Shown: piece after piece, positions 1 through 52,198 of the stretch
Layout of the letters: the number at the start of each line of letters is the position of its first letter
Position numbering within the stretch: the stretch's first letter is position 1
Origin: Amoebophrya sp. A120
Taxonomy: Eukaryota > Protista > Dinoflagellata
Length of the DNA stretch: 52,198 nt
Assembly (NCBI GenBank): GCA_905178155.1
Contig: CAJINV010000029.1
Span: 9,911 to 62,108 of the forward strand
Direction of reading: 5' to 3'
The notes under the pieces: generated by a model
The model's input: the letters and a program-made list of their open reading frames with translations, nothing else
What the model was told of the DNA's origin: nothing
Databases searched by the model: none
Position numbers and translations under genes: made by a program

Positions 1-290
1 GATCGTTTTTGCCAAGCTCGCAGTGCTTGGCACTTACACTGGACTTTGAGAACGTTGCTGATTTGCTAAGCGCGCACCACCACGCCACAGAACAAGGTCA
101 CAGCCAGAGATGAAAGAAAGTGAAATAATAGCGCTCCAGTGCGTGAGCGCTGAAAGTCTGAACCTTTGAAGGTGCTGCTGTTCGGGTTCTCGTCGTCGTT
201 GATCTGCTTCAAGTTTATTAACAGCTTTAAACAGGGCTGGTATGGTTTGGCGTTTAAAATTCGTTAAACTTCTAGAACACATTTTTCCTA

Positions 291-1729
291 TCAAATACCG
301 ATCTTTTCCTGTGTCGTCGCTGCGGCCACACCACCAGGAGGCACGTCGGCCGTCGTCGGTGGTACCAACAAATTCGGTTGTTCTCGGTCTTGTGAACTAC
401 CAACTGCCGCTGCCGCCACACTTGTTTCGCTTTCCCCGTTCGTGAACAATTCCGGTACTATGTTCTGTTGCAAGTTCAACGTGCTCGTGCTCTGCTCGTG
501 ATTATTCCATGGGACTGGTCCGCTTTGGTGCGCAGGAGTCACAGCCGCTGCATATCAAGAAGAAAAATCCCCCCTCCCCATACCAAAACGAAAATCTGTG
601 ATGCAGATTTGTGGTCATAAATCAGCTTTCTCGTGCTAGAAGGACAGAGAGAGATGCGGAGCGTAATGCTGGCTTGCATGGGAAAGCCTTGCGCCTTCAG
701 CAGGACAGAAAACCAGTGAAAGTGGATAGCAGCATGACAAATTGCCTGCAAACGAGGCCGCAGCTGCCTCTCGTGGCCTTTTAGCACTGCAAGGCGATTT
801 TTGCACTCAAATACAGCATCACAAATTTCGTTTTCGATATGGGGAGGGGGGATTTTTCCTTTTGATACTGCAACGGAATCAGCTGCTCGTCGTGCTGCAT
901 CGGCCGGCGCAGACGTAGCTGTCATCGCCGCCGGGACGAGACTTGTTTCAGCCAGCTGGCCTTGACCAGATGCGGGGGGTCGGCTGCTGGACGAACTAGA
1001 ACTGGAGCTGGTCGTGGGGGCTTCCGGCTGTTTATGCTCGGTGAAATTATTATGACCACCTGCAATGTCAATTTGTTATGCAGGTATATATGCCTATTTG
1101 CCATGACAAATTCCATTTCGTGCCGTCTCAAGACGATCGTCTGCGACGAGTGCATGACAAATTGCCATCTCTCGTCGAGCTGGTACATTTATTTCCACCT
1201 GATACGACCGTCTCAGCGTACTTTGCCCTGCTTGTAGTCCCAGCGTGTCGACAGTTGCGGCATTACCGCCCGAGTGCGGCGCAGTTGTCGTCGCAACATC
1301 ATTGGGAACGTCGGTCCTCGCCACCCGCAGCTGCCGCTCGTCCTCCTTTTGTTTCTTCTCAAAGCACACCATAGCCGCTATGGCGTTCTCAAATGTTGCA
1401 TTCTCAACAGTTACATGATTTGCCATGCAAAACGAGCATCAACGTCCACATGGTGAAGCTACTGCGCATGACAAATTTTGGAAGGGCTAAACAGGATGAG
1501 AGCCTGTGCCGAATTTGTAATGCAAGAGTTGCAAGATCCGGCCTTTCTCTGTTGCCATTCTTGCATCGCAAATTCATGTAAGAACAGTTGAGAACGTAAC
1601 AATTGAGAATCCCATAGCCGCCTGCACGCAGAGCGCGTTCAGCTTCTTTTTCGCCAGCTTTTCGGAGTACTTCTCGGCGAGCCGGTCGAAAAGGTGCTGC
1701 ACATCCGGCGCGCGGATGTTGTTCAACAT
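291..1729 (-). CDS. Gene 1: hypothetical low-complexity protein (~232 aa), split by 3 introner-like elements
   Basis: Removing 1379-1616, 1033-1204 and 553-867 (+5 nt each) gives 699 nt in one frame: MLNNIRAPDVQHLFDRLAEKYSEKLAKKKLNALCVQAAMVCFEKKQ...QEKIGI*. May extend to 34 through a 57-bp mini-intron. True start uncertain. Confidence 0.6.
553..867. mobile_element. Introner-like element, family B
   Basis: TIR TATCAAGAAGAAAAATCCCCCTCCCCATA / TATGGGGAGGGGGGATTTTTCCTTTTGATA; TSD CTGCA perfect; frame restored. Confidence 0.92.
1033..1204. mobile_element. Introner-like element, singleton family I
   Basis: TATG...GATA, degenerate TIR, CATGACAAA boxes; TSD diverged but element+5 restores the frame. 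Confidence 0.75.
1379..1616. mobile_element. Introner-like element, family F
   Basis: TIR TATGGCGTTCTCAA / TTGAGAATCCCATA; TSD GCCGC perfect. Confidence 0.92.
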
Positions 1730-3773
1730 TTTCTCCTCTGGTAGACTTAAACTTAGGGCGTTTCAATCGTATCTTCCGATTTTTGTTCGCTTCTCCTCTT
1801 TTCTATGCTACACAAATTGAACAAAGATTGCTGCCTTGTTGGCCGAGGGGTTTGTGTGATCAGAAGCCTCTGACACAAGCCTAGGTTGAAAGTAAAATGG
1901 TATTGGGAAATAAGGGTAGACCTTGCTACTCGGGAAAAATTGCAGGGTAAAATCCACAATGGAAGTAATAGTGGAGCCTTGGGCCGTGGATGTATCCTTA
2001 CTCTCCTTGGTTTATCATCAAGTTCCTCTCTGCTGATAGGACTAGTTCTGCATGTAAAAAACTTATTTACAGATGGTGCGCAAGAAGACGGTGAAAAACA
2101 GAATAGCTTTCCTCTCAAAAGAAAACTCTCGACCACACCCGGAAAAAAACAAGGAACAAAAACTCGTGATGGCACAACACACAGTAGCGGCACCCTCACC
2201 GTAACTCGCTATAAGAAAAAAACATATGCTGCACTGAAAAGATTTTTTGGGGTACGTCCTGGGGGAAGAAAACGCGGACTCGCTCGTAGCACAACTACGA
2301 GGAGAGGTGTGGGGTACAACAATACGACGTTGGGTACAACAACATTGAACACATTTGAAGAAGTCGAACATCATCTTCGTTCGAGCCGCGAGGTCTGCAT
2401 CAGTAATAAACCCAGGTCTAGTGCTAATCTAATAGGACAAGTTTGCGATTCTCAGACAACAAAATCAGTTTTTTCGGTTTTTGTTCATTTTTTTGCATCG
2501 CCTTGAAGATTTGATGCCCCTGCACAAGAAATCACTTCACTTTCTTGATATTCATCGAATGCCTCATCCTATTTACATGTCATCATGCCCGTCATCTGTA
2601 TTGGAAAGTTCCATATGGTCAATCTTTCAAATCAAAAATCGTCCATGGTTTCACCTTTGTTATAGTCGTCTGTAATCTTTTAGTGGTTGTGGTTGTCGTC
2701 AAGCGGTCAGCATGCTGTTGTCCAGCAAGTGAGAGGTCCGTCGAGTATTATCGTATAAAAATCGGTGCAAAAGTTATTGTACTGAAGTGTGGATTCAATA
2801 TTCAATTTTTCTCTCGACAGCTGCAAAAGCAAGGTGCTGTGGCTTCGTCTCACATGACAACGAGCAAAGTTTTTCTAGAAAGTGATTTCCAACGTCGAAA
2901 ATGCAGGTATAATCTTCATTCCTCTGTACTATCTGTATCCTATGGTATTGTATATAGTGTTAAGACCTCAAGCTCTTGTGCTGGTTGTGCCGAGATTTTG
3001 TTTCATATTGCCTGCTACAAGAGAGCATGGAAAGAAAAAAGTTCCGTTATTATGTGCAAAAAATATCAGCTTGAGTGTAATTCTTCTGCGACAGACACAG
3101 AGGCCGTAAACTTTTGCAAACGTAAAAGTCCTCACAAGGCAGTGCAAAATTGCATGCAACTCTAGAAATACATCAAGTTGAAATATAGTATGCGCTGTTA
3201 CGTAAAAACTATCGCAGTCGCTTCTGCAGCACAAAGAACTAGGGGCACGACCACATCGAAGGAAGATGTGGCAAAGTAGTGCTGTAAATTTTCATTTCAA
3301 CGTTGTAGCAAAACTCCGTTTGGAAAACAAAAGGCTTCATCTTTTATCTCTTTCATGTTAGGTACCAATACTAGTACAGCTGCTTTTCTTGTTAGCGTAT
3401 GATAAAATTTTTTAGGCTTTCAAAAATGAGTTGCCCTGTTGTTCGGCGCAACGTACTGGTACAAGTCGGCCTCACTTTCGTATTTCGCAAAAGCAAATCG
3501 TAAAAAGAAAAATTATGGTTACATCTACAAAAAACTGCCGCAGGTAGTAGCAGCGCGTCAAGCTGTCATGTATAGAGGCTCTGCACGCGGCCTCTTAGGA
3601 AAATTTTCTAGGCATTAAGTGTGCCCTTCCGGTATAGGTAAGAGCTTTCAAGAATTTGACCAACCGTACACGTGCCCGAAAAGCATAAAGTAACGTCCAT
3701 AGTCTTCTAAGCACGGTTCGCCAGCACGGGCTCGAAATTCATAGATTAACGCCCGTAGTGATCGATGTCCTTT

Positions 3774-4041
3774 TATCAAATGTAAAAGAAAAAGTGTCTG
3801 GGTTTGGAAGAGTGCGCCATTTGTCATGCAGCTTTTCCATGACCCATGAAGCCTGGAATGCAGGACCTAGCATGACAGATTCTGCGCGATCTCTCTCATG
3901 CCTATCCTGCATGAGAAACTCCCTCCCGACTTGGTCAAAACGGGAAGACTTTTGGTACTCATGCAACACAGATTTTTGCACGCTTCAGATTTAGCATGAC
4001 AAGTTGCATTCTTCCAGACCCAGACATATTTGCAGTTGATA
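3774..4041. mobile_element. Family A element outside any reconstructed CDS
   Basis: TATCAAATGTAAAA..GTCTGGGTTTGGAA / TTCCAGACCCAGACATATTTGCAGTTGATA; no TSD (CCTTT/TAACT). Confidence 0.85.
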
Positions 4042-4420
4042 TAACTTGCGGATGTACGATTGATTCCCGGCCGTCTGCTGGCCGTAACAAAAAAATCACC
4101 AATGCGACGAGATTCATACAGCTGTACTAGAAAGCGATAAACGAGTATTATATGGTCTCATTAAATAAACGCAGGTTCATCTGATATTGGCATGAAGCAA
4201 TGCTAGTAGAATTGTTTGGTTAATAATATGAGAGCATTTTTTGTAATTTTAGGTCTTTTATTTCGTGTAGGTCGTCTATAATAGACTCTTACAATTGATG
4301 ATAGTATTACAACGTCGTTTTCGTTTTTTCTTGGTTCACCAATATATCAGATAAGTCGAAAATAAACAGTAGCAGTACACCAGTGGTTAACTCGCGTCAC
4401 TTGATGCTTACTACAAGCAC

Positions 4421-7400
4421 TTACTTCACCATTGGCGCGGGCTGCTTGCCGCCTGGAGTTGTAGGCGCAGAATATGGCGTTCTCAAACGTTACTAGTACA
4501 CTCTCAACCGTTACTGTTACATGAATTTCACATGCATATGCAAGAGATGAACAGCAACAGAAACAGTTATGTAAAGGGGCAAATCTTCGTTGATCATGCT
4601 GCTTTCGCATCACAGATTTGTTGGCACAGATTTGATTGCTGTTTAGCCCTTCGGAGATTTGTCATGCGAAATAGCTTGACTGTCCGGCGGATTGGGGTAG
4701 TTTTGCATGAGATTTCACGTAACATCAGTGGAACGTAACGCTTGAGAATCTGATACAGCAGGAACAGCTCCTAGTGTCACCTGCCGTCCCGTCACCGAGG
4801 GTTCTTGAGCCTGCGCTGCAGCGGACGACGACGAGATATGAACATGGCCGCTTGATGTTAAACCGCCGTGCTGCAACGTCGTGCTCGAGTCAACAACACC
4901 TTGTTGTTGATGTGGTACCACGGTCGTGCGACGCGTTTCCCTTGCGGTCATGAGGCGCTCACCAACGCGGGCGAAGGAGCTAGCCGAACTTTTGCTATAA
5001 GACGGCCCCTATGCATTGCAAATATGTTTGGGTCTGGAAACTTGTGATGCTAAAATGTGGACGATGGCAACACTTTTGCATGCAGCTCAGCATGACACCT
5101 TCCCAGAATGCTTTCTCATAGGAAGTCCGCATGAGAAACTGCGTTTTTGCATGACAAAAGTGGCTGCGTCCTTTGTTGCTTATGCAATACAGATTTCCCA
5201 GTAATGCAGAGCTAGCATTACAAGTTCCAATTTTCCAGACATTTTTGCAGTTGATAGTCCCGACCCCGAGGCCGCTGCCGTAGTGTTGCTCGAACCGGCA
5301 GACCGCGTACTTATCCAAGAAGAAAACTGTGTAGATGTAAGCCTGCAATGCAAAGTACGCAACACAGATACATCTGTCATGCTGGCCAGCCATGATGAAG
5401 TCCTGTTTTCATATGTTTTTTCTAGTACTAGCTGATGTGCATGACAGGTTTTGTTCTCTGTCATGCAGAGCAAATTTGTCATGCTGTCACTCCAAGACAG
5501 CTACACTCACCCAGTTTTTATCTTGCATAGTACTAGGCGTGTGATCAATGGCCGCGCGGGCGGAAAGTGGCGGGGGTGCCGAGGACAGCGAAGTAGATCC
5601 GGGTAGAGCAGCCCCTTGATGGCCGCTGGTAGAAGAGCCAGCCCCCAGTAGGGGGCCCCGGTGGTGCTGATGCCCCGTTCTGCTCGACGGCGTCACAGCT
5701 TGCGGTAGGGAAACTCCCCCCTGGTGTAGTTGCGCTTGCAGCTGCCCCGGAGCACTGTGGCTAGTCCCGCCCCGAGCTGCCGGCGAAGACGGGGCTCTCG
5801 CCGCGGGAAGAGGAGATGGAAAAATTGATGCTGGCGGTTGATGCGGCACCGCAACTGCTGCAGCGGGAGTTGCGCTAGATTGCTGGCTTTGAAGATGATC
5901 GCCCGTTTGGAGTCGGAGGGAAGATTCGGTTTCCCTGATTCCCCGCCCGCCACTCTCCGTCCTTGCCACTACACCTGCTCGTCCCGTGCCAAAATTATAG
6001 AGCGGATCCGCCGCGACTCTACTCGGAACTTTCGCCGGCGTGTTTATCTTGTAGTCCATCTGCATCGTCTTCAGGAGCTCCTTGTAATTTGACGTGAGAT
6101 GAAGACCCCCAGTTTTGCTATCTGCTTCCAAAGCCCCCGTGCTTGTGGCTGGGCGGTCGGAAACGCTACGGTGCCACAGAGTTCGAGCCATCGCAGCCTC
6201 CAGGGGGTCTTCCTCTTCTTGCTGCAGGAGCTCTGGGTCAACATTTGAAGCAACTTCCCCAGTAGGTGGACGTCCTCGCCCGTCCGCAGGTTGTTGGCGA
6301 CACGAACTTCTCGATCGCATCTGCAAGATTTCATCGGACATCGCGCGTGACCACAGGGGCCGCCCTTGTTCCTCTTCTTGTTCCCATTCGGGGGCAAAAA
6401 GGTCCGGTGACGCAGCTCCTGTAGTTGTCATCAACGTCGGGTCGGAAGAACTCAGCGGGGGAAGTTGTGGATCATGGTGGTCTATGGAGGATTGCAAATA
6501 TCCCTGGATGTCGAAAAACTTGTAATGCTGAATGGTCATGCTTGACTGTGCCTGTAAGTGCAGTGCAGCATGACAAATGTTTCAAACGCTTTCTCATCCG
6601 CAGAACGCATTACGAACTGCGCTTTTGCATGACGAACGTGTCGTGGCGCTCTATTTGCTGCTTATGCAATACAGATTTTTTAGGAATGCGGAACATGCAA
6701 TACAGGCTCAACCTTCCAGACTCAGACATATTTGCACTCGATACGGTGCTGCGCCGCCGTTTGGTTGATCTTGCCAGGAGGACCACCACCAGCATATTGA
6801 AGCGGAGCGCCGCCCGAAGTAGTTTTAGAGGCACTTCTACTGCGGCTCGCCTGCTGCTCCGCACTGGCATTGGTATTGGCAACTACATCTTCTGCACGAC
6901 TAGCGGTCTTGCCGAGATGAACAATTGGGTCCATAACAAGAGCAGGACTTTCATCTTCAATCGGAGCATTCCTGATGCAGACCTGCGCCAGTTGGTCGCA
7001 GAGTCCGGCGATATTATCAACTAGAGAAGAAGGAGCCTCTTCATGATTAGATTGCTGTTCTGGCGCAGGAGGAGGAGAAGTAGGTCCTGCAGCTCCTGTA
7101 CTATCGGATCCTGTAGCACAACAACCTGACGGTGTTTGATCGATCTTATCAAGTGGATCGCCAGCATGCTGCCGGTTATTTTGAGCGCCCGAAGTTCCAG
7201 AGGTACTTCTGCTTTGGCTCGTCTTTTCAGCCTCTTCACGCGGATGTTGCTGTTGCGCAGGAGGAGCTCCTGCACCTGTATTAGATCCTGTACCTGCAGC
7301 TTCAGTATGATTCTTACGGGCGGCCGTTTCTTGTTCATCATCTTTGCCGTGACGACGGGTCGACGACGTTCTTGGCGACGGTTCTTCACAATTACGCAGC

Positions 7401-10400
7401 TCAACATCCTCGACCCCAGACCGGTGTTCTATCGCAAGAAAAAACTGTTTCACTATGAACTTGTGATGCATAGAATAGAACGCAGAACTATTTGTCTTGC
7501 TACACCTGCAAGCTATTGGATTTTTAAGCGCGTTTTCCCTTGGAAAGCGCGCACGGCAAATTTTCTGTGTCATGTGTAGCAAACTTGTGATGCGGATCTT
7601 GCAAAACCATCACAGTGAAACAGTTTTTTCGTGGGATATGTTCTTCATCCACTTTATTCATTTTCGACGGAGCAGCTACAGGTGCCGGCTTTGCGTCCGC
7701 GTGCTGCTCTACTAGTGCTTGCACATCAGCGGAAGAAGTTTTTGTAGTGGTAGTTTTATTGTTCTTCCCACCTGCGGCGCCGCTCGTGGTCGACGTCCAC
7801 TTATCATCTACTATAGGATTGCCTGCTAGATCAAAAACCCGGACGACCTGCTGTCCCGGGTGGACACCGCGTGCTGTGTTCTATCAAATGCAAAAGCATC
7901 GTACTAGTATGAATTGCATGACAAATTTCCTCACCATGAGAAATGGAATTTGTAATGCTGATTGACATAACGAAAAAGATTTGTAATGCATAACTGCAAT
8001 GACTACGAGTACGAGACCTTTGCACTGGATATGTTCCTTGAACACGCAAGGTTCGTCCTGGACGCAAGGCTGTGCAGTATCCTGAGTAAAAACGTCCCCA
8101 CACCAGAGTTGTCATGCAGATTTGCCATGACAGGAACATTTGTGATGCGCAACCCCATGACAGGCATTTTCAATCGTGTTTGGGAACTTGTAATGCTGTA
8201 AACAGGATCAGCAGATCGATTTGTGACGCGGCTTTCCTTGCTAACTTGCACCACCTTACGGACTGAAACTTGTCATGCGTGACTCACAAAACTCCTAGGC
8301 TTGTGTTGCAAAATCCCCATCCTGAGACTGGTGTGGGTACGTTTTATTTTACTCAGGATATGCAGGTTTTTGTCGGTAAGAGGACTAGCGAAGGTTGATT
8401 GCTCTACTGGCCCTCGAGATCCACTGTCCGACCTCGGCTTGCTATGAGAGTGCACAACTAGAAGTACTTACCCCTCCCCATCATTTGTCTATGCAAAATA
8501 CAAAACCAACACTGTGCCTCTTTGCACTGTTTGCATGACAAGTTTTGGCATCTCAATGAATAGCACGACCAACTTCCTGTGCGAATTTCTCATGCAAAAC
8601 CTGCATTCTTGCTGACGCTTGTATTGCTGTTTATGCGATGCAAATGAGGGGGAGGGGGAGTAGTTGTGCACTGTCATACTTGAGCTGGTCCTCGTCGCCG
8701 ATATCTTCCTCGTCCAACATTGACTGTATCAACTGCAAATATGTCTGGGTCTTGTCATGCACGTTTTGCATGAAGCATGATCGGTCTGTGATGCATGCCC
8801 CAGCATCACTGACTCTTTGACCGCTTCTTGATGCCTCTTCCGCATGACAAATGCCCCTACGACCGCGTAGCAAAAGTTACATTCTCTTATTTGCTATTGC
8901 TGCTCATGCAATACAGAGTTTTCCGGAATTCAAATGCAGCATCACAAGTTCTTGCATTCTTCCAGACATCCAGACATATTTGCAGTTAATAGACTGGCCT
9001 GAAGAACGCACTCCGACGTCCCACAACTCTTGCACATCCTGGATGATGGTTACCTCGTTGCGCTATCGTGAGGAAAAATCCCCATTCCCTGTATCGAAAA
9101 GGAGATTTGTGATGCTGGATTTGAGTGCACAAATTTACATGTATTGCTAGAAGGCCAAGAGACGCAGACGCGGCCTCACTTGCAGGCAATTTGTCATGCT
9201 CTTTCCCGCTTCCAGTTGCTTCCTGTCATGCTGAAGACGCAAGGCTGACTCAGGTCAGCCAGCCCTACGGTCTGGATCTCTTTCGTTGTAGCATCACAGC
9301 GGGACTTGTGATCACAAATCATGCTACACAAATCTCCATTTGAGTATGGGGAGGCGAGGTAGTTTTTCATTGTAATATGCGCTCGTAAGAAGGACCTTCA
9401 TGATCGGGCGCGGCCCCCGCCCCGATTCCATTCGATCGGCCTGCATATGCTGTGCAAAAGCACCGCACTCGTAGTACTAATCGCATTCATGCATTGCAAA
9501 TCTTTTTATTCAGGTAAATCCGCATTACAAAATCCGTTTCTAATGCTGAGCAAATTTGTAATGCGATTTCTACTAGTACGATACTTTTGCAAGGCATACT
9601 GCAGCCCGGTCGGCAGTTCCCACGCTCGCGGACGACAGTATCCCGTTGCCACCTCCCGAGGAATCACCTCCAACCACACTCGTGAGCCGCATTCGCAACA
9701 TGGCCAGCAGGTCGTACCGCACGTTTTCCTGTCTCTCCCGGATATTTTCCCTCCGCTCGCGCCGCCGATCTTGCTCTTGCTTGGATCGTATCAAATGCAA
9801 ATATGTCTGGGTCTGGAAACTTGTGATGCTACAATGTGGATGATGGGAAGAGTTCCGAATGCAACCCAGCATGATAACTTTCCAGAACGCTTTTTCATAG
9901 GCAATCCGCATAAAAAAATGCGTTTTGGCATGTACAAAAGAGGCTGCGACTTTTGTTGTTTATGCAATACAGATTTTCTAGGTATGGAAAGATAGCATTA
10001 CAAGTTCCAACCTCCTAGACCCAGACATTTTTGCAATCCATAGATCGCGCCAGTTCGTTCCGCGCGACCTCCTGCACTGTGGTTTCTTGTTTTGTACGTG
10101 GACCAATAAATCTGGTTGCGTCGTCCTATCCTGAGCAAAAACGTCCCCACCCCAGAGTTGTCATGCAAATCTGCATGCCAAAAATGTTTCTCATGCGGAG
10201 CCCCAACATGAGAAGCATTTTCTATGCGTGTTTGGAATTTGTGATGCTATAATCAGCATGATATACTAGATCTAAGATGCTGCTGAACTACCTAAACAGG
10301 ATGACACTACGAGGACAAATTTGTCATGCCAAACGACCAAAGGTGGCTGATTTGTCTAGCAGATTTCCCATCTTGACTCTGGTGTGGGGACGTTTTTGCA

Positions 10401-13400
10401 AATAATACGACCACCGCGGAGGTCATCCCACTCTCTAGTGCTCCCATGATGCACACTATGCGTTGCAAAGCTGTCTGGGTCTGGAAGATCGCAACTTGTC
10501 ATGGTAATTCTGGATACTGCAGAAATCTGTGCTGCATGATTACCAAAAGCTGTCCACTTTTGACCAAGCTGAGAGGGAGCTTCTCATGCAAACGAGGCAT
10601 GATAGAGGTCGGGGAGATGAGTCTGTCATGCTGGGGCATGTATGACAGACCGCACGCACCATAGAAAACCTGCATGACAAGTCTTCCAACCTTCCAGACC
10701 CAGACATTTTTTTTGTATTTGATACACATTCCGTGGTTACAATTGTCGCTTCCATAGACTTATGAACTGCAAAAGCATCGTACTCGTATAAATGCATTAC
10801 AAATTTCCTTAGCATGAGAAATAAAATTTGTAATGCGGGTTCACCTTAAGAAAAAGATTTGTAATGCATGACTGCAATACGAGTACCATACTTTTGCACG
10901 GGATAACACTCCGGAATCCGCGCCGCCATTCGCTCTGCTGCCAGACAAAAAAGACCCGTTATCGTTCTCGTAAACGGTATGGAAGTGTCAGAATCGAAAT
11001 TGATAAAATCGAAAAACTTGTGATGCATAAAATCGATACCAGTTGGATCCTCAGTTTGCAAGCGGCGCATGACAAATTTCGGGAGCACCGAAATCCTGTC
11101 TGTCATGCTGTTTGAGCAAAGAAGACTGCTCCTGTCATGGTACTCTGGCAGCACATTGCATACCCCTAAACAGGCTTACAATCTGTCTCATTTGCCTGCT
11201 CCCCAATACAGGCCTCGAGTGCCCTACATTTTACGCATCACAAATTTTTCGATTTTGTCGATTTCGATCCTGACACATCCATAAACGGCGGTTCGGCTGC
11301 TCGCGTCGGAGTCCGATACTGTCTATCAAATGTAAAAATGTCTGGGTCTGGAAGAATGCAAGATTTGTGATGCAGGTTTTCCATGAGCCATGAGGTCTGG
11401 AATGCGAGACCCAGCATGACAGATTTTTTGAGGTCTCTATCATGCCTTTCCTGCATGAGAAATACCCTCTCAAGAATTTGGTCAAAAGCGGACAGCTTCT
11501 GGTACTCACGCAACACAGATTTTTGCATCATTCAGATTTAGCATGACAAGTTCTGACCTTCCAGACCCAGACATTTTTGCAGTGGATACTGTCATCTCGC
11601 TACTGGGGGTCTTCTTTTTGCGCCCACTGTGGTAGGTATGACAGTACACAACTCCTCCTCGTTCCCCCTTATTTGTATTCTGCATGAACAGCAACTATAC
11701 AGACACCCCCACCAGTGAAGCCTATGCATGACAAGTTAGTGTGCCTAGAGTAGAATAGTACTGTTTGGGCTTTTTCCGGAAAATTCTGTCATGCAAACAG
11801 TACCACGCAGCAGCGCTTGGATTGCAGATTTTGCATAACAAACGAGGGGGACGAGGGGGAGTTGTGCACTCTCATAGTAGGGATCTGGATCCGGCGGAGC
11901 CACAGCCCGGTCCTGTCGCGACACGAAGCTCCCTTTACTGCTCTTTTTACCGTCGCTGCCACCACTTTCCGGAGGCGTTGCGAGGAGACCCTGGTGACGC
12001 CCGCCTGGTCGTCGGGGGTGTTTCTTTTCATTTTCTCCTCCTGGTGTTCGTATGAAGTGCAAAAGTATCGCACTCGTGTAAATGCATATACAAATTTCCT
12101 CAGTATGAGAACTGAAATTTCTAATGCTGATCTACCTCAAGAAAAAGATTTGTAATGCATGATTGCAATACGAGTACGATACTTTTGCACAGCATAGCTC
12201 GCTGCGGCTGCGGCTGCAAGGCGAAGGACCGCGGTCCTTTATCGCGAGGAAAAATCTACTCCCCTCCCCATACCGAAAAGGTAGACTTTCGGAAATTTGT
12301 GATGCTGAGTTGCGGCCATAAATCGCGTCTGTCTTGCAAGAAGGCAACTCCGCAGGCTCAGCCGCATTGTGCAGGCGGTTTGTCATGCAGCTGGGCCTAC
12401 AGCGCGGACGTTTTTCATGCTAAACGCCTAGGCCAAAACCTCTCTACTGACACTTGGCATGGGCCTGCAGTCCTCTCCAGCAAGACAGCTCGGATTTGTG
12501 TACACAAATCCAGCATCAGAAGCTTCGTTTTGGTATGGCGAGGGGGGATTTTTCCTTTTGATATTCTTGACCGCCGGGCACCAGCTCGCGCCACCACCTC
12601 GGCGGGTCGCCTCCTATGCATTGGAAATATCCCTGGATGTCTGGTGGAAACTTGTGATGCAAGGAAGAGAAGAGTGAGCACTCTGTAATGCGCTGCACAG
12701 CATGGTGAGTTATTTTTCCGCGGTTCTGAGGTGCGTACTCCGCATGAGAAACTGCGTTTTTGCATGACAGGCGAGAGGAGCTCTTCGCGGCCACGCAATA
12801 CAGATTTCAGAGTCATACCAGCCTAGCATGGCAAATATAGGAATCTCCCAGACCCAGACATATTTGCATCTGATACCTTCCGAATGAATGCCAGCAAGGT
12901 TGTGGTCGCGCAAAGTGGCGTAGGCATTGTGCTTGGTGAGGACCTCGCTGGTGAGCCAGGGCTGCGCGAACTGGGTACCACTCGCAGCATATCCTGTGCA
13001 AAAGTGTCGTTCTCGTCTAGCAATCATGCATTACAAGTTTGTTTCTTCAGGTGAGTCCGCATTTTACAGATTTCATTTCTCATGCTGAGGAAATTATTTG
13101 TAATGCATTTATACGAGTACGATACTTTTGCACTGCATACAGCACCTCCACCAGACGAGCTTGAAGCTGAGGTGGTAGTTGTGCCACCACGACTATGCAA
13201 GAAAAAAACTGTGTAAGTGTAACTTTGTAGTGCAGAACATGCAACAGAGTTACACCTGTCATGCCAGACAGCCATGAAGTCGTTTTTTCATGTGTGTTTT
13301 CCCTTACAAGCCAGGCATGACAGGTTGTCGCTGTCATGTAGTGCCGATTTGTGATGCTGTCAGCCAAGAAAAGCTACACTAACAGAGTTTTTTTCTTGCG

Positions 13401-15785
13401 ATAACGACCTCCACCGCTTTTTTTCCCACCGCGAGCTGTTGTAGTAGTGCCCCCGGCAAATAAACCGGTAGCTGCGCTCGAGGAAGCTCCTGCCTCGGAA
13501 GTTCTTGGTTCTTGGTGCGGGGCCTGTTGTGTTTTTCTGTTGTGATTTTTGTTTTTTTTGCTATGTGACGATGTTGTCGTTGGTGGAGCTGCTCCGGTTA
13601 AAAATCCACTTGAGTTTTCATCTTTTTCTGCATTTAATACTGGCCCAGCATTTCCTCTCCCTCTCCGCTGCTGGTGCTCAGAAGTACAAGAACTTTGCTC
13701 ACTACTAGTGGCGAAGGCCAGCCGCGGCACGGAAGATTTATTTTGCACTTCTTTATCTAGATTAGTAAAACTAGCCTGTAAAGATGAAAGCAGATGATGC
13801 CCGCTTTGATGTTCCTTTTTTTCTCGGTCGTCCTCCGAAAACAAGCGTCGCTCTTGCTGTGGAAAATGAAAATCTTCACCGGGCCGGGTTGTAGCACTAT
13901 CTTCCCGGGGTGGCGCAAGTCGCGCTGCCAGCGCTGATGCACCACCTAAATTTCCCGCAACGTAGGAGGACGAAGATGAGGCTCCTGATGACGGGGCGAT
14001 AAGTTCTTGCATTTTTGCTTCGGTGAAAGCGGATGACCTGCCGGCCGCTCCTCCAAGAACACCTCCACCCTCCAGTAGAATTGACGCGCTGGAGGCGGAT
14101 GAGGGTCGGGAAGAAGAGGCCGTTGTGAAGATCCTGGCGCGACGACTCACACTTAATTTCGCGACAGCAGCTGCGGGGCCTACGCCCAGGAGTGATATTG
14201 CTGGAAAATCAGTAGTATCAAATGTAAAAATGTCTGGGTCTGGAAGATTCTGAGACTTGTCATGCATGTTTTGCCTGGGCCATGATGTCTGTGATGCATG
14301 CCCTCGCATCACAGATTTTTTGAGGGCCTCGCGATGCCTATTCCGCATGACAAATGCCCTCTCCGCGTAGCAAAAATTACACTCCCTTTGCTGCTCATGC
14401 AATACAGATTTTTTTGGAATCCAAATTCAGCATCACAAGTTGCATTCTTCCAGACCCAGACATTTTTACATTTGATAAGTAGTAGTAGCCCCCGTGCTGT
14501 CGTGGCCCCCTTTCCAGAAACTCCACGACCTCCACGCCTGGTCATCATTCGTGCATCTTTTGTAGCTGTTGTGCGACTGCGACCTTCTTCGCCTTTCTTC
14601 ATGTGGACGAGTCGACGCGATATCAGAAGTGGTCGTTGTAGTAACATGATCAAGCGAATAAAGTCGTGGGCCCCCGCTCGTCCACCCGCCAAGCAGACTG
14701 ACCACACCGACCAAGAAGTTGTACCACGAGGACGACCCTGGTTGTAATAGAAGCTGCTGGTGTAGTTGATGTGTAGTCGTCGGCATGGGGGTCGTGGAAA
14801 CAAGCGTACTCGAAGTGGAAGCTGCGCGTGCGTCCGCGGATAGGCTACAATCACAACTGTTCCGAAGCAGAGGTACTGCAGGTCCTCGTTCACCCACTTC
14901 AACACATTGCGAATACAATCCCGCTCCATGGTTGTGGTCCATGTTCTCCTCAAAAACCGGTGTTGTTCCACAGCAGCTATAAAGGTAGTTGTCCCCGGAA
15001 CAAAATAGAAGTTGGTCATCATCTGGCGCTATTTTGAAAAACCAACTCGGTATTTCTTGCAGAAACAGCGGCAACACCATAAGTTTGAAGAAAACACGGT
15101 AGAAAAAACAGCTGTGCTCGTTTCTCGTGCCTTGATGATTTTGCGGCGGGGGCCGGGACGTGCCAGTAAAAGATATTGTTTTCGACGCGGTCATGGTCAC
15201 GCGACGGTGGCTCCAGTTTAAAATGTTGGGGACATCACCTTCCTGTTTCCTTTCACAAACGGGAACCACACGGGTGTCAGGTTTGTCTTGGCAATGACGA
15301 CGCGTCCAGAGTACTACGTCGGCTCCTCCTTTGCGGCTTCTGCACTGGTGAGTAGAGGCAGCACGACTACACATTTGATGCGACAGAAAAGACCTGAAAG
15401 TGCAGCGGCGCCAGAAACTTGACCACAGAGGTGTTGTTCCTGTTCCTCGTCTTCTATCGAAAAATATTGATGGAATGCCCGCTTTGGTCCTCGTTTTAGC
15501 ATCGTGCAAACGGTGCGTGTGCAGCTTCGGTGCTTGACAGCTTCTGTGTCGGAAAAAACAACACCTGCTTCTCGTTCTGATTACAACCCCTCGCGTGCAC
15601 GACTCGTCCCGTCGGCGGGCTCGCTTTTTACTGCCTGGTGTCCTAGTGCTTGCAACGACCTCCATATTCTCCGCACAACTCGCGGTCCTAGTTCTTTCCC
15701 TTGGTAGTTGTCGTGTGGTGCCGACGTCGGCCACAGCGTTGTTCGTTGTCGTACTTACGCCGTGCAGCTGCGCAGAAGGCTGCAA
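4421..15785 (-). CDS. Gene 2: very large S/T/G/A-rich hypothetical protein (~1800 aa), split by 24 introner-like elements
   Basis: 11365 nt minus 24 elements (5731 nt) minus 24x5 nt = 5514 nt = 1838 codons, ending ...GKQPAPMVK*. Each junction was checked for frame. First ATG is at 15665; start uncertain. Confidence 0.85.
4473..4755. mobile_element. Introner-like element, family F
   Basis: F-type TIR; TSD CAGAA/CAGCA. Confidence 0.88.
5010..5256. mobile_element. Introner-like element, family A
   Basis: A-type TIR (TGCAAATATGTYTGGGTCTGGAA); TSD GCCCC/GTCCC. Confidence 0.9.
5312..5529. mobile_element. Introner-like element, family G
   Basis: TATCCAAGAAGAAAACTGTGTAG / CAGTTTTTATCTTGCATA; TSD GTACT perfect. 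Confidence 0.9.
6483..6743. mobile_element. Introner-like element, family A
   Basis: Degenerate A-type TIR; TSD TGGTC/CGGTG; frame restored. Confidence 0.85.
7430..7638. mobile_element. Introner-like element, family E
   Basis: TATCGCAAGAAAAAACTGTTTCACT / AGTGAAACAGTTTTTTCGTGGGATA; TSD TGTTC perfect. Confidence 0.92.
7882..8031. mobile_element. Introner-like element, family C
   Basis: TATCAAATGCAAAAGCATCGTACT / AGTACGAGACCTTTGCACTGGATA; TSD TGTTC perfect; 150 bp. Confidence 0.92.
8078..8360. mobile_element. Introner-like element, family D
   Basis: TATCCTGAGTAAAAACGTCCCCACACCAG TIR; TSD TGCAG perfect. Confidence 0.92.
8443..8678. mobile_element. Introner-like element, family H
   Basis: TATGAGAGTGCACAACTA / TAGTTGTGCACTGTCATA; TSD CTTGC/CTTGA. 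Confidence 0.9.
8727..8991. mobile_element. Introner-like element, family A
   Basis: A-type TIR; TSD GACTG perfect. Confidence 0.92.
9064..9377. mobile_element. Introner-like element, family B
   Basis: B-type TIR; TSD TGCGC perfect. Confidence 0.9.
9446..9598. mobile_element. Introner-like element, family C (inverted relative to 7882)
   Basis: C-type TIR; TSD CTGCA perfect. Confidence 0.9.
9789..10042. mobile_element. Introner-like element, family A
   Basis: A-type TIR; TSD GATCG perfect; closely similar to 5010 and 41794. Confidence 0.93.
10127..10407. mobile_element. Introner-like element, family D
   Basis: D-type TIR; TSD CGTCC/CGACC. Confidence 0.9.
10457..10724. mobile_element. Introner-like element, family A (inverted relative to 11324)
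   Basis: A-type TIR; TSD CACAC/CACAT. Confidence 0.9.
10761..10905. mobile_element. Introner-like element, family C
   Basis: C-type TIR; TSD AGACT/ACACT. Confidence 0.9.
10978..11283. mobile_element. Introner-like element, singleton family J with ~49-bp TIR
   Basis: TATGGAAGTGTCAGAATCGAAATTGATAAAATCGAAAAACTTGTGATGC and its near-perfect inverse; TSD AACGG perfect. Confidence 0.92.
11324..11588. mobile_element. Introner-like element, family A
   Basis: A-type TIR; TSD CTGTC perfect. Confidence 0.93.
11637..11876. mobile_element. Introner-like element, family H (inverted relative to 8443)
   Basis: H-type TIR; TSD GTAGG perfect. Confidence 0.92.
12051..12196. mobile_element. Introner-like element, family C
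   Basis: C-type TIR; TSD GTTCG/GCTCG. Confidence 0.9.
12240..12563. mobile_element. Introner-like element, family B
   Basis: B-type TIR; TSD TCCTT/TTCTT. Confidence 0.9.
12615..12875. mobile_element. Introner-like element, family A
   Basis: A-type TIR; TSD CCTCC/CCTTC. Confidence 0.9.
12990..13139. mobile_element. Introner-like element, family C (inverted)
   Basis: C-type TIR; TSD CAGCA perfect. Confidence 0.92.
13194..13403. mobile_element. Introner-like element, family G
   Basis: G-type TIR; TSD ACGAC perfect. Confidence 0.92.
14216..14477. mobile_element. Introner-like element, family A
   Basis: A-type TIR; TSD AGTAG perfect. Confidence 0.93.
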
Positions 15786-18104
15786 CTACTCGGTCGATAT
15801 CTTGATGCAGGGGTGAAAAAAAGTAGAAGTTCTTGCCTTGTCGTGGTCTCTAGCACCGGAAAATAAATCTTCTGCCATCGTCATCATCCTGTTCATTCAC
15901 CAGATGTGGTACTTAAGTAGAGCGCCCCGAAGATTGATCATGCGTTGAAGCCAAGCACTACTGGAGCCGACGAAACGTTTATTACAACGTGGCTGCAGCG
16001 ACTAGTACAACTTCGGCAGCGAATCGTCCTGCCTCCAGCTGCGCCCCCGCACGACGACAGCCTAACAGCGAATCTCGTCGTAATATAGTATTTGCTGTTT
16101 GATTTCTCCAATCTCTCGTGGTCGATGTTGATGTCGCCAATCGCACTCCGTCGTCCTTATTCCGTGGCTCAGCCTCTTCACCTCTTGGTCAACTCCAGGA
16201 AGATGGAAAAAAAGTGCTGGAAAAAGAACCTGATGAACCTGTGCACGAATTTGTATTGCACAAAATGCAGTCTAGTAGAAAAAGTTTGCATTTTTCATGC
16301 ATAACTCCCATCTGTGAAAGAAGTTTGAGTTAGAAGGTTTTTCATTTCATACTGTCGTAGTAAGACCTTATACCTGTCCTGGATCAGCTTCACCACTAGT
16401 TCATCAGATGATGTGGAAGAGCCAGAGTAAAAAACAGCTCACCCTCAGACATAACTCAATCATGAAGGGACGAGCACGGAAAGAAATACGCACGGGCGCA
16501 CCATTCAGTTTGTACATATTTGTAATTTTTTCGCTCAAGAAAACTCAAGCAAGTAGAAAATCAAGATGCTGACTTGAACTTGTTGTAGAAGCATAGTAAT
16601 AAAGCTTTTTTGCTATAAACAATTTCGAAACAATCTGAATACAGCAGTTTAAAAGACACAAGTAGACAGTTTGCAATTTAGTGGAACGGCCGGAGGTGAA
16701 AAAAAAACATTACGGAGTCGGCCGACGCCAACCAACGATGAGGCCAAAAAATATTTTTTTTTTTTGCAGAATTCCTGGTTTTTCGTAAGATGTGGACAGG
16801 ATCAACACGAAGACGAAAACAAGCGTCGCCGCGGTTGACAAAAAAAAACAACACCGCGGACGAAACAGATGCGCATAGAAGAAGTTGCGATCAATGTAGG
16901 TGTCGGCGCTGCGGTAAATCAAAATTGCAGCACAGAAAACGTAAGTGACGGCACTTTATTTGGAACGACGGACAAATATCAAAATACGAACAAATGATCT
17001 TTGGCGTACGTGGTCAATCTTCCATAGGCACCATTTTTCCCGATCTCAGTCTATCGGATAAGGATAAGGTCCTGTCGCTGCTGCATCTTTTGTAAATGTA
17101 AGTCAGTTTTTGTTACTACTCTTGGAGAGGAGGCAAAGTGTACGATATTGACTTTTCATTCATGTTGCTGCGTCCATTTCTTTGCGCCGATAAATACGAA
17201 CCCAATAACCCAGTTTCCATGTATCGCAGTTTGCTCAAATTCGAAATACTAATTGTAATTTGCGATTGCGGCCGCTATGGGCTATAATTACTCTAAACCG
17301 GAACTCTACTGTACGAGCGCGAGACTACCTGTAGTTTTTTCCTATGCACTGAAATTTCATGCGGTAAGGGTCAGTTATGAGAATGCCTTTCCAATTGCGA
17401 AATCCGATATTAAACAATGCAAAATTTGGCTGTAGAGCAGGCGATGCGTTGCAAGTCTTTGTCTTTGGCAGGATACAAAAAAGTTCGAGTTATGGCTGCC
17501 TTTTGTTCTCTTTGCTTTTCATTTTCACACTGTGACTCCTGTCGTAGTTGTCCCAATAACTTCGTTATTCCATACAGTACTACAAATGGAAAATTTATTC
17601 AGGTAGTAGATCACCAAGCCATAGCGACACCTACCCAGAAAATGATCAGTTCTACACACTTTAAGAAAAGCAAGTGATATAATTTTTTGACCCTGCGGGA
17701 GACCAGTCAAACTGAAAGAAGTCTAGTATTTCGTTTTCACCGAAGTAGAAACTTTACTGAATTGTGTTCGTGCTGTACTAGCAGCAGTTCAGAAAGCGGA
17801 TGTAAGTTTTGCAGACACGATCTTAATGTAGTGTACAGATTCTATTTGTTCTAAAATAGTCATGCCGGTGGTCGTCTCTCGACCGATCCAGACACAGAGG
17901 AAGAGGAAGTCAAATTCTAGCAATAATCCTTGATAAAACACGTATAAGTAAAATTCGGATGCAGGTTAACCTTAATTGAAAATGCTACCAAGGCGACCTT
18001 CGAACGAAACAAGCAGCTCCCGCCACTCTCGCAGTTTCACCTGCTAGAAATCTTGTAATGCAAAGCTACTTCCCAAAAATCTCCTCCTGCTGATTTCACT
18101 CCGG

Positions 18105-21100
18105 CTATTCCTTCTTGATGTCCTGCGTGCCGCCTGATCCTCTGCTGCTTGTGTTTCGCGTTCGCCTGGCCGCCGCGTCTGCTCCCGCCCGTGAGGATCG
18201 GCTTCGCGAGCGATACTCATCTTCATTGGATGCAGGAGCGGTCGTCGGGCCTGCTGGTCGTGTCAACATTTCTGATGTGATACTTTCGTCTTCTTGCGCA
18301 GTTCTCGTGTTTCCCCACGGCCGCACTGGCCTCCTCGCACTCCCCGCAGCTCCTGAGCTGCTGCTACCGCCGTTGTTGCACCGTCGGGGCGGCGGAGGTG
18401 GAAATCCGATGAAGACGGAAGAGTTCATTTGCGCAGCGGTGGAGGAGCTGGATTTCGATCCTCCCCTCGTTGTTGTGGATTCGTGGTTGTAAACTGTTCG
18501 TGCGCCGCTTCCACCCCCGCCGCCAGAAGACGAATTCTTCGAACTATTGCGGCTGTGCGTATCGTCAGAACTAAACCTTCTCCAAGGGATGACTGGGAGT
18601 TGTGAGGAACAGTTGGAGCCCGCATCCTCGCAAAACCGAGCGGGCGGCGAGGGTCTGAAAGGTGTTGTACGACTGCCTGTAGGCCGGTCGTCGTTAGAAG
18701 TACAGCTGCTTCTCGCAGCCGCATTTGCGGTGGTGGGAAACAATGATCCGAGAATGTTGCCGTAGGTGGTGCAAACCCGCGCCGGCGGTAAGTTCAGTGC
18801 CGGTTCTTCTGATAAATACTTTACCCGCCTCTCCCCAGAAATCTCGTCGAAGCCCGCAGAGGACGAAGAAGTGCTTGACCTGTTGCTCACGGGTGAACAA
18901 GCAACAGCAGCTGCAGCGGAAGCAGCGGCAACATTTTCTTCTGTAGCCATAGCCGTAGCCGTAGCCTTAGCCACGGCCTTCGGCGCAGCCTCAACAGCGG
19001 TCTCTGATGTTGTCAGCGGTCGCATGAGGCAGTGTTTCTGACACTGTTTGTCGCTTCCCGTGTTACTGCTTGGTTCGCTTTTCACGATGTTATTGTCGCT
19101 AGAAGAATTTTGCCCGCTATGAAATGCAAAAGCATCGTACTAGTAGTAGTAACCGCATTACAAATCTGCTAAGCATGACAAAAGGAATTTCTCATGCTGC
19201 TTTACCTTGAGAAAGAGACTCGTCATGCATAATTAGGATTACTACGAGTACGATACTTTTACACAGGATACCCGCTGCTGTTCTGGAGTTCGTCGTCTAA
19301 GTTGCTAAGAAAGGTAGCAAGGGAAGACCGGGTTCGGGAGGGTAGTTGCGCGGGCTCCGACTTAGAGCCATCGTGAAGATCATCCTCTCCTTCGTGTTGT
19401 TGCCGGTCTACTTGCTGAGAACTTGTTGCTAGCAGCTGCAGCGGAGACAACATTCTGCTGCTCGTAGTGCTACCTTGGTCCTCGCTCTTGTGACCACCTG
19501 CAGGACCAGGAGCAGCAGCAGCAGCAGCAGCGCCGCCCCGCTCCCCGTCCAGAAACAACACTACAGTCTTGTCAATGGTCCTCGTAGGCGTCGGGGGAAT
19601 TGCTGGGTCCTCGGCGACGGCTACGACATCGGGTGCGGCTGAGGGCCGTCGAGATGTTGGGGTGGAAGATGGGCGGGGAAGCAATCGGCCCTCCCCTGGT
19701 TATCAAATGTAAAAATGTCTGGGTCTGGAAACTTGTGATGCTGGGTGGCGTATCATGAGGAAGCCATGAGTGCTGGCTCAGCATGACAAAATTCTGAGCT
19801 TCTAGGTGTTGCCTATTCTGCATGACAAACTGCGTTTTTGCATGACAGGAAATTGGGGCTCTTGGGTAACCTGCATGACAGGTTTAAGAGTCATGCCGGA
19901 GAAGCATGACAAATCGCGCATTCTTCCAGACCCAGACATTTGTACATTTGATACTGGTCGTTGTCGTCCCACTGGTGCCACCGCGCCATCCTTGTTCAAC
20001 ACTCCTCCGAGCTGTAGTTCGGTCGCTTCCTTGTTCGTCGTTGTTTCGTGCTCAGCCTCAACGCTTGTCGCAGGAGCAACGACCTCCGCCACTGGAGCAG
20101 CTGCGCGAGATGAGGATGGACATGGAGTGGGTGTGGGAAAACAAGTCCCATAACTTTCTTTCTCCACCCCGCAGAAAGCGGTAATTCGTCCGTCGGAAGT
20201 ACAAGAGGAGGAAAACTGTTGTACAAACTCTCCCGGCACTCCCAGTTGCGAGATCGTGCCGGGTCTTTTCCTCACAGTCACAGCACTAGAAGACGCAGTC
20301 GTTGTTCCTACTGGTCGTGCTTTGTTTCCATCACAAGTAAGCCTCCTCGTGGTCCCGACTGGTACATTTTTCGGACTCAGTAGCGCCGCTGCCGTCCGGT
20401 CGTTCTCTGCGACTTCTTCGCCCGCAAAACCAGTACTGCAATGGGCAGCATGCGGAGGCGCTACCAGCGGTTCTAGCCGTCTGGGTGGAGAGATTTGTTG
20501 CGACGAAAAGCCGCGGTTGTTCGTGGGGGTTGTGATTAAGAACAAATCGACTGGAGTCGTGGCGCTTCTATCCTTCCTGGTTGAAATCGCCTCTTCGCGC
20601 AGTTGCACAACAGGAGTACCTGCACATGCTGCAGTAGAAGAAGAAGATGCGGTCGAGAATGAAATGTCGACGCTGTCGTGGTGGTTGTAGTACGACGTGC
20701 CGGTCTTCGTGCCTCCACTCGGAGTTTCATTTTTTCCAGCACGTGGCTCGTCCTCGTGTCCTTCGGAATAAAAAACCACTTGTTCGCCTTCACGTTCGTC
20801 TTTATTTGCTCGAAACAAGCCTGCCCTCCTCGATGAAAGAGAAGATGCTGTCGTCGCGGTCGAAGATGGGGTTGGCAAAAATTGCAGAATTTTTTCCGCC
20901 TGGTTCGCTGTTAAGCTGGCCGCGGGAACAGTGCCTCGCAGCGGCGACATTATGACAGCAGTGGTTGAGGCCCTCCCGACAGAGCTAGAGACGGAGGACG
21001 TTCTGGTATTCAATCTAGCCTGCTGGCGCGCAGTGCCGCCTGAATTGCCCGACGTGGCCGTTGTACTCGTTTCTACCGTCGATGAAGTTTCCGTCCGCGC

Positions 21101-22356
21101 AGCTGCTGGACCACCAACAACAGCAGCTACCCCCGGATGTGTGTGGTAATGCTGCCTCGACACCAGTATCCAATGCAAATATCGATCTGGGTCCTCTGGA
21201 ACCTTGTGATGCGAAAGTGTGGATATTGGTGGAATAAAGACTTCCAAATGCAGCCAAGCATGACAACTTCTTTCCAGAACGCCAGCGCTTTCTCATGCGC
21301 AGCCGCATGAGAAGCTCGTTTTTGTATGGCACAAGAGGCTGTTACTTCTTGTTTCGTCTGTCATGCAATACAGATTTCAGTTTCACAGGAAAAAAGTAAG
21401 AGCAGCACTTGTACAAGTTCGAAGTTTCCAGACACAGCAGATCGATATTTGCAATGCGTAACCGGTCTCCTTCTAGCCATCCCCCGCCTTTGGTCGGCCG
21501 CTTCGCGGTTTACTGCGGACGAGACCGTAGTAGTTGATACCGGAGAGAGCGACAGGCTAAAATCGCTTTCGTCGTCTGCGTCATTAGAATTCCCCGTGTC
21601 GATGCGCGGCGCATTGGAAATGATGTGCAGCAGCGGTGGCGGGCGGGGGATCTGCCTTCTCGCGGCCGTGGTGGTTCTCCTCTGGGAGGTGGAGGGTTGC
21701 TGTTGTTCTCCTTGAGGAGCTCCTGCCGCAGGTTGTGGTGTTGTTTTTGTATTGCCAGTTGTTGTACTTGCCGCAGCAGTGTTCATGCATGTGCTTGCAG
21801 AAGTTTGTATTGCAGAAGCTGCTTCTGTGCCCTCGTCAAGCTGCGCCATTCCTCGAACAGAAGATGACTCCGAAATTGATGTTTCCTGTACAGGTTGACA
21901 AGGAGTACGTCGCCTTGCCTCGAGCTCCTCCGATGACGCTCGCGCGGAAAAAGCCGCACTAGAAGTCGCAGCCCTACTTTTTTGCTCCGCCAGAAGTTGT
22001 TGTCGTGTTTCGGATATTTTGTTTTGCGAAGATGACGATGATCTTCCTGTGCTGTTGGCAACATGTTGATCTACTTGCTGTGCATCTTCAATTTGGGACT
22101 CCCGTATTTTTACTGGGTCAGCACCAGCAGCATGGTTGTGTGCACGTGCACCAGGCGACGGTGGTGCAGGTAGTCCGGAGGACGCCACTGCAGTCGAAGC
22201 TTCCGGTACGAGAAGCGAGAAAAAAAAGCAGAAGACGCGACCGCTACGATGAAAGGCTGCACGACAACCGAGCCGGAGCAGAAGGAACATTTTTTTCAGA
22301 ATATAAATACCAAAGACAAGAAGGGGCGGCAGAAAAAACGATTCTGTGTTTTCCAT
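18105..22356 (-). CDS. Gene 3: low-complexity protein (~1178 aa) with hydrophobic N-terminus, 3 introner-like introns
   Basis: ORFs 21361-22356, 19802-21247, 19259-19684 and 18105-19085 join in frame after removing 21167-21460, 19701-19953 and 19118-19270 (+5 nt each): 3537 nt. Confidence 0.85.
19118..19270. mobile_element. Introner-like element, family C
   Basis: C-type TIR; TSD CCCGC perfect. Confidence 0.92.
19701..19953. mobile_element. Introner-like element, family A
   Basis: A-type TIR; TSD CTGGT perfect. Confidence 0.93.
21167..21460. mobile_element. Introner-like element, family A
   Basis: A-type TIR, right end CGTA variant; TSD ACCAG/ACCGG. Confidence 0.88.
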
Positions 22357-22599
22357 AGGGACTGCCTACCGGAACTATTTCGAGCTGCTGTGCGATTAGT
22401 TGCACTGCGCCAGATGTTGCTCTCGCTTGTTTGCAGACTACAAAAAAAGGCGAGCAGAGCCAGAGCCATCGATCTGCTCCAGAACACCCACGAAAAGCGG
22501 CATTTTATCGTTTGAAGCTCACGGGTATTGAGGCTTCTCTTGTTATTGGGAACTTAGGGCGGACAGTAAAGACGGTTGAGGCCGGGTGGCGAAAAGCTT

Positions 22600-24340
22600 G
22601 AAAACTTCTGCACGTGCGCGCCAACCAGTCACACTGAGGCGACTGGCCCCATCGCAGTGAAGGCGCCCCGCCTGCTTCTGCTCTCGCGGGCGCGGCGTCG
22701 CACACATTAAAAACATTCATGCAAGCGCGCCGGCGGCTTCCTTGAGTGACGCCGTGACATTTGGCACCACGCAGCGAGCCAACAAAGTAGGCGGGCCAAA
22801 AACGCGGGGCCGGGCCGGCAAATGCGGGGCCGGCGCGCGGGCCAATCCGCAGGCACAACCAGAAAACCAATGCCGGGCGGCCCTCAGCCCGGCGCGCGGC
22901 CAGGGTGGGGATGCCGTGTCGCGACTACTTAGCAGCGGGCCCGAAGGAGATGCCGCGCGGCAGGCTCTCTCTCGGCGGGCCGTTCGCTGCCTCACCGCGC
23001 GCCGGCGGCGATACATATCGGCCGCCGGGACCAACCAAACTAACGAGGCGCGCACCAGGCTCACCGACCTCGATCCCGTGCCCTGCGTTCGTCTGTCGAC
23101 GCGCGCGCGCCCCGCGCCCATCTTTCTCGCAAATACTTCGCCCGCCAGCGCCCCGCAGTCTCCGGAGGGAAAGGCCAGGCGCAGGAGGCCAAGGCCCACG
23201 CGGTTCTCCTGGCCGCCCCCCCCGAGTCACCTGGCCGGCCTTCTGCTTCTCCGAATGAACTACCCCGGCCCCTGCAGCACAGACGCAGAATGGCCGGCCG
23301 GTCGTCGCGGCTGCTTCCCCTCACAAAAACCGAGACAATGGAAACGGGCGCTACCGCCGAGCGCCCCGGGCCGGCAGCCGGGCGGGGCCCGGCCAATCGG
23401 GGCACCACACTCGGCCAACCGCGCAGGGCTTTTGCGCTCGCCTTGCCACGCGCGCCGACCTCCTCCGAAGCTTTGCCCGTCTTCTTCTGCGGGCCACCGG
23501 GGGGGCCACGGCTTCGAACACCCGGGGGGGCTTCCACCGAGTCGGGAAAGGTCGCACGCGCGCCCCGAAGTCACACAATAAGCGAGGCCGCAAAGAATGA
23601 CTGCGCCCGGCCCGAGTCGCTCGCCCTTGTGTATGGGGGCGCCAATGCCGTCGACTGGGTCGCCGCCGCTGGCACCGCGCCGCACTTGTCCCAACTGTGT
23701 AGGGCGCTCCGCTAGTGGCCCACGCAGCAGCCGCCACCCCGCCCGCCCCCGTCCACGGCCGTTCACCCATCGAGCGCCGCAGCAGTTACATACCCGCCCG
23801 GCCGGTCGGGGCGCCACACTTATGCCACCACGCCGATAGAAGGCACTGCGCCGCAAGGGGCTGCCGCCGTCTGGGCGACCCCAACCGGGCCAGCGAACCA
23901 GGCAGCAAGCCGAGGCCGCGGAATGCCCCTGGCCTGCAAGCTAGCTACAGGCTCTTCCCTCACAACTCTGGGAGGTCGTGCGCCCTCTGGCTGCCGAACC
24001 TGGAAGGAGAAAGAAACAAGGTAGGGGCGCCGCGCGTCTGCAGCCCACTGCTGGGCAATGCCTTGCCTCCAAACCCCTCGCGCGATGTTCTTCCGTCAAC
24101 CTGCTCGGCCTGGCCGAGGCTGCCCGCCCCCCGCAGCGGGCCCGCAGGAAGGCCATCGGCCCCGCGCGCCTCCAGGCGGCTCTCTGTCTCCCGGCCGGCC
24201 TCATGGAGCGCATGCGGCCCAACCGCCGCAAGTGGCGGCCGGGCGAACTGGCCACGGGCCGAGGCGGGCCGACCCCTTTCCGTCGTTGCTGCCGGCCAAC
24301 GCTCTGTCTGGATTTTAGGGCTTTGTGATCTCCGTGCCAG
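22600..24340. other. Very GC-rich intergenic island upstream of gene 3
   Basis: Abrupt compositional shift; overlapping R/P/A/G-rich ORFs in all frames; boundaries approximate. Confidence 0.7.
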
Positions 24341-25675
24341 CTGGAGCAAAATTCGATCCAAATTTTGCGAATAGCTTCAGTCGCTAGAAGCAGCTCAGAA
24401 CACCAGGAAAAGGAGAAACACGTGTACGTTGACCTCGACGTGGCTCAACGGCACATGAAATTCACAGGAGCTCACGGCGTCAGGAATGATAGAGTACGTG
24501 ATTTTATTTGTGGTTTTCGCACGGGTTCATTTATGCAGAATAGAAATCAACAATGGCATAGATTTTTAGAGCCCCAAAATTATATATGATACATAGAACG
24601 ATTAACAAAGCCGTGTGTAACAAATCTTGAAGCGTAGTTGTAGTATGACGAAAAGATACAGGCTCCGAGAATGAAATATGGCTTTCAAGTGTAAGCAAGG
24701 GCACACGAGAATCAACTTCAGCTTCAAATATTCTTTCACGAGCCGACTACCAGAGTTGCACTAAAATAACTAAATGTGTCTTTTTTCTCTGATTCACGGC
24801 TTCATCTGTGCGAGTCTCGTGTCTATAATGGGACTTCGACTTTTGCACGGTATACGAGCGTCTCACACACGATTTTGCCGATTTCGCGTCATGGAAATTG
24901 TTAAACGAATTCCTAAACAACTACTGCATCAAACTCGTCTAGTTTGTTTCACTTATTTCAACAAGAAGAACTGAAGTACGCAATTCAAAAAATCATGGAC
25001 GTCGATGAATAGAGCCTGTGTAATTATATCAGTTGCAAAGAAGATCAAAGACGTTTCAGTGCTTTCGCAGGAGCTTCTCAACTGAAAGAAAAAAAAAAGC
25101 AAAAAGAGGCCCTGCAGGAATAGATCTGTACTAAAGACAACCCTGCTGGTTGCGCATGAGAATGGAAATCAACCAGATCATTGCGGATTTTTATACTCGG
25201 GTGAAAAAACATTTTGAATTTAGTACACTAGAGCCATGAATTCGACGAGCGTTGCAAAAGAGTCTTTACGTTTAGCAGACCAGCAGTAAATTGTGAGTTT
25301 CGCAGACAACAGAGAATAAATCTGGCAAGCATAGAAAAGAGCAACGCCTATACAGGTAAGTCGCTCCTCCTACCGGCAAGATAAAAGAATCGCTTCTCAG
25401 TCTCCTGCAAGCATTTCGGCACCGAAACGAGTACTAGGCCTTTGACTCGATCAATAGCAAGAATACGAGCGAATTATGTCGCTGGTTTCTCTTTTTCTAG
25501 TAGCAAAATTATATGCAGTCGCATCCGTATCAACCTCAACGTGTAAACTAAGAAGAAGAACTAACTTTTGATCACCTAAGAACTCAGAGATAACAAGAAA
25601 AACAAAACTCATTTCACAGCGAACTTCCAACCCACCAGAGACCACACCACAAAACCATTCTCGCGGCTCCCTAAT

Positions 25676-28600
25676 TCATCCCCGTCCCAGCAGCCCCTCC
25701 GTGTCCGCCGGCAAGCCCTCCCTGCTGTTTCCGGTTGGCGCTTGTCCGACCGGAGGACTATGCAGCCCTTGTTGGTGAGCAAGTGGCGCTAGCAACCTTG
25801 AAGACGCTGCTGAAGCGAGTGGCGTTGTGGATGAAGAGCTCTTTGCGCCGGTGGGCTCGGCACCACTTGGAGTTGCACAAGTAGGGCTTCTGTTCTTTGT
25901 ACTGCTCGGGGCTGTTGTAGCTGCGGCATGAGCAGGAGTGGCCCGCGCTACTGTTCTGATTTCTGGTGGCGTAGCTAGACCAAGCGCATCCCCACCTCGG
26001 ACATCATCGCTGGCGCCTTGTTTCGATTTATTGTCTTTGTCGTTTACTTGTGCGTTCGTACTTGTTGCACCCTCGTCACCCCCGTGAACGGCAGATGGTG
26101 AACCACTTGACACAGGCAGGAGAACGACGGTGCCTCCTGATGTAGTCGGAGCCGCCGGAGCTCCTCTTGTTTTATTTCCTCTGGACGCCGTGCCAGCTGT
26201 TGTCCTCCTCGTCCCGGCTGCTAAAACCGTCAGTGGTTGCAGGATCCGGCGGCCCACCCGAGTCCAGGCACTGCCGGTCGCGCTCCGCCGGGTCGTTATC
26301 AAGGGAGGAGAAGAAGAGGAAGAATTATCTCCAGCGCTTTTGCTTCCCGTGCACGACGAGGAGCTGCCTTTGCTGTGTTGTCTATCCCCAGGAAATTCAG
26401 CTTCGTTGGACAGTGCTGTGACCGTCACTGGTGTCGTCGTAGTGTCCCCAGCACAGGAGGAGTTGTAGTGCCGGCGCTGTGGATCACGATCAGAAAAAGA
26501 CGCAGGAGAAGTGATTCTGTAGTTGTTGTCATTGCTGCCCCGCCCCGGCGGACCATTGATTCGCTGGAGGTGTCCTAGTTGTTCTTGTTTCTCTCCATCT
26601 CCTAGTCCTAGAAATTTTCCTTTACAATTACACAATATGCTGCTTGCACCACCACAACTGCCGGCCGCGTCGCTGGCACTGCAGCTACTTGGTAGAAGTA
26701 TTGCGGTGCGGTTTCTGCAAGCCACGACCGCACTCGGCGATGCTGTCCGGCGCTCGTTTCCGCCGTAGTGATTGCTCTTGCAGCTACGAAGAACATCGTC
26801 AGCGAGCTCCTTTTCAAACTCGTTTAACAGCGCAGCCTCCCGCATAGCTCGCGACGGCTTCTGTGGCTGATCGATGTTGGTCCCCCGCCGGTCCGCAGTG
26901 TTGTCTATGGGACTACACAAAAGCACGATCCAATGGCTACTTCAGTGATTTTTGCAAGACGACCTGTCTTGTTTTCAGAATCAAAAATGCAATTTGTCAA
27001 GCGGATTAAAAATAAAGTAGCAGTACACATGATCTGTGGTCCCCAACCCCATGCATGAGCATGATGGCAAAATAAATTCGCACGAAAAAAATACTTTTGT
27101 GCCGTGTCATATCGTCGGAAGCACCGCGAGTCCAGGGCATTTCCATGGCCAAGCCGGAGCTTGTCGTCCTCAGGCTGTCGTTGCTTTTTTCTAGCAGGTC
27201 AAGTTGCACTTCGCGGTTCAGGATGGAGGTAGTTCTTTGCACGTCGGGTGTTGTTCGAGTAGTGATCAGCCCGAAGTTTTTGTTTCCTACAGAACAACCG
27301 GTAGAAACTGCACAACCCTGAAGGATGTCCTCATCCTCTTTATGGTGGTGTGCTGGTGGTACAACTATGTGTGGCAACAGACGTTCTTTGTTCATCACCT
27401 TGTTTCTTCCCTGCACCAGGATCTTGCTAGTAGTGTGGCTTTGCCGTAGTTGACCAGAAGCTCCTGCTGCTGAAGACGGCGATGCGTACGTGGGTAAGGG
27501 TACTGCGCTGGTCTTCTCTTTTTTCTCGCCGTTGAACTCTCCGTCCTGATCACTGCCAAGTTTGGCCAAGAGCATGTTCGCAAGCAAATCGCCCGGGCTG
27601 GTGCTACTCCGAGTGGTTGTACCCCGCGCAAAGAGTAGCTCTCCCTTGTCTATTTTCGTCCCGTCGGCAACTGTTGCCGAGGCCGCTGGAGCCGCTGCAG
27701 CAGTTTTTTCTTCTCCGCCCCACTGCTCTGTAGCAGTGCCGCTCAATGGCTTCCAAAGAATTTCCGAGCGGTCTTTGCTCGCACTGCGGCGCGTGTTCAA
27801 AAACTCGGCCGCCGTCAATGTTTCCCTGCCTTTCGGCGAAGGTGGCTCTGCTTCATGTGGTCCTTGTTGTCCTCCTGTCGCGGCCAAAACAGCAGTTCCA
27901 CGGGCTTCAGCAAGCGCAACGCACAGGGTCGTTGCACCGCGGAGGTCGAGTCCCGTCTCCACTTTTGTTGACGATGGCGACGACGGATCGCCTTCGCTTG
28001 ACCAATTTATTTTCGTAGAGCAAAAATCCCCCTCCCCCTCGGAAGTAGTAGATCCAGACTGCAGTCGGGACGATCGACTGCTTTTCCGACTGTCGTCGGT
28101 TGGTCGGCTCACAGTGTGGACGGCGCTGCTCGTCCCTCTTTCGCTGTCTGAGAAAACGGCGAGGAAGTCGTCTTCAACCCGCTCTGTTTCATCTTCTGGG
28201 AGCACTTGCATCTGCAAAATAGCGGGAGCCCGAAGACTGGGACTTGCTGGGTTCTTTGCGTCTGAGGCAGAACTACAGCCGGGGCTGCAGCTCAGTGCCT
28301 CGACGGCCCCTGATGAAGATCCATACGTACTAAAACCGGGGCTGTTGAACTGCAGGAGTAGTTTGTTGTTGTGCAACCCCTGCAGGCTTTCGACGCCGCG
28401 CTGCTGCCGTGAATTTTGTATAAGTTGCGAAACAGTATCCGATACTTGTAGTAAAATAATTGCAACACAAATTATAGCTCAGGATGACACATGGAGTTAA
28501 TATTTACATTGCTTGACTTCCGGGTTCTGGTAACGCATACCCCTGGCGACAGGTGACCTTGACAGGCGACCTCGACAGGTGGCCGCGACAGGTGACCTCG

Positions 28601-31600
28601 ACAGGTGACCTCGACAGGTGACCTTGACAGGTGACCGCGACGGGTGAACGCCCTGCCTTCCCCCACTAGTGACTCGCGCACTAAGCCACTATGCGCGCGC
28701 CTGGTGTGAGGCGAGGGGCGGACGCTGTCCGCCCCGATGCCGAACACCCTTCCCCCACTAGTGCTTCGCGCACTGAGCCACCATGCGCGCGCCTGGTGTG
28801 AGGCGAGGGGCGGACGCTGTCCGCCCCGATGCCGAACACCCTTCCCCCACTAGCGCCACTAGGGACGGGCACAAGGCCCCAGCGTGGGGACCCTGTCCCC
28901 ACGCTCGGGTGGGCCTTGTTTGTCATGCTGCGTTATCTAGAAAAGGAGATTTGTCTACTTGCAAATGACTGCGATGATGAGTACGAGTACCGGATTTACT
29001 TCTACACTGGATAGTACTACTTTGCGGCCCGACTTGAACCGACACGACTCCCGCTTCGGCCCTGACCGAACTAGGGGTGATTGGATCCTCCCCAGAAGTG
29101 CTCATAGACGAACCCGGGGAAGACCCTGATCTACTTCCGGAAGACGACAGCGTAGAGGGTTTGTCGGCTGAGGACGTTGAAGATGAAAGGCGCGAGGTAC
29201 TACAACTAGAGCTTGACGTGGCTTCCAGCTCGGCAAGGCTACTGCTTGAAGCCGCCGCAGCGTGGGCCGCGGAGTTCTTGCATCCTGTACCAGCGCCCTG
29301 AAAAGCATCTCTACAATTGCAGCACAAGCGTTCTGCATCACCTTCTACACAAGCTGAATCACGAGGAGCAGCTCTACTTGTACTTCCATCACCCCCGGAA
29401 CCAGGCCATTTGTCGGCAGTTTGATCTTCGCCGCTGTTGTTTTCATACCACGGCTCGCCTTCCGCCACACTGTCCATCGCCCGACTGGCGGAGGAGGACT
29501 TTGACACCAGGCGAAAGTTTGCTGCCGTACTAAGAGCCTCCGACTTCACGGATGGTGAGCATCCTCCAGGACTGGTTGCGTCCGCGCAACTACCGCGGCT
29601 CGTGGCCGTCGTCGCGAGGCTTAACGTTGACATCATTTGCAGTGCCGCGGCTGTTGTACAACTCGAGGCGTCGTCAGAAACATCATGTTCTGCCTCTACA
29701 CGACGACCCTTGTATAGTCGCCGGTCGGGCATGAGAACCGACAAGGGGGAAGATGCTGCCTCAGGTCGCGCCGCGGACGAGGAGGTTTCGCTCTTGATGT
29801 TGGCACCTCCACCAGCTTGAAAATTACCTCTTCCGAAAGGACTCAGCACACCGTCGTCCAGATGATGGTCAACATCTTGGTAGTTGTTCTTGCCAGCTGC
29901 ACAACTAGCTTCCTCTTTATTGTGCAGGAGGTCGTGCTGCGACAAAAATCCAGCAACCGCTCTGTTTGATGTTGTAACAGAACTAGACGTGGTCGGGCTT
30001 GTTGGCTGCGGTGGTTGCATATCTTCACAATCACCAGTTCTTGGTGCTGCATCACATTCGACGTCCCGGTTGTAGTGCAATGTCAACTCCAGTTGATGTT
30101 CGCGGGCCAACATCTTCGTGGCGGTCACGCCGGCCGTACTTGCGCTATCCAAACTTCTTCTGGCAGGCGTTCGATAGTGCGTCGTAAGAACAGGCGAATT
30201 CCCAGACGCGGGCGCTGGAGAGGAAGCATCCCCCGATACTAGTACCGGAGATGGTGCCTTTCCTGGCTGCGAGCTTTGTTGACCATTATCCGTGACAAGG
30301 AGATGCTGCTCAGCGAATGCACTCATCCTGTCGGTGTTGAAGTTCAATGCATTCGAAGCTGGATTGTACCGATTTAGCTGTTGGTCCTCGGGTTCTAAAG
30401 CTGGTGCTGGTGCGTCGCAATTTTTGCTCGAAAAAAAACTCGTGGGCGAGCAGGAACCACCGGACGTGGGGGAAGCGGATGCGGAGTCTGTATCTGCTGG
30501 ACCCGCTACTGTATTGTAGTAAGGGCTGTGGGACTCCGCCGGCCGGTTCTCATCATCATTATTTCCGACTTATCCAATGCAAAAGCATCGTACTCGTATA
30601 AATGCATTACAAATTTTCCCAGCATGAGAAATAAAATTTGTAATGCGGTTTTACCTTAAGAAAAATATTTGTAGTGCAAGACTTGCATTTATACGAGTAC
30701 GATACTTTTGCACAGGATACGACTACAGCAGCTGCAACTTCTATACCGCCTGGTAAGCGGTTACGATTTCCCGTTGGTCTTTTTATGTTCGCGCTCCCAC
30801 CAGCACCATGCGGATCATGTCTCCTGCTTCTACCTAGCGAGGACCGGGAATTTGGAATTTGCACCTGCAGCATGGGGTTCGCGAGGCGGCGTCGCGCGGC
30901 GATCATGGTAGTTTGGTTTGTTGATTCTGTTCTAATGCTAATGCGGGACGACGTGCAGTTGTCTTGGTTTTCGTTTTCATCTCCTAGACGACCCTCGTCA
31001 CGATCAATGCATCTAGTTGATTTCCTTGGGTGCGGGCGGTCGCAAAGGGCTGCAGCGAGAGAACTACACGCGGCGGCGTTATCATTCGCCCGGTTCGTAG
31101 TGCCGAACATCGTTCCAAAACTCTGGTACAGTCCCCGGCTCCCCCCTTCCTGCGCCACGAAAGGCGCCTCCTTGTCGTCGTCATTCTGCGCTAGAAATTC
31201 CACACGCTCGTTTATCCTGCGTAAAAACGTCCCCACCCCATAGTCAAGATGGGGATCTCGCAACACAAATCGAGCAGCTTTGGGAATCAAGCATGACAAG
31301 TTCCTCTCTGTAGTGTCGTGCGGTTTAGCAAGTACAGCCGCAAGACAAATCCATCTACTCATCCTGCTTACAGCATCACAAAGTCCAAAACACGATTGGA
31401 AATGGCTCTCATGGGGTTGCGCATTACAAATCTTCCTGTAGCTGCAAATCTGCATGACAACTATGGGGTGGGGACGTTTTTCCTCAGGATATTGTTCCCA
31501 ACGCCATCATCTCTATCTGCCCGTACTGTGACCGGATCATCCGCATCCGGTCTTGCTGCTCTACCGACGTAGTTCTGCTCTTTGGTAAAACCACGGGAAA

Positions 31601-32336
31601 GACCGTCTTGCAGAAAGACTTCACGGAAGATTACCTCCGCACGAGAATCTGCTTCACTGGAGGAAACCGGCACTGCAGAGTAGTATGTTGTACTACTTGC
31701 TGCCCCTGTAGGCGATGCGGGTGGCGCGGTGGATGCTGACCGTGCTAAGAAATCATGGTCGGACTTCGGTGTGGTCCGCGTGTCAGGCTGGTTGTCTTCT
31801 CCATGTCCATTGCGTTGTGCGCTGGAGGTAAATAAATCCAAATCTTCTCCCGGCCGCGCAGGAAAATCGTGGCGCGCCAGTTCTTCTCGCAGTGATGTCA
31901 TTGCTTTACTTTCACTACTAGTAGAACGCGGCACTTTTTCATGGACAAGAACAGGCGGCACTACTGCTGCTGCTGCTCCTGCGCCACTTCTCGTGCTGCT
32001 ACTGCCGCTAACCAAATTCCTCCCGCCACGAGCACGACCCGGGCCGTTTCTTGGAAAAAGCCCAGCTGGCTTTGGGTTGGCCGGCGATTGGATTCTAGTA
32101 CCTATTTCAGCTGCCGACCAGGAGGCGGCTGCAGTAGAGAAAGGTAGAAACTGAAGGAAAAATACGCATCGCATCGACGTCCTCTTCGCTTCTAAGATAG
32201 CCCGCCAGCACCTCTGGACGTGGCGACCATCTATTGCGGCCATTGCAACAGAAGGAGTGCAACCCAAGCAGGAATATACTCTCTCTGGCCGCGTTGTATT
32301 GCGACAGGTGCGAGACGACGGTAGCCAATAGGCCAA
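25676..32336 (-). CDS. Gene 4: low-complexity, probably secreted protein (~1750-1800 aa), 4 introner-like introns; paralog of gene 6
   Basis: Five ORFs join in frame (5412 nt) after removing 31213-31491, 30571-30719, 28419-29013 and 26906-27111 (+5). Likely ATG at 32174 (MRCVFFLQFLPFSTAAASWSAA, signal-peptide-like). Confidence 0.85.
26906..27111. mobile_element. Degenerate introner-like element
   Basis: TATGGGACTACACAAAAG / CTTTTGTGCCGTGTCATA; TSD TTGTC/TCGTC; frame restored. Confidence 0.8.
28548..28651 (+). repeat. 13-bp minisatellite (GACAGGTGACCTC) x8
   Basis: Eight consecutive units read directly. Confidence 0.95.
28656..28853 (+). repeat. 92-bp tandem repeat x2.15, each unit with a 9-bp-stem hairpin
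   Basis: Units start at 28656, 28748 and 28840; hairpin GGGGCGGAC-GCT-GTCCGCCCC. Confidence 0.93.
30571..30719. mobile_element. Introner-like element, family C
   Basis: C-type TIR; TSD CGACT perfect; very similar to 10761. Confidence 0.93.
31213..31491. mobile_element. Introner-like element, family D (inverted relative to 8078)
   Basis: D-type TIR; TSD TCGTT/TTGTT. Confidence 0.9.
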
Positions 32337-33152
32337 TGTTGACTACTTAGTCGGCTGTCGAAAGTGTTCCCGCTTTAGTTGAGGATGTGAAGTTCGTGAT
32401 TCGAAAGCGAAGTCCGGAAATTTGTACTTCATAACAGGAAAAAAAACGAAAACTCAGTTGTCAAGAGCTGCATTTTGAAGCTCGTCTTTCTCCGAACACG
32501 AGGTACAAAAGCCGCCAGCAGACGTGAAGTGATGGCTATGGAAATCATGTTCTAAATACCACTTGTGAACGAATTGATTTTAATTCGCATGCTATGTGAA
32601 ACTACGTTTTGAATACGTGTGGTTCATCTGCTCTGTGAATTCTAGAGCCCACAGCTCCGGTCCTACCGACGAGATGATGCAGCTTCGGTAACAGGGAGCA
32701 CTTGAATCTGCACCCGGAAAAAGAAGTGCAAAAATGTAGTAGAAAAAACTTCTTTATGTCGCTTTTCGTTTTGCAAACAGCAGTCGGCTTTTCCATTTTG
32801 CAGACACTAATACCATAGTTTTCACCGCCGAAAACGGACGAATGTTGATATCAATATTGACCAAAACGGTTCTAAAAATGATATAAACAAATTAATTCTG
32901 CAAAATTTTTTGATTTTTTCTTGAAAACATCCAGGCATCAAAGATGTACAAAACGAAGTAGATGAACAGAGACCGGGCCTAACGCCAAGTGTGGTCATAT
33001 ATTTGTTTTGTAGGGCTTCCTGCAAAGTACTCACAGGAGCTAAGAAGCCAAGTTTTAGATATGATTCATTTCCTCCACATGAGAATAGACTAGTAATACC
33101 CGCCGAACGCAATTAAGGTCCCCGCGAGGTGGACGACTACCCTACTAGATTT

Positions 33153-36100
33153 TCACGCCTTTGTATCGCACAGAAAAAGCTCTTTCACTGTGACAACGTT
33201 AGAGCAGATCGCGCGGTGATCCCAACTTGAACTTTCGATCGATACAAAGAATTTCTATCTGGTCTCTGTAGCTGCTTTGGAGGGGCAAAAGCAAAATAAC
33301 CGTTTCCTAAAAATTCGAAAGCAGTAGCCACAGAGACAAATTTTCTTGTTGTGATACAACTATACTCTCCTGCGTGCTAGAATTTCAAAGTGAAACAGTT
33401 TTTTTCTGTGCGATAGCCCAACCATCGTGCCCGCTCCAAGGGCGGTTCCGGTCCTGCGGTGCGCGTGTTCTTATGACATGCAAATATGTCTGGGTCTGGA
33501 AACTTGTAATGCTGAGTTGTGAATAGTGAGTGCTCTGTAATGCACAGCCAAGCACGATAAATATTTGCGCGGCTACTTAGTGTTGCGCTTTCCGCATGAC
33601 AAACTGCGTTTTGCGTGACAAGTAAAAGGGTCTCTTCTTGGACACGCATGACAAACTCTTCAGTCATGCCAGACAAGCATGACAAACTTGCCAATGCGAT
33701 ATCCCAACCATCGTGCCCGGTCCAAGGGCGGTTCTGGTCCTGCGGTGCGTGATCTCCGAGTGCTCGTCTGCTCCTCCGCCTGTGTTGCTATGAATTGCAA
33801 AAGTATCCTATCGCACTCGTATAAATGCATTACAAATTTCGTCAGCATGAGAAATAAAACTTGTAATGCGGATTTATCTCAACAAAAGGATTTGTAATGC
33901 ATGACTGCAATACGAGTACGATACTTTTGCACAGGATAGTTGCTGCACGAGGACCATTGCTAGCACCATGCTGATCCAAGGGCGGTTCTGGTCCTGCGGT
34001 GCGTGATCTCCGAGTGCTTGTCTGCTCCTGCGCCGGTGTTGCTGCACGAGGATCATTGCTACCACCTCCACGCGGGGACGATGCTCTTGCCACAGTGCGC
34101 GAGGACTGCGACGGCGGCTCGGGGCCCGGAGTTCTCCGAGACGAGTGTCTGTTGATTTTTTCCGCATGAAAAGTTGTGCCGTGCGGGGAAATTGTAGCCG
34201 GATGGTGTGACGAAGAAGAAGTAGTTGCGGGCATAACTACACCGTCAAACCCATACCGATCTGGCGCCTCTTGTTGCTCGCGATGATTTGGGATTCCAGA
34301 TCGAAAAGCGGCAGAAACAGAAGGCGCCATGTTCATCCAGGCCCTAGCGGTACTATCACCGGGCTGCAGCTGCTGCTCCGCTGTTGTACTACTAGTACCG
34401 TGCTGGCCACCCTGCTGCTGCACATCTGTAGTGGTTGTCAGTGCTGCAGCAGTCGCTTGCTCGCTGACAGTTGTGGTGCGGCGCTGGCAGAAGCTCCGGA
34501 TGGGATTGGTGCGGCGAAGCGGATTGATGCCTGACGGATTGTTTGTCCTCGACGAAGATGTTTATCAAACGCGAATATATCTGACTGTGGAAGCTTGTGA
34601 TGCTGATTGGTCATTATTGAACCGCCTTGGCCTTCCTCGTGCAGCCAGGCATTACAAATATTTTGGGCGCTTTTGCATGAGCTTGCGTAGCGCGCATTAC
34701 AAACTGTGTTCTTACACAACACACACGGTCCTCGCGCTTCTATTCGTCATGCTCATGCAACACAGATTTTGTAAGAATTATCCAAGACATGAAATACAAG
34801 TTCAACACTTTTTCAGACCCAGAAATCTTTGCATTTGATAGTGGTGTGTTGACAGCGGAGGTTGAAGATGATGCCACTGCAGATGTAGATGCTGACGCTC
34901 CTGCAGAACAACAAGTGGGTAGCAAACCGCTTCGCAAGGTCCCCGTTGGAACTGGTACCGCACTGGTGATTCGTAGCAAGGCATTGCCCGTCGGATGTGA
35001 CATTGTAGGTGCTTGTCTTCTCGTCGGTGCCAGCATGACTAGTGGATGTAATGCAGTTCGGCCACTCGCAGGACGTTGCGGTGTCGGGATTGAGGACGGG
35101 GGGAGGCGAGCAGAAGCGGGGGCTGCATTTGCATTATTTGCGGGGGCCGAACTAGAACTCCCGTTGCTGTTCATCCTTGGGTGTGCTGGTGTTTTGGAAG
35201 AGGTCGACCACGTGTTGCAACCGCTGGAAGTAGATGTTGGTGCTGCTCCACCTCCTCCTGGTCTTTCGAGTCTCCCGTCACCTCGTCCTGCAAGCGTCGT
35301 TTGCAACGGCGCTGCTTCCTGTTCCGCCCGGGAAATAAAGTTGCTTCCCCGCTGGTCTCTAAAAGGCGCTGCCCTGGCGTGCGTTTGGTTGGACCACCCA
35401 CGCACCCACGGAAATTCCTGGTCAAGGTAGTCATCCAAGTCGTCAAAGTGTGGGAGTGTGTATGCATTGCATTTGCAAAAGCGTTCTTGTACAACTTCTA
35501 CAGCAATTAAATGCACAACTTGCATCATAATTTTTTTCAGAATTGGAATATGGATTTTGTGATGCAGATTCCGGTAAGAAAAAACCATCTGTCATGCACG
35601 ATTGCAATGTGCGAGTTGTACACAACTATTTTGCATAGGATAGTGTCTCGTCGCTTTTCGACTGCATCGCCACTTCAAACCGACGCTGGCGCTCTTTCCA
35701 AGGCAGACTATCGCAAGAAAAAACTGCTTCACTGTGACCTTGTGATGCAGAAAATGGATCACAGAGGTGTGTGTCATGCTACACATGCAAGACAATGGAT
35801 TTCTAGCTGTGTTTTCCCTTAGGGACCCCGCATGACAGATTTTCAGTGTCATGCGTAACAAACTTGTGATGCAGATTTTGCACAACCACCACAGTGAAAC
35901 AGTTCTTTCGTGGGATACAAACGGTCCGGCAAATAATCCTCGTACCAAGGGAGAGTCGGCTCTTCACGCGGGTTACTGTTGCTAGTATCGCCGGAGGAGG
36001 AGCTGCTGGTGGTTCCAGATGATCCTGATTCATATGAAGCTGGCTGCACGAAAGAAGTTGACGTGTCCGTACTAGTTGCTTGTCTTGAACTACCGACGAG

Positions 36101-36613
36101 TTCTTGAGCGCTTTGTTCCTCGTCCTTTTCACTTGTGCTTTTCTCTGGTGGAAGTACATGCGCAGTTCTGGGAACAAGAGGTCTCGGGTCTGGGCCCGGC
36201 GGTGGAAATTGCGAACAAACTGCAAGAACAGTGGTGCTAGCAACACGACTGCACGGAGGTGGACTAGGGCTGGCAGAGCTAGTACCGCTGCTTGCTGTAC
36301 TTCTAAATTTCGACAAAACACGTATACTTCTTGGAAATGCGTGAGGGCTGCGGCCTGATTCTACTCCCCGTTGTGATTCTTGTAGTACTGCCACCAGCTC
36401 TGACTCATCCACGCTGGCAGCGCGACTGCTTCCTGCCGAAGACGGCGAGGTTGTTGCCAAGAAGCTGCTTTTGCCTGGTGTCGTCCAACTACACGAAAGA
36501 AGAGCTATTGAGAAGATGTAGATCCGCGAGAATGTAGCGGATGTGGACCACGTTGAGGGCGCCGGATAGAACGTAGCCGGAACTACACCAGGGTGCCGAC
36601 GTGAGCTCGCCAT
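33153..36613 (-). CDS. Gene 5: low-complexity protein (~709 aa) with N-terminal hydrophobic segment and C-terminal RTAGPEPPL repeats, 6 introner-like introns
   Basis: 2130 nt in frame after removing six elements (+5). Ends RARWLGA*, matching the DPWLGA* end of gene 6. Confidence 0.8.
33164..33415. mobile_element. Introner-like element, family E (decayed interior)
   Basis: TATCGCACAGAAAAAGCTCTTTCACT / AGTGAAACAGTTTTTTTCTGTGCGATA; no TSD; removal gives the WLGA* terminus. Confidence 0.8.
33472..33701. mobile_element. Family A element with replaced or truncated right end
   Basis: Left A-type TIR; right end ...CAATGCGATA lacks the A TIR; no TSD; frame restored. Confidence 0.8.
33789..33938. mobile_element. 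Introner-like element, family C
   Basis: C-type TIR; TSD GTTGC perfect; empty site in the repeat unit at 34038-34042. Confidence 0.95.
34563..34840. mobile_element. Introner-like element, family A (diverged)
   Basis: Degenerate A TIR; TSD ATGTT/GTGGT; frame restored. Confidence 0.85.
35461..35642. mobile_element. Introner-like element, C-like
   Basis: TATG..TGCAAAAGCGTTCTTGTACAACT / AGTTGTACACAACTATTTTGCATAGGATA; TSD GTGTG/GTGTC. Confidence 0.85.
35709..35917. mobile_element. Introner-like element, family E
   Basis: E-type TIR; same 209-bp length as 7430; TSD CAGAC/CAAAC. Confidence 0.92.
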
Positions 36614-37049
36614 TTCTTTGAGAATGGCCGTCGTGCTGTCACCCCGTATTTGACTGGACGGGAAAGCGAAAGCGTATGGTGCGCGGAAGTTGGGCTAAAA
36701 AACGGAACGCAGGCGAGCCGCGGAAAGCAAAACCATTTACGGCTTCTGTCTGGGCCGGATGATCATTCGCAGTAGTACATGTGCCATAGCAATACTGCGT
36801 CTGAGGAATAGGCCATGTGGTTCAGATGGAGCCTAGAGTAGAAGAACATAAAGAGCACACCAGTATATTCATAAACATATTTCTGGCCCTGGCGGCGGCA
36901 AGACCGCGAAGACGTTGAGATGCGAGAGTTTTGAACGCAGACTTCAGCAGCCTCGCCACCACGCTTTCCATGGGAGATGAGCGGATGTAAATCTAAACCC
37001 ACAACTGCGCCAAGTGCCACATTTAGCCTCTATAATCTGGAGACAACAC

Positions 37050-38400
37050 AAAGCGAAAGATCGCCCCGCGTCGCTTTTGTCAGGCGAACTGCCCGCATGC
37101 AGATGCGAGCGCCGCCCAGGAAAGCGAAACGGCCACTCGGCCAGTGCGACGTCGCATGTGCTGGGGCCCACCACTAGCACAGACGCAGACGCGCCACAAA
37201 GACATTTTGGGCCAACCCCGCCGCCGCCGGCTTCGTTTCTTTCTTTGGAGGCCGGAAAGGCAGGGCGGGCCGGGGCAAACGCGGCAGGCACGCCCCCCCC
37301 TGGGGCGACGGGGCGGGCGCTAGGTAGCTGCGCGCCCCGGCGGCGGACATGGTGCGCCCGGCCGGCCCTAAGGGCGGGCAATGGCGGAAAACCAACCCCC
37401 GCCCGGCGTCACACGGACGGGCGGGGGCCACACACAGACACCACCAGCCGGCGCGGCGCCGAAAACCGGCGGGCCGCCTGCGCGCCCGCGAGCCAACGCG
37501 CCGCGCGAGGGTGTTACGCCGAACCCGCACCGCCGCCCTTTTGCCCCCCGTCGTTTGCCGGCAATGCGCTCGGCTTTTTCTTCGTAGTGCCTGCCGCGCC
37601 CCTGCGCTCCGCGTCATACTCTCGCTCTTCGGCCGGGCAGGGTCCCCCGCCTTCTGCCATATTGCCTCCAGCTCCGCCGCGCCGCCGTCTCCGACCGCCA
37701 CACCGGGTGCCCGGTCTAGAAATAGGCGGAAACACCCGCACAGACTTGGAAAGGGAGGGCGCTGGAATGAAGGGCATAAACGTCACAGCCGGCAAGCGGC
37801 ACGACCCGAGGCCGGCGCCAGCGCCGGGCGGCGTGCGCGCACACTACAAACCCCGGCCCCTTTGCGTATCCTTCGAAGAAGTTGGTCGGGAGAAATGCTC
37901 GAGGCGCCCAACATGAAGATAGTGACGCCCGTACCAAGCCGGGGCCGGGGGCGGGCACGTGGCGGCGCGCCGGTGTGACGCGGGCGGATTGGAAACGGCG
38001 GGGGCCTGCGGGCCGTCGCCTCCTTCCGCCGTTGGCTAGGCCGCGCCCCCCTGCCGGCGGGCCCTTCTTCGCATCGGCCAAACCATGCGCCCCCAGATCG
38101 GGCAATACATGGCCCAGCTCCACTCTGGCCCAGCTCCACGCCGGTCCGGCTCTGCCCTGGCCCAACTCCTTGCGCGCGCCCCCGTAAGCGGCCGCTCATC
38201 AGTACCAGCGTGACTCCTTGCGGCGCTTCGGCTCCGGGTCTTCCCCCGCCGTTGGAGAAGAGCGGCCCCCGCCTTTGGCTCCGTCTCCCGATAGGTAGCG
38301 ACCGCCCGCGGGGCGTCGTTCCCTGAGAATCCACAAGCAGGGCCCTGAGCATGGCTCTCCCAAGGGCCAGACGCTGCTGCTGGTGCGGCGTTGAATATCG
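37050..38400. other. Very GC-rich intergenic island upstream of gene 5
   Basis: Same compositional shift; boundaries approximate. Confidence 0.7.
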
Positions 38401-39740
38401 TTCGGAGCGTTTTTCAACACGCACCGCCTCCCGAGAAGTTCAAAAAGCTTCCAGGAACACGACAAGTGCATCGCTTTATTGCCTCCGCGAGGTACGCATG
38501 AAACAGGTGCGTCCGGCCTCTACGGCGATGGACGTGTCGTTGCATGAGCAACGCACTCACTCAGATAATTGTTCAATTTGAAAACTCTTCGTCTTCCTAG
38601 CTGTCGAAGCAAATGCTTGCCTACTTCTTGCTTTTCGAAATCGAAACGCGACCTACACTGGTACAGCATAATTTGATCAAAATTTTTTTCGATTCGGTAA
38701 CTCAACTGCATGGTCTTTGTTTTTTCGATTTTTTCATCTCAGCCTTGGGCCCTGTTTCCACATCTGGTAGATTTTTTCGCCCAAAATTCCGACCGTGCAT
38801 TTTCTGCAATGTACGATAAATGAGAAACATAGGAAGAAGGTCAATTAATTGAAAAGCCATGCAATAGAAGTATGGCAGAGTCGCGCATATTACATGCAAA
38901 TTATACGCCTGCTCTATCTCACCGGCTTGCCATGTTTATTGCCATTCTTTTAAACTACATTTCATCTCGCGCAGCCAACGCTAGCTCCTAAAGCGTTTAC
39001 GTATAGAACGGTTTTAGAAATCGACCCTTGTAATTTCTCTTCAGGAACTAAAAATCTCACTACTAAAGGATTAACTTTAACCACTGTCACTGAGCCTCCC
39101 TCACTGTACTAGTTCTGGTGACCACGTAATCGCAGTGTAGCATCAAGAGTCAACATCGGAATTCTTGGAATATAAATCAAAAGTCGAAAATAAAATTTTG
39201 CTGTGCAAACAGAAGAACCAAAGATGACATGCAGCAGGAATACGCCTCGAATACATCCTTATGCGAACCGGCTTTCATCTGTTGGAACCAATTCTCGTCA
39301 AAATCAAAAATGAAGACAGCTGTAAAAGTAAAAAATATTCTATGTTTTACGTTTCCACAAGCAACAGGCACGGATGCCTACATCTTACCAATCTTTTCAA
39401 TAATTTTGCGAACGACAAAAAATCAAAGTTTGTGTTTATAATACATTTTTTGATTCATTTTTAAATTTATTCCTTCTCGCTGACGAAATCGTTGTTCTAT
39501 ACAACTTCGCCCTGGACTAATCGTTCAGAACTTTAATCGCAGGAATAATATATTCACTCAAAAGTAAACTGCACACCGAGTCGTCTCACGAGTGTGTGTG
39601 TGTCATTGGCACGCGAGGCCCCCAAATGCTAGAAGCAAAAAATGACAGGTGCAAAAAAATTATCTTTGTGAACATAAACAAAGCCGATCGAAACGGAAAC
39701 AACTCCGGCTCAAATTGATCAAGACAAGCTCCTATAATTA

Positions 39741-41617
39741 TTTGCAAAAACAAAAACAAAATTAATTATGCATCGTATACTATAGTTACATTTTGGTACT
39801 ATCAAATTCCATCCATCATCACGCACCCAACCATGGATCACCGCTACTTTCCCCCGAAAACCCCAGCCGCGGCGTCTGCGCCGCTTTCGCCATAGGCCGC
39901 GGACTAGCGGTGCGAATGTTCGACGGCGCCAGACGGTTCACAAAGCTCCTCGCCCGGTTTTTCGTAGATGTTGTTGAAACACCAGCGGCAATGTTAATAT
40001 GGTTTAACACTCTGGGGCTACTGCTTGTCGAGGTCGTAGTTTCTTGTGCCGTGATTGGCAGAATTTTTCGTGTGAGCAGACGCTTGCTGTTGCCACACTG
40101 TGGATTGTCTGTTGTTGGAAATGGGTTGTTCGTAGTTGTGTCGCGTGGGTCGATCATGCCACCAGCATCTCTGCCAAGAAGATTTTTAAAACCACCATCC
40201 GTATTGGTTCGTTGTGAAGAAGAAGAACTTGAACTTGGCATAAAAGCCCGACGAGATTGTTCCTCGTGATTGAGATTCGGTTGCTGTTGTTGAAGCGGCG
40301 ACCCTGCAGTGGACGAAGCTGCAGAAGTGGACAAAATTGCAGTAGTACTAGTAGGTCGTGGTTGATTTTTTAGCATTTCCCTTCCGCCAGCCTCACCAAC
40401 GCTTGTTCCTCTCGACAAAATTGCAGTAGTACTATCTAGCACGGGCGGTCGCTCCGCGACCGCCGGAGAGGTATGGAGTAGACAAGGAAACGATGGGCCC
40501 GATTTCCTAGTAGGAAGGTTGCAGTCCTCGCGGGGAAGGGGAGGGGATTCTCCTGGGGGCGAAAACTCTGCAGGCGCAGGGCTTTTGAGTGCGCCGGAGC
40601 CCCCTGGAGGAAGACAAAGGCGTGACAGCGGCCCGCCCCAGGCCCCTGGAGAAGGAGAAGCACCGGGAAACCGAAAGAACACCCGGGGCGAGCCCACCCT
40701 GGGAGGGGACGAGCCTTCCGGGATGTTCCCAATTTGCGAGCACCCCCCCAAGTTGCGAGCCTTACGGGCGGCTGCTCGTCATTCTAGAGCTACGCCCCGC
40801 TGTATTTCTAGTTACGCCCCCAAGGCGGTGGGGCTGCTTTCGACGGAGCCCACAGGGCCGCAGCTGCGGAAAAGCTGCGCGACAAAAAACCTGGCCAGCC
40901 AGACAGGTGCAACCAGCCCAGGGGGACTAGGCGCACTGTGTGTGATGGCCATTCCTTCGGGGCAGCGAGAAAAGGCGCCGCTTTCTTTGCGCAGGGCGGC
41001 GGGGGCATCCACACGAGGAGGGGCCTCCGCCGCGAGGCAAAACGGGGTAGCCCAAACAAAGCGCAAAGCCATCCCGGGCACCGTGGCCGGGCCGGAGCTG
41101 CTAGTTCGCCTGCACCTGCGGGCGCAGCAGCACGCGCCGCGCCACCCTCGGTCAGATAAAGAAGCGCTCGCCCTCCCACGGCTGCACCCCCTTTTCCCGG
41201 GAACGAGCGCCACGTCCCGCGCGACCACACAGGTACTAATTGCTCGGCGCTAGTTTCTCCACAGGGGGCAAGGGAAGCCAGCAGCGCGGGCGAGCTTTGT
41301 GGCGCAAGCCCGGGGCGAACCACCCCGCGCGGCAGTTTTCTTTTTCTTTTTCTACTAGTAAGCTTTCTCCTAGTAAACTCTCTACTAGTACGCTTGCTAG
41401 TAGTTTTTTTGCTTGCTTGTCACGATAAGATTACTAGCAGCGCAGCCTACTAGTAAAATTCTTGGATTTTCCTTACTAGTAAGATTTTACTAGTAGAAAT
41501 CGGGCCATGCGTCAATCGATTTTCTTGCCGTATAGTATATAGGGTATTGTAGGTCGTGGTTGATTTTTTAGCATTTCCCTTCCGCCAGCCTCACCAACGC
41601 TCGTTCCTCTCGCCGTC
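39741..41617 (-). pseudogene. Element-free tandem partial copy of the gene 6 3' end and 3' flank, interrupted by a 1.1-kb GC-rich insertion
   Basis: 39741-40413 and 41549-41617 align with 41618-42821 but lack elements 41794-42049 and 42098-42332 plus one TSD each. Frame is still open to DPWLGA* at 39819. Confidence 0.85.
40435..41548 (-). mobile_element. 1.1-kb GC-rich insertion without TSD, Helitron-like 3' end
   Basis: Splits GTAGTACTA|GTAGGTCG of an 84-bp tandem duplication; perfect hairpin 40444-40464 followed on the minus strand by CGTG-CTAG; TACTAGTA-type repeats at 41350-41495. Confidence 0.6.
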
Positions 41618-41707
41618 TTTGCAAAAACAAAAACAAAATTTAAATTAATTATGCATCGTATACTATAGTTACATTTTGGTAATATAAAAGTAAAACTCCA
41701 TCCATCA

Positions 41708-44700
41708 TCACGCACCCAACCACGGATCACCGCCACTTTCCCCGGAAAAACCCAACCGCGGTGTCTGCGCCGCTTTCGCCATAGGCCGTGGACTATGAAA
41801 TGCAAAAATGTCTGGGTCTGGAAACTTGTGATGCTAAAATGTGCATGATGAAAACACTTCCGAATGCAGTCCGGCATGACAACTTCCCACAATTCTTTCT
41901 CGTAGGCAATCCGCATGAGAAACTGCGTTTTTGCATGACAAAAGAGGCTGCGACTTTTGTTGGTAAATATGCAATACAGATTTTCTAGGTATGGAAAGCT
42001 AGCATTACAAGTTCCAACCTTCCAGACCCAGACATTTTTACAATCCATATGGACTGGCGGTGCGAATGTTCGACGGCCCCAGACGGTTCACAAAGCTTAT
42101 GGGGCTCTCAAACGTTACATTCTCAACTGTTACATGATTTGTCATGCAAAAACACTATCACTATTCACACGACCAAGCCTGCCTTGCATGACAACTTCTC
42201 GACGCGCTACATAGCACTATAATCCGTCCCAAATCTGTAATGCAAAAGGCGCAATCTTCCTCCTGTACTTTTGCCACTCTTGCATTACAAATTCATGTAA
42301 CAGTTGATAATGTAACGCTTGAGAACGCCATAAAGCTTCTCGCCCGGTTTTTCGTAGATGTTGTTGAAACACCACCAGCAATGTTAATATGGTTTAACAC
42401 TCTGGGGCTACTGCTTGTCGAGGTAGTTTCCGGTGTTCTCGTGATTGGCAGAATTCGTGTGAGCAGACGCTTGCTGTTTCCAGGCTGTGGACTGTCTGTT
42501 GTTGGAAATGGGTTGTTAGTCGTTGCGCCACGTGCGTCGATCATGCCACCATGATCTCTGCCAATAATATTTCTGAAACCATCATCCGTATTGGTTCGCT
42601 GTGAAGAAGAACCACTTGAAGAACTTGGCATAAAAGCCCGATTTTGTTCCTCGGAATTGAGATGGTGCAGGTGATTCGGTTGCTGTTGTTGAAGCGGCGA
42701 GCTTGCACTGGACGAAGCTGCAGAAGTGGACGAAATTTTTGCAGTACCAGGTGTAGTTCGTGGCTGATTTTTTGGTATTTCCCTTCCGCCAGCCTCACCA
42801 ACGCTTGTTCCTCTCGCCGTCATAATCGCCAGCGGCTGCAAAACCCGTTTCCCGACCCGCGCCCAGGTGCTAGAAGTAGCCGACCGGGTTGGTGTGTTTT
42901 GCGACGCGGCGCTGTCTTTGCTTGTTCCCTGTCTTGTCGTACTACCAGAGGCCGCGTCGGTCGTGTTAGGAGTGATGTTGCGGACGAGAGCCGTCATTTG
43001 CGCAGGAGTCTTCCAGGGTTGTAACAAGCTACTAGTGGGGGCTGATGTAACCACGGAGCTTCCAATTGCATTACTAGCACCATTTCCTGACGAGCCGGAA
43101 GCTGCACCGTCCGAAGCTGCACCGTTTCCGTTCCTGCAGGACGTGACCGCGGCAAACCCAGAGCCGGCCACGACCGCACCAGTTGAGCAAGATGAGCCTG
43201 TTTGTAGTTGCCTGGTAGTTGAATTTGAAAACTGTATTTCCTTTTCAAACTCCAGCATCAGCGCCACTTCGCGTTCCGCCCGCGACGGCCTCGCGGGATC
43301 GTCCGCCGGCACTTTACGGTCGTGCGTGTCGTCTATCAAATGCAAATACGTCTGGGTCTGGAAGAATGCCAGACTTGTCATGCAGGTTTTCCATGACCCA
43401 TGAGCTCTGGCATGTAGGACATAGCATGACAGATTCTACTGTGAGGGTTCTATCATGCCTATCCTGCATGAGAAAGTGCCTCTCGATTAGGTCCATAGTG
43501 GACAGCTTTTGGTAATCATGCAACACAGGTTTTATTCACGCTTCAGATTTAGCATGACAAGTTGCTTTGTTCCAGACCCAGACATTTTTGCATTGGATAT
43601 CGTCCGTTGCGCCACGAATCCAGCCAAAGGTTTTTGCCAGGTCTTCGTCCGTTTTGCTCAGTGTGCTGTCATATGCATTGCAGATATGTCTGGGTCTGGA
43701 AGGTTGGAACTTGTCATGCTAAATCAGAATCATGCAAAAATCTGTGTTGCATGATTACCAAACGCTGTCCACTTTTGATCAAGATGAGAGGCAGTTTGTC
43801 ATGCAGGATAGGCATGATAGTGATCTCACGGAATCTGTCATGCTAGGCACTCCATTACAGATCATATGGGTCATGAAAAACCTGCATGACAAGTCTAGCA
43901 AAGTTCCAGACCCAGACATTTTTACAGTTGATATGTCAGCGTCTTGACTATCGGAATGAAAAGACGTTGCCGCATGCTGTACTGGTATTGGTAGCTGCAG
44001 TATCGTGTGTTTCAAATTCATCTCATTGGCTGCTGCACCCAAAGTTGTAGCCAAAGGGGGCGCAGGAACGACCTCTGCACCAGCCGCGCAAGGAGGCGTA
44101 GAATCATCGGTGCTACTGCTGGTCGCGAGGCCACGACTGCAACTCGCAAGGTGTCCTTTGACCGACGGTGGAGTTGTGCTCATCTGCTGCTCCAAACCTG
44201 TGTTGTTTTGTTCTTGCGGGGTCGAATTATAAGCTGATTCGTCTTTGCTCGTCGTCGTGGTCACTACACCGAGCTGTTGCACGAGGGTCGTCGTGTTCTG
44301 CACGTTCTTACCCATAGCCGCCTTTTCGACAGGGTGAATTGAGGATGTCTGTGTTGCAGGACCACGTTCACGGGACGACGCCGAAGATGCAGGTTGAAAG
44401 GGCGATGCTGACGTGAAAAACGCAGTGCCACTGGTGCTCGATGATGGGCCACCATAATTTCTCACACTCGCAGTAGAGATCCCACCCGTAGTTCCAGCTG
44501 CAACGGGCATTGCTGAAGACGATGATGGCGAAGAAGACTCCGGAACACGAACCGTTCGCAGATTGTAATTGATTTCCAAAAGTTTGGTTGCTTCCGCTAA
44601 AGCTGCAATTGACTGCTCCTCCTCATTATTTGCGTCATCATCTTCGCCAACATTCGCAAGACCTTTCACCTCCGCTGCACCAGCACGATGCGCAATAACA

Positions 44701-47700
44701 GTACTAGCTTGGTCCGAAAGTTTGCTGCTTTTTCCAGAACCAGTTGAGAATGGTGCTGTGCTTCTTGTCCACGCGCTTTGTATGCCAGTCTCGACTTTGG
44801 TCGACAGCGGTGAAGACAAGTCCTCGCTCGACAGGTTTAGTTGCGAAGAGCTGTTTTGTAAAGATGAAGAATCGCCTTCGCCGGAACAACCTGATAATGC
44901 CAGACAGTCGACGCCGTGAGTAGTTGTAAAATTCCGCCGGCCAACATGCGCGTCCTCAACAATTGCACCTTCCCCGCGACCAACATCCGTATTTTCAGGC
45001 AGCGCTCCAACGATCATTTCGCAATCGGGAACGAAACTGCTTCTCGCAGTACCACCACTGACCGCCGAGGCAGAAGTAGTTTTCGACCTGTTTCTAGTAC
45101 TATCGCCGCTGCTCTTGGAGTCGTGTAGTAGTTCCGTGTCATCGCCGGCTAACACGAAGGTGAAAGCGGAAGTGGTTCATCTCATTGGTTTACTGTAGTT
45201 GTTTTTGATGCCCGAATTAGAAAGAGCGTCACCGTGGTAATCCCCATCGCGGACATCATCTCCTGTCCGAGGCCCCGTAGCGGTGGACAAAACATTATCA
45301 AGAAAACTGTTGTAGCCAGCACTGGCCCCCGTAGCAGTATCCTGTTTTTTCCCTCCTCCGCCCCACGCCTGTTTTCGCCGCTGCGTTCCGGTCTCTACTT
45401 TGGTTGAGCTCGGCGACAACGGAGAGTATGGAAAAAGTGAGAAAAAACGTAGTTCGCATATAGCATTACAGATTCAAAACACGACGGCTGCATCGTGGAA
45501 CCAGAAAGAGAAAACAATTTCAAAAACATCATTGTCATTATGGTACGTGACATGCACATTCTCCTAAACCGCATCAAAGCAAACAGGTTTTTTACCTTCT
45601 TAAACACGAGGAGTCGTCCCTGGAACTATCGCTTGAGGAAGAGGGCGACGACGCCGTGCCAACGGTAAAAACATCATTCCGCCCTGGTTTGCAACCGAAT
45701 AAACCGGCTTGCTCTGGTACAGCCTCCATCGCAAATCCGCTTACTGCAGAAGACTTCGAACCTGCGCGCACTCCAGTTGTATCATGGCCGACCTGCTGTT
45801 GTTGCAGAGATGAAGACGCCTCGATGTAGCTATGGTTTGGTGCGCTGTGTTGCGGAGCAGCCAACACGTTGAGTGAAAACAAAACTTCAAGCTCTCGTGC
45901 ATCTTCTCCCAGCCCCGGAATGGAGTTGCCCAAAAGTAGCTGGCTGGCCGCTTCTGCGCGCTGCGTTTCGGTGGATGAGCTCTCTGTTGCAGTACCTGAA
46001 GACGACGAAGAGGTGGTACCGCTAGAGGAACTCGAACTACCCAAAACACTGGAGCAAGAGCCGCTCGAAGTGTTCATTTTACCATCATGATCATTGTTCA
46101 TCCCAGCAGCGTATCAAGTGCAAAAATGTCTGGGTCTGGAAGAATTCATGTTTGTCATGCTTGTCTGGCATGACTCTTAAATCTGTCATGCACGTTACCC
46201 AAAAGCTCCGTTTTTCTGTGATGCAGAAGCGCAGTTTGTCATGCAGAATAGGCAACACCAAGGAGCTCAGACACTTATCATGCTGAGCCAGCATTTGTAG
46301 CCTCATCATGAGACGCCACCCAGCATCACAAGTGTCCAGACCCAGACATTTTTCCTTTTGATAGAGTGCTTTGGCTTTGGCTTTCCTCCCCCCACGCCGT
46401 CCCGACGCCGGAACCGGGGGCGAGTCGTATCATGCGCGGAGCAGGTTGTCGGAGCAGAGAGGAAACGGCTTTGGTTCGTTGTTGTTCCGCAGCTGGCTGC
46501 AACACCATCGCCGGATTCGTAGTTGATCTGCCGAGCGGCGGAAAAGAAGTAGAAGAAGAGGATCCTTGTTTTTGCAACTGACCAACATGATCATGCGCCG
46601 CTTTGTTACTGCGTGAAAACGCCTCGTCCTCGGAAAGCCAGCGAGGTTCTTGCGAAGACGACGACCCAGAGGTTGCTGCGGGGACGGCTAACAAGCTCGA
46701 ACCCAGCATGACACCGGAGTTGACAGATGTACCTGATATACATTGCAAATAAACCAAAAGTACCTGATAGTTTTGCTTGGAAAAATACAGAATATTTTAC
46801 ATATATGCAAAGTGCTGCAAAAAGGCAAGCAAAAACTCTAGTAAGAAGTGCTGATTTACCGTATATACAAACTAGATTTTGATGTCACGGAGTGTTGCAA
46901 CTACTACGATTCATGCCATGCAACTTGCACAGAGGATACCTTTATCGTGAAGAGATGAACCAACTTCACCAACAGTGGTCACACCTTCGCTTTGCGCCCT
47001 GCTTTTGGCCATCGGTGTATTTTCGGTAGCTTGATTCACCACGACCCCCCGCTCTTGCACAGCACCTCCTCGGATCCATGTCAACACGGGCGCTGGCCTT
47101 TTTGCCAACGACGCACTGCGGAAGGTCGGTGCCCGGGGTTGGTGGGTTGGGGCTCGGGGTTCGTAGATTTTTACTGTCGCTGGGCCAGAGCTCGACGCGG
47201 AAGTTGTTGTTTCAGGTCGTCGGGTTTGGTCTTGATCGCTTTCCTCCACCGTTCTAAAACCAAAGTCCGTTGTTCTCCTCACCTCTGTCCCGGTAGAAAG
47301 TGCCGACGCTGCAGATTTATTTTCAATTCTCCTCATTTGTTCTTCACCCTCGGAAGAAAAATCGGCACGACCGGAACAAGGTCCTAAACTAGCTGGATGC
47401 AGGAGCTCCGCCTCCTCCATCGGCGCGGCGTATAGTGTCGGCGTGACCAGTTGGGGATTAAAAGATGATAATGTCGCAGTAAAATTGGATGTGGGAACAC
47501 GAGTGGGTCTACTTGTTCTAGTTTGTGTTGCGTAAACCAAATTTCCCTGCTGTCGATTGGTAGGCGCCACGCCACCTCCCGAAGATCCCCCGCCGAAGAC
47601 CGCTTGCTGCGAAAATTGGACCTGAGAAAAAATAACCTGACTTTGATTCACATTCAATGACGTGGCTCCTAAAAAGTGATTTTCTCCGGCGCCAACGCCG

Positions 47701-48719
47701 CTTGGTAACGTCAAAGCCTCACCGTCACCCGTAGAAGTTGTTCCCCTCCTTTGTTGGTCCTGTTCAAGAAAACTCTCCTGCTGGCGGCCTGTGGTTCGAA
47801 AAATAATGCCGTGCTGTGGTGGAGAGCTCACGAGTTGCGAAGATGCGGTGGTGTTTTGGATCGTTCTGCCGATGTGGAAATTGTTTCCTGATTGTGCCGG
47901 TTGGGTAAAAAATCCCTCCACAGTACTAGTTGACCTTGTATGGTTTGCGTTTGTTCCAGCACGGTTAATAACTCCCAGAAAATTACTGTCACGTTCGCGC
48001 TCCTCCTCGCTTTCACCCCGTTGCAACATCGAAAGAACCATCTCACCTGTACGATTTTGATTTAATCCCCGCCGTTCTTCAAAATAACTCTCCGGTAGTG
48101 GTCCGCCAGTGGTTCTGGTTCGTCCTTGCTGTGGTAGTGGCGAGCTGAGTTGCGAAGATGCAGTGGTGCTGTTCTGGACCGTTCTTCTACCGATAAGTTC
48201 CTGATCATTTCCTAATTGAAATTGATGTCGAGCTGGTCGTTGAAAAACAAATCCGTCCGTGGTTTTTGTGGTTCTTCCATTCTTGTACTGGTGCTGGTGG
48301 TTTCCAACTCCAGTCAGGTTAGTAACTCCCAGAAATTTTCTCCCCAAAATGTAGTTGCCACCTGCTGTAGTAATTTCGCCATCACCTCCCGTCTGCTGGT
48401 TGTACAATAAAAACCCAGTAGCTGGTGCTCCTGGTCTTGTTCCGGAGCCAGGCGCTCCTACGGATGAAGTCGGTATTTGTGAAGTAGTGCGTGGCCCTTG
48501 TGTAGTTCTGGCGGAACTAGTTCTTTCTGCGTCTAACTCGCCGCGAGTTGAGCTCCCGGTTTGCGAGGCCCCCGCCGAGTTACTGGCGGCAGCGGCGCAG
48601 GTATAATTTTTCGCGAAATCGAAGTTGCAGCTCCACAGGAAGTGCAGCGGCAGGAAGAGGAGCTGCGGTCGTGGCGCCAAAAATAGAAAAACCGGAATAG
48701 AGGAACTACTACGCCACAT
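41708..48719 (-). CDS. Gene 6: low-complexity, probably secreted protein (~1775 codons), 7 introner-like introns, one in-frame TGA; paralog of gene 4
   Basis: Starts MWRSSSSIPVFLFLAPRPQLLFLPLHFLWSC. 5328 nt in frame after removing seven elements (+5; one boundary of 45427-45602 is uncertain). TGA at 45177-45179 interrupts an otherwise continuous frame. Confidence 0.7.
41794..42049. mobile_element. Introner-like element, family A
   Basis: A-type TIR; TSD TGGAC perfect; empty site at 39900-39904. Confidence 0.96.
42098..42332. mobile_element. Introner-like element, family F
   Basis: F-type TIR; TSD AAGCT perfect; empty site at 39943-39947. Confidence 0.96.
43334..43599. mobile_element. Introner-like element, family A
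   Basis: A-type TIR; TSD TCGTC perfect. Confidence 0.93.
43672..43933. mobile_element. Introner-like element, family A (inverted relative to 43334)
   Basis: A-type TIR; TSD TGTCA perfect. Confidence 0.93.
45427..45602. mobile_element. Highly degenerate introner-like intron (right boundary uncertain)
   Basis: AT-rich gap between coding blocks, starts TATG, residual GCATTACA box; right end chosen to satisfy the frame. Confidence 0.45.
46112..46363. mobile_element. Introner-like element, family A (inverted relative to 19701)
   Basis: A-type TIR; TSD CAGCG/GAGTG; frame restored. Confidence 0.9.
46737..46938. mobile_element. Degenerate introner-like intron, also readable as GT-AG
   Basis: TATACATTGCAA / TTGCACAGAGGATA; TSD CCTGA/CCTTT; frame restored. 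Confidence 0.7.
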
Positions 48720-49269
48720 TATGAAAAAATCGCAACTTGTGGACAGAGCGGCTGGTATTGTTGTAAATTGGATTTTTGAAGATTTTTCAGCGGAATTGAA
48801 TCGTGTTCGTTGTGACGGGAGGTGCGGTCTTCTGTTCCGGTGAACAAAAGTCTGGCAAGTGGATGGAGTAGCAACGACGGTCCGACCGCTTTTAGCAAAG
48901 AACGACAGGCGTCGACGGCGTCAGCGGGCAGCGGTCGAGATTGCTACACTTGGTTTCCTTGACTTTTCTCCTAGTCGTGCTGGCGCGATACGTGAACGGG
49001 TATTCGAATATATTTGCAGTAGATTGATTTTCGCTTCTTTACATAGACGCCTGATCGTCGCATTTATGCTTTCGAAATTTCTTTTCACCCTAGGCAAGCA
49101 AATGGAATAGCAGGTCGTGTAGGTACACACAGAATCAAACGCAAAAACCACACCGGAAATGATTCGGAATCGGAACCAAAAGAGATGCGACGAATGTCTG
49201 AGACACAAAAAGCGATAAATATGGATCGGTAAATGAACACGATGCCCCAGCGGCGCGAAGCAATGCGAA

Positions 49270-50820
49270 CAGAGTCACTGCATGCGGTAAAAGATAGACC
49301 TTCGGGCCAGGCGGCTGCCCGGGCTGTTGCCGGGGTGAACAGAGCGGAAACGGCCTGTCACGAAAGCGAAGCAAGCTCCCACAACAGGGGCAAACCGGGA
49401 GCCAGAATGCCAAACGCGGCCGGCTGGGCCTGGCAACACTGCCCTGGCCACGCCACACCGCCGGCAGGCCCTTTCAAAGCGCCGCGCCATCAGCAAGGGC
49501 AGCGCGCGCGCAAAAACACAAGGCGGGCTCCCCAAGTTTAACGGAGGAGCGTGCGGGCCACACCACCCCGGCGCCGAACGGGTGGGACCGCGTGGGACCC
49601 GACCGGGCGGTGTGGTTGCAAGCGGTGCGCGCCTGGGCGGGCGCGCGGGCGGGGGGGCGCCAGCCGGGGGGGCCATATGCGGCTGGCCGCCCCTCTAGGG
49701 GCGGGCAGGCAACACCACGACGGGGCGCCAGGCCTCCGCGTCTAAGTAATCCTGGCAAAGCCGGCGCGGGCCCGCCGCACGGCGGGGGGCCGGGGGGGGG
49801 GGGGGGGGGCGCTCGCTGCTTCGTGCTGCTGGTAGGTTTCGAGCCGCTTCGGCTTCGAGTGCGCTGGCGCGCCGAAGACAGAGCAGACAAACTCTGCAAA
49901 CGGCCGCCGGCAGCACAAAGTCCGCGGCAAGCCTCTGCGCCACCTCTGATTTTCCTCCGCCACCGAGGGGGGGCGCCCGCGCGCCCGGGGAGCGGCGGCG
50001 GAGCGGCCTGCGGCAGGCTGGCAGCGAGCGCAGTCGCCCGCCCGGCAAAAAGAGCCGCGCGCCCGGGCAAGGCCACAGGCGGCGCCCCCAGGAAGGCGCC
50101 GGCATGCTGGGCGCGAATAATCGCGCCCCCCGGCGCGCTCACGTGCTGCAAAGCAGCGCCCACCAAGAACAGCTGGCAGCGGCCGCGGCACATTGACCCC
50201 GGCACGGCTCCCAGAGACATACGGGGCGCCCGCGCTTTCAGGCGCCGGCCGCGTCGAAGCGCACCAACCAACCACATTCATGGGGCAAGCGGCCATACTT
50301 TCGCGGCGCCTACCTCATTGCGTGCAAGGCGATCGCCATGCCCTGCGCGGGGCCATACTTAGGCGGGCCCCCGCGACCCATACCACCCCCATGCGACTGC
50401 TTCAATTCCCAGAGACTTGCGGCCGAGCAACGTCACCACTGGCCCCCGTCAGCTTTGCCCGCAATTTTATTTGTGCCTTGGTCGCCGGCGCGTCTCGTTG
50501 AAGACGGGCAGAACCACCGCCCCCGGCGGGCCAACGGCGCACAGCACACGGCGCACACTTTGACCATCCCCAAGCCTTCCTCTGGCGATCGTGTGGCGGT
50601 CGCCACAATAGAAAAGCGCGGGACCAGCGCCAGCCCTCACTCTCGTCGTATAACGCCCAGCCTGGGCTCTGCATGTGCGCCCGCCGTCCATTCTGGCAGC
50701 GCCTTGGCGCCAAGACGGTCGCCGGCTGCGGAAGGGGCTCAGCAGCTTCCCTGTGGTCCGATCCAGTACTATTCGCGTGGGCGCTTTGTTTCACGTGTAG
50801 CCCTTTGCCAGTCGGTGTGG
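49270..50820. other. Very GC-rich intergenic island upstream of gene 6, with long G-run
   Basis: Same compositional shift; poly-G around 49784-49809; boundaries approximate. Confidence 0.7.
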
Positions 50821-52198
50821 GCGAACAAGATCTTGTCCCTGACAAAATATCCGGGGAGGGATAGGAACACAAAATCCATAGGCAACTCCACCAGAGCCTC
50901 GTCTGCTGCTGATTTCCTCGCGTGTGCCACAGTCACAGTCTAGAAAATAATAAATGTGGTGCATTTATTGTGGTATGGAAATTTGAATTTCGATTCTGAG
51001 CGCACTGCAGTTCAATTTTTGTTCATTTTGCAACAGAAACAGTTCAACAAGTTCTCGAAAAAGAAGACTGTATATCATTATCTTTCGCCACTTAGAAGGG
51101 ACGAACCCATCGTCCGGGAAGTGGCGGTCTGGTAAGAACTTAATATCAACATATTGCTTTCTGGACCTTGGATGTTGTATTTTGCGGAAATGTAATTGTA
51201 GATGAGCGTCGAAGTGAGATGGTCAGAGTTCCTTCTTGTCTGATTGGTTTAAGATTACGTCAGGAAGTGGTCATTTTTGGTTGCTACTTTTATGGCCGGT
51301 AAAAAAGAAGAACTTAGTGAAACAAGAGCAACTACTGAGTCCATCGAGAACTAGTAGCTCACCTGCCATGACAGCAGTGCCAGTGTTCCCGAGGAAGAAG
51401 AAGATGTTTCTATTTCTGCCTGCTATCTTCCAAATATTTTATACGTCGTGATGAAGCTGCACTACCTGTACCACCTGTAGTCGAGTCGGTTTATGATGAG
51501 ATATGACGGTCCACGTAGCTGCGTTATTTCGCACCAGTTACAGTTGCTGCCAAGGGCTTTTATCAAAAAAAAAATCCCAGAAACAACCTGAATAGCTGCT
51601 CCGTCCGAGTACTTCTTGTGTGAACGAAATATTAATATAGGTCTCGGTCGTATAGCTTTGGAACTAAACTTTGGGAGAAGGTGGTCATGTCGCCGCTGCA
51701 CCGTCCCGACAAGCTGAAAAAGATAAAACAAGAACCTCCTACACATAGTACGGGAAAAAACATAAACACCACCTACCAGAGCGTAGGGGAAAATACCAAA
51801 TAGCAGCACCTGTAGAGCGAAGATTCTGTGTAGCGGAAATAAAGCACTGAAAGTTAAAACGGATAATTGCGAGAATAGGAAAACGTGGTAAAAAAGCGTA
51901 GAAAATTCTTGCAATGAGAAGAACAGTTTCTGCTTAACAGCTACAAGGCCGCAACTTATGTCGCGCAGTGGGAGGGTGAACGAGTGGACGGGGGGGAAAG
52001 AAAAACGCCAGAGGCGCAAGGGAGAAAATTTTTGACGCAGGGCGGGGCCAGGCATCTGCGCCCCTCTTGCTGAAAGAACGAAGGCGGAGCGCCATGGCGC
52101 CCGTGGTTCCCGTCGTTGTGCGAGCGCGAGGACCCCGCCCGCACTGGGCGCGCGTTTGCGTGGCGGCAAGCCTTAGGCCCAAGCAACAACGCAAAGCG

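Follow-up and report, generated by a model that had tools for sequence, protein, structure and literature searches.

Since 2021 it has been a puzzle how more than 60 % of Amoebophrya introns are removed without GT-AG ends and without a detectable U1. The window analysed here is a stretch of 52,198 nt from Amoebophrya sp. A120. The system itself is already known. Farhat et al. (2021; PMC7789003) described these elements, with their TAT termini and 5-bp repeats, in the same organism: an inverted repeat beginning with TAT and continuing with seven loose bases and at least three A, direct repeats of 3–5 nt (5 bp in their Fig. S19), a length of ~240 nt, non-GT-AG ends and hairpins. Whilst those authors reported no clear splice signature and variable splice sites, and doubted general mobilization by a transposase, we observed a single register at the informative junctions (one base upstream and four downstream of the element, hereafter 1+4) with constant U+2, A+3 and U+4, a duplication of exactly 5 bp that empty sites reveal, and a repeated motif inside the elements that was not noticed in their text. 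Joints that omit the element plus 5 nt, found at five elements, are the other addition made here.

Within positions 553–46938 we identified 46 elements of 145–324 bp, of which 24 have perfect 5-bp direct repeats, 14 match at four of five positions and eight at three or fewer. A 47th measures 595 bp and holds a nested insert, and one doubtful, half-decayed site was left out of this count of 47 (Table 1). The 48 elements (24, 14 and 10 by repeat class) of a preliminary description of this DNA were thereby recovered as the 46, the 595-bp element and the doubtful site. A strict search for TAT[CG]..[CG]ATA with a perfect 5-bp repeat gave 22 matches in the window, against a mean of 0.64 and a maximum of four in 200 shuffles. 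Repeats were perfect in 24 of 45 elements at a length of 5, and in none or one at lengths 3, 4 and 6–10. Ends of the form TAT(C/G)...(C/G)ATA were confirmed for most elements, the exceptions being TATT (three elements), TACG (one) and TATA at 46737. The end profiles fit the published inverted repeat, and the A120 location, the 5-bp direct repeats and the presence of families that are removed from likely-RNA contigs likewise place the elements among those of Farhat et al. The proposed identity as Amoebophrya introners is borne out by window exons that are 100 % identical to the annotated A120 proteins P0001 and P0002. Seven families take in 34 of the 46 elements, with both orientations inside families, and 30 distinct end classes occur. 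Folding is strong (median z −7.4 for the 46; weak at 33472, 34563 and 1033, with z of −2.0, −1.6 and −2.8, respectively), and the pairing probability of the donor within the hairpin is ~0.75.

Three empty sites (~34040, ~39900 and ~39945) carry a single 5-mer each, which gives an exact 5-bp duplication. Together with terminal inverted repeats (TIRs), a lack of coding sequence and dispersed copies, this fixed-length duplication fits non-autonomous, MITE-like DNA transposons. None of 127 ORFs near elements in a second assembly matched a transposase in Pfam, seven ORF groups matching ordinary host families, and no element match was found in viral contigs. Ginger2/Tdd was considered, as TDD-4/5 share 5-bp duplications and long TIRs with the present elements, and was rejected because Ginger ends read TGTNR (PMC2836005) and those here TAT[CG]. 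Integrase-like ORFs with TIRs have been published for one A120 family, and Gozashti et al. (2025; PMC12130899) describe an A120 element without Ginger termini or homology. In 19 of the 58 rows of their Dataset sd07, A120 families appear, as here, as TIR DNA elements (~150, 210, 255, 280 and 320 bp), most of their ends being non-canonical; those rows all give the superfamily as unknown and, in contrast with our results, list automated duplications of 2–5 bp and three splice-site mechanisms with no common register.

Removal of each element with 5 nt opens minus-strand ORFs, as had been claimed, including 24 junctions in gene 2, for which we obtained 1837 codons (the 1838 given earlier presumably include the stop). 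Retention of any single ORF-embedded element creates a stop in 46 of 46 cases. We nevertheless did not accept the restored frames as proof that 5 nt leave with the element: the frame test reports removed length modulo 3 only and, as gene 2 also stays open after removal of element+8 (1813 codons), with element+2 breaking the frame, the ORF alone leaves the length unproven. Neither the central part of gene 2 nor ORF 7 (two weak, unrelated matches only) yielded an annotated A120 protein, and a Pfam search of eight host proteins or exons returned no family.

Table 1. Introners, host ORFs and an element-free copy in the window; terminal dinucleotides are given in the 1+4 register
Feature	Position	Strand	Direct repeat	Ends	Remarks
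Host ORF 1	294..1762	-			243 codons once 3 elements removed
Introner	553..867	-	5/5	GT-CA	Contig joint 547>868, 320 nt
Introner	1033..1204	-	1/5	GT-CA	Contig joint 1027>1205, 177 nt; fits registers 0 and 1 only
Introner	1379..1616	-	5/5	CT-GG	Contig joint 1368>1612, 243 nt
Introner, putative 3' UTR of gene 2	3774..4041	-	1/5	AT-AG	Contig joint 3769>4043, 273 nt, register 1 only
Host ORF 2 (gene 2)	4424..15785	-			1837 codons, 24 elements; first 486 aa are P0001
Introner	4473..4755	-	4/5	GT-CT	Contig joint 4467>4756, 288 nt; also joint 4468>4775
Introner	5010..5256	-	4/5	CT-GG	
Introner	5312..5529	-	5/5	CT-TA	
Introner	6483..6743	-	3/5	GT-CC	Contig piece begins at 6745, one base beyond end
Introner	7430..7638	-	5/5	AT-AC	Contig pieces stop at 7424, then go on
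Introner	7882..8031	-	5/5	AT-AC	
Introner	8078..8360	-	5/5	AT-GC	
Introner	8443..8678	-	4/5	GT-AA	
Introner	8727..8991	-	5/5	CT-GT	
Introner	9064..9377	-	5/5	AT-GC	
Introner	9446..9598	-	5/5	GT-CA	
Introner	9789..10042	-	5/5	CT-AT	
Introner	10127..10407	-	4/5	GT-AC	GT-AG in mirror register only
Introner	10457..10724	-	4/5	GT-GT	
Introner	10761..10905	-	4/5	TT-TC	
Introner	10978..11283	-	5/5	TT-GT	
Introner	11324..11588	-	5/5	GT-CA	
Introner	11637..11876	-	5/5	CT-TA	
Introner	12051..12196	-	4/5	CT-AA	
Introner	12240..12563	-	4/5	AT-GG	
Introner	12615..12875	-	4/5	GT-AG	
Introner	12990..13139	-	5/5	GT-CT	
Introner	13194..13403	-	5/5	TT-CG	
Introner	14216..14477	-	5/5	TT-AC	TIR 30/30; missing from P0001, which fits element+5
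Host ORF 3	18108..22365	-			1181 codons, 3 elements
Introner	19118..19270	-	5/5	GT-GG	Contig piece stops at 19112, then goes on
Introner	19701..19953	-	5/5	GT-CA	
Introner	21167..21460	-	4/5	TT-GG	5' end TAC, not TAT
Host ORF 4	25679..32342	-			1805 codons, 4 elements
Introner	26906..27111	-	4/5	AT-CA	
Long introner, 595 bp, nested GC-rich/tandem insert	28419..29013	-	1/5	CT-AA	Removing 28415-29014 fuses two ORFs (1805 codons); ORF basis only
Introner	30571..30719	-	5/5	GT-TC	
Introner	31213..31491	-	4/5	AT-CG	
Host ORF 5	33156..36694	-			736 codons between stops, 6 elements; P0002
Introner, tandem-duplicated exon	33164..33415	-	0/5, unrelated flanks	CT-AA	Registers 2-4 excluded by P0002
Introner, mismatched ends	33472..33701	-	1/5	AT-AA	Registers 2-5 excluded by P0002
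Introner	33789..33938	-	5/5	CT-AA	Empty site copy ~34040, one 5-mer
Introner	34563..34840	-	3/5	CT-CA	Registers 0, 4, 5 excluded by P0002
Introner	35461..35642	-	4/5	CT-CA	
Introner	35709..35917	-	4/5	GT-CT	
Element-free paralogous copy of 41794 and 42098 sites	39880..39965	-	One 5-mer each		
Host ORF 6	41711..45176	-			809 codons, 4 elements
Introner	41794..42049	-	5/5	AT-CC	Empty paralogous site ~39900
Introner	42098..42332	-	5/5	TT-CT	Empty paralogous site ~39945
Introner	43334..43599	-	5/5	AT-CG	
Introner	43672..43933	-	5/5	AT-AC	
Doubtful: decayed element or ordinary intron	45427..45594	-			GTAAAA donor; ATA four bases before possible acceptor
Host ORF 7	45595..48920	-			954 codons, 2 elements
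Introner	46112..46363	-	3/5	CT-CT	
Old introner, inverted repeat mostly decayed	46737..46938	-	3/5	GT-AG	

In likely-RNA contigs (X1 and X2, from one sample and strandless, their RNA status being predicted rather than documented) exactly the element and 5 nt are missing at five elements (553, 1033, 1379, 3774 and 4473), as the preliminary description had anticipated for transcript junctions, and the elements with their 5 nt are likewise absent from the annotated proteins. The elements might instead be excised from DNA in expressing cells, or the element-free contigs might represent element-free alleles or paralogues, with RNA splicing uninvolved. We regard this as very improbable. It would be in keeping with the predicted RNA nature of X1 and X2 and with the presence, in the same runs, of a diverged gene 2 paralogue that lacks 5014–5553. 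Contig depth, however, drops to 0.06–1.2 and 0.3 in two intergenic bins, compared with mostly at least 4 in genic bins; the contig pieces listed match without a differing letter for as much as 1980 nt; at 3774 the joint 3769>4043 combines parts of both flanks; and Farhat et al. validated 66,565 A120 introns by RNA-seq against the genome (PMC7789003). The contigs at 3774 and 4473, at a depth of 23–28 against 4–10 in the gene body, may themselves come from a paralogue. Two raw RNA runs from 2026 (X8 and X9) gave 221 and 9 reads, nearly all on element fragments with exons uncovered, and no public RNA records were listed for 5001–14900. As read and contig evidence covers positions up to 20300, junctions past that point rest on P0002 and open frames.

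Wherever the cut could be placed, which was at few junctions, it appears to lie one base upstream and four bases downstream of the element, so that a fixed stagger from the TAT/ATA termini, proposed earlier, now has defined values. P0002 was matched over 709 of 709 aa in register 1 only, every other register giving one to four mismatches, and the seven informative junctions (1033, 3774, 4473 and 6483 from contigs; 33164, 33472 and 34563 from P0002) share exactly one register, with none in contradiction. As 3774, 33164 and 33472 obey 1+4 with unrelated flanks, the position of the cut does not depend on the direct repeat; whether or not it is intact, the intron reads N-U-A-U...A-U-A-N-N-N-N. A register that floats within the duplicated 5-mer, with the agreement on 1+4 owed to the small number of junctions and to annotation by one common pipeline, is in our estimation improbable. 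One contig joint alone (3769>4043) is unique to register 1, two more restricting it (1027>1205 to 0–1 and 4467>4756 to 0–3), and P0002 rests on RNA-based gene models of the same project rather than on peptides; variable sites are given in the Fig. 3 legend of Farhat et al., and 1–5 nt in their Fig. S23 (PMC7789003). An A at −2 in eight of the nine top A120 classes would also fit some calls in the mirror register (4+1), although this base is not enriched here (14 of 46). Against this stand the common register of the seven junctions and the perfection of many direct repeats, across which any aligner would see a variable site. GT-AG ends can be reached by sliding at 10127, 12615 and 46737, exactly the three or so cases noted before; the latter two have them in 1+4 and require no other register.

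The terminal bases were evaluated in 117 stranded elements, strand being assignable to 70 of 284 elements in the second assembly and the remainder being dropped. G+1 (40 of 117, p 0.31) and terminal AG (10 of 117, p 0.86) were at chance level in 1+4, as were GT(GC)-AG ends (2 of the 47 window elements and 3 of all 117), which sets the elements apart from canonical U2 introns. AT-AC ends, in 3 of 46 only, likewise speak against U12 introns, and minor snRNAs are published as absent. Neither drift of decayed repeats towards G+1 or AG nor selection of targets creating them was seen in the window and the stranded second-assembly elements. U+2 and A+3, in line with the U+2 and +3 purine of a modified U2-type donor, occurred in 117 of 117, in a set pre-selected for TAT-like ends; the terminal variants included one TGT donor. 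The earlier statement that spliceosomal dinucleotides are ignored thus stands for G+1 and AG, which are neither required nor enriched, but half of GU is kept by design, as a cut at this stagger leaves U, A and U at the donor positions +2, +3 and +4. Position +5 was C in 81 and G in 32 of 117, and the discordant ends comprised 31 that were C-first and 16 that were G-first (p 0.04); this excess of C runs against canonical U6 pairing. Tips in the window had 1 mismatch in 138, compared with 15 in 138 at positions 11–13; in the second assembly, with TAT-blind end calling, the values were 256, 257 and 254 versus 253, 258 and 251 of 262, and we dropped extra purifying selection on the tips as this signal was not replicated. 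Every ATA position varies in some ORF-embedded copies (six clear cases), so that the copies point to no one invariant branch A; missing +2 variants were also set aside as evidence (0 of 9 clearly oriented, not significant; eight more strand-unclear, some altering +2). In the published Table S4, the predominant non-canonical classes are NT-NN in 9 of 9 for A120 and TT-NN in 9 of 9 for strain A25, with T at +2 in all 18. Since the A25 repeat begins TTA-R-R and that of A120 TAT (Farhat et al., PMC7789003), the hairpin offset appears to differ between the two while U+2 (and A+3) is kept, A25 being taken from text and table, not logos.

An intron that starts N-U-A-U resembles a spliceosomal donor without its G, which suggests a modified spliceosome and accounts for the placement of U+2, A+3 and U+4 at least as well as the dedicated pathway put forward in the preliminary description, a proposal not supported as stated and now the less probable of the two. 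The elements are non-coding inverted-repeat insertions with 5-bp duplications, cut 1+4 where placeable, and we consider their removal by a modified U2-type spliceosome somewhat probable, favouring a U1-less machinery of this kind over a dedicated nuclease–ligase pathway. A trans-acting DDE transposase would paste the element in either orientation, duplicating 5 bp (the empty sites show the duplication; the enzyme is presumed), with the TAT tip, the variable positions 4–7, the TGCAAAA core and the two to six TTGT[CGA]ATGC repeats per element as its likely cleavage or binding sites. Element and 5 nt would then leave as N-UAU...AUA-NNNN, in a length and register seen at few junctions, returning the mRNA to its pre-insertion length at any target. 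The long hairpin may hold the two ends together and thereby replace U1 and U2AF; after unwinding, the U6 ACAGAGA box could read U+2, A+3 and U+4, leaving G+1 and the terminal AG unchecked. The putative branch point is A-5, A-7 or A-12, close to the 3' end, with the acceptor perhaps set by distance from ATA rather than by AG, and either orientation would supply the signals because both ends are alike. U6 A45 bonds U+2 (PMC9984181), and U6 G44 contacts A+3, with U+4 paired to the middle adenosine of ACAGA (PMC9803359). A120 possesses U2, U4, U5 and U6 and 83 of 89 spliceosomal proteins, U1 being undetected there as in A25 and retained in a relative with GT-AG introns; 15 % of A120 GT-AG introns share the repeat organization. 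The joint 4468>4775, seen in one contig, also favours a spliceosome: its donor, 18 nt upstream and outside the hairpin, reads C-U-A and is again N-U-A. Against a spliceosome are the mostly C at +5, the sequestration of the donor in the hairpin and the lack of enrichment of G+1 or AG, unlike in Fritillaria, where some end bias remains; moreover, constancy of U+2, A+3 and U+4 needs no splicing cause, as those letters are the transposon tip.

Splicing of the tRNA and IRE1 types combines an endonuclease with an RNA ligase. A structure-guided endonuclease might similarly cut 1 base 5' and 4 bases 3' of the closed hairpin, with an RNA ligase joining the exons, a route that we hold only tentatively. 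It would give A120 another nuclear splicing route beside the spliceosome, one that silences every insertion of this transposon family by measuring 1 and 4 bases from the hairpin, for any target or orientation and across tens of thousands of introns, and to that extent is a doubtful one. The terminal letters free except at +2, the unselected G+1 and AG, the strong hairpins, the function of both orientations and the undetected U1 in A25 and A120 would all suit it; a similar endonuclease–ligase route has been proposed for euglenid nonconventional introns, whose release yields circles and no lariats (review PMC11282704). Elements whose ends are weak or mismatched (33472, 34563 and 1033) hold the same register, however, the offset seems to change between A25 and A120 while U+2 does not, the donor outside the hairpin, in one contig, also reads N-U-A, and ORF-embedded copies carry single changes of terminal base pairs. 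The euglenid introns share end-pairing TIRs, repeats resembling target-site duplications (TSDs) and non-canonical junctions with those of A120, but their junctions follow a Y|R consensus, with CAG/CTG at +4..+6/-8..-6, whereas the A120 elements have no such end consensus.

MITE-derived introns of Fritillaria borealis, also with TIRs, TSDs and non-GT/AG ends, are spliced by a U2-type spliceosome and offer a precedent for the reading favoured here. There, AG-AC/AG-AT ends are preferred, U1 is conserved and U2AF is duplicated; in A120, by contrast, neither the terminal bases nor the 3' dinucleotide are constrained, and U1 is undetected. If spliceosomal, removal in A120 would follow the most relaxed 3' splice-site rule among the published systems compared; if not, it would be a new splicing chemistry. 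A fixed register names the exact 5' base expected at a lariat or circle junction, predicts which contacts are kept (U6 with +2 to +4) and which lost (G+1 with G-1, AG recognition), and allows unambiguous re-annotation of ~30,000 A120 introners. In the second assembly, perfect 5-bp repeats flank 222 of 329 elements, and the longest TAT..ATA element measures 834 bp.

A scan built on confident ends recovered 45 elements in the window and a relaxed scan gained one more; among these 46 the direct repeats were perfect over 5 bp in 24, matched at 4/5 positions in 14 and at ≤3/5 in eight. The 48 elements of the preliminary description (24 perfect, 14 at 4/5 and 10 degraded) were matched once a long element, whose removal joins two ORFs in frame, and a doubtful site were also counted (see the table). 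The strict pattern occurred 22 times in the window, against a mean of 0.64 in 200 shuffles. All seven host ORFs in the window lie on the minus strand, and that of gene 2, said to be continuous over 24 junctions, was indeed open, for 1837 codons. At the long element, removal of 600 nt in the 1+4 register (an intron taking one base upstream and four downstream of the element) regained a frame of 1805 codons. Retention of any single one of the 46 ORF-embedded elements introduced a stop. As removal of element+8 also leaves the frame open, the removed length is not given by the frame test alone.

These elements had been likened to Amoebophrya introners, and this identification proved correct: two single exons used as queries found one protein apiece, at 100 % identity and assigned by its source to Amoebophrya sp. 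A120, and the repeat anatomy fits the description by Farhat et al. (2021; PMC7789003), in which A120 introner inverted repeats begin with TAT followed by seven loose bases and three or more A, direct repeats are 3–5 nt, and 29,850 copies are reported. The window elements are thus part of the same system, which is real and already published; our addition is that the 1+4 register is probably fixed and that it can be read in a spliceosome-like way.

Evidence of removal from transcripts came from contigs of one sample (runs X1 and X2) placed on window 401–20300. A tool guessed these contigs to be RNA; in agreement, depth is close to zero in two intergenic bins and the listed pieces contain no other letters. 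Of 69 joints 15 are listed, and in five of these 15 (at elements 553, 1033, 1379, 3774 and 4473, named by window start) exactly element+5 was removed, as initially proposed; seven others link repeat copies, one comes from a diverged paralogue, and the remaining two represent alternative joints. At 6483, 7430, 14216 and 19118 contig pieces break off at the expected boundary and then continue. The alternative joint 433>868, seen in both X1 and X2, connects the donor of 553–867 to a site displaced by 114 nt downstream along the transcript. The other, 4468>4775 in X1, uses the same acceptor as usual with a donor that starts C-U-A, 18 nt upstream of 4473–4755, and may reflect alternative splicing or a paralogue; X2 has the normal donor. 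At 3774 and 4473 contig depth exceeds that of the gene body, and these contigs too may derive from a paralogue. In X8, an RNA run from 2026 labelled as the same species, ∼200 reads carry the 3′ part of the family of window 11502–11588 inside another transcript.

With j as the count of upstream flank bases taken into the intron, the contigs permit j=1 only at 3774, j=0–1 at 1033, j=0–3 at 4473 and j≥1 at 6483. The annotated 709 aa protein P0002 (host ORF 5), which spans six elements, fits the model without mismatch at j=1 only, failing at 34563 for j=0 and at 33472 and 33164 for j=2–4; since its gene model was built with RNA guidance within the same project, it extends the RNA evidence but is not independent of it. 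The flanks at 3774, 33164 and 33472 match in only 0–1 of five bases and are near-unrelated; it is thus the element ends, rather than the repeat, that fix where the cut falls. Both lines support the earlier proposal of a fixed stagger from the TAT/ATA ends, and we regard a fixed 1+4 register as probable, with high confidence. In this register the intron reads N-U-A-U-(C/G)...A-U-A-N-N-N-N. Element 33472 has ends of two kinds, and P0002 still drops both 33164 and 33472 in the common register. In the literature searched, no paper was found that describes these introns as having a fixed register or an N-UAU donor; a constant T at +2 may already be shown in the logos of Farhat et al. (Fig. 3, Figs S19–S25) or in Roy et al. 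(2023). The accessible part of Gozashti et al. (2025; PMC12130899) gives mixed duplications and mechanisms among 19 of 58 A120 rows, that of Gozashti et al. (2022; PMC9860276) has Amoebophrya in the references only, and that of a review (PMC11453091) restates the 2021 description; PMC12621601 makes no mention of the searched topic, nor does the listing of the Roy et al. (2020) preprint mention Amoebophrya.

Splice-site letters were counted in a stranded set of 117 elements, 47 from the window and 70 of 284 from a second public assembly (sampled as loci L001–L158, 481 kb, about a fifth of that collection). G+1 (40/117) and terminal AG (10/117) were at background and GT-AG (3/117) at chance level. 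The suggestion that spliceosomal dinucleotides are ignored thus held for G+1 and AG, which are not read. U+2, A+3 and U+4, however, occupy the donor positions contacted by U6 snRNA: A45 contacts U+2 (PMC9984181), whilst G44 contacts A+3 and the central ACAGA adenosine contacts U+4 (PMC9803359). Among the nine predominant classes per strain in Table S4 of Farhat et al. (PMC7789003), 9/9 are NT-NN in A120 and 9/9 TT-NN in A25, although the A25 repeat starts TTA-R-R; from text and table we infer that U+2 and A+3 are common to both strains, with a differing hairpin distance. According to the same source A120 keeps U2, U4, U5, U6 and 83/89 spliceosomal proteins, with U1 undetected; U1 is present in a relative with GT-AG introns (PMC12005148), and in Fritillaria the U2 spliceosome removes MITE-derived non-GT/AG introns (PMC11282704 and PMC13326754). 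On balance we lean slightly towards a spliceosome-like reading of the 1+4 register.

The rival is a dedicated splicing pathway, to which several observations give room. U+2, A+3 and U+4 are also the letters of the transposon tip, so that their constancy is expected anyway, and the extra tip conservation seen in the window was gone in the second assembly under TAT-blind calling. Each of the three ATA positions varies in some ORF-embedded copies, which leaves no evident candidate for a fixed branch adenosine. Prediction places the donor in a paired part of the hairpin. Position +5 is mostly C, and in elements with discordant ends C lies at the donor end in 31 vs 16. A at −2 occurs in 8/9 A120 classes of Table S4 (PMC7789003) vs 14/46 in the window sample, an excess possibly due to mirror-register (4+1) or strand mis-calls. 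We consider a dedicated pathway the less likely of the two readings. Its analogy would be tRNA and IRE1 splicing.

Each element end consists of TAT, loose positions 4–7 (91/184 positions mismatched between the two ends) and a TGCAAAA-like core. The elements also share an internal motif, T[GC]T[ACG]ATGC, found in both orientations; of its 161 copies in the window, 152 fall within elements. In 42/46 elements (AAY)TTGT[CGA]ATGC is present in 2–6 copies, the first mostly 33–46 nt from each end; it is a candidate binding site for the transposase or a splicing helper and was not seen in the accessible text of Farhat et al. (2021; PMC7789003). Seven families take in 34/46 elements (nearest-neighbour identity 68–89 %); in four of these families, some members run with the host gene and others against it. 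Element-free copies of three sites in the window carry one 5-mer each; the repeat is therefore a true target duplication. The same families recur in the second assembly at 76–96 % identity, where TAT-blind calling gave 329 elements, 264 with TAT..ATA and 222 with perfect 5 bp repeats, and no transposase was found among 127 ORFs near elements. Family orientation relative to transcription is biased there, 37 vs 14 (∼2.6:1; p 0.002), and the window leans in the same direction.

Locations of the main features and of additional observations (window coordinates unless a locus of the second assembly is named)
Feature	Location	Observation
Gene 2 ORF	4424-15785 (minus)	
Element from relaxed scan	26906-27111	
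Long element	28419-29013	Pairs best, as an inverted repeat, with an orphan end; nested insert of ∼400 bp containing short tandem repeats plus a GC-rich unit in duplicate
Doubtful site	45427-45594	
Unpartnered element-like ends	16351, 13639, 45427	Possibly decayed introners
Diverged paralogue of gene 2 3′ end	4866-5610	Present in X1/X2 at higher depth
Segment missing from gene 2 paralogue	5014-5553	Two elements plus the intervening exon
Short exon in tandem duplicate	33164-34070	33164 and 33472 have one upstream flank in common
Partial gene duplication	39740-40420 vs 41540-42820	86–89 % identity; first copy without both elements of the second
GC-rich islands (64–70 %) upstream of genes	22600-24300, 37000-38400, 40500-41400, 49300-50800	Both strands carry long ORFs; may be promoter regions or repeats
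Longer TAT..ATA elements (457–834 bp)	L031:632-1465, L062:3862-4492, L060:571-1051, L033:4314-4770	Perfect 5 bp repeats; possible nested or composite introners
ORF with DNA-repair metallo-beta-lactamase and DNA ligase domains	L011:690-4790 (minus)	Domain order ligase VI-like

Follow-up and report, generated by a model that had tools for sequence, protein, structure and literature searches.

A conserved internal box shared by families of likely transposon-derived introns in Amoebophrya sp. A120

Why should short elements that differ in their terminal inverted repeats (TIRs) and in their bodies carry the same internal box at a similar distance from their ends? We addressed this question in a 52,198-nt stretch of the Amoebophrya sp. 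A120 genome (the window), in which the initial annotation had distinguished ten families and proposed that one trans-acting factor recognises box plus terminus, the TIR only needing to be self-complementary.

Elements, ends and target duplications

The catalogue comprises 42 elements of 145-324 nt (median 254 nt) between positions 553 and 46363, summing to 10,000 bp. A scan blind to the box supplied 35 of them (39 candidates, 4 low-score rows being left out), and seven (starting at 3774, 6483, 9064, 33472, 34563, 35461 and 46112) were added from where leftover boxes lay, so that the box content of these seven is circular. In the list below, elements, relics and the paralogous segment carry no strand, "repeat" is the 5-bp direct repeat, and "skipped +5" means that the element plus 5 nt is missing from RNA-like contigs (runs X1-X4: one sample, unstranded contigs, their type "RNA?" being a guess).

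553..867, element, 310-nt family (fam6), perfect repeat, 2 boxes
1379..1616, element, 235-nt family (fam5), perfect repeat, 2 boxes
3774..4041, element, 260-nt family (fam0), repeat decayed, 2 boxes, skipped as 3770-4042
4473..4755, element, fam5-like, 1-mismatch repeat, 1 box, skipped +5 in X2
5010..5256, element, fam0, 1-mismatch repeat, 3 boxes, skipped +5
5312..5529, element, 210-nt family (fam3), perfect repeat, 1 box, skipped +5
6483..6743, element, fam0, repeat decayed, 2 boxes, skipped +5
7430..7638, element, fam3, perfect repeat, 2 boxes, skipped +5
7882..8031, element, 150-nt family (fam1), perfect repeat, 3 boxes
8078..8360, element, 280-nt family (fam2), perfect repeat, 4 boxes in a single orientation
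8443..8678, element, 220-240-nt family (fam7), 1-mismatch repeat, 1 box, skipped +5
8727..8991, element, fam0, perfect repeat, 3 boxes, skipped +5
9064..9377, element, fam6, perfect repeat, 2 boxes, skipped +5
9446..9598, element, fam1, perfect repeat, 2 boxes
9789..10042, element, fam0, perfect repeat, 2 boxes, skipped +5
10127..10407, element, fam2, 1-mismatch repeat, 3 boxes
10457..10724, element, fam0, 1-mismatch repeat, 1 box
10761..10905, element, fam1, 1-mismatch repeat, 3 boxes
10978..11283, element, 306-nt family (fam8), perfect repeat, 3 boxes, skipped +5
11324..11588, element, fam0, perfect repeat, 2 boxes, skipped +5
11637..11876, element, fam7, perfect repeat, 1 box and 1 T-centred box, skipped +5
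12051..12196, element, fam1, 1-mismatch repeat, 1 box
12240..12563, element, 322-nt family (fam4-like), 1-mismatch repeat, 2 boxes
12615..12875, element, fam0, 1-mismatch repeat, 1 box
12990..13139, element, fam1, perfect repeat, 2 boxes
13194..13403, element, fam3, perfect repeat, 1 box
14216..14477, element, fam0, perfect repeat, perfect 30-nt TIR, 3 boxes
19118..19270, element, fam1, perfect repeat, 2 boxes, skipped +5
19701..19953, element, fam0, perfect repeat, 4 boxes, skipped +5
21167..21460, element, fam0-like, 1-mismatch repeat, right end TAC, 2 boxes
30571..30719, element, fam1, perfect repeat, 2 boxes
31213..31491, element, fam2, orientation opposite to 8078 and 10127, 1-mismatch repeat, 4 boxes
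33472..33701, element, fam0, right arm altered, repeat not matching, 4 boxes
33789..33938, element, fam1, perfect repeat, 3 boxes
34563..34840, old fam0-like element, repeat decayed, 3 boxes
35461..35642, singleton element, 1-mismatch repeat, 1 box
35709..35917, element, fam3, 1-mismatch repeat, 2 boxes
41794..42049, element, fam0, perfect repeat, 4 boxes; paralogous copy without it (gap 261 = 256+5)
42098..42332, element, fam5, perfect repeat, 3 boxes; paralogous copy without it (gap 240 = 235+5)
43334..43599, element, fam0, perfect repeat, 2 boxes
43672..43933, element, fam0, perfect repeat, 3 boxes
46112..46363, element, fam0, repeat with 2 mismatches, 3 boxes
4424..15785, minus strand, host reading frame of 1837 aa between stops, closed unless element plus 5 nt is removed at 24 elements
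18108..22365, minus strand, host reading frame, 1181 aa, spans 3 elements
28926..32342, minus strand, host reading frame, 993 aa, spans 2 elements
33380..36694, minus strand, host reading frame, 747 aa, spans 5 elements
41711..45176, minus strand, host reading frame, 809 aa, spans 4 elements
39741..40250, paralogous segment, two empty sites, single copy of each 5-mer
33164..33415, decayed fam3-like element, TAT ends, no repeat, 0 boxes
28473..29013, probably a decayed intron derived from fam1, with tandem repeats inside, position of the left end uncertain, 1 box
1051..1204, probably a decayed element, position of the left end uncertain, 1 box

Termini read TAT in 83 of the 84 arms, partly by search design, and AAA lies within arm positions 10-16 in 71, with A at positions 11, 12 and 13 in 68, 71 and 77 arms, in agreement with the A-tract initially placed at ~11-15. 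The flanking duplication is 5 bp long, with an identity of 0.87 versus 0.15-0.25 at lengths 3, 4, 6 and 7 in the window (perfect at 24 of 42 elements), and of 0.938 versus 0.24-0.27 among 357 locus elements collected by a search that ignored the direct repeat. Duplicated 5-mers were of 214 different kinds among 302 sites, revealing no target preference, and the element is absent from each of the two paralogous empty sites. Family number varies with the identity threshold (11 groups at 65%, 9 at 62%, 7 at 60%), so that the ten families of the initial annotation are about right; nine have at least 6 members among 311 box-blind elements. With their TIRs, constant target-site duplication, empty sites and lack of coding capacity, the elements agree with MITEs, or non-autonomous TIR DNA transposons.

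A mobiliser was searched for in several ways. Pfam identified no transposase in 24 window frames (0 families), while 11 of 136 locus frames carried a family, all housekeeping-type and none a transposase; Rfam gave 0 matches in the window. Long elements with the same ends encoding a transposase, a check proposed by the initial annotation, were sought and none was found, the 43 frames of five long elements yielding nothing above the curated Pfam cut-off. No autonomous element with these ends was detected in the 52-kb window, 444 kb of loci or the viral scans. Long "elements" of 457-972 nt resemble ordinary elements carrying inserted sequence, and those of 1031, 2459 and 6197 nt were judged to be composite or chance pairings and left out. 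The viral contig scans returned 0, 0 and 50 loci, mostly with 1-2 boxes and no BLAST similarity, which we read as chance.

Reading frames, removal and cut register

Removing each element plus 5 nt restores minus-strand reading frames, the longest of which spans 24 elements and is 1837 aa long; the exon frames tested for it matched no Pfam family. Removing the element plus 0, 3, 4, 6 or 7 nt does not, and +8 is the same frame as +5. In the RNA-like contigs, exact skips equal element plus 5 nt in 15 of 15 cases among the joints listed. Run X5 keeps exon-element junctions at ~23-31x, with 16264-16924 at 32x versus 0.3 in X1/X2. Run X8 (RNA on record, raw reads, same species label) gave no unique coverage, only 4 of 30 bins being covered, by element paralogues. 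On L036, a locus with the same families, the RPB1 gene (its named best matches apicomplexans and dinoflagellates at 60-64%, its EukProt match 86%) holds four TAT elements; all four yield the homologue's peptide only with +5 removed. Missing to the base from likely-RNA contigs, and breaking reading frames, the elements are therefore likely introns, and likely non-autonomous, transposon-derived introns of the Amoebophrya A120 type. Their intron nature was absent from the initial annotation.

A single register, N-TAT(C/G)...ATA-NNNN, is compatible with all 15 joints and is fixed (u=4) by two joints only, 3769/4043 and 4468/4775. The former corresponds to the unambiguous skip 3770-4042, which extends 4 nt to the left and 1 nt to the right of element 3774..4041; this element lies past the stop of the 4424-15785 frame, likely in a 3'UTR. 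The latter joint, 4468->4775, uses a different donor with the same acceptor: at element 4473..4755, X1 shows the alternative 306-nt skip 4469-4774, and X3/X4 contigs show partial retention. Under this 1/4 register, introns start with G in 46 and end with AG in 11 of the 175 oriented elements, not following GT...AG and with no G bias at +1 or AG bias at the end. Post-insertion drift to GT or AG was looked for and not seen. Canonical RPB1 donors read GTAAT, GTATA, GTATA and GTATA. A heuristic based on GC drop gave no information on canonical donors (GTAT 24/196 sense vs 21/201 antisense).

The shared box and its competing readings

The motif TTGTNATGC has 102 matches in the window versus 2.37 +/- 1.41 over 100 shuffles, with T at its centre in only 2 of the 102; the 100 TTGT[ACG]ATGC matches have C (47), A (28) or G (25). 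Of these exact boxes, 97 lie inside the 42 elements (9.7/kb) and 3 outside (0.071/kb), two of the latter in decayed relics; 81 already fall within the 39 box-blind candidates. At least one box occurs in all 42 window elements and in 302 of the 311 box-blind ones, and at least two in 33 of the 42, the nearest starting 26-50 nt from an element end in 35. The initial annotation was thus borne out on a box shared by families, scarce outside them and first met ~30-50 nt from an end.

Private substitutions affect 2.2% of box sites, 6.2% of sites elsewhere and 8.0% of box centres. The box/other ratio is 0.35 (95% 0.30-0.42), about threefold better conservation, and on this contrast the box is under purifying selection. 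In old copies the absolute divergence gain is similar (box +0.012, other sites +0.010, n=22), which is what release of the box after insertion would predict. This old-copy test is small, and selection before and after insertion are inseparable by it.

Box spacing is also shared. Of the 9 family consensuses, 7 hold same-orientation boxes 31-33 bp apart, against a null mean of 1.15, and none of 2000 best-window permutations reached 7 families; the layouts use relaxed sites, the fam3 consensus is poor, and since families 2, 4, 6, 7 and 8 are related the figure is nearer to 4 of 5 independent groups. An opposite-orientation spacing of 46-49 bp in 5 of 9 families (P 0.003), picked after looking and uncorrected, is therefore a lead only.

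Sense and antisense boxes are similarly frequent (208 vs 190), as are those of 5' and 3' arms (80 vs 79; 175 oriented elements). All nine families occur in both orientations, the five consensus boxes of fam2 share one orientation, and among 15 spliced elements three are without sense GCATNACA and one without sense TGTNATGC. An RNA-strand-specific role of the box is disfavoured, and given the lack of arm asymmetry a branch-point or polypyrimidine role for box and A-tract found no support. The best reading, and in our judgement a reasonably probable one, is that the box is a putative double-stranded-DNA site for one mobiliser shared by all families; purifying selection and kept spacing support the common factor postulated by the initial annotation.

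A clearly less probable competitor makes the box a host splicing signal, bound on the pre-mRNA either way, or on DNA during transcription, by a protein (possibly a U1 replacement) that would mark the insert, box-bearing elements being those that survive in exons. The presence of a box in every window element suits it, as do the reported loss of U1 in A25 and A120 and a private substitution rate in the box (2.2-3.4%) no higher than the per-site mismatch of the duplication (6.7%). The sense GCATNACAA form contains a branch-like UNAC core, which we take to count in its favour. However, the 175 oriented elements show no strand or 5'/3' asymmetry, some spliced elements do without one or other sense box form, absolute decay is equal in old copies, and boxes occur in the four canonical RPB1 introns only inside a nested element.

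Mere shared ancestry, the families descending from one ancestral element whose box has no present function, appears improbable. When full consensuses are compared, each of the 36 family pairs scores somewhat higher than shuffled sequence (z 1.2-35), and families 2, 4, 6, 7 and 8 remain related after boxes and 16-nt ends are masked (z 2.0-15), but most pairs then become unalignable (z below 2.5); the families are not fully independent. Spacing is kept though families differ in box number and orientation, and the box, its centre left free, mutates ~3x more slowly than the sites around it, a substitution contrast that largely refutes this reading.

We give similarly little credence to box and TIR acting only through RNA pairing, the intron being folded by complementarity of boxes and of arms and cut at the stem base by a structure-reading nuclease or spliceosome. 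Predicted pairing probability is 0.8 at TAT/terminal ATA and 0.88 at positions 9-30, box cores pair with another box at a predicted probability of 0.35 (102 elements), and the 3770-4042 intron folds at z -6.15. By contrast, 3 runs skip the 6479-6744 intron although its fold reaches only z -1.8, the alternative donor sits beyond the stem by 18 nt, and the single orientation of the fam2 consensus boxes does not fit. Within copies, the two arms do not covary at positions 4-10 (0.674 vs 0.677 permuted, n=277), and the centres of the terminal boxes would be able to pair in only 28 of 106 copies, where 46 are expected. The initial interpretation therefore stands for a common factor on a shared box and fails, for want of arm covariation, where it held that the TIR only needs to be self-complementary.

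Excision from DNA as for ciliate IESs, the skipped forms being a somatic genome, is very improbable: the RNA nature of X1-X4 is only guessed and X5 may hold skipped forms beyond the joints listed (3068 more joints), but depth at 16417-16993 is zero in X1-X4 and even in X5, RNA splicing agrees with the partial retention and with an alternative donor that shares its acceptor, and published A120 introns were validated by RNA-seq.

Known systems, proposed mechanism and significance

A120 introners have been described as TAT, 7 variable nt and at least 3 A, with a 3-5-nt direct repeat (Farhat et al. 2021, PMC7789003). Our elements share their TAT+7+AAA ends, the 5-bp direct repeat of the published example, a length of ~240 nt, repeated families, non-GT-AG borders and co-oriented genes, and family lengths match A120 rows of PMC12130899 (148-149, 208-209, 234, 252-261, 278, 305 and 319-322 nt). 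Elements and terminal spacing are therefore already known, and the novelty lies in the cis-anatomy: a cross-family box, conserved, strand-symmetric and 31-33 bp apart in 7 of 9 families, and one cut register, N-TAT...ATA-NNNN, fitting all 15 joints (fixed by 2). The text of PMC7789003 mentions no internal box, box spacing or fixed register, calls splice sites variable and rules out transposase mobilisation. In the literature searched, the cross-family box, single cut register and lack of arm covariation are not described; matches to the box strings were all unrelated, with 0 for TTGT/ATGC in the Farhat supplement text.

The combination of ends and duplication fits no named superfamily, as initially stated, and most of the published A120 families carry the class "TIR DNA, Unknown" (Gozashti et al. 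2025, PMC12130899). Among them, family 38 (~810 nt) is a TIR DNA family with, as here, "5-bp TSD, TA/TA termini"; its ORFs are homologous to Copia/Gypsy, unlike our five long elements, in which no such homology was found, and its dataset row has no rve/DDE domain in the domain columns (PMC12130899). Ginger1 and Ginger2/Tdd offer integrase-type DDE chemistry as a plausible source of a 5-bp duplication, but Ginger termini are TGTNR and targets mostly 4-bp and sequence-biased (TDD-4/5, 5 bp), whereas ours are TAT(C/G) with an unbiased 5-bp duplication that fits only TDD-4/5 in length (Bao et al. 2010, PMC2836005). Arabidopsis Emigrant/Lemi1 MITEs (PMC1636448) are likewise short TIR elements that do not code for protein and repeat a motif internally, MITE subterminal motifs being bound cooperatively by transposase, but they are pogo-type, have a known partner transposase and are not introns; the motif here is, unlike theirs, common to largely unalignable families. 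Fritillaria borealis introns, reviewed in PMC11282704, are also transposon-derived (MITE) and removed by an altered spliceosome, with mostly AG-A(N) borders, whereas border dinucleotides here vary with the target site.

Taken as a whole, we consider it fairly probable that these are A120-type transposon-derived introns whose box is the putative double-stranded-DNA site of one common mobiliser. A DDE/integrase-type transposase making a 5-bp staggered cut, the best candidate class being that suggested by A120 family 38, for which integrase-like homology is reported, would load on the box array, its boxes about three helical turns apart, and cut at TAT; end positions 4-8 and the box centre would not be read. 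A modified, U1-less spliceosome would then set its cuts from the element ends rather than from the duplication, the TIR stem probably bringing the ends together, and N-TAT(C/G)...ATA-NNNN would align TAT with positions +2..+4 of GTAT donors in the host. With one duplication copy always removed, insertion would be scarless at any site and in either orientation. Strand symmetry would also be expected of a splicing signal that works in both orientations.

A bolder and rather doubtful extension is that all TAT introner families form one unclassified superfamily defined by the phased TTGTNATGC array rather than by the TIR, the box-binding factor (or a domesticated copy) also marking inserts for the U1-less spliceosome, which would cut by ruler at 1 nt ahead of TAT and 4 nt beyond ATA. 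If true, a single cis code would govern spread as well as removal without a scar, whatever the site and the orientation.

How ~30,000 A120 introners move without a known transposase and splice without U1 or fixed borders was left open in PMC7789003. The 9-bp box common to all families can serve as bait in looking for the mobiliser and as a search motif for autonomous copies. An insert that leaves no scar on removal, whatever the sequence around it and whichever way it faces, would also be of use as a genetic tool. The fixed 1/4 register, if true, would correct gene models and reduce splice-site diversity to one rule, T at +2 and A at +3, with the rest coming from the duplicated target.

The box within TAT-ended elements

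Matches to the 9-base box, with any base at its centre, number 102 in the window, against 2.37 expected from shuffled sequence, and 100 of them are exact TTGT(C/G/A)ATGC boxes. A box-blind scan, with TAT...ATA pairs, a 5-bp repeat and arm similarity as criteria, returned 39 candidates that held 81 of the 100 exact boxes; removing 4 low-score rows and adding 7 elements from inspection of the leftover boxes led to a final catalogue of 42 elements (145–324 nt), with a target duplication of 5 bp. These elements contain 97 of the 100 exact boxes, at a density of 9.7 per kb vs 0.071 per kb outside, all carrying at least one box and 33 at least two. Their ends read TAT(C/G) followed by five variable letters, with mostly G at position 9 and A at positions 11–13, and the nearest box starts 26–50 nt from an end in 35/42 elements. 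The initial annotation had thus correctly described a box concentrated in the elements, first met ~ 30–50 nt from an end, and an A-tract near the termini. Its ten families stand as several groups, the exact number varying from 7 to 11 with the clustering threshold.

Removal of the elements as introns

The catalogued elements are introns. Removing each element with one copy of its 5-bp duplication (element+5) opens minus-strand frames of 1837, 1181, 993, 747 and 809 aa, while for the same window elements these frames stay closed when 0, 3, 4, 6 or 7 nt go with the element instead of 5; element+5 lengths are evenly spread over the three frames (14/13/15). Among 27 elements compared with sequencing runs X1–X4, which are unstranded contigs of one sample guessed to be RNA, at least 14 showed exact element+5 skips in the 15 joints listed (12 more exist), and element 3774 was also skipped exactly, giving at least 15 elements in all. 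Exon-element junctions were retained in run X5 at even depth, also where X1–X4 were empty, and run X8, RNA on record, gave coverage without unique window sequence. Two elements are missing from the paralogous segment 39741–40250, where each gap measures element+5 to the base.

Metagenome contigs carry these families too (up to 95% identity): a scan gave 130 loci, the 80 listed all being on JACKZZ01 contigs. In one of them (L036), an RPB1 gene with apicomplexans and dinoflagellates as best named matches is interrupted by TAT elements, and the homologue's peptide is obtained only after +5 removal (4/4). This locus also holds a 972-nt TAT element within RPB1 (5016–5987), still compatible with +5 removal, and an element nested in a canonical intron (6532–6771).

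Other features of the window
4469–4774: alternative in-frame 306-nt skip in X1, sharing its acceptor with the normal 288-nt skip in X2; element partly retained in X3/X4 contigs
11502–11588: 87-nt half-element copy from elsewhere in X8, X3 and X4, retained in expressed sequence
28534–28860: a 13-bp unit in 7 tandem copies, together with two longer repeats of high GC, within a probable decayed intron (28473–29013) whose +5 removal would join frames (1450 aa)
33408–33470, 33697–33760, 33975–34040: short repeats in the exons surrounding element 33472, which has an altered right arm and duplication; a local rearrangement is possible
39741–40250 and 41618–42640: local duplication, two elements in one copy and empty sites in the other
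22600–24300, 37000–38400, 40500–41300, 49000–51000: GC-rich blocks (up to 0.70) without boxes, upstream of minus-strand genes and adjoining AT-rich blocks; possibly regulatory or another repeat class

All 15 joints permit a single register, 4 nt to the left and 1 nt to the right on the plus strand. It is forced by joint 3769/4043, whose repeat has decayed, and its acceptor side is also fixed by the alternative joint 4468/4775, with a donor 18 nt further out reading C-TAG. Written as transcript, the intron reads N-TAT(C/G)...ATA-NNNN; since all 15 joints lie in minus-strand genes, we only infer the tie of this register to the direction of transcription. Of RPB1's four canonical introns, a small sample, three have a GTAT donor, and the TAT of the element would therefore occupy donor positions +2 to +4. 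Orienting elements by reading frame (133 callable of 312 locus elements, plus the 42) yielded 175 elements, whose intron borders showed enrichment of neither G nor AG. The window elements thereby differ from canonical U2 introns, and a figure legend in the source paper describes A120 splice sites as variable (Farhat et al. 2021, Fig. 3, PMC7789003).

Selection, phasing and probable function of the box

A larger box-blind catalogue comprised 311 elements, of which 288 came from loci and 23 from the window (a triplet shuffle gave 0), and at least one exact box was present in 302; fam0, one of the nine families, is over-represented in the locus set because loci were found with its end pattern. 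Selection acts on the box, and its copies are phased. Private substitutions were counted in 366 elements, out of 398, that have three neighbours; for copies with perfect repeats the rates were 2.2% for box cores, 8.0% for the variable box centre and 6.2% for other sites, with 9.4% at end positions 4–8 and 2.2% at A11–13. Same-orientation boxes lie 31–33 bp apart in 7/9 family consensuses, corresponding to about 4/5 independent groups (null mean 1.15; 0/2000 best-window permutations attained 7), in layouts that count relaxed sites and include a poor fam3 consensus. Three turns of B-DNA span 31.5 bp. Degenerate boxes in the consensuses tend to alternate orientation in ~ 16-bp steps (opposite at 16 and 46–49 bp), and both terminal boxes of the 150-nt family point outward. 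Common descent as one end-to-end lineage, the alternative initially considered, is unlikely: with boxes and 16-nt ends masked, the majority of pairs of families score less than z 2.5, although families 2/4/6/7/8 remain related.

In the 175 oriented elements the boxes favour neither strand (208/190) nor arm (80/79), and all nine families occur in both orientations relative to genes. Copies with at least 2 repeat mismatches (n = 22) display similar absolute rises in box and other sites. A TIR stem is predicted by folding, although pairing between terminal box centres would be rarer than expected. No within-copy covariation of the arms was detected at positions 4–10, which speaks against the proposal that the TIR need only be self-complementary. 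Left and right terminal box centres of the window elements show a within-family anti-correlation (C with G), perhaps owing to subfamily structure. Together, symmetry, the low pairing of centres, parallel decay in old copies and lack of covariation favour a dsDNA site acting in spread, and the box is probably the site of a mobiliser common to all families. Subterminal transposase binding sites offer a precedent (PMC1636448). A splicing mark working in any orientation would fit the symmetry too. A sense GCATNACA form is missing from 3 of the 15 spliced elements and a sense TGTNATGC form from 1. The single trans-acting factor initially proposed gains from the dsDNA reading, but a mobiliser was not found in window, locus and long-element frames or in viral contigs, and the source paper argues against transposases (PMC7789003).

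Relation to known elements

The accessible text on A120 introners describes inverted repeats with TAT, seven variable nt and at least three A, direct repeats of 3–5 nt and a length of about 240 nt, with U1 undetected and no transposase found (PMC7789003). The window elements display these defining repeat features and are very likely A120-type introners, in a host that is probably A120 or a near relation. In 51 of the 58 A120 rows in the dataset of Gozashti et al. 2025 (PMC12130899), families whose lengths match are mostly entered as 'TIR DNA, Unknown', and family 38 has a '5-bp TSD, TA/TA termini' along with homology to Copia/Gypsy. The elements are MITE-like, an autonomous partner being absent among the sequences searched. 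They fall outside Ginger because their termini differ from the TGTNR reported for that group (PMC2836005). Integrase-type chemistry would be our best guess for their spread. The box is absent from the accessible texts of PMC7789003, PMC12130899, PMC11282704 and the A. sp. Kv preprint, and from literature searches. Overall, the elements represent a known system with an apparently undescribed cis-anatomy.

What the first reader, a model, noticed from the sequence alone, without database searches (positions are those of the whole stretch)
7882..46363. Excision is orientation-independent: RNA hairpin splicing or IES-like DNA elimination?
The same family sits in both orientations in minus-strand genes (C 7882 vs 9446/12990; D 8078 vs 31213; H 8443 vs 11637; A 43334 vs 43672 and 19701 vs 46112) with the same +5 rule. 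Spliceosomal introns are directional. Symmetry fits either a structure-guided RNA endonuclease/ligase acting on the terminal stem, or DNA-level excision that keeps one direct repeat, as for ciliate internal eliminated sequences. The sequence alone cannot separate these.
Basis: partly seen in the sequence, partly recalled or inferred. Interest (0 to 1): 0.8.

Follow-up and report, generated by a model that had tools for sequence, protein, structure and literature searches.

The report
Two-way hairpin introns of Amoebophrya
Transposon-like introns of the marine parasite Amoebophrya, described in 2021, are missing to the base from RNA-like sequence whichever way round they sit and carry no normal splice signals, so they are likely cut from the RNA by machinery that would measure from their hairpin ends, not deleted from the DNA.

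Summary
Confirmed and extended. The window is Amoebophrya sp. A120 DNA. Its 44 TAT...ATA elements with 5-nt target duplications are the published A120 introners (PMC7789003). In RNA-like contigs, 15 of 15 listed joints (19 found) skip exactly element + 5 nt, in both orientations of families A, C and H. None can be read G[T/C/A]-AG, and a free GT-AG register is bypassed. Both orientations restore the frame equally in a second assembly. Where the duplicated copies differ, the transcript-upstream copy is kept (5 of 5), with the cut 0-1 nt from the stem in two cases. DNA elimination is unlikely (single nuclear lineage; DNA contigs unexcised) but not formally excluded. Best reading: RNA-level, hairpin-and-ruler removal (~0.9), most likely by the U1-less spliceosome (~0.5); a nuclease/ligase route is ~0.3. 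The elements are known; I found the two-way removal and fixed geometry in none of the papers searched. The scan noted similar hairpin introns on other genomes.

The parts
4420..15785 (-). Host gene 1: 1837-codon open frame after removing 24 elements + 5 nt each (low end approximate); no Pfam hit in the parts scanned
   Evidence: annotated A120 protein P0001 is spliced across 14216
7882..8031 (+). Family C introner (strand = family orientation label), perfect 5-nt duplication
   Evidence: joint 7876>8032, 155 nt
8078..8360 (+). Family D introner
   Evidence: joint 8072>8361
8443..8678 (+). Family H introner, duplication 4/5, upstream copy kept
   Evidence: joint 8437>8679, both=4, runs X3 and X5
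8727..8991 (+). Family A introner
   Evidence: joint 8721>8992
9064..9377 (-). Family G introner (opposite to the copy at 553-867)
   Evidence: joint 9058>9378; orientation
9446..9598 (-). Family C introner, reversed
   Evidence: joint 9440>9599, 158 nt, X3 and X5
9789..10042 (+). Family A introner
   Evidence: joint 9783>10043, X3, X5, X8
10127..10407 (+). Family D introner, duplication 4/5; a GT-AG register exists but is not the one in the contigs
   Evidence: joint 10121>10408, both=2; registers
10457..10724 (-). Family A introner, reversed, duplication 4/5, upstream copy kept
   Evidence: joint 10451>10725, both=4
10761..10905 (+). Family C introner, duplication 4/5; cut within 1 nt of the stem
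   Evidence: joint 10755>10906, both=1
10978..11283 (.). Introner with no relative in the window
   Evidence: joint 10970>11282, 311 nt
11324..11588 (+). Family A introner
   Evidence: joint 11314>11585, 270 nt
11637..11876 (-). Family H introner, reversed
   Evidence: joint 11631>11877, X3, X5, X8
12051..12196 (+). Family C introner, duplication 4/5; contig piece ends at 12045, so the cut is within 1 nt of the stem
   Evidence: table 8; the joint row itself was not shown
12240..12563 (-). Family G introner
   Evidence: frame; contig length fits removal
12615..12875 (+). Family A introner
   Evidence: frame
12990..13139 (-). Family C introner, reversed
   Evidence: joint 12984>13140
13194..13403 (+). 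Family B introner
   Evidence: joint 13188>13404
14216..14477 (+). Family A introner, perfect terminal repeat
   Evidence: frame; P0001 spliced across it
18105..22365 (-). Host gene 2, 1181 codons after removing 19118-19270 (C), 19701-19953 (A) and 21167-21460 (A)
19701..19953 (+).
   Evidence: frame only
25676..28478 (-). Host gene 3, 863 codons after removing 26906-27111
28923..32342 (-). Host gene 4, 993 codons after removing 30571-30719 (C) and 31213-31491 (D, reversed)
   Evidence: P0002 spliced across 30571
31213..31491 (-). Family D introner, reversed
   Evidence: frame only
33153..36694 (-). Host gene 5, 736 codons after removing six elements (33164, 33472, 33789, 34563, 35461, 35709)
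41708..45176 (-). Host gene 6, 809 codons after removing 41794, 42098, 43334 and 43672 (low end approximate)
43334..43599 (+). Family A introner
   Evidence: frame only
43672..43933 (-). Family A introner, reversed
   Evidence: frame only
46112..46363 (-). Family A introner, reversed, duplication decayed to 3/5; joins 45592-46106 to 46364-46796 in one 315-codon frame
   Evidence: frame only
553..7638 (.).

Best explanation
These are the Amoebophrya A120 introners, MITE-like insertions with TAT...ATA inverted ends and a 5-nt duplication that RNA-like contigs lack to the base in either orientation, and they are likely removed from the pre-mRNA by an altered, U1-less spliceosome that would find both ends through the terminal hairpin. 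Shown: the removed piece is always element + 5 nt; no G[T/C/A]-AG register fits; where the two duplicated copies differ, the transcript-upstream copy stays. Inferred: the element reads UAU at its 5' end and folds the same way whichever way it lies, so a directional machine sees the same substrate. It would cut 0-1 nt before the stem (most likely 1 nt, giving an N-U-A start like the U-A of GUA) and 4-5 nt after it by distance, without reading a 3' sequence. That ruler removes exactly one duplicated copy, which would explain why families with 5-nt duplications could spread harmlessly in exons. I put RNA-level, hairpin-and-ruler removal at about 0.9 and the spliceosome as its catalyst at about 0.5.
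For: Precise joints, 15 of 15 listed (19 found), both orientations of A, C and H; one 1095-nt contig of run X3 carries 13 of them. Frame restored in both orientations in a second assembly: 31 of 50 and 18 of 30 at +5, against 10-14 of 50 and 4-7 of 30 in the other two frames. Ends pair in the predicted fold in 41 of 42 elements on either strand. No 3' sequence signal: AG before the cut in 9 of 119 (9.8 expected) or 11 of 119 in the other register; G at +1 in 43 (36.6 expected). Joints stay exact with only 1-2 nt of shared ends. For the spliceosome: the nine commonest published A120 non-canonical sites all start N-T and the nine A25 ones T-T (PMC7789003 Table S4), which fits a cut 1 nt before TAT. 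Of 18 copies with a mutated terminal TAT, the 6 changed at the first base are all at the 3' end (5 of 5 with a clear strand call, post hoc). TATC versus TATG is skewed with transcript direction, G at the 3' end in 33 vs 11 (p=0.001, one of about 30 tests). A120 keeps 83 of 89 spliceosomal proteins and U2/U4/U5/U6 but no U1 was found, and 15% of its canonical introns have the same repeat layout.
Against: The four contig runs are one sample, their RNA status is the tool's guess, and contigs show neither strand nor efficiency. No G-U over A-C excess in the stems on the transcribed strand (21 vs 26; 53 vs 54), so selection on RNA pairing is not seen. No branch point, lariat or AG is shown, and a free GT-AG register at 10127 is bypassed. 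The published N-T pattern may come from how the authors' pipeline placed ambiguous junctions; the paper itself calls the borders unknown. Each family has informative mismatched duplications in one orientation only, so polarity set by the element rather than the transcript is not excluded (about 1 in 16 by chance). The strand skews are not independent of family (family C 10:1), and insertion bias could cause them. The retained spliceosome is needed anyway for the 35% canonical introns.
Confidence: 0.5

Rival explanations
1. RNA-level removal by a spliceosome-independent, structure-guided endonuclease plus ligase that cuts at the 5' foot of the terminal stem and 4-5 nt past its 3' foot, like the route proposed for euglenid and diplonemid nonconventional introns.
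For: No splice-site sequence at either cut beyond the element's own end; a canonical register is ignored at 10127; terminal TAT variants at either end still restore long frames in 5 of 18 cases (frame only); U1 not found; euglenid introns leave as full-length circles and an RNase III plus ligase route has been proposed (PMC11282704 section 6; PMC12621601 passages).
Against: No bulge-helix-bulge: flanks outside the stem do not pair (2-9 of 42 per position). The N-U-A start in both strains and the apparent protection of the first U only at the 5' end look spliceosome-like. No enzyme candidate was sought or found.
Confidence: 0.33
2. Programmed DNA excision that keeps one direct repeat in transcribing nuclei, as for ciliate IESs.
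For: Inverted ends, one repeat kept and symmetry fit. The contig runs lacking the elements are not on record as RNA. DNA of intracellular stages was not examined.
Against: The trophont nucleus divides and the sporont holds many nuclei ahead of dinospore formation, with no soma/germline split described (PMC9478091 passages); heritable excision would purge the elements (inference). Among 8 listed pieces of DNA-like run X1, four junctions are bridged unexcised by 31 nt or more on both sides (X1 may be the window's own source; 1377 joints not shown). 0 of 243 empty-site junctions in the fetched loci and window (a small, element-enriched set). The kept copy follows transcription in 5 of 5, about 0.04 under a random crossover. 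Contigs of the RNA-like runs also carry unremoved element ends from other loci (table 7; could be DNA carry-over).
Confidence: 0.04
3. The joints are reverse-transcriptase template switches across a hairpin between direct repeats (artefact; mechanism recalled, no paper found).
For: A hairpin flanked by short direct repeats is the classic setting (recalled).
Against: Retention puts stops in 42 of 43 elements and removal builds an 1837-codon frame; 13 joints lie in one contig path; joints are exact with only 1-2 nt of shared ends.
Confidence: 0.02

Closest known systems
Amoebophrya sp. A120 introner elements / non-canonical introns (Farhat et al. 2021, PMC7789003)
   Same: Same organism (P0001 and P0002 are 100% identical A120 proteins); TAT + 7 + AAA repeat motif; 3-5 nt direct repeats; about 240 nt; hairpin model; RNA-seq-validated non-canonical junctions.
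   Different: Nothing in kind. In the sections and supplement text read, the paper does not discuss element orientation ('orientation' refers only to genes; 'strand' and 'excis' have 0 hits) and calls the borders variable or unknown. Here the total is fixed at 5 nt and the cut lies 0-1 nt from the stem.
Two-way introners of Polarella glacialis and Aureococcus anophagefferens (Roy et al. preprint 10.1101/2020.10.14.339549)
   Same: TIR transposons that make introns in either orientation, removing one duplicated copy, often with an orientation bias.
   Different: They use G[T/C/A]...AG sites taken from the element or the duplication. Here 0 of 15 contig joints allow that, and AG is not enriched in 119 copies.
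Euglenid and diplonemid nonconventional introns (PMC11282704, PMC12501133, PMC12621601)
   Same: MITE-like origin, paired ends, short direct repeats, no GT-AG, unknown machinery.
   Different: Different lineage and end motif (CAG/CTG at +4 to +6 there); circular intron products are shown there and untested here.
Ciliate internal eliminated sequences (features recalled)
   Same: Transposon-derived, precise removal, one terminal repeat kept.
   Different: They need a separate somatic nucleus; Paramecium IESs are bounded by TA with one TA kept, whereas here the duplication is a free 5-mer outside TAT...ATA.

Membership tests
Amoebophrya A120 introner elements | 8-20 nt inverted repeat joining the intron ends | tested here: met
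   ends paired in 41 of 42 predicted folds
Amoebophrya A120 introner elements | 3-5 nt direct repeat at the borders | tested here: met
   perfect 5-mer in 24 of 42 and 202 of 246 in a second assembly
Amoebophrya A120 introner elements | end motif TAT + 7 variable + AAA | tested here: met
   definition
Amoebophrya A120 introner elements | repeated families in A120, absent from transcripts, non-canonical ends | tested here: met
   RNA status of the runs is a guess
U2 spliceosomal intron (incl. Polarella/Aureococcus two-way introners) | G[T/C/A] at the 5' end and AG at the 3' end | tested here: not met
   0 of 15 joints in any allowed register (one allows AT-AC); 3 of 37 copies in the second assembly allow G[T/C]-AG; no AG excess in 119
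U2 spliceosomal intron (incl. Polarella/Aureococcus two-way introners) | lariat with a branch-point A; dependence on U2/U5/U6 | not testable with these tools
   no raw reads covered the gene
Ciliate IES | separate somatic nucleus | not testable with these tools
   literature passages describe one dividing nuclear lineage
Ciliate IES | precisely excised junctions in DNA | tested here: inconclusive
   none among rows shown for X1 (1377 not shown); 0 of 243 in fetched loci; stage of the DNA unknown
Ciliate IES (Paramecium type, recalled) | TA at both ends with one TA kept | tested here: not met
   the kept repeat is a free 5-mer outside the element
Euglenid nonconventional intron | CAG/CTG pairing at +4 to +6 of the intron ends | tested here: not met
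   base counts at the 5' end; definition
Euglenid nonconventional intron | excised as a full-length circle, no lariat | not testable with these tools
   needs intron-enriched RNA
tRNA/archaeal bulge-helix-bulge intron (recalled) | 4-bp helix between two 3-nt bulges holding the cuts | tested here: not met
   flanks outside the stem pair in only 2-9 of 42 per position

The most novel reading that the evidence does not exclude
A120 runs a second, spliceosome-independent mRNA splicing system: a nuclease/ligase that recognises a terminal hairpin from either direction and cuts by a fixed 5-nt ruler with no splice-site sequence. It would clear tens of thousands of transposon insertions from exons and let any TAT-ended element with a 5-nt duplication spread without cost.
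Probability: 0.3. Interest if true: 0.88.

Novelty: already known. Interest (0 to 1): 0.5.

Why it matters
How Amoebophrya removes about 30,000 repeated non-canonical introns without U1 has been open since 2021. This window narrows the answer. Removal works in both orientations, always takes element + 5 nt, needs no AG and no perfect direct repeat, and starts within 1 nt of the stem. Either the spliceosome can place a 3' cut by distance from a hairpin with no sequence signal, or a separate RNA cut-and-join system handles mRNA introns at genome scale. Mismatched duplications give a ready way to map the cuts genome-wide, and a lariat-versus-circle assay would decide between the two.

Tried and rejected
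No whole genome is held for the window or for the second assembly, so no genome-wide count was possible. No RNA holder listed on record. All four RNA-like runs have no cover at 16112-16817; a part without cover is not used as evidence. X7 showed none of the 15 listed joints. Annotated proteins were sought to read junction residues at 6483, 12240, 31213 and 46112: two searches found nothing, and P0001 and P0002 cross only perfect duplications, so the cut at 0 versus 1 nt and the polarity of reversed copies stay open. G-U versus A-C test: no bias. AT-richness of the mismatched copy: no direction (5 vs 5). Search for hairpin elements without TAT in the window gave background only (14-15 of 18). 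No long autonomous partner among the fetched loci: four 457-834 nt elements, longest frame 137 codons. No match of the A-family end in viral contigs. No Pfam family in six host segments. The shared subterminal 8-mer as a branch point was considered and rejected: D copies carry it all one way, the reversed copy at 31213 still restores its frame, and two elements lack it. Earlier notes on this genome: none.
Full report
What is there. The window holds 44 elements of 145-324 nt that begin TAT, end ATA, have paired ends and sit between two copies of a 5-nt word. The duplication is perfect in 24 of the 42 tested, against at most 5 in 10,000 shuffles; lengths 4 and 6-9 nt give none. With the ends trimmed off, all five named pairs score far higher reversed than forward; H is weakest but aligns end to end.

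Organism and prior description. An exon matched a protein labelled Amoebophrya sp. A120 at 100% identity, spliced across the element at 14216; a second crosses 30571. Farhat et al. 2021 (PMC7789003; abstract, sections 10-12, 16, 19, 20, 24, passages and supplement text read) describe A120 introner elements. They have inverted repeats starting TAT, seven variable bases and AAA, and direct repeats of 3-5 nt; 29,850 copies were found. U1 was not detected and the borders were called unknown. These are those elements.

Frame test. Removing each element plus 5 nt gives minus-strand frames of 1837, 1181, 863, 993 and 809 codons, and 736 in a sixth gene; offsets of 3, 4, 6 and 7 do not. +5 is the best of three frames for 37 of 43 elements, and retention puts a stop inside 42 of 43. 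Frame fixes only 2 mod 3.

Transcript-like evidence. Four contig runs that the tool guesses to be RNA (one sample) were laid on 7640-18200. Of 19 joints found, 15 were shown, and all 15 skip exactly element + 5 nt. They cover C+ twice, C- twice, A+ three times, A- once, H+ and H-, D+ twice, G-, B+ and one singleton. X3 shows all 15 (13 in one 1095-nt contig), X5 nine, X8 four, X7 none. On the coding strand none of the 15 can be read GT-AG, GC-AG or GA-AG in any allowed register; one allows AT-AC. At 10127 a GT-AG register exists, but the base in the contigs excludes it. Five junctions have mismatched duplications, and all keep the transcript-upstream base. They bound the cut to 0-1 nt from the stem (10761, and 12051 from the piece end), 0-2 nt (10127) and 0-4 nt (8443, 10457).

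Second assembly. A scan with the A-family end returned 173 loci (171 in the script box; 11 of 64 parts of the collection scanned), none overlapping the window's exons. They hold 246 unique family-assigned copies, 202 with a perfect 5-nt duplication. Of 137 copies with enough flank, 80 had a strand call from A/T skew. In these, +5 left at least 60 open codons on both sides in 31 of 50 copies in one orientation and 18 of 30 in the other, against 10-14 and 4-7 in the wrong frames. Orientation counts were A 28:19, C 9:3, D 5:2, G 4:2, B 3:3, none significant alone.

Signals. Across 119 oriented copies (79 from loci, 40 from the window; four window elements without a usable gene context or duplication dropped) there is no AG before the 3' cut and no G at +1 beyond background. 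Stems show no G-U over A-C excess on the transcribed strand, which does not help the RNA-pairing model. TAT is not invariant: found without using the ends, 215 of 242 copies with a perfect duplication have TAT at both ends. Of 18 variants, 5 still clearly restore long frames, with the change at either end. Two post hoc hints of directional reading: all six first-base variants lie at the 3' end, and where ends differ at base 4 the G lies at the 3' end in 33 vs 11 (confounded with family). The published table of commonest non-canonical sites starts N-T in all nine A120 rows and T-T in all nine A25 rows. That agrees with a cut 1 nt before TAT, but may reflect how ambiguous junctions were placed.

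DNA branch. In DNA-like run X1, four junctions are bridged unexcised among the 8 pieces listed, and none of the 15 joints shown is a precise excision, but 1377 were not shown and X1 may be the window's source. No empty site was found for 243 junctions in the fetched loci. Electron microscopy describes one nucleus that divides into many ahead of dinospore formation (PMC9478091, passages). With no disposable nucleus, excision would be inherited and the elements lost (inference). I give DNA elimination 0.04.

Directional splicing does not forbid two-way introns: Polarella classes and Aureococcus make spliceosomal introns in either orientation (10.1101/2020.10.14.339549, passages). The unusual point in A120 is that no splice-site sequence is borrowed from the duplication.

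Mechanism. Shown: fixed total of 5 nt, both orientations, no canonical register, no need for a perfect repeat. Inferred: removal from RNA (about 0.9), with ends found through the hairpin and the 3' cut placed by distance. For the catalyst I commit to the U1-less spliceosome (0.5) on the N-U-A start, the apparent 5'-only protection of U and the precedent in other dinoflagellates. A nuclease/ligase route like that proposed for euglenozoans (PMC11282704 section 6; PMC12501133 and PMC12621601 passages) gets 0.33. Polarity set by the element rather than the transcript is not excluded, since each family is informative in one orientation only.

Novelty. The elements and the hairpin idea are published. 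Two-way removal and the fixed cut geometry in Amoebophrya were not found in searches, nor in term look-ups in PMC7789003, PMC12130899 (supplement files 13 and 14 not searched), PMC9860276, PMC11282704 and PMC11453091. Figures were not visible, and Figs 3, 4 and S19-S25 of PMC7789003 may show part of this; subscription papers are not in the library. Ciliate IES features, bulge-helix-bulge geometry and template switching are recalled, not read. Earlier scan notes describe similar hairpin introns in other genomes; they were not checked and are not used as support. Verdict: real, known elements with a useful new constraint on an open mechanism; interest 0.5.

Noticed in passing
window, all elements: A degenerate 8-nt subterminal motif shared across families: 151 of its 161 window matches lie inside the 44 elements (10.5 of 52.2 kb), up to 6 per element in both directions; absent from 26906 and 33164. 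Likely a transposase-binding repeat.
   Followed up: partly
window 33164-33415 and 33472-33701: Two elements without a matching 5-nt duplication inside a tandemly duplicated exon unit, probably chimeras of two insertions. Removing 33472 + 5 nt keeps the repeated peptide in frame; a contig of run X7 shows its junction unremoved.
   Followed up: partly
window 11502-11588 (look-alike): Raw RNA run X9 (184 reads) and contigs of X3, X7 and X8 share one loose end before an A-family-like right end: an RNA with one element end attached to unrelated sequence. It could be a one-armed copy that is not removed or the end of a long autonomous element.
   Followed up: no
terminal repeat positions 4-7: Pairing drops to 0.31-0.77 at bases 4-7 between a 3-bp terminal helix and the longer inner helix (0.76-0.98), giving an internal loop near the cut sites (ends selected on TAT).
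   Followed up: partly
window 1060-1204: A decayed element-like stretch with one recognisable end and the subterminal motif.
   Followed up: no
window 4420-15785: The public gene model P0001 (486 aa, partial) covers only the start of an 1837-codon frame; P0002 (74 aa) is a fragment of a 993-codon frame, so annotation here is split.
   Followed up: partly
window 28534-28660: Tandem array of 13-nt units just upstream of host gene 3.
   Followed up: no
window 22500-24400, 36900-38400, 49300-50900: GC-rich stretches (up to 0.64 per 2 kb) free of introners, between the host genes.
   Followed up: no
window 39800-40370 and 42330-43330: Duplicated exon sequence (88% over 167 nt, 40067 vs 42454) pointing to a partial gene duplication.
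   Followed up: no
L032:632-1465, L036:3314-3770, L069:571-1051, L070:3862-4492: Longer TAT-ended elements (457-834 nt) with perfect 5-nt duplications and no long frame.
   Followed up: partly

Follow-up and report, generated by a model that had tools for sequence, protein, structure and literature searches.

How do two paralogous genes come to be interrupted at the same base by introns of different families? The question arises in Amoebophrya, a marine parasitic relative of algae, at a site shared by two genes here numbered 4 and 6. Introners of strain A120 are described as non-canonical introns of ~240 nt with TAT-starting inverted repeats, short direct repeats, and a hairpin (Farhat et al. 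2021, PMC7789003). In the same source, 98.6% of the intron positions shared by A25 and A120 are canonical, so the non-canonical introns look strain specific, recent, and younger than the split between the two strains. The accessible text of that paper compares ortholog positions of A25 and A120 and is silent on paralogs in which one position holds different families.

The window analyzed here is the whole 52,198-nucleotide stretch of DNA. Its minus-strand genes are packed with elements of 145 to 324 bp that run from TAT to ATA between 5-bp direct repeats (target-site duplications, TSDs). Excision of each element together with 5 nt yields long open frames, for example, one of 1,837 codons that spans 24 elements. 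Among the 45 elements in the window, the two TSD copies match at 5/5 positions in 24, at 4/5 in 14, at 3/5 in 3, at 1/5 in 3, and at 0/5 in 1. The TAT and ATA termini are common to all element families, and ends that start with TAT agree with the accessible description of A120 introners in PMC7789003. In a protein search, the gene 6 exon matched, at 100% identity, a protein labelled Amoebophrya sp. A120, and Pfam returned no family for three of three proteins, gene 4 included. We enlarged the sample with 157 loci from a single further assembly, each carrying an end motif of family A; they merged into 604 kb with 443 elements, and family comparisons thereby drew on 488 elements in 0.66 Mb and on 12 family profiles. 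Because these loci were picked by a family A motif, and the scan covered 12 of 64 parts, the enlarged sample is skewed to family A. As a control, the element scan was run on 387 kb of shuffled DNA, where it called 4 elements.

Genes 4 and 6 are paralogs that hold introners of different families at one base (Table 1). They are each other's closest paralogs and the best-matching diverged pair within the window (blastp E value of 8e-16 over 267 columns), with identity at 28 of 58 residues round the site and, in a second block, at 20 of 35. In transcript sense, each element follows GACGA and starts 23 nt past the first base of the W codon. A first-pass annotation had reported the coordinates, the 206- and 266-bp lengths, the peptides, and the presence of one site in two paralogs, all of which our analysis reproduced. 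It had also described an identical phase-2 position with the same TCGTC flank. The position stands; the phase is probably 1, and the full repeat is found in gene 6 only (TCGTC/TCGTC), gene 4 having TTGTC/TCGTC, a 4/5 match.

Table 1. Features at and around the shared insertion site (window positions)
Feature	Position	Strand	Description
Gene 3 motif-like stretch	18543..18584	-	WRRFSSDDTHSR; GACGA in the same register, uninterrupted; homology is 12 residues only
Gene 4 open frame, its element removed	25679..28478	-	863 codons stop to stop; WTRGASDDTADR motif; W codon 27134
Gene 4 element	26906..27111	-	206-bp decayed TAT...ATA introner; B-like core, C-like ends; TSD GACGA/GACAA
Gene 5 terminal repeats with a different TSD-less element after each	33164..33701	-	Family A, 33472-33701 (upstream); D-type ends, 33164-33415 (downstream)
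Gene 5 motif copy	35367..35408	-	WVRGWSNQTHAR; site uninterrupted
Gene 6 3'-end duplicate	39822..40500	-	Without the introners of 41794 and 42098; its empty sites are a control for the 5-bp TSD
Gene 6 open frame, four introners removed	41711..45176	-	809 codons; WIRGATDDTHDR motif; W codon 43622
Gene 6 element	43334..43599	-	266-bp intact family A introner; TSD GACGA/GACGA
Family A introner adjoining the gene 6 element	43672..43933	-	67-nt exon left before the gene 6 element; no gene 4 counterpart

For the gene 4 joint, a contig of run X3 (putative RNA) links 27112 to 26900 with no extra letters, which takes out 211 nt and reads SDDTADR. Five more joints in X3 and X4 are compatible with loss of 1 nt, the element, and 4 nt; two of them are unambiguous, both flagged "between: not known," and on this evidence the cut is probably in phase 1. 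The joints listed include none for gene 6; for this gene, WIRGATDDTHDR is the reading across the site in P0001, the public A120 gene model, which is an annotation rather than independent proof of splicing. Raw RNA runs X9 and X10 cover pieces of elements only and no exons and are uninformative on splicing at either site. As regards the hallmarks of A120 introners, a border repeat of 3 to 5 nt is present in both genes (5/5 in gene 6, 4/5 in gene 4), and non-canonical splicing is indicated in gene 4 by the X3 contig and in gene 6 by the open frame and the public model only. The gene 4 frame may extend into 28926-32342.

Elsewhere in the window, the site lacks an intron in the copies of the motif carried by genes 2, 3, 5, and 7. 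Protein searches for orthologs or further paralogs returned the window's own model at most, 593 pattern matches contained none, and no ortholog or empty allele able to date either element was found by those searches. An apparent third case, in which WRRGFRSV precedes the element at 10761-10905 at 23 nt from a TGG, was dropped as a coincidence; it is out of frame, and the open frame reads YENDNGSFLSGSRANGGADSGV.

Since genes 4 and 6 are the closest paralogs in the window, a single ancestral gain would be parsimonious by position and would need no coincidence. The simplest such history is one ancestral family A insertion, of which the gene 4 copy diverged past recognition while the gene 6 copy was kept family-like, for example, by gene conversion. 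The gene 6 element is unmistakably family A: it lies within a cluster of 211 of the 488 elements, its nearest relative is 89.9% identical, it has the majority base of its 12 closest relatives at 236 of 262 columns, it aligns to its own family with z scores of 58 to 124, and it scores 262 bits on its family profile. It also folds strongly (hairpin z of -7.3), with an inverted repeat from TAT that matches at 13/16. The gene 4 element has a GCATGACA-type core motif, which is in keeping with common descent but is shared by several families. Its best profile is family B, at 16.3 bits (best shuffle, 3.0; 12 family profiles), against 4.8 to 9.2 bits on three family A profiles, in the core only and on the strand opposite to that of the gene 6 element; its ends match family C at 13 to 14 of 18 positions, and it has neither family A termini nor collinear full-length similarity to that family. 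When the two introns were aligned, as the first-pass annotation had proposed, the local score was 27 (z of 0.8 to 1.0 against shuffles), and they are thus unalignable. A single diverged insertion is accordingly very unlikely, and the 206-bp intron is no decayed family A copy, an outcome that would have refuted the first-pass reading; gene 4 has a decayed element and gene 6 an intact family A one. The gene 4 element has no full-length relative among the 488 elements in 0.66 Mb, a family A-biased sample, and no strong fold (hairpin z of -0.7), although its ends still pair through an inverted repeat from TAT that joins them at 12/16; it is, to judge from its sequence, an old element.

A shared target offers a second way to a shared base. 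Both elements sit in GACGA, and the first-pass annotation had allowed for strong site direction. Across the sample, 331 perfect TSDs comprise 227 distinct strand-collapsed 5-mers, with GACGA/TCGTC accounting for 1 of the 331, and no base exceeds 35% at any of 25 positions round them. A profile of these 25 positions lifts the coincidence rate just 1.23-fold and scores the two sites at 0.5 and 1.17 times background. Given TSDs with no consensus and a GACGA that stands empty in register in gene 3, sequence-directed insertion at a GACGA-type target is rejected, and as an account of genes 4 and 6 it is scarcely credible. The common flank would follow from two conserved Asp codons.

Insertion does have a positional bias. 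Of 355 gaps between neighboring elements, 122 fall at 30 to 79 nt and 4 under 30 nt, where an exponential distribution predicts ~7% and ~5%, and a bias this strong renders hotspots testable. The 67 nt between the gene 6 element and its neighbor lie within the peak. Introners have been reported to prefer nucleosome linkers (PMC9860276), a preference that, in the accessible text, is positional and not one of sequence, as here; the 30- to 79-nt peak would fit it. A periodicity of 10 to 11 nt in the gaps is not claimed, with P values of 0.004 to 0.03 at scattered periods among 11 tried and none at 10 or 10.5. At locus L008, in the part of the alignment covered, one paralog holds a family A element and another a family G element at a distance of 2 nt, with TSDs GATCG and TGGAT, an arrangement with a chance of ~3%; because the TSD registers differ, a swap could not have produced this pair. 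Genes 5 and 6 carry different elements 45 and 48 nt ahead of the W codon (chance, ~18%).

The claim that independent hits at one base are unlikely is correct for a single pair and fails at the scale of the genome. With one gene 4 element and two gene 6 elements in a 174-nt block, an exact hit has a chance of 1.1%, or 0.3% on a wider alignment. Over four diverged pairs in 0.66 Mb, 0.04 exact coincidences are expected, which becomes ~7 when scaled to the 115 Mb of an Amoebophrya genome (PMC7789003), or ~1.3 per genome from the non-window loci alone; these values are rough, being scaled from four pairs in a stretch of sequence that belongs in large part to another assembly. The case of genes 4 and 6 was chosen because of its coincidence. 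For these two genes taken by themselves, the exact coincidence is still a 0.3 to 1% event, an observation that counts against parallel gain.

A third history is replacement: an element present before the duplication would have been excised or broken in gene 6, and a family A copy would have served, through the TAT...ATA ends, as the template for repair of the gap, the old TSD being kept. The exact register in the two closest paralogs, the termini common to all families, and the age of the gene 4 element, as seen in its lack of a full-length relative and its weak fold, are what such a swap would leave. The model for it is the replacement of P elements by gap repair. That process needs shared end sequence, and the families here share little beyond TAT...ATA. 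Its hallmarks, an old decayed TSD or chimeric ends, are absent from the gene 6 element, whose two family A ends are complete, whose TSD matches at 5/5, and which looks freshly inserted.

Dating separates replacement from insertion further. Only 10 of 30 fourfold sites are identical between genes 4 and 6, which is near saturation (Jukes-Cantor total of 1.65; lower bound, 0.74), while the gene 6 element is ~10% from its relatives; it therefore arrived long after the duplication, whether at a vacant site or by displacing an earlier element. TSDs decay with age, from a mean match of 4.75 in the youngest class to 3.95 in elements without a non-identical full-length relative, and 173 of the 228 elements in the age class of the gene 6 element have a perfect TSD. 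The chance of a 5/5 TSD is 0.03 to 0.18 if it was inherited and 0.76 if it is fresh, a likelihood ratio of ~4 to 24 for a fresh TSD that presumes neutral drift of intronic copies like that of synonymous sites and is softened by a scan that favors good TSDs. Since a swap would keep the old TSD, a perfect one beside saturated synonymous sites favors fresh insertion. Among the 110 youngest elements, 5 have a TSD match of 3 or less, as replacement could leave, although some of these are boundary miscalls.

Occupancy in other paralogs bears on the same point. In 21,611 aligned bp of paralogous frames, 17 sites are filled on one side and 3 on both, a count that includes off-register repeat alignments; the 3 are the site in genes 4 and 6 and two sites at which near-identical duplicates carry identical elements. 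One more identical pair came from a flank search, as did 10 clean filled/empty sites in paralogous stretches; this count leaves out L017_6343, L018_1641, L152_412, other matches to element-like sequence (boundary miscalls), and one-sided matches. The diverged pairs sampled, small in number, contain no unreplaced old intron common to both paralogs, though under replacement these should outnumber replaced ones. We consider replacement at genes 4 and 6 unlikely; of the two readings first proposed for the site, then, site direction falls, and the swap is disfavored by the perfect gene 6 TSD and the missing unreplaced introns.

Gene 5 provides a separate pair. Its terminal repeats are 91 to 96% identical, and different elements follow at the same base of each. 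The upstream element is a family A copy, ~90% like its relatives, with no TSD and a shortened 5' end; it begins TATCGCA, as does the old D-type element at the equivalent position of the downstream repeat, a heptamer found in 1 of 422 family A ends. It may thus bear the hallmark of gap repair, which speaks for replacement, but its end is also readable as a family A end that has lost 25 nt. A swap may lie behind the pair, as may a template switch that brought a 56-nt duplication or a deletion in the family A end; for a swap, it is a better candidate than genes 4 and 6. In line with TSD decay, the element ahead of the gene 5 stop codon has a TSD match of 0/5 and an inverted repeat that matches at 15/16. 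As an observation in its own right, the same position, different families, and no TSD in the gene 5 pair go against parallel gain. That introners are exchangeable in place, with intron positions outliving the sequences that fill them and both the gene 6 element and the gene 5 family A element as products, is a doubtful proposition on present evidence.

We conclude that genes 4 and 6 probably record parallel intron gain, in which two introner families inserted independently after the duplication, helped by positional clustering; the same site with non-homologous introns is what the two genes show. Gene 4 would have received an older B/C-like element and gene 6 a family A element that is much younger, each after the duplication, perhaps by cut-and-paste mobilization through a trans-acting transposase. 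In both genes, conserved D-D codons would have provided the GACGA, the identical flank being a by-product, and a positional, possibly chromatin-linked, bias would lift the coincidence rate over that of uniform insertion.

Related cases are known. In Daphnia pulex, parallel gain has placed non-homologous introns at one site, up to six per locus (PMC4202315); these are alleles of one gene and, in the accessible text, are not described as TIR families, whereas here old paralogs hold two TIR families. Among fungal introner-like elements, a young repeated intron occurs where an unrelated older intron sits, as argued from element decay (PMC4457414); that case, as far as the accessible text goes, concerns a 15-bp window, a comparison between species, and canonical introns, in contrast to the exact base and the paralogs considered here. 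The accessible portions of PMC12130899 and bioRxiv 10.1101/2020.10.14.339549 do not mention replacement or same-site insertion, and the literature covered, with most subscription papers outside its scope, held no report of introner replacement in Amoebophrya.

The two partners at the site in genes 4 and 6 can each be traced to a different family of elements. If they arose by parallel gain, they show cleanly that, in a genome rich in introners, paralogs can share an intron position without having inherited it. Under replacement, the age of an element would be a misleading date for intron gain, and introns would be renewable without change in gene structure. If introners were exchanged in place, some of what looks like recent gain of introns would be their renewal.

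Introners in the window and in loci L001-L157, which carry the family A end motif and derive from one other assembly, are strongly clustered with their neighbours. Gaps between adjacent elements measured 30 to 79 nt in 122 of 355 cases and fell below 30 nt in only 4 of the 355. In gene 2, 18 elements fall within a stretch of coding sequence of approximately 1.2 kb.

The genes at 4424-48920 form a tandem family of long, low-complexity proteins that have short motifs in common (W-x-R-x-x-x-D, S-x-W/F-x-R-V-G-x-R, and a terminal WLGA). A Pfam search with three of these proteins returned no match, and no relatives of the family were found outside A120. At 28534-28860, between the two frames of gene 4, a GC-rich block is duplicated and tandem repeats of 13 bp occur; further GC-rich intergenic blocks are found at around 22.5-24.4 kb, 37-38.4 kb, and 49.3-51 kb.

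Coordinates of several elements and duplicated sequences are listed in the table. The duplicated copy of the 3' end of gene 6 lacks introns and so supplies empty-site counterparts for the elements at 41794 and 42098; a third, partial copy of this end lies at 41549-41623. At L008, one tandem paralog carries a family A element and the other a family G element at the homologous site, offset by 2 nt, and at the second element the exonic copy of the target-site duplication (TSD) is altered while the intronic copy still equals the paralog's sequence. In gene 5, a different element follows each terminal repeat at the same base, with the TSD absent in both. The family A element there has a shortened 5' end that shares 7 nt with the old D-type element, and we consider this repeat pair the best candidate in the window for a swap or template switch.

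Selected features and their coordinates
Feature	Coordinates	Observation
L008 element pair	9416-9679 and 14795-15118	Family A in one tandem paralog, family G in the other
Gene 5 terminal repeats and trailing elements	33164-33701	Two near-identical repeats, RTAGPEPPL[DE]RARWLG
Duplicate of gene 6 3' end, intron-free	39822-40500	Fourfold sites identical, 82/97
Element without TSD	1033-1204	TSD match 1/5
Element without TSD	3774-4041	TSD match 1/5; intact family A copy, outside open frames

Removal of introners at 33159-35918 fits a fixed rule: at the joints of putative RNA contigs, the intron comprises, in transcript sense, 1 nt, the element, and 4 nt, even where the TSD is fully decayed. Raw RNA run X9 covered only a family A stretch (43686-43758), matching at 90-95%, and did not reach any of the exons, which indicates that family A is transcribed also in a diverged strain bearing the same species label.
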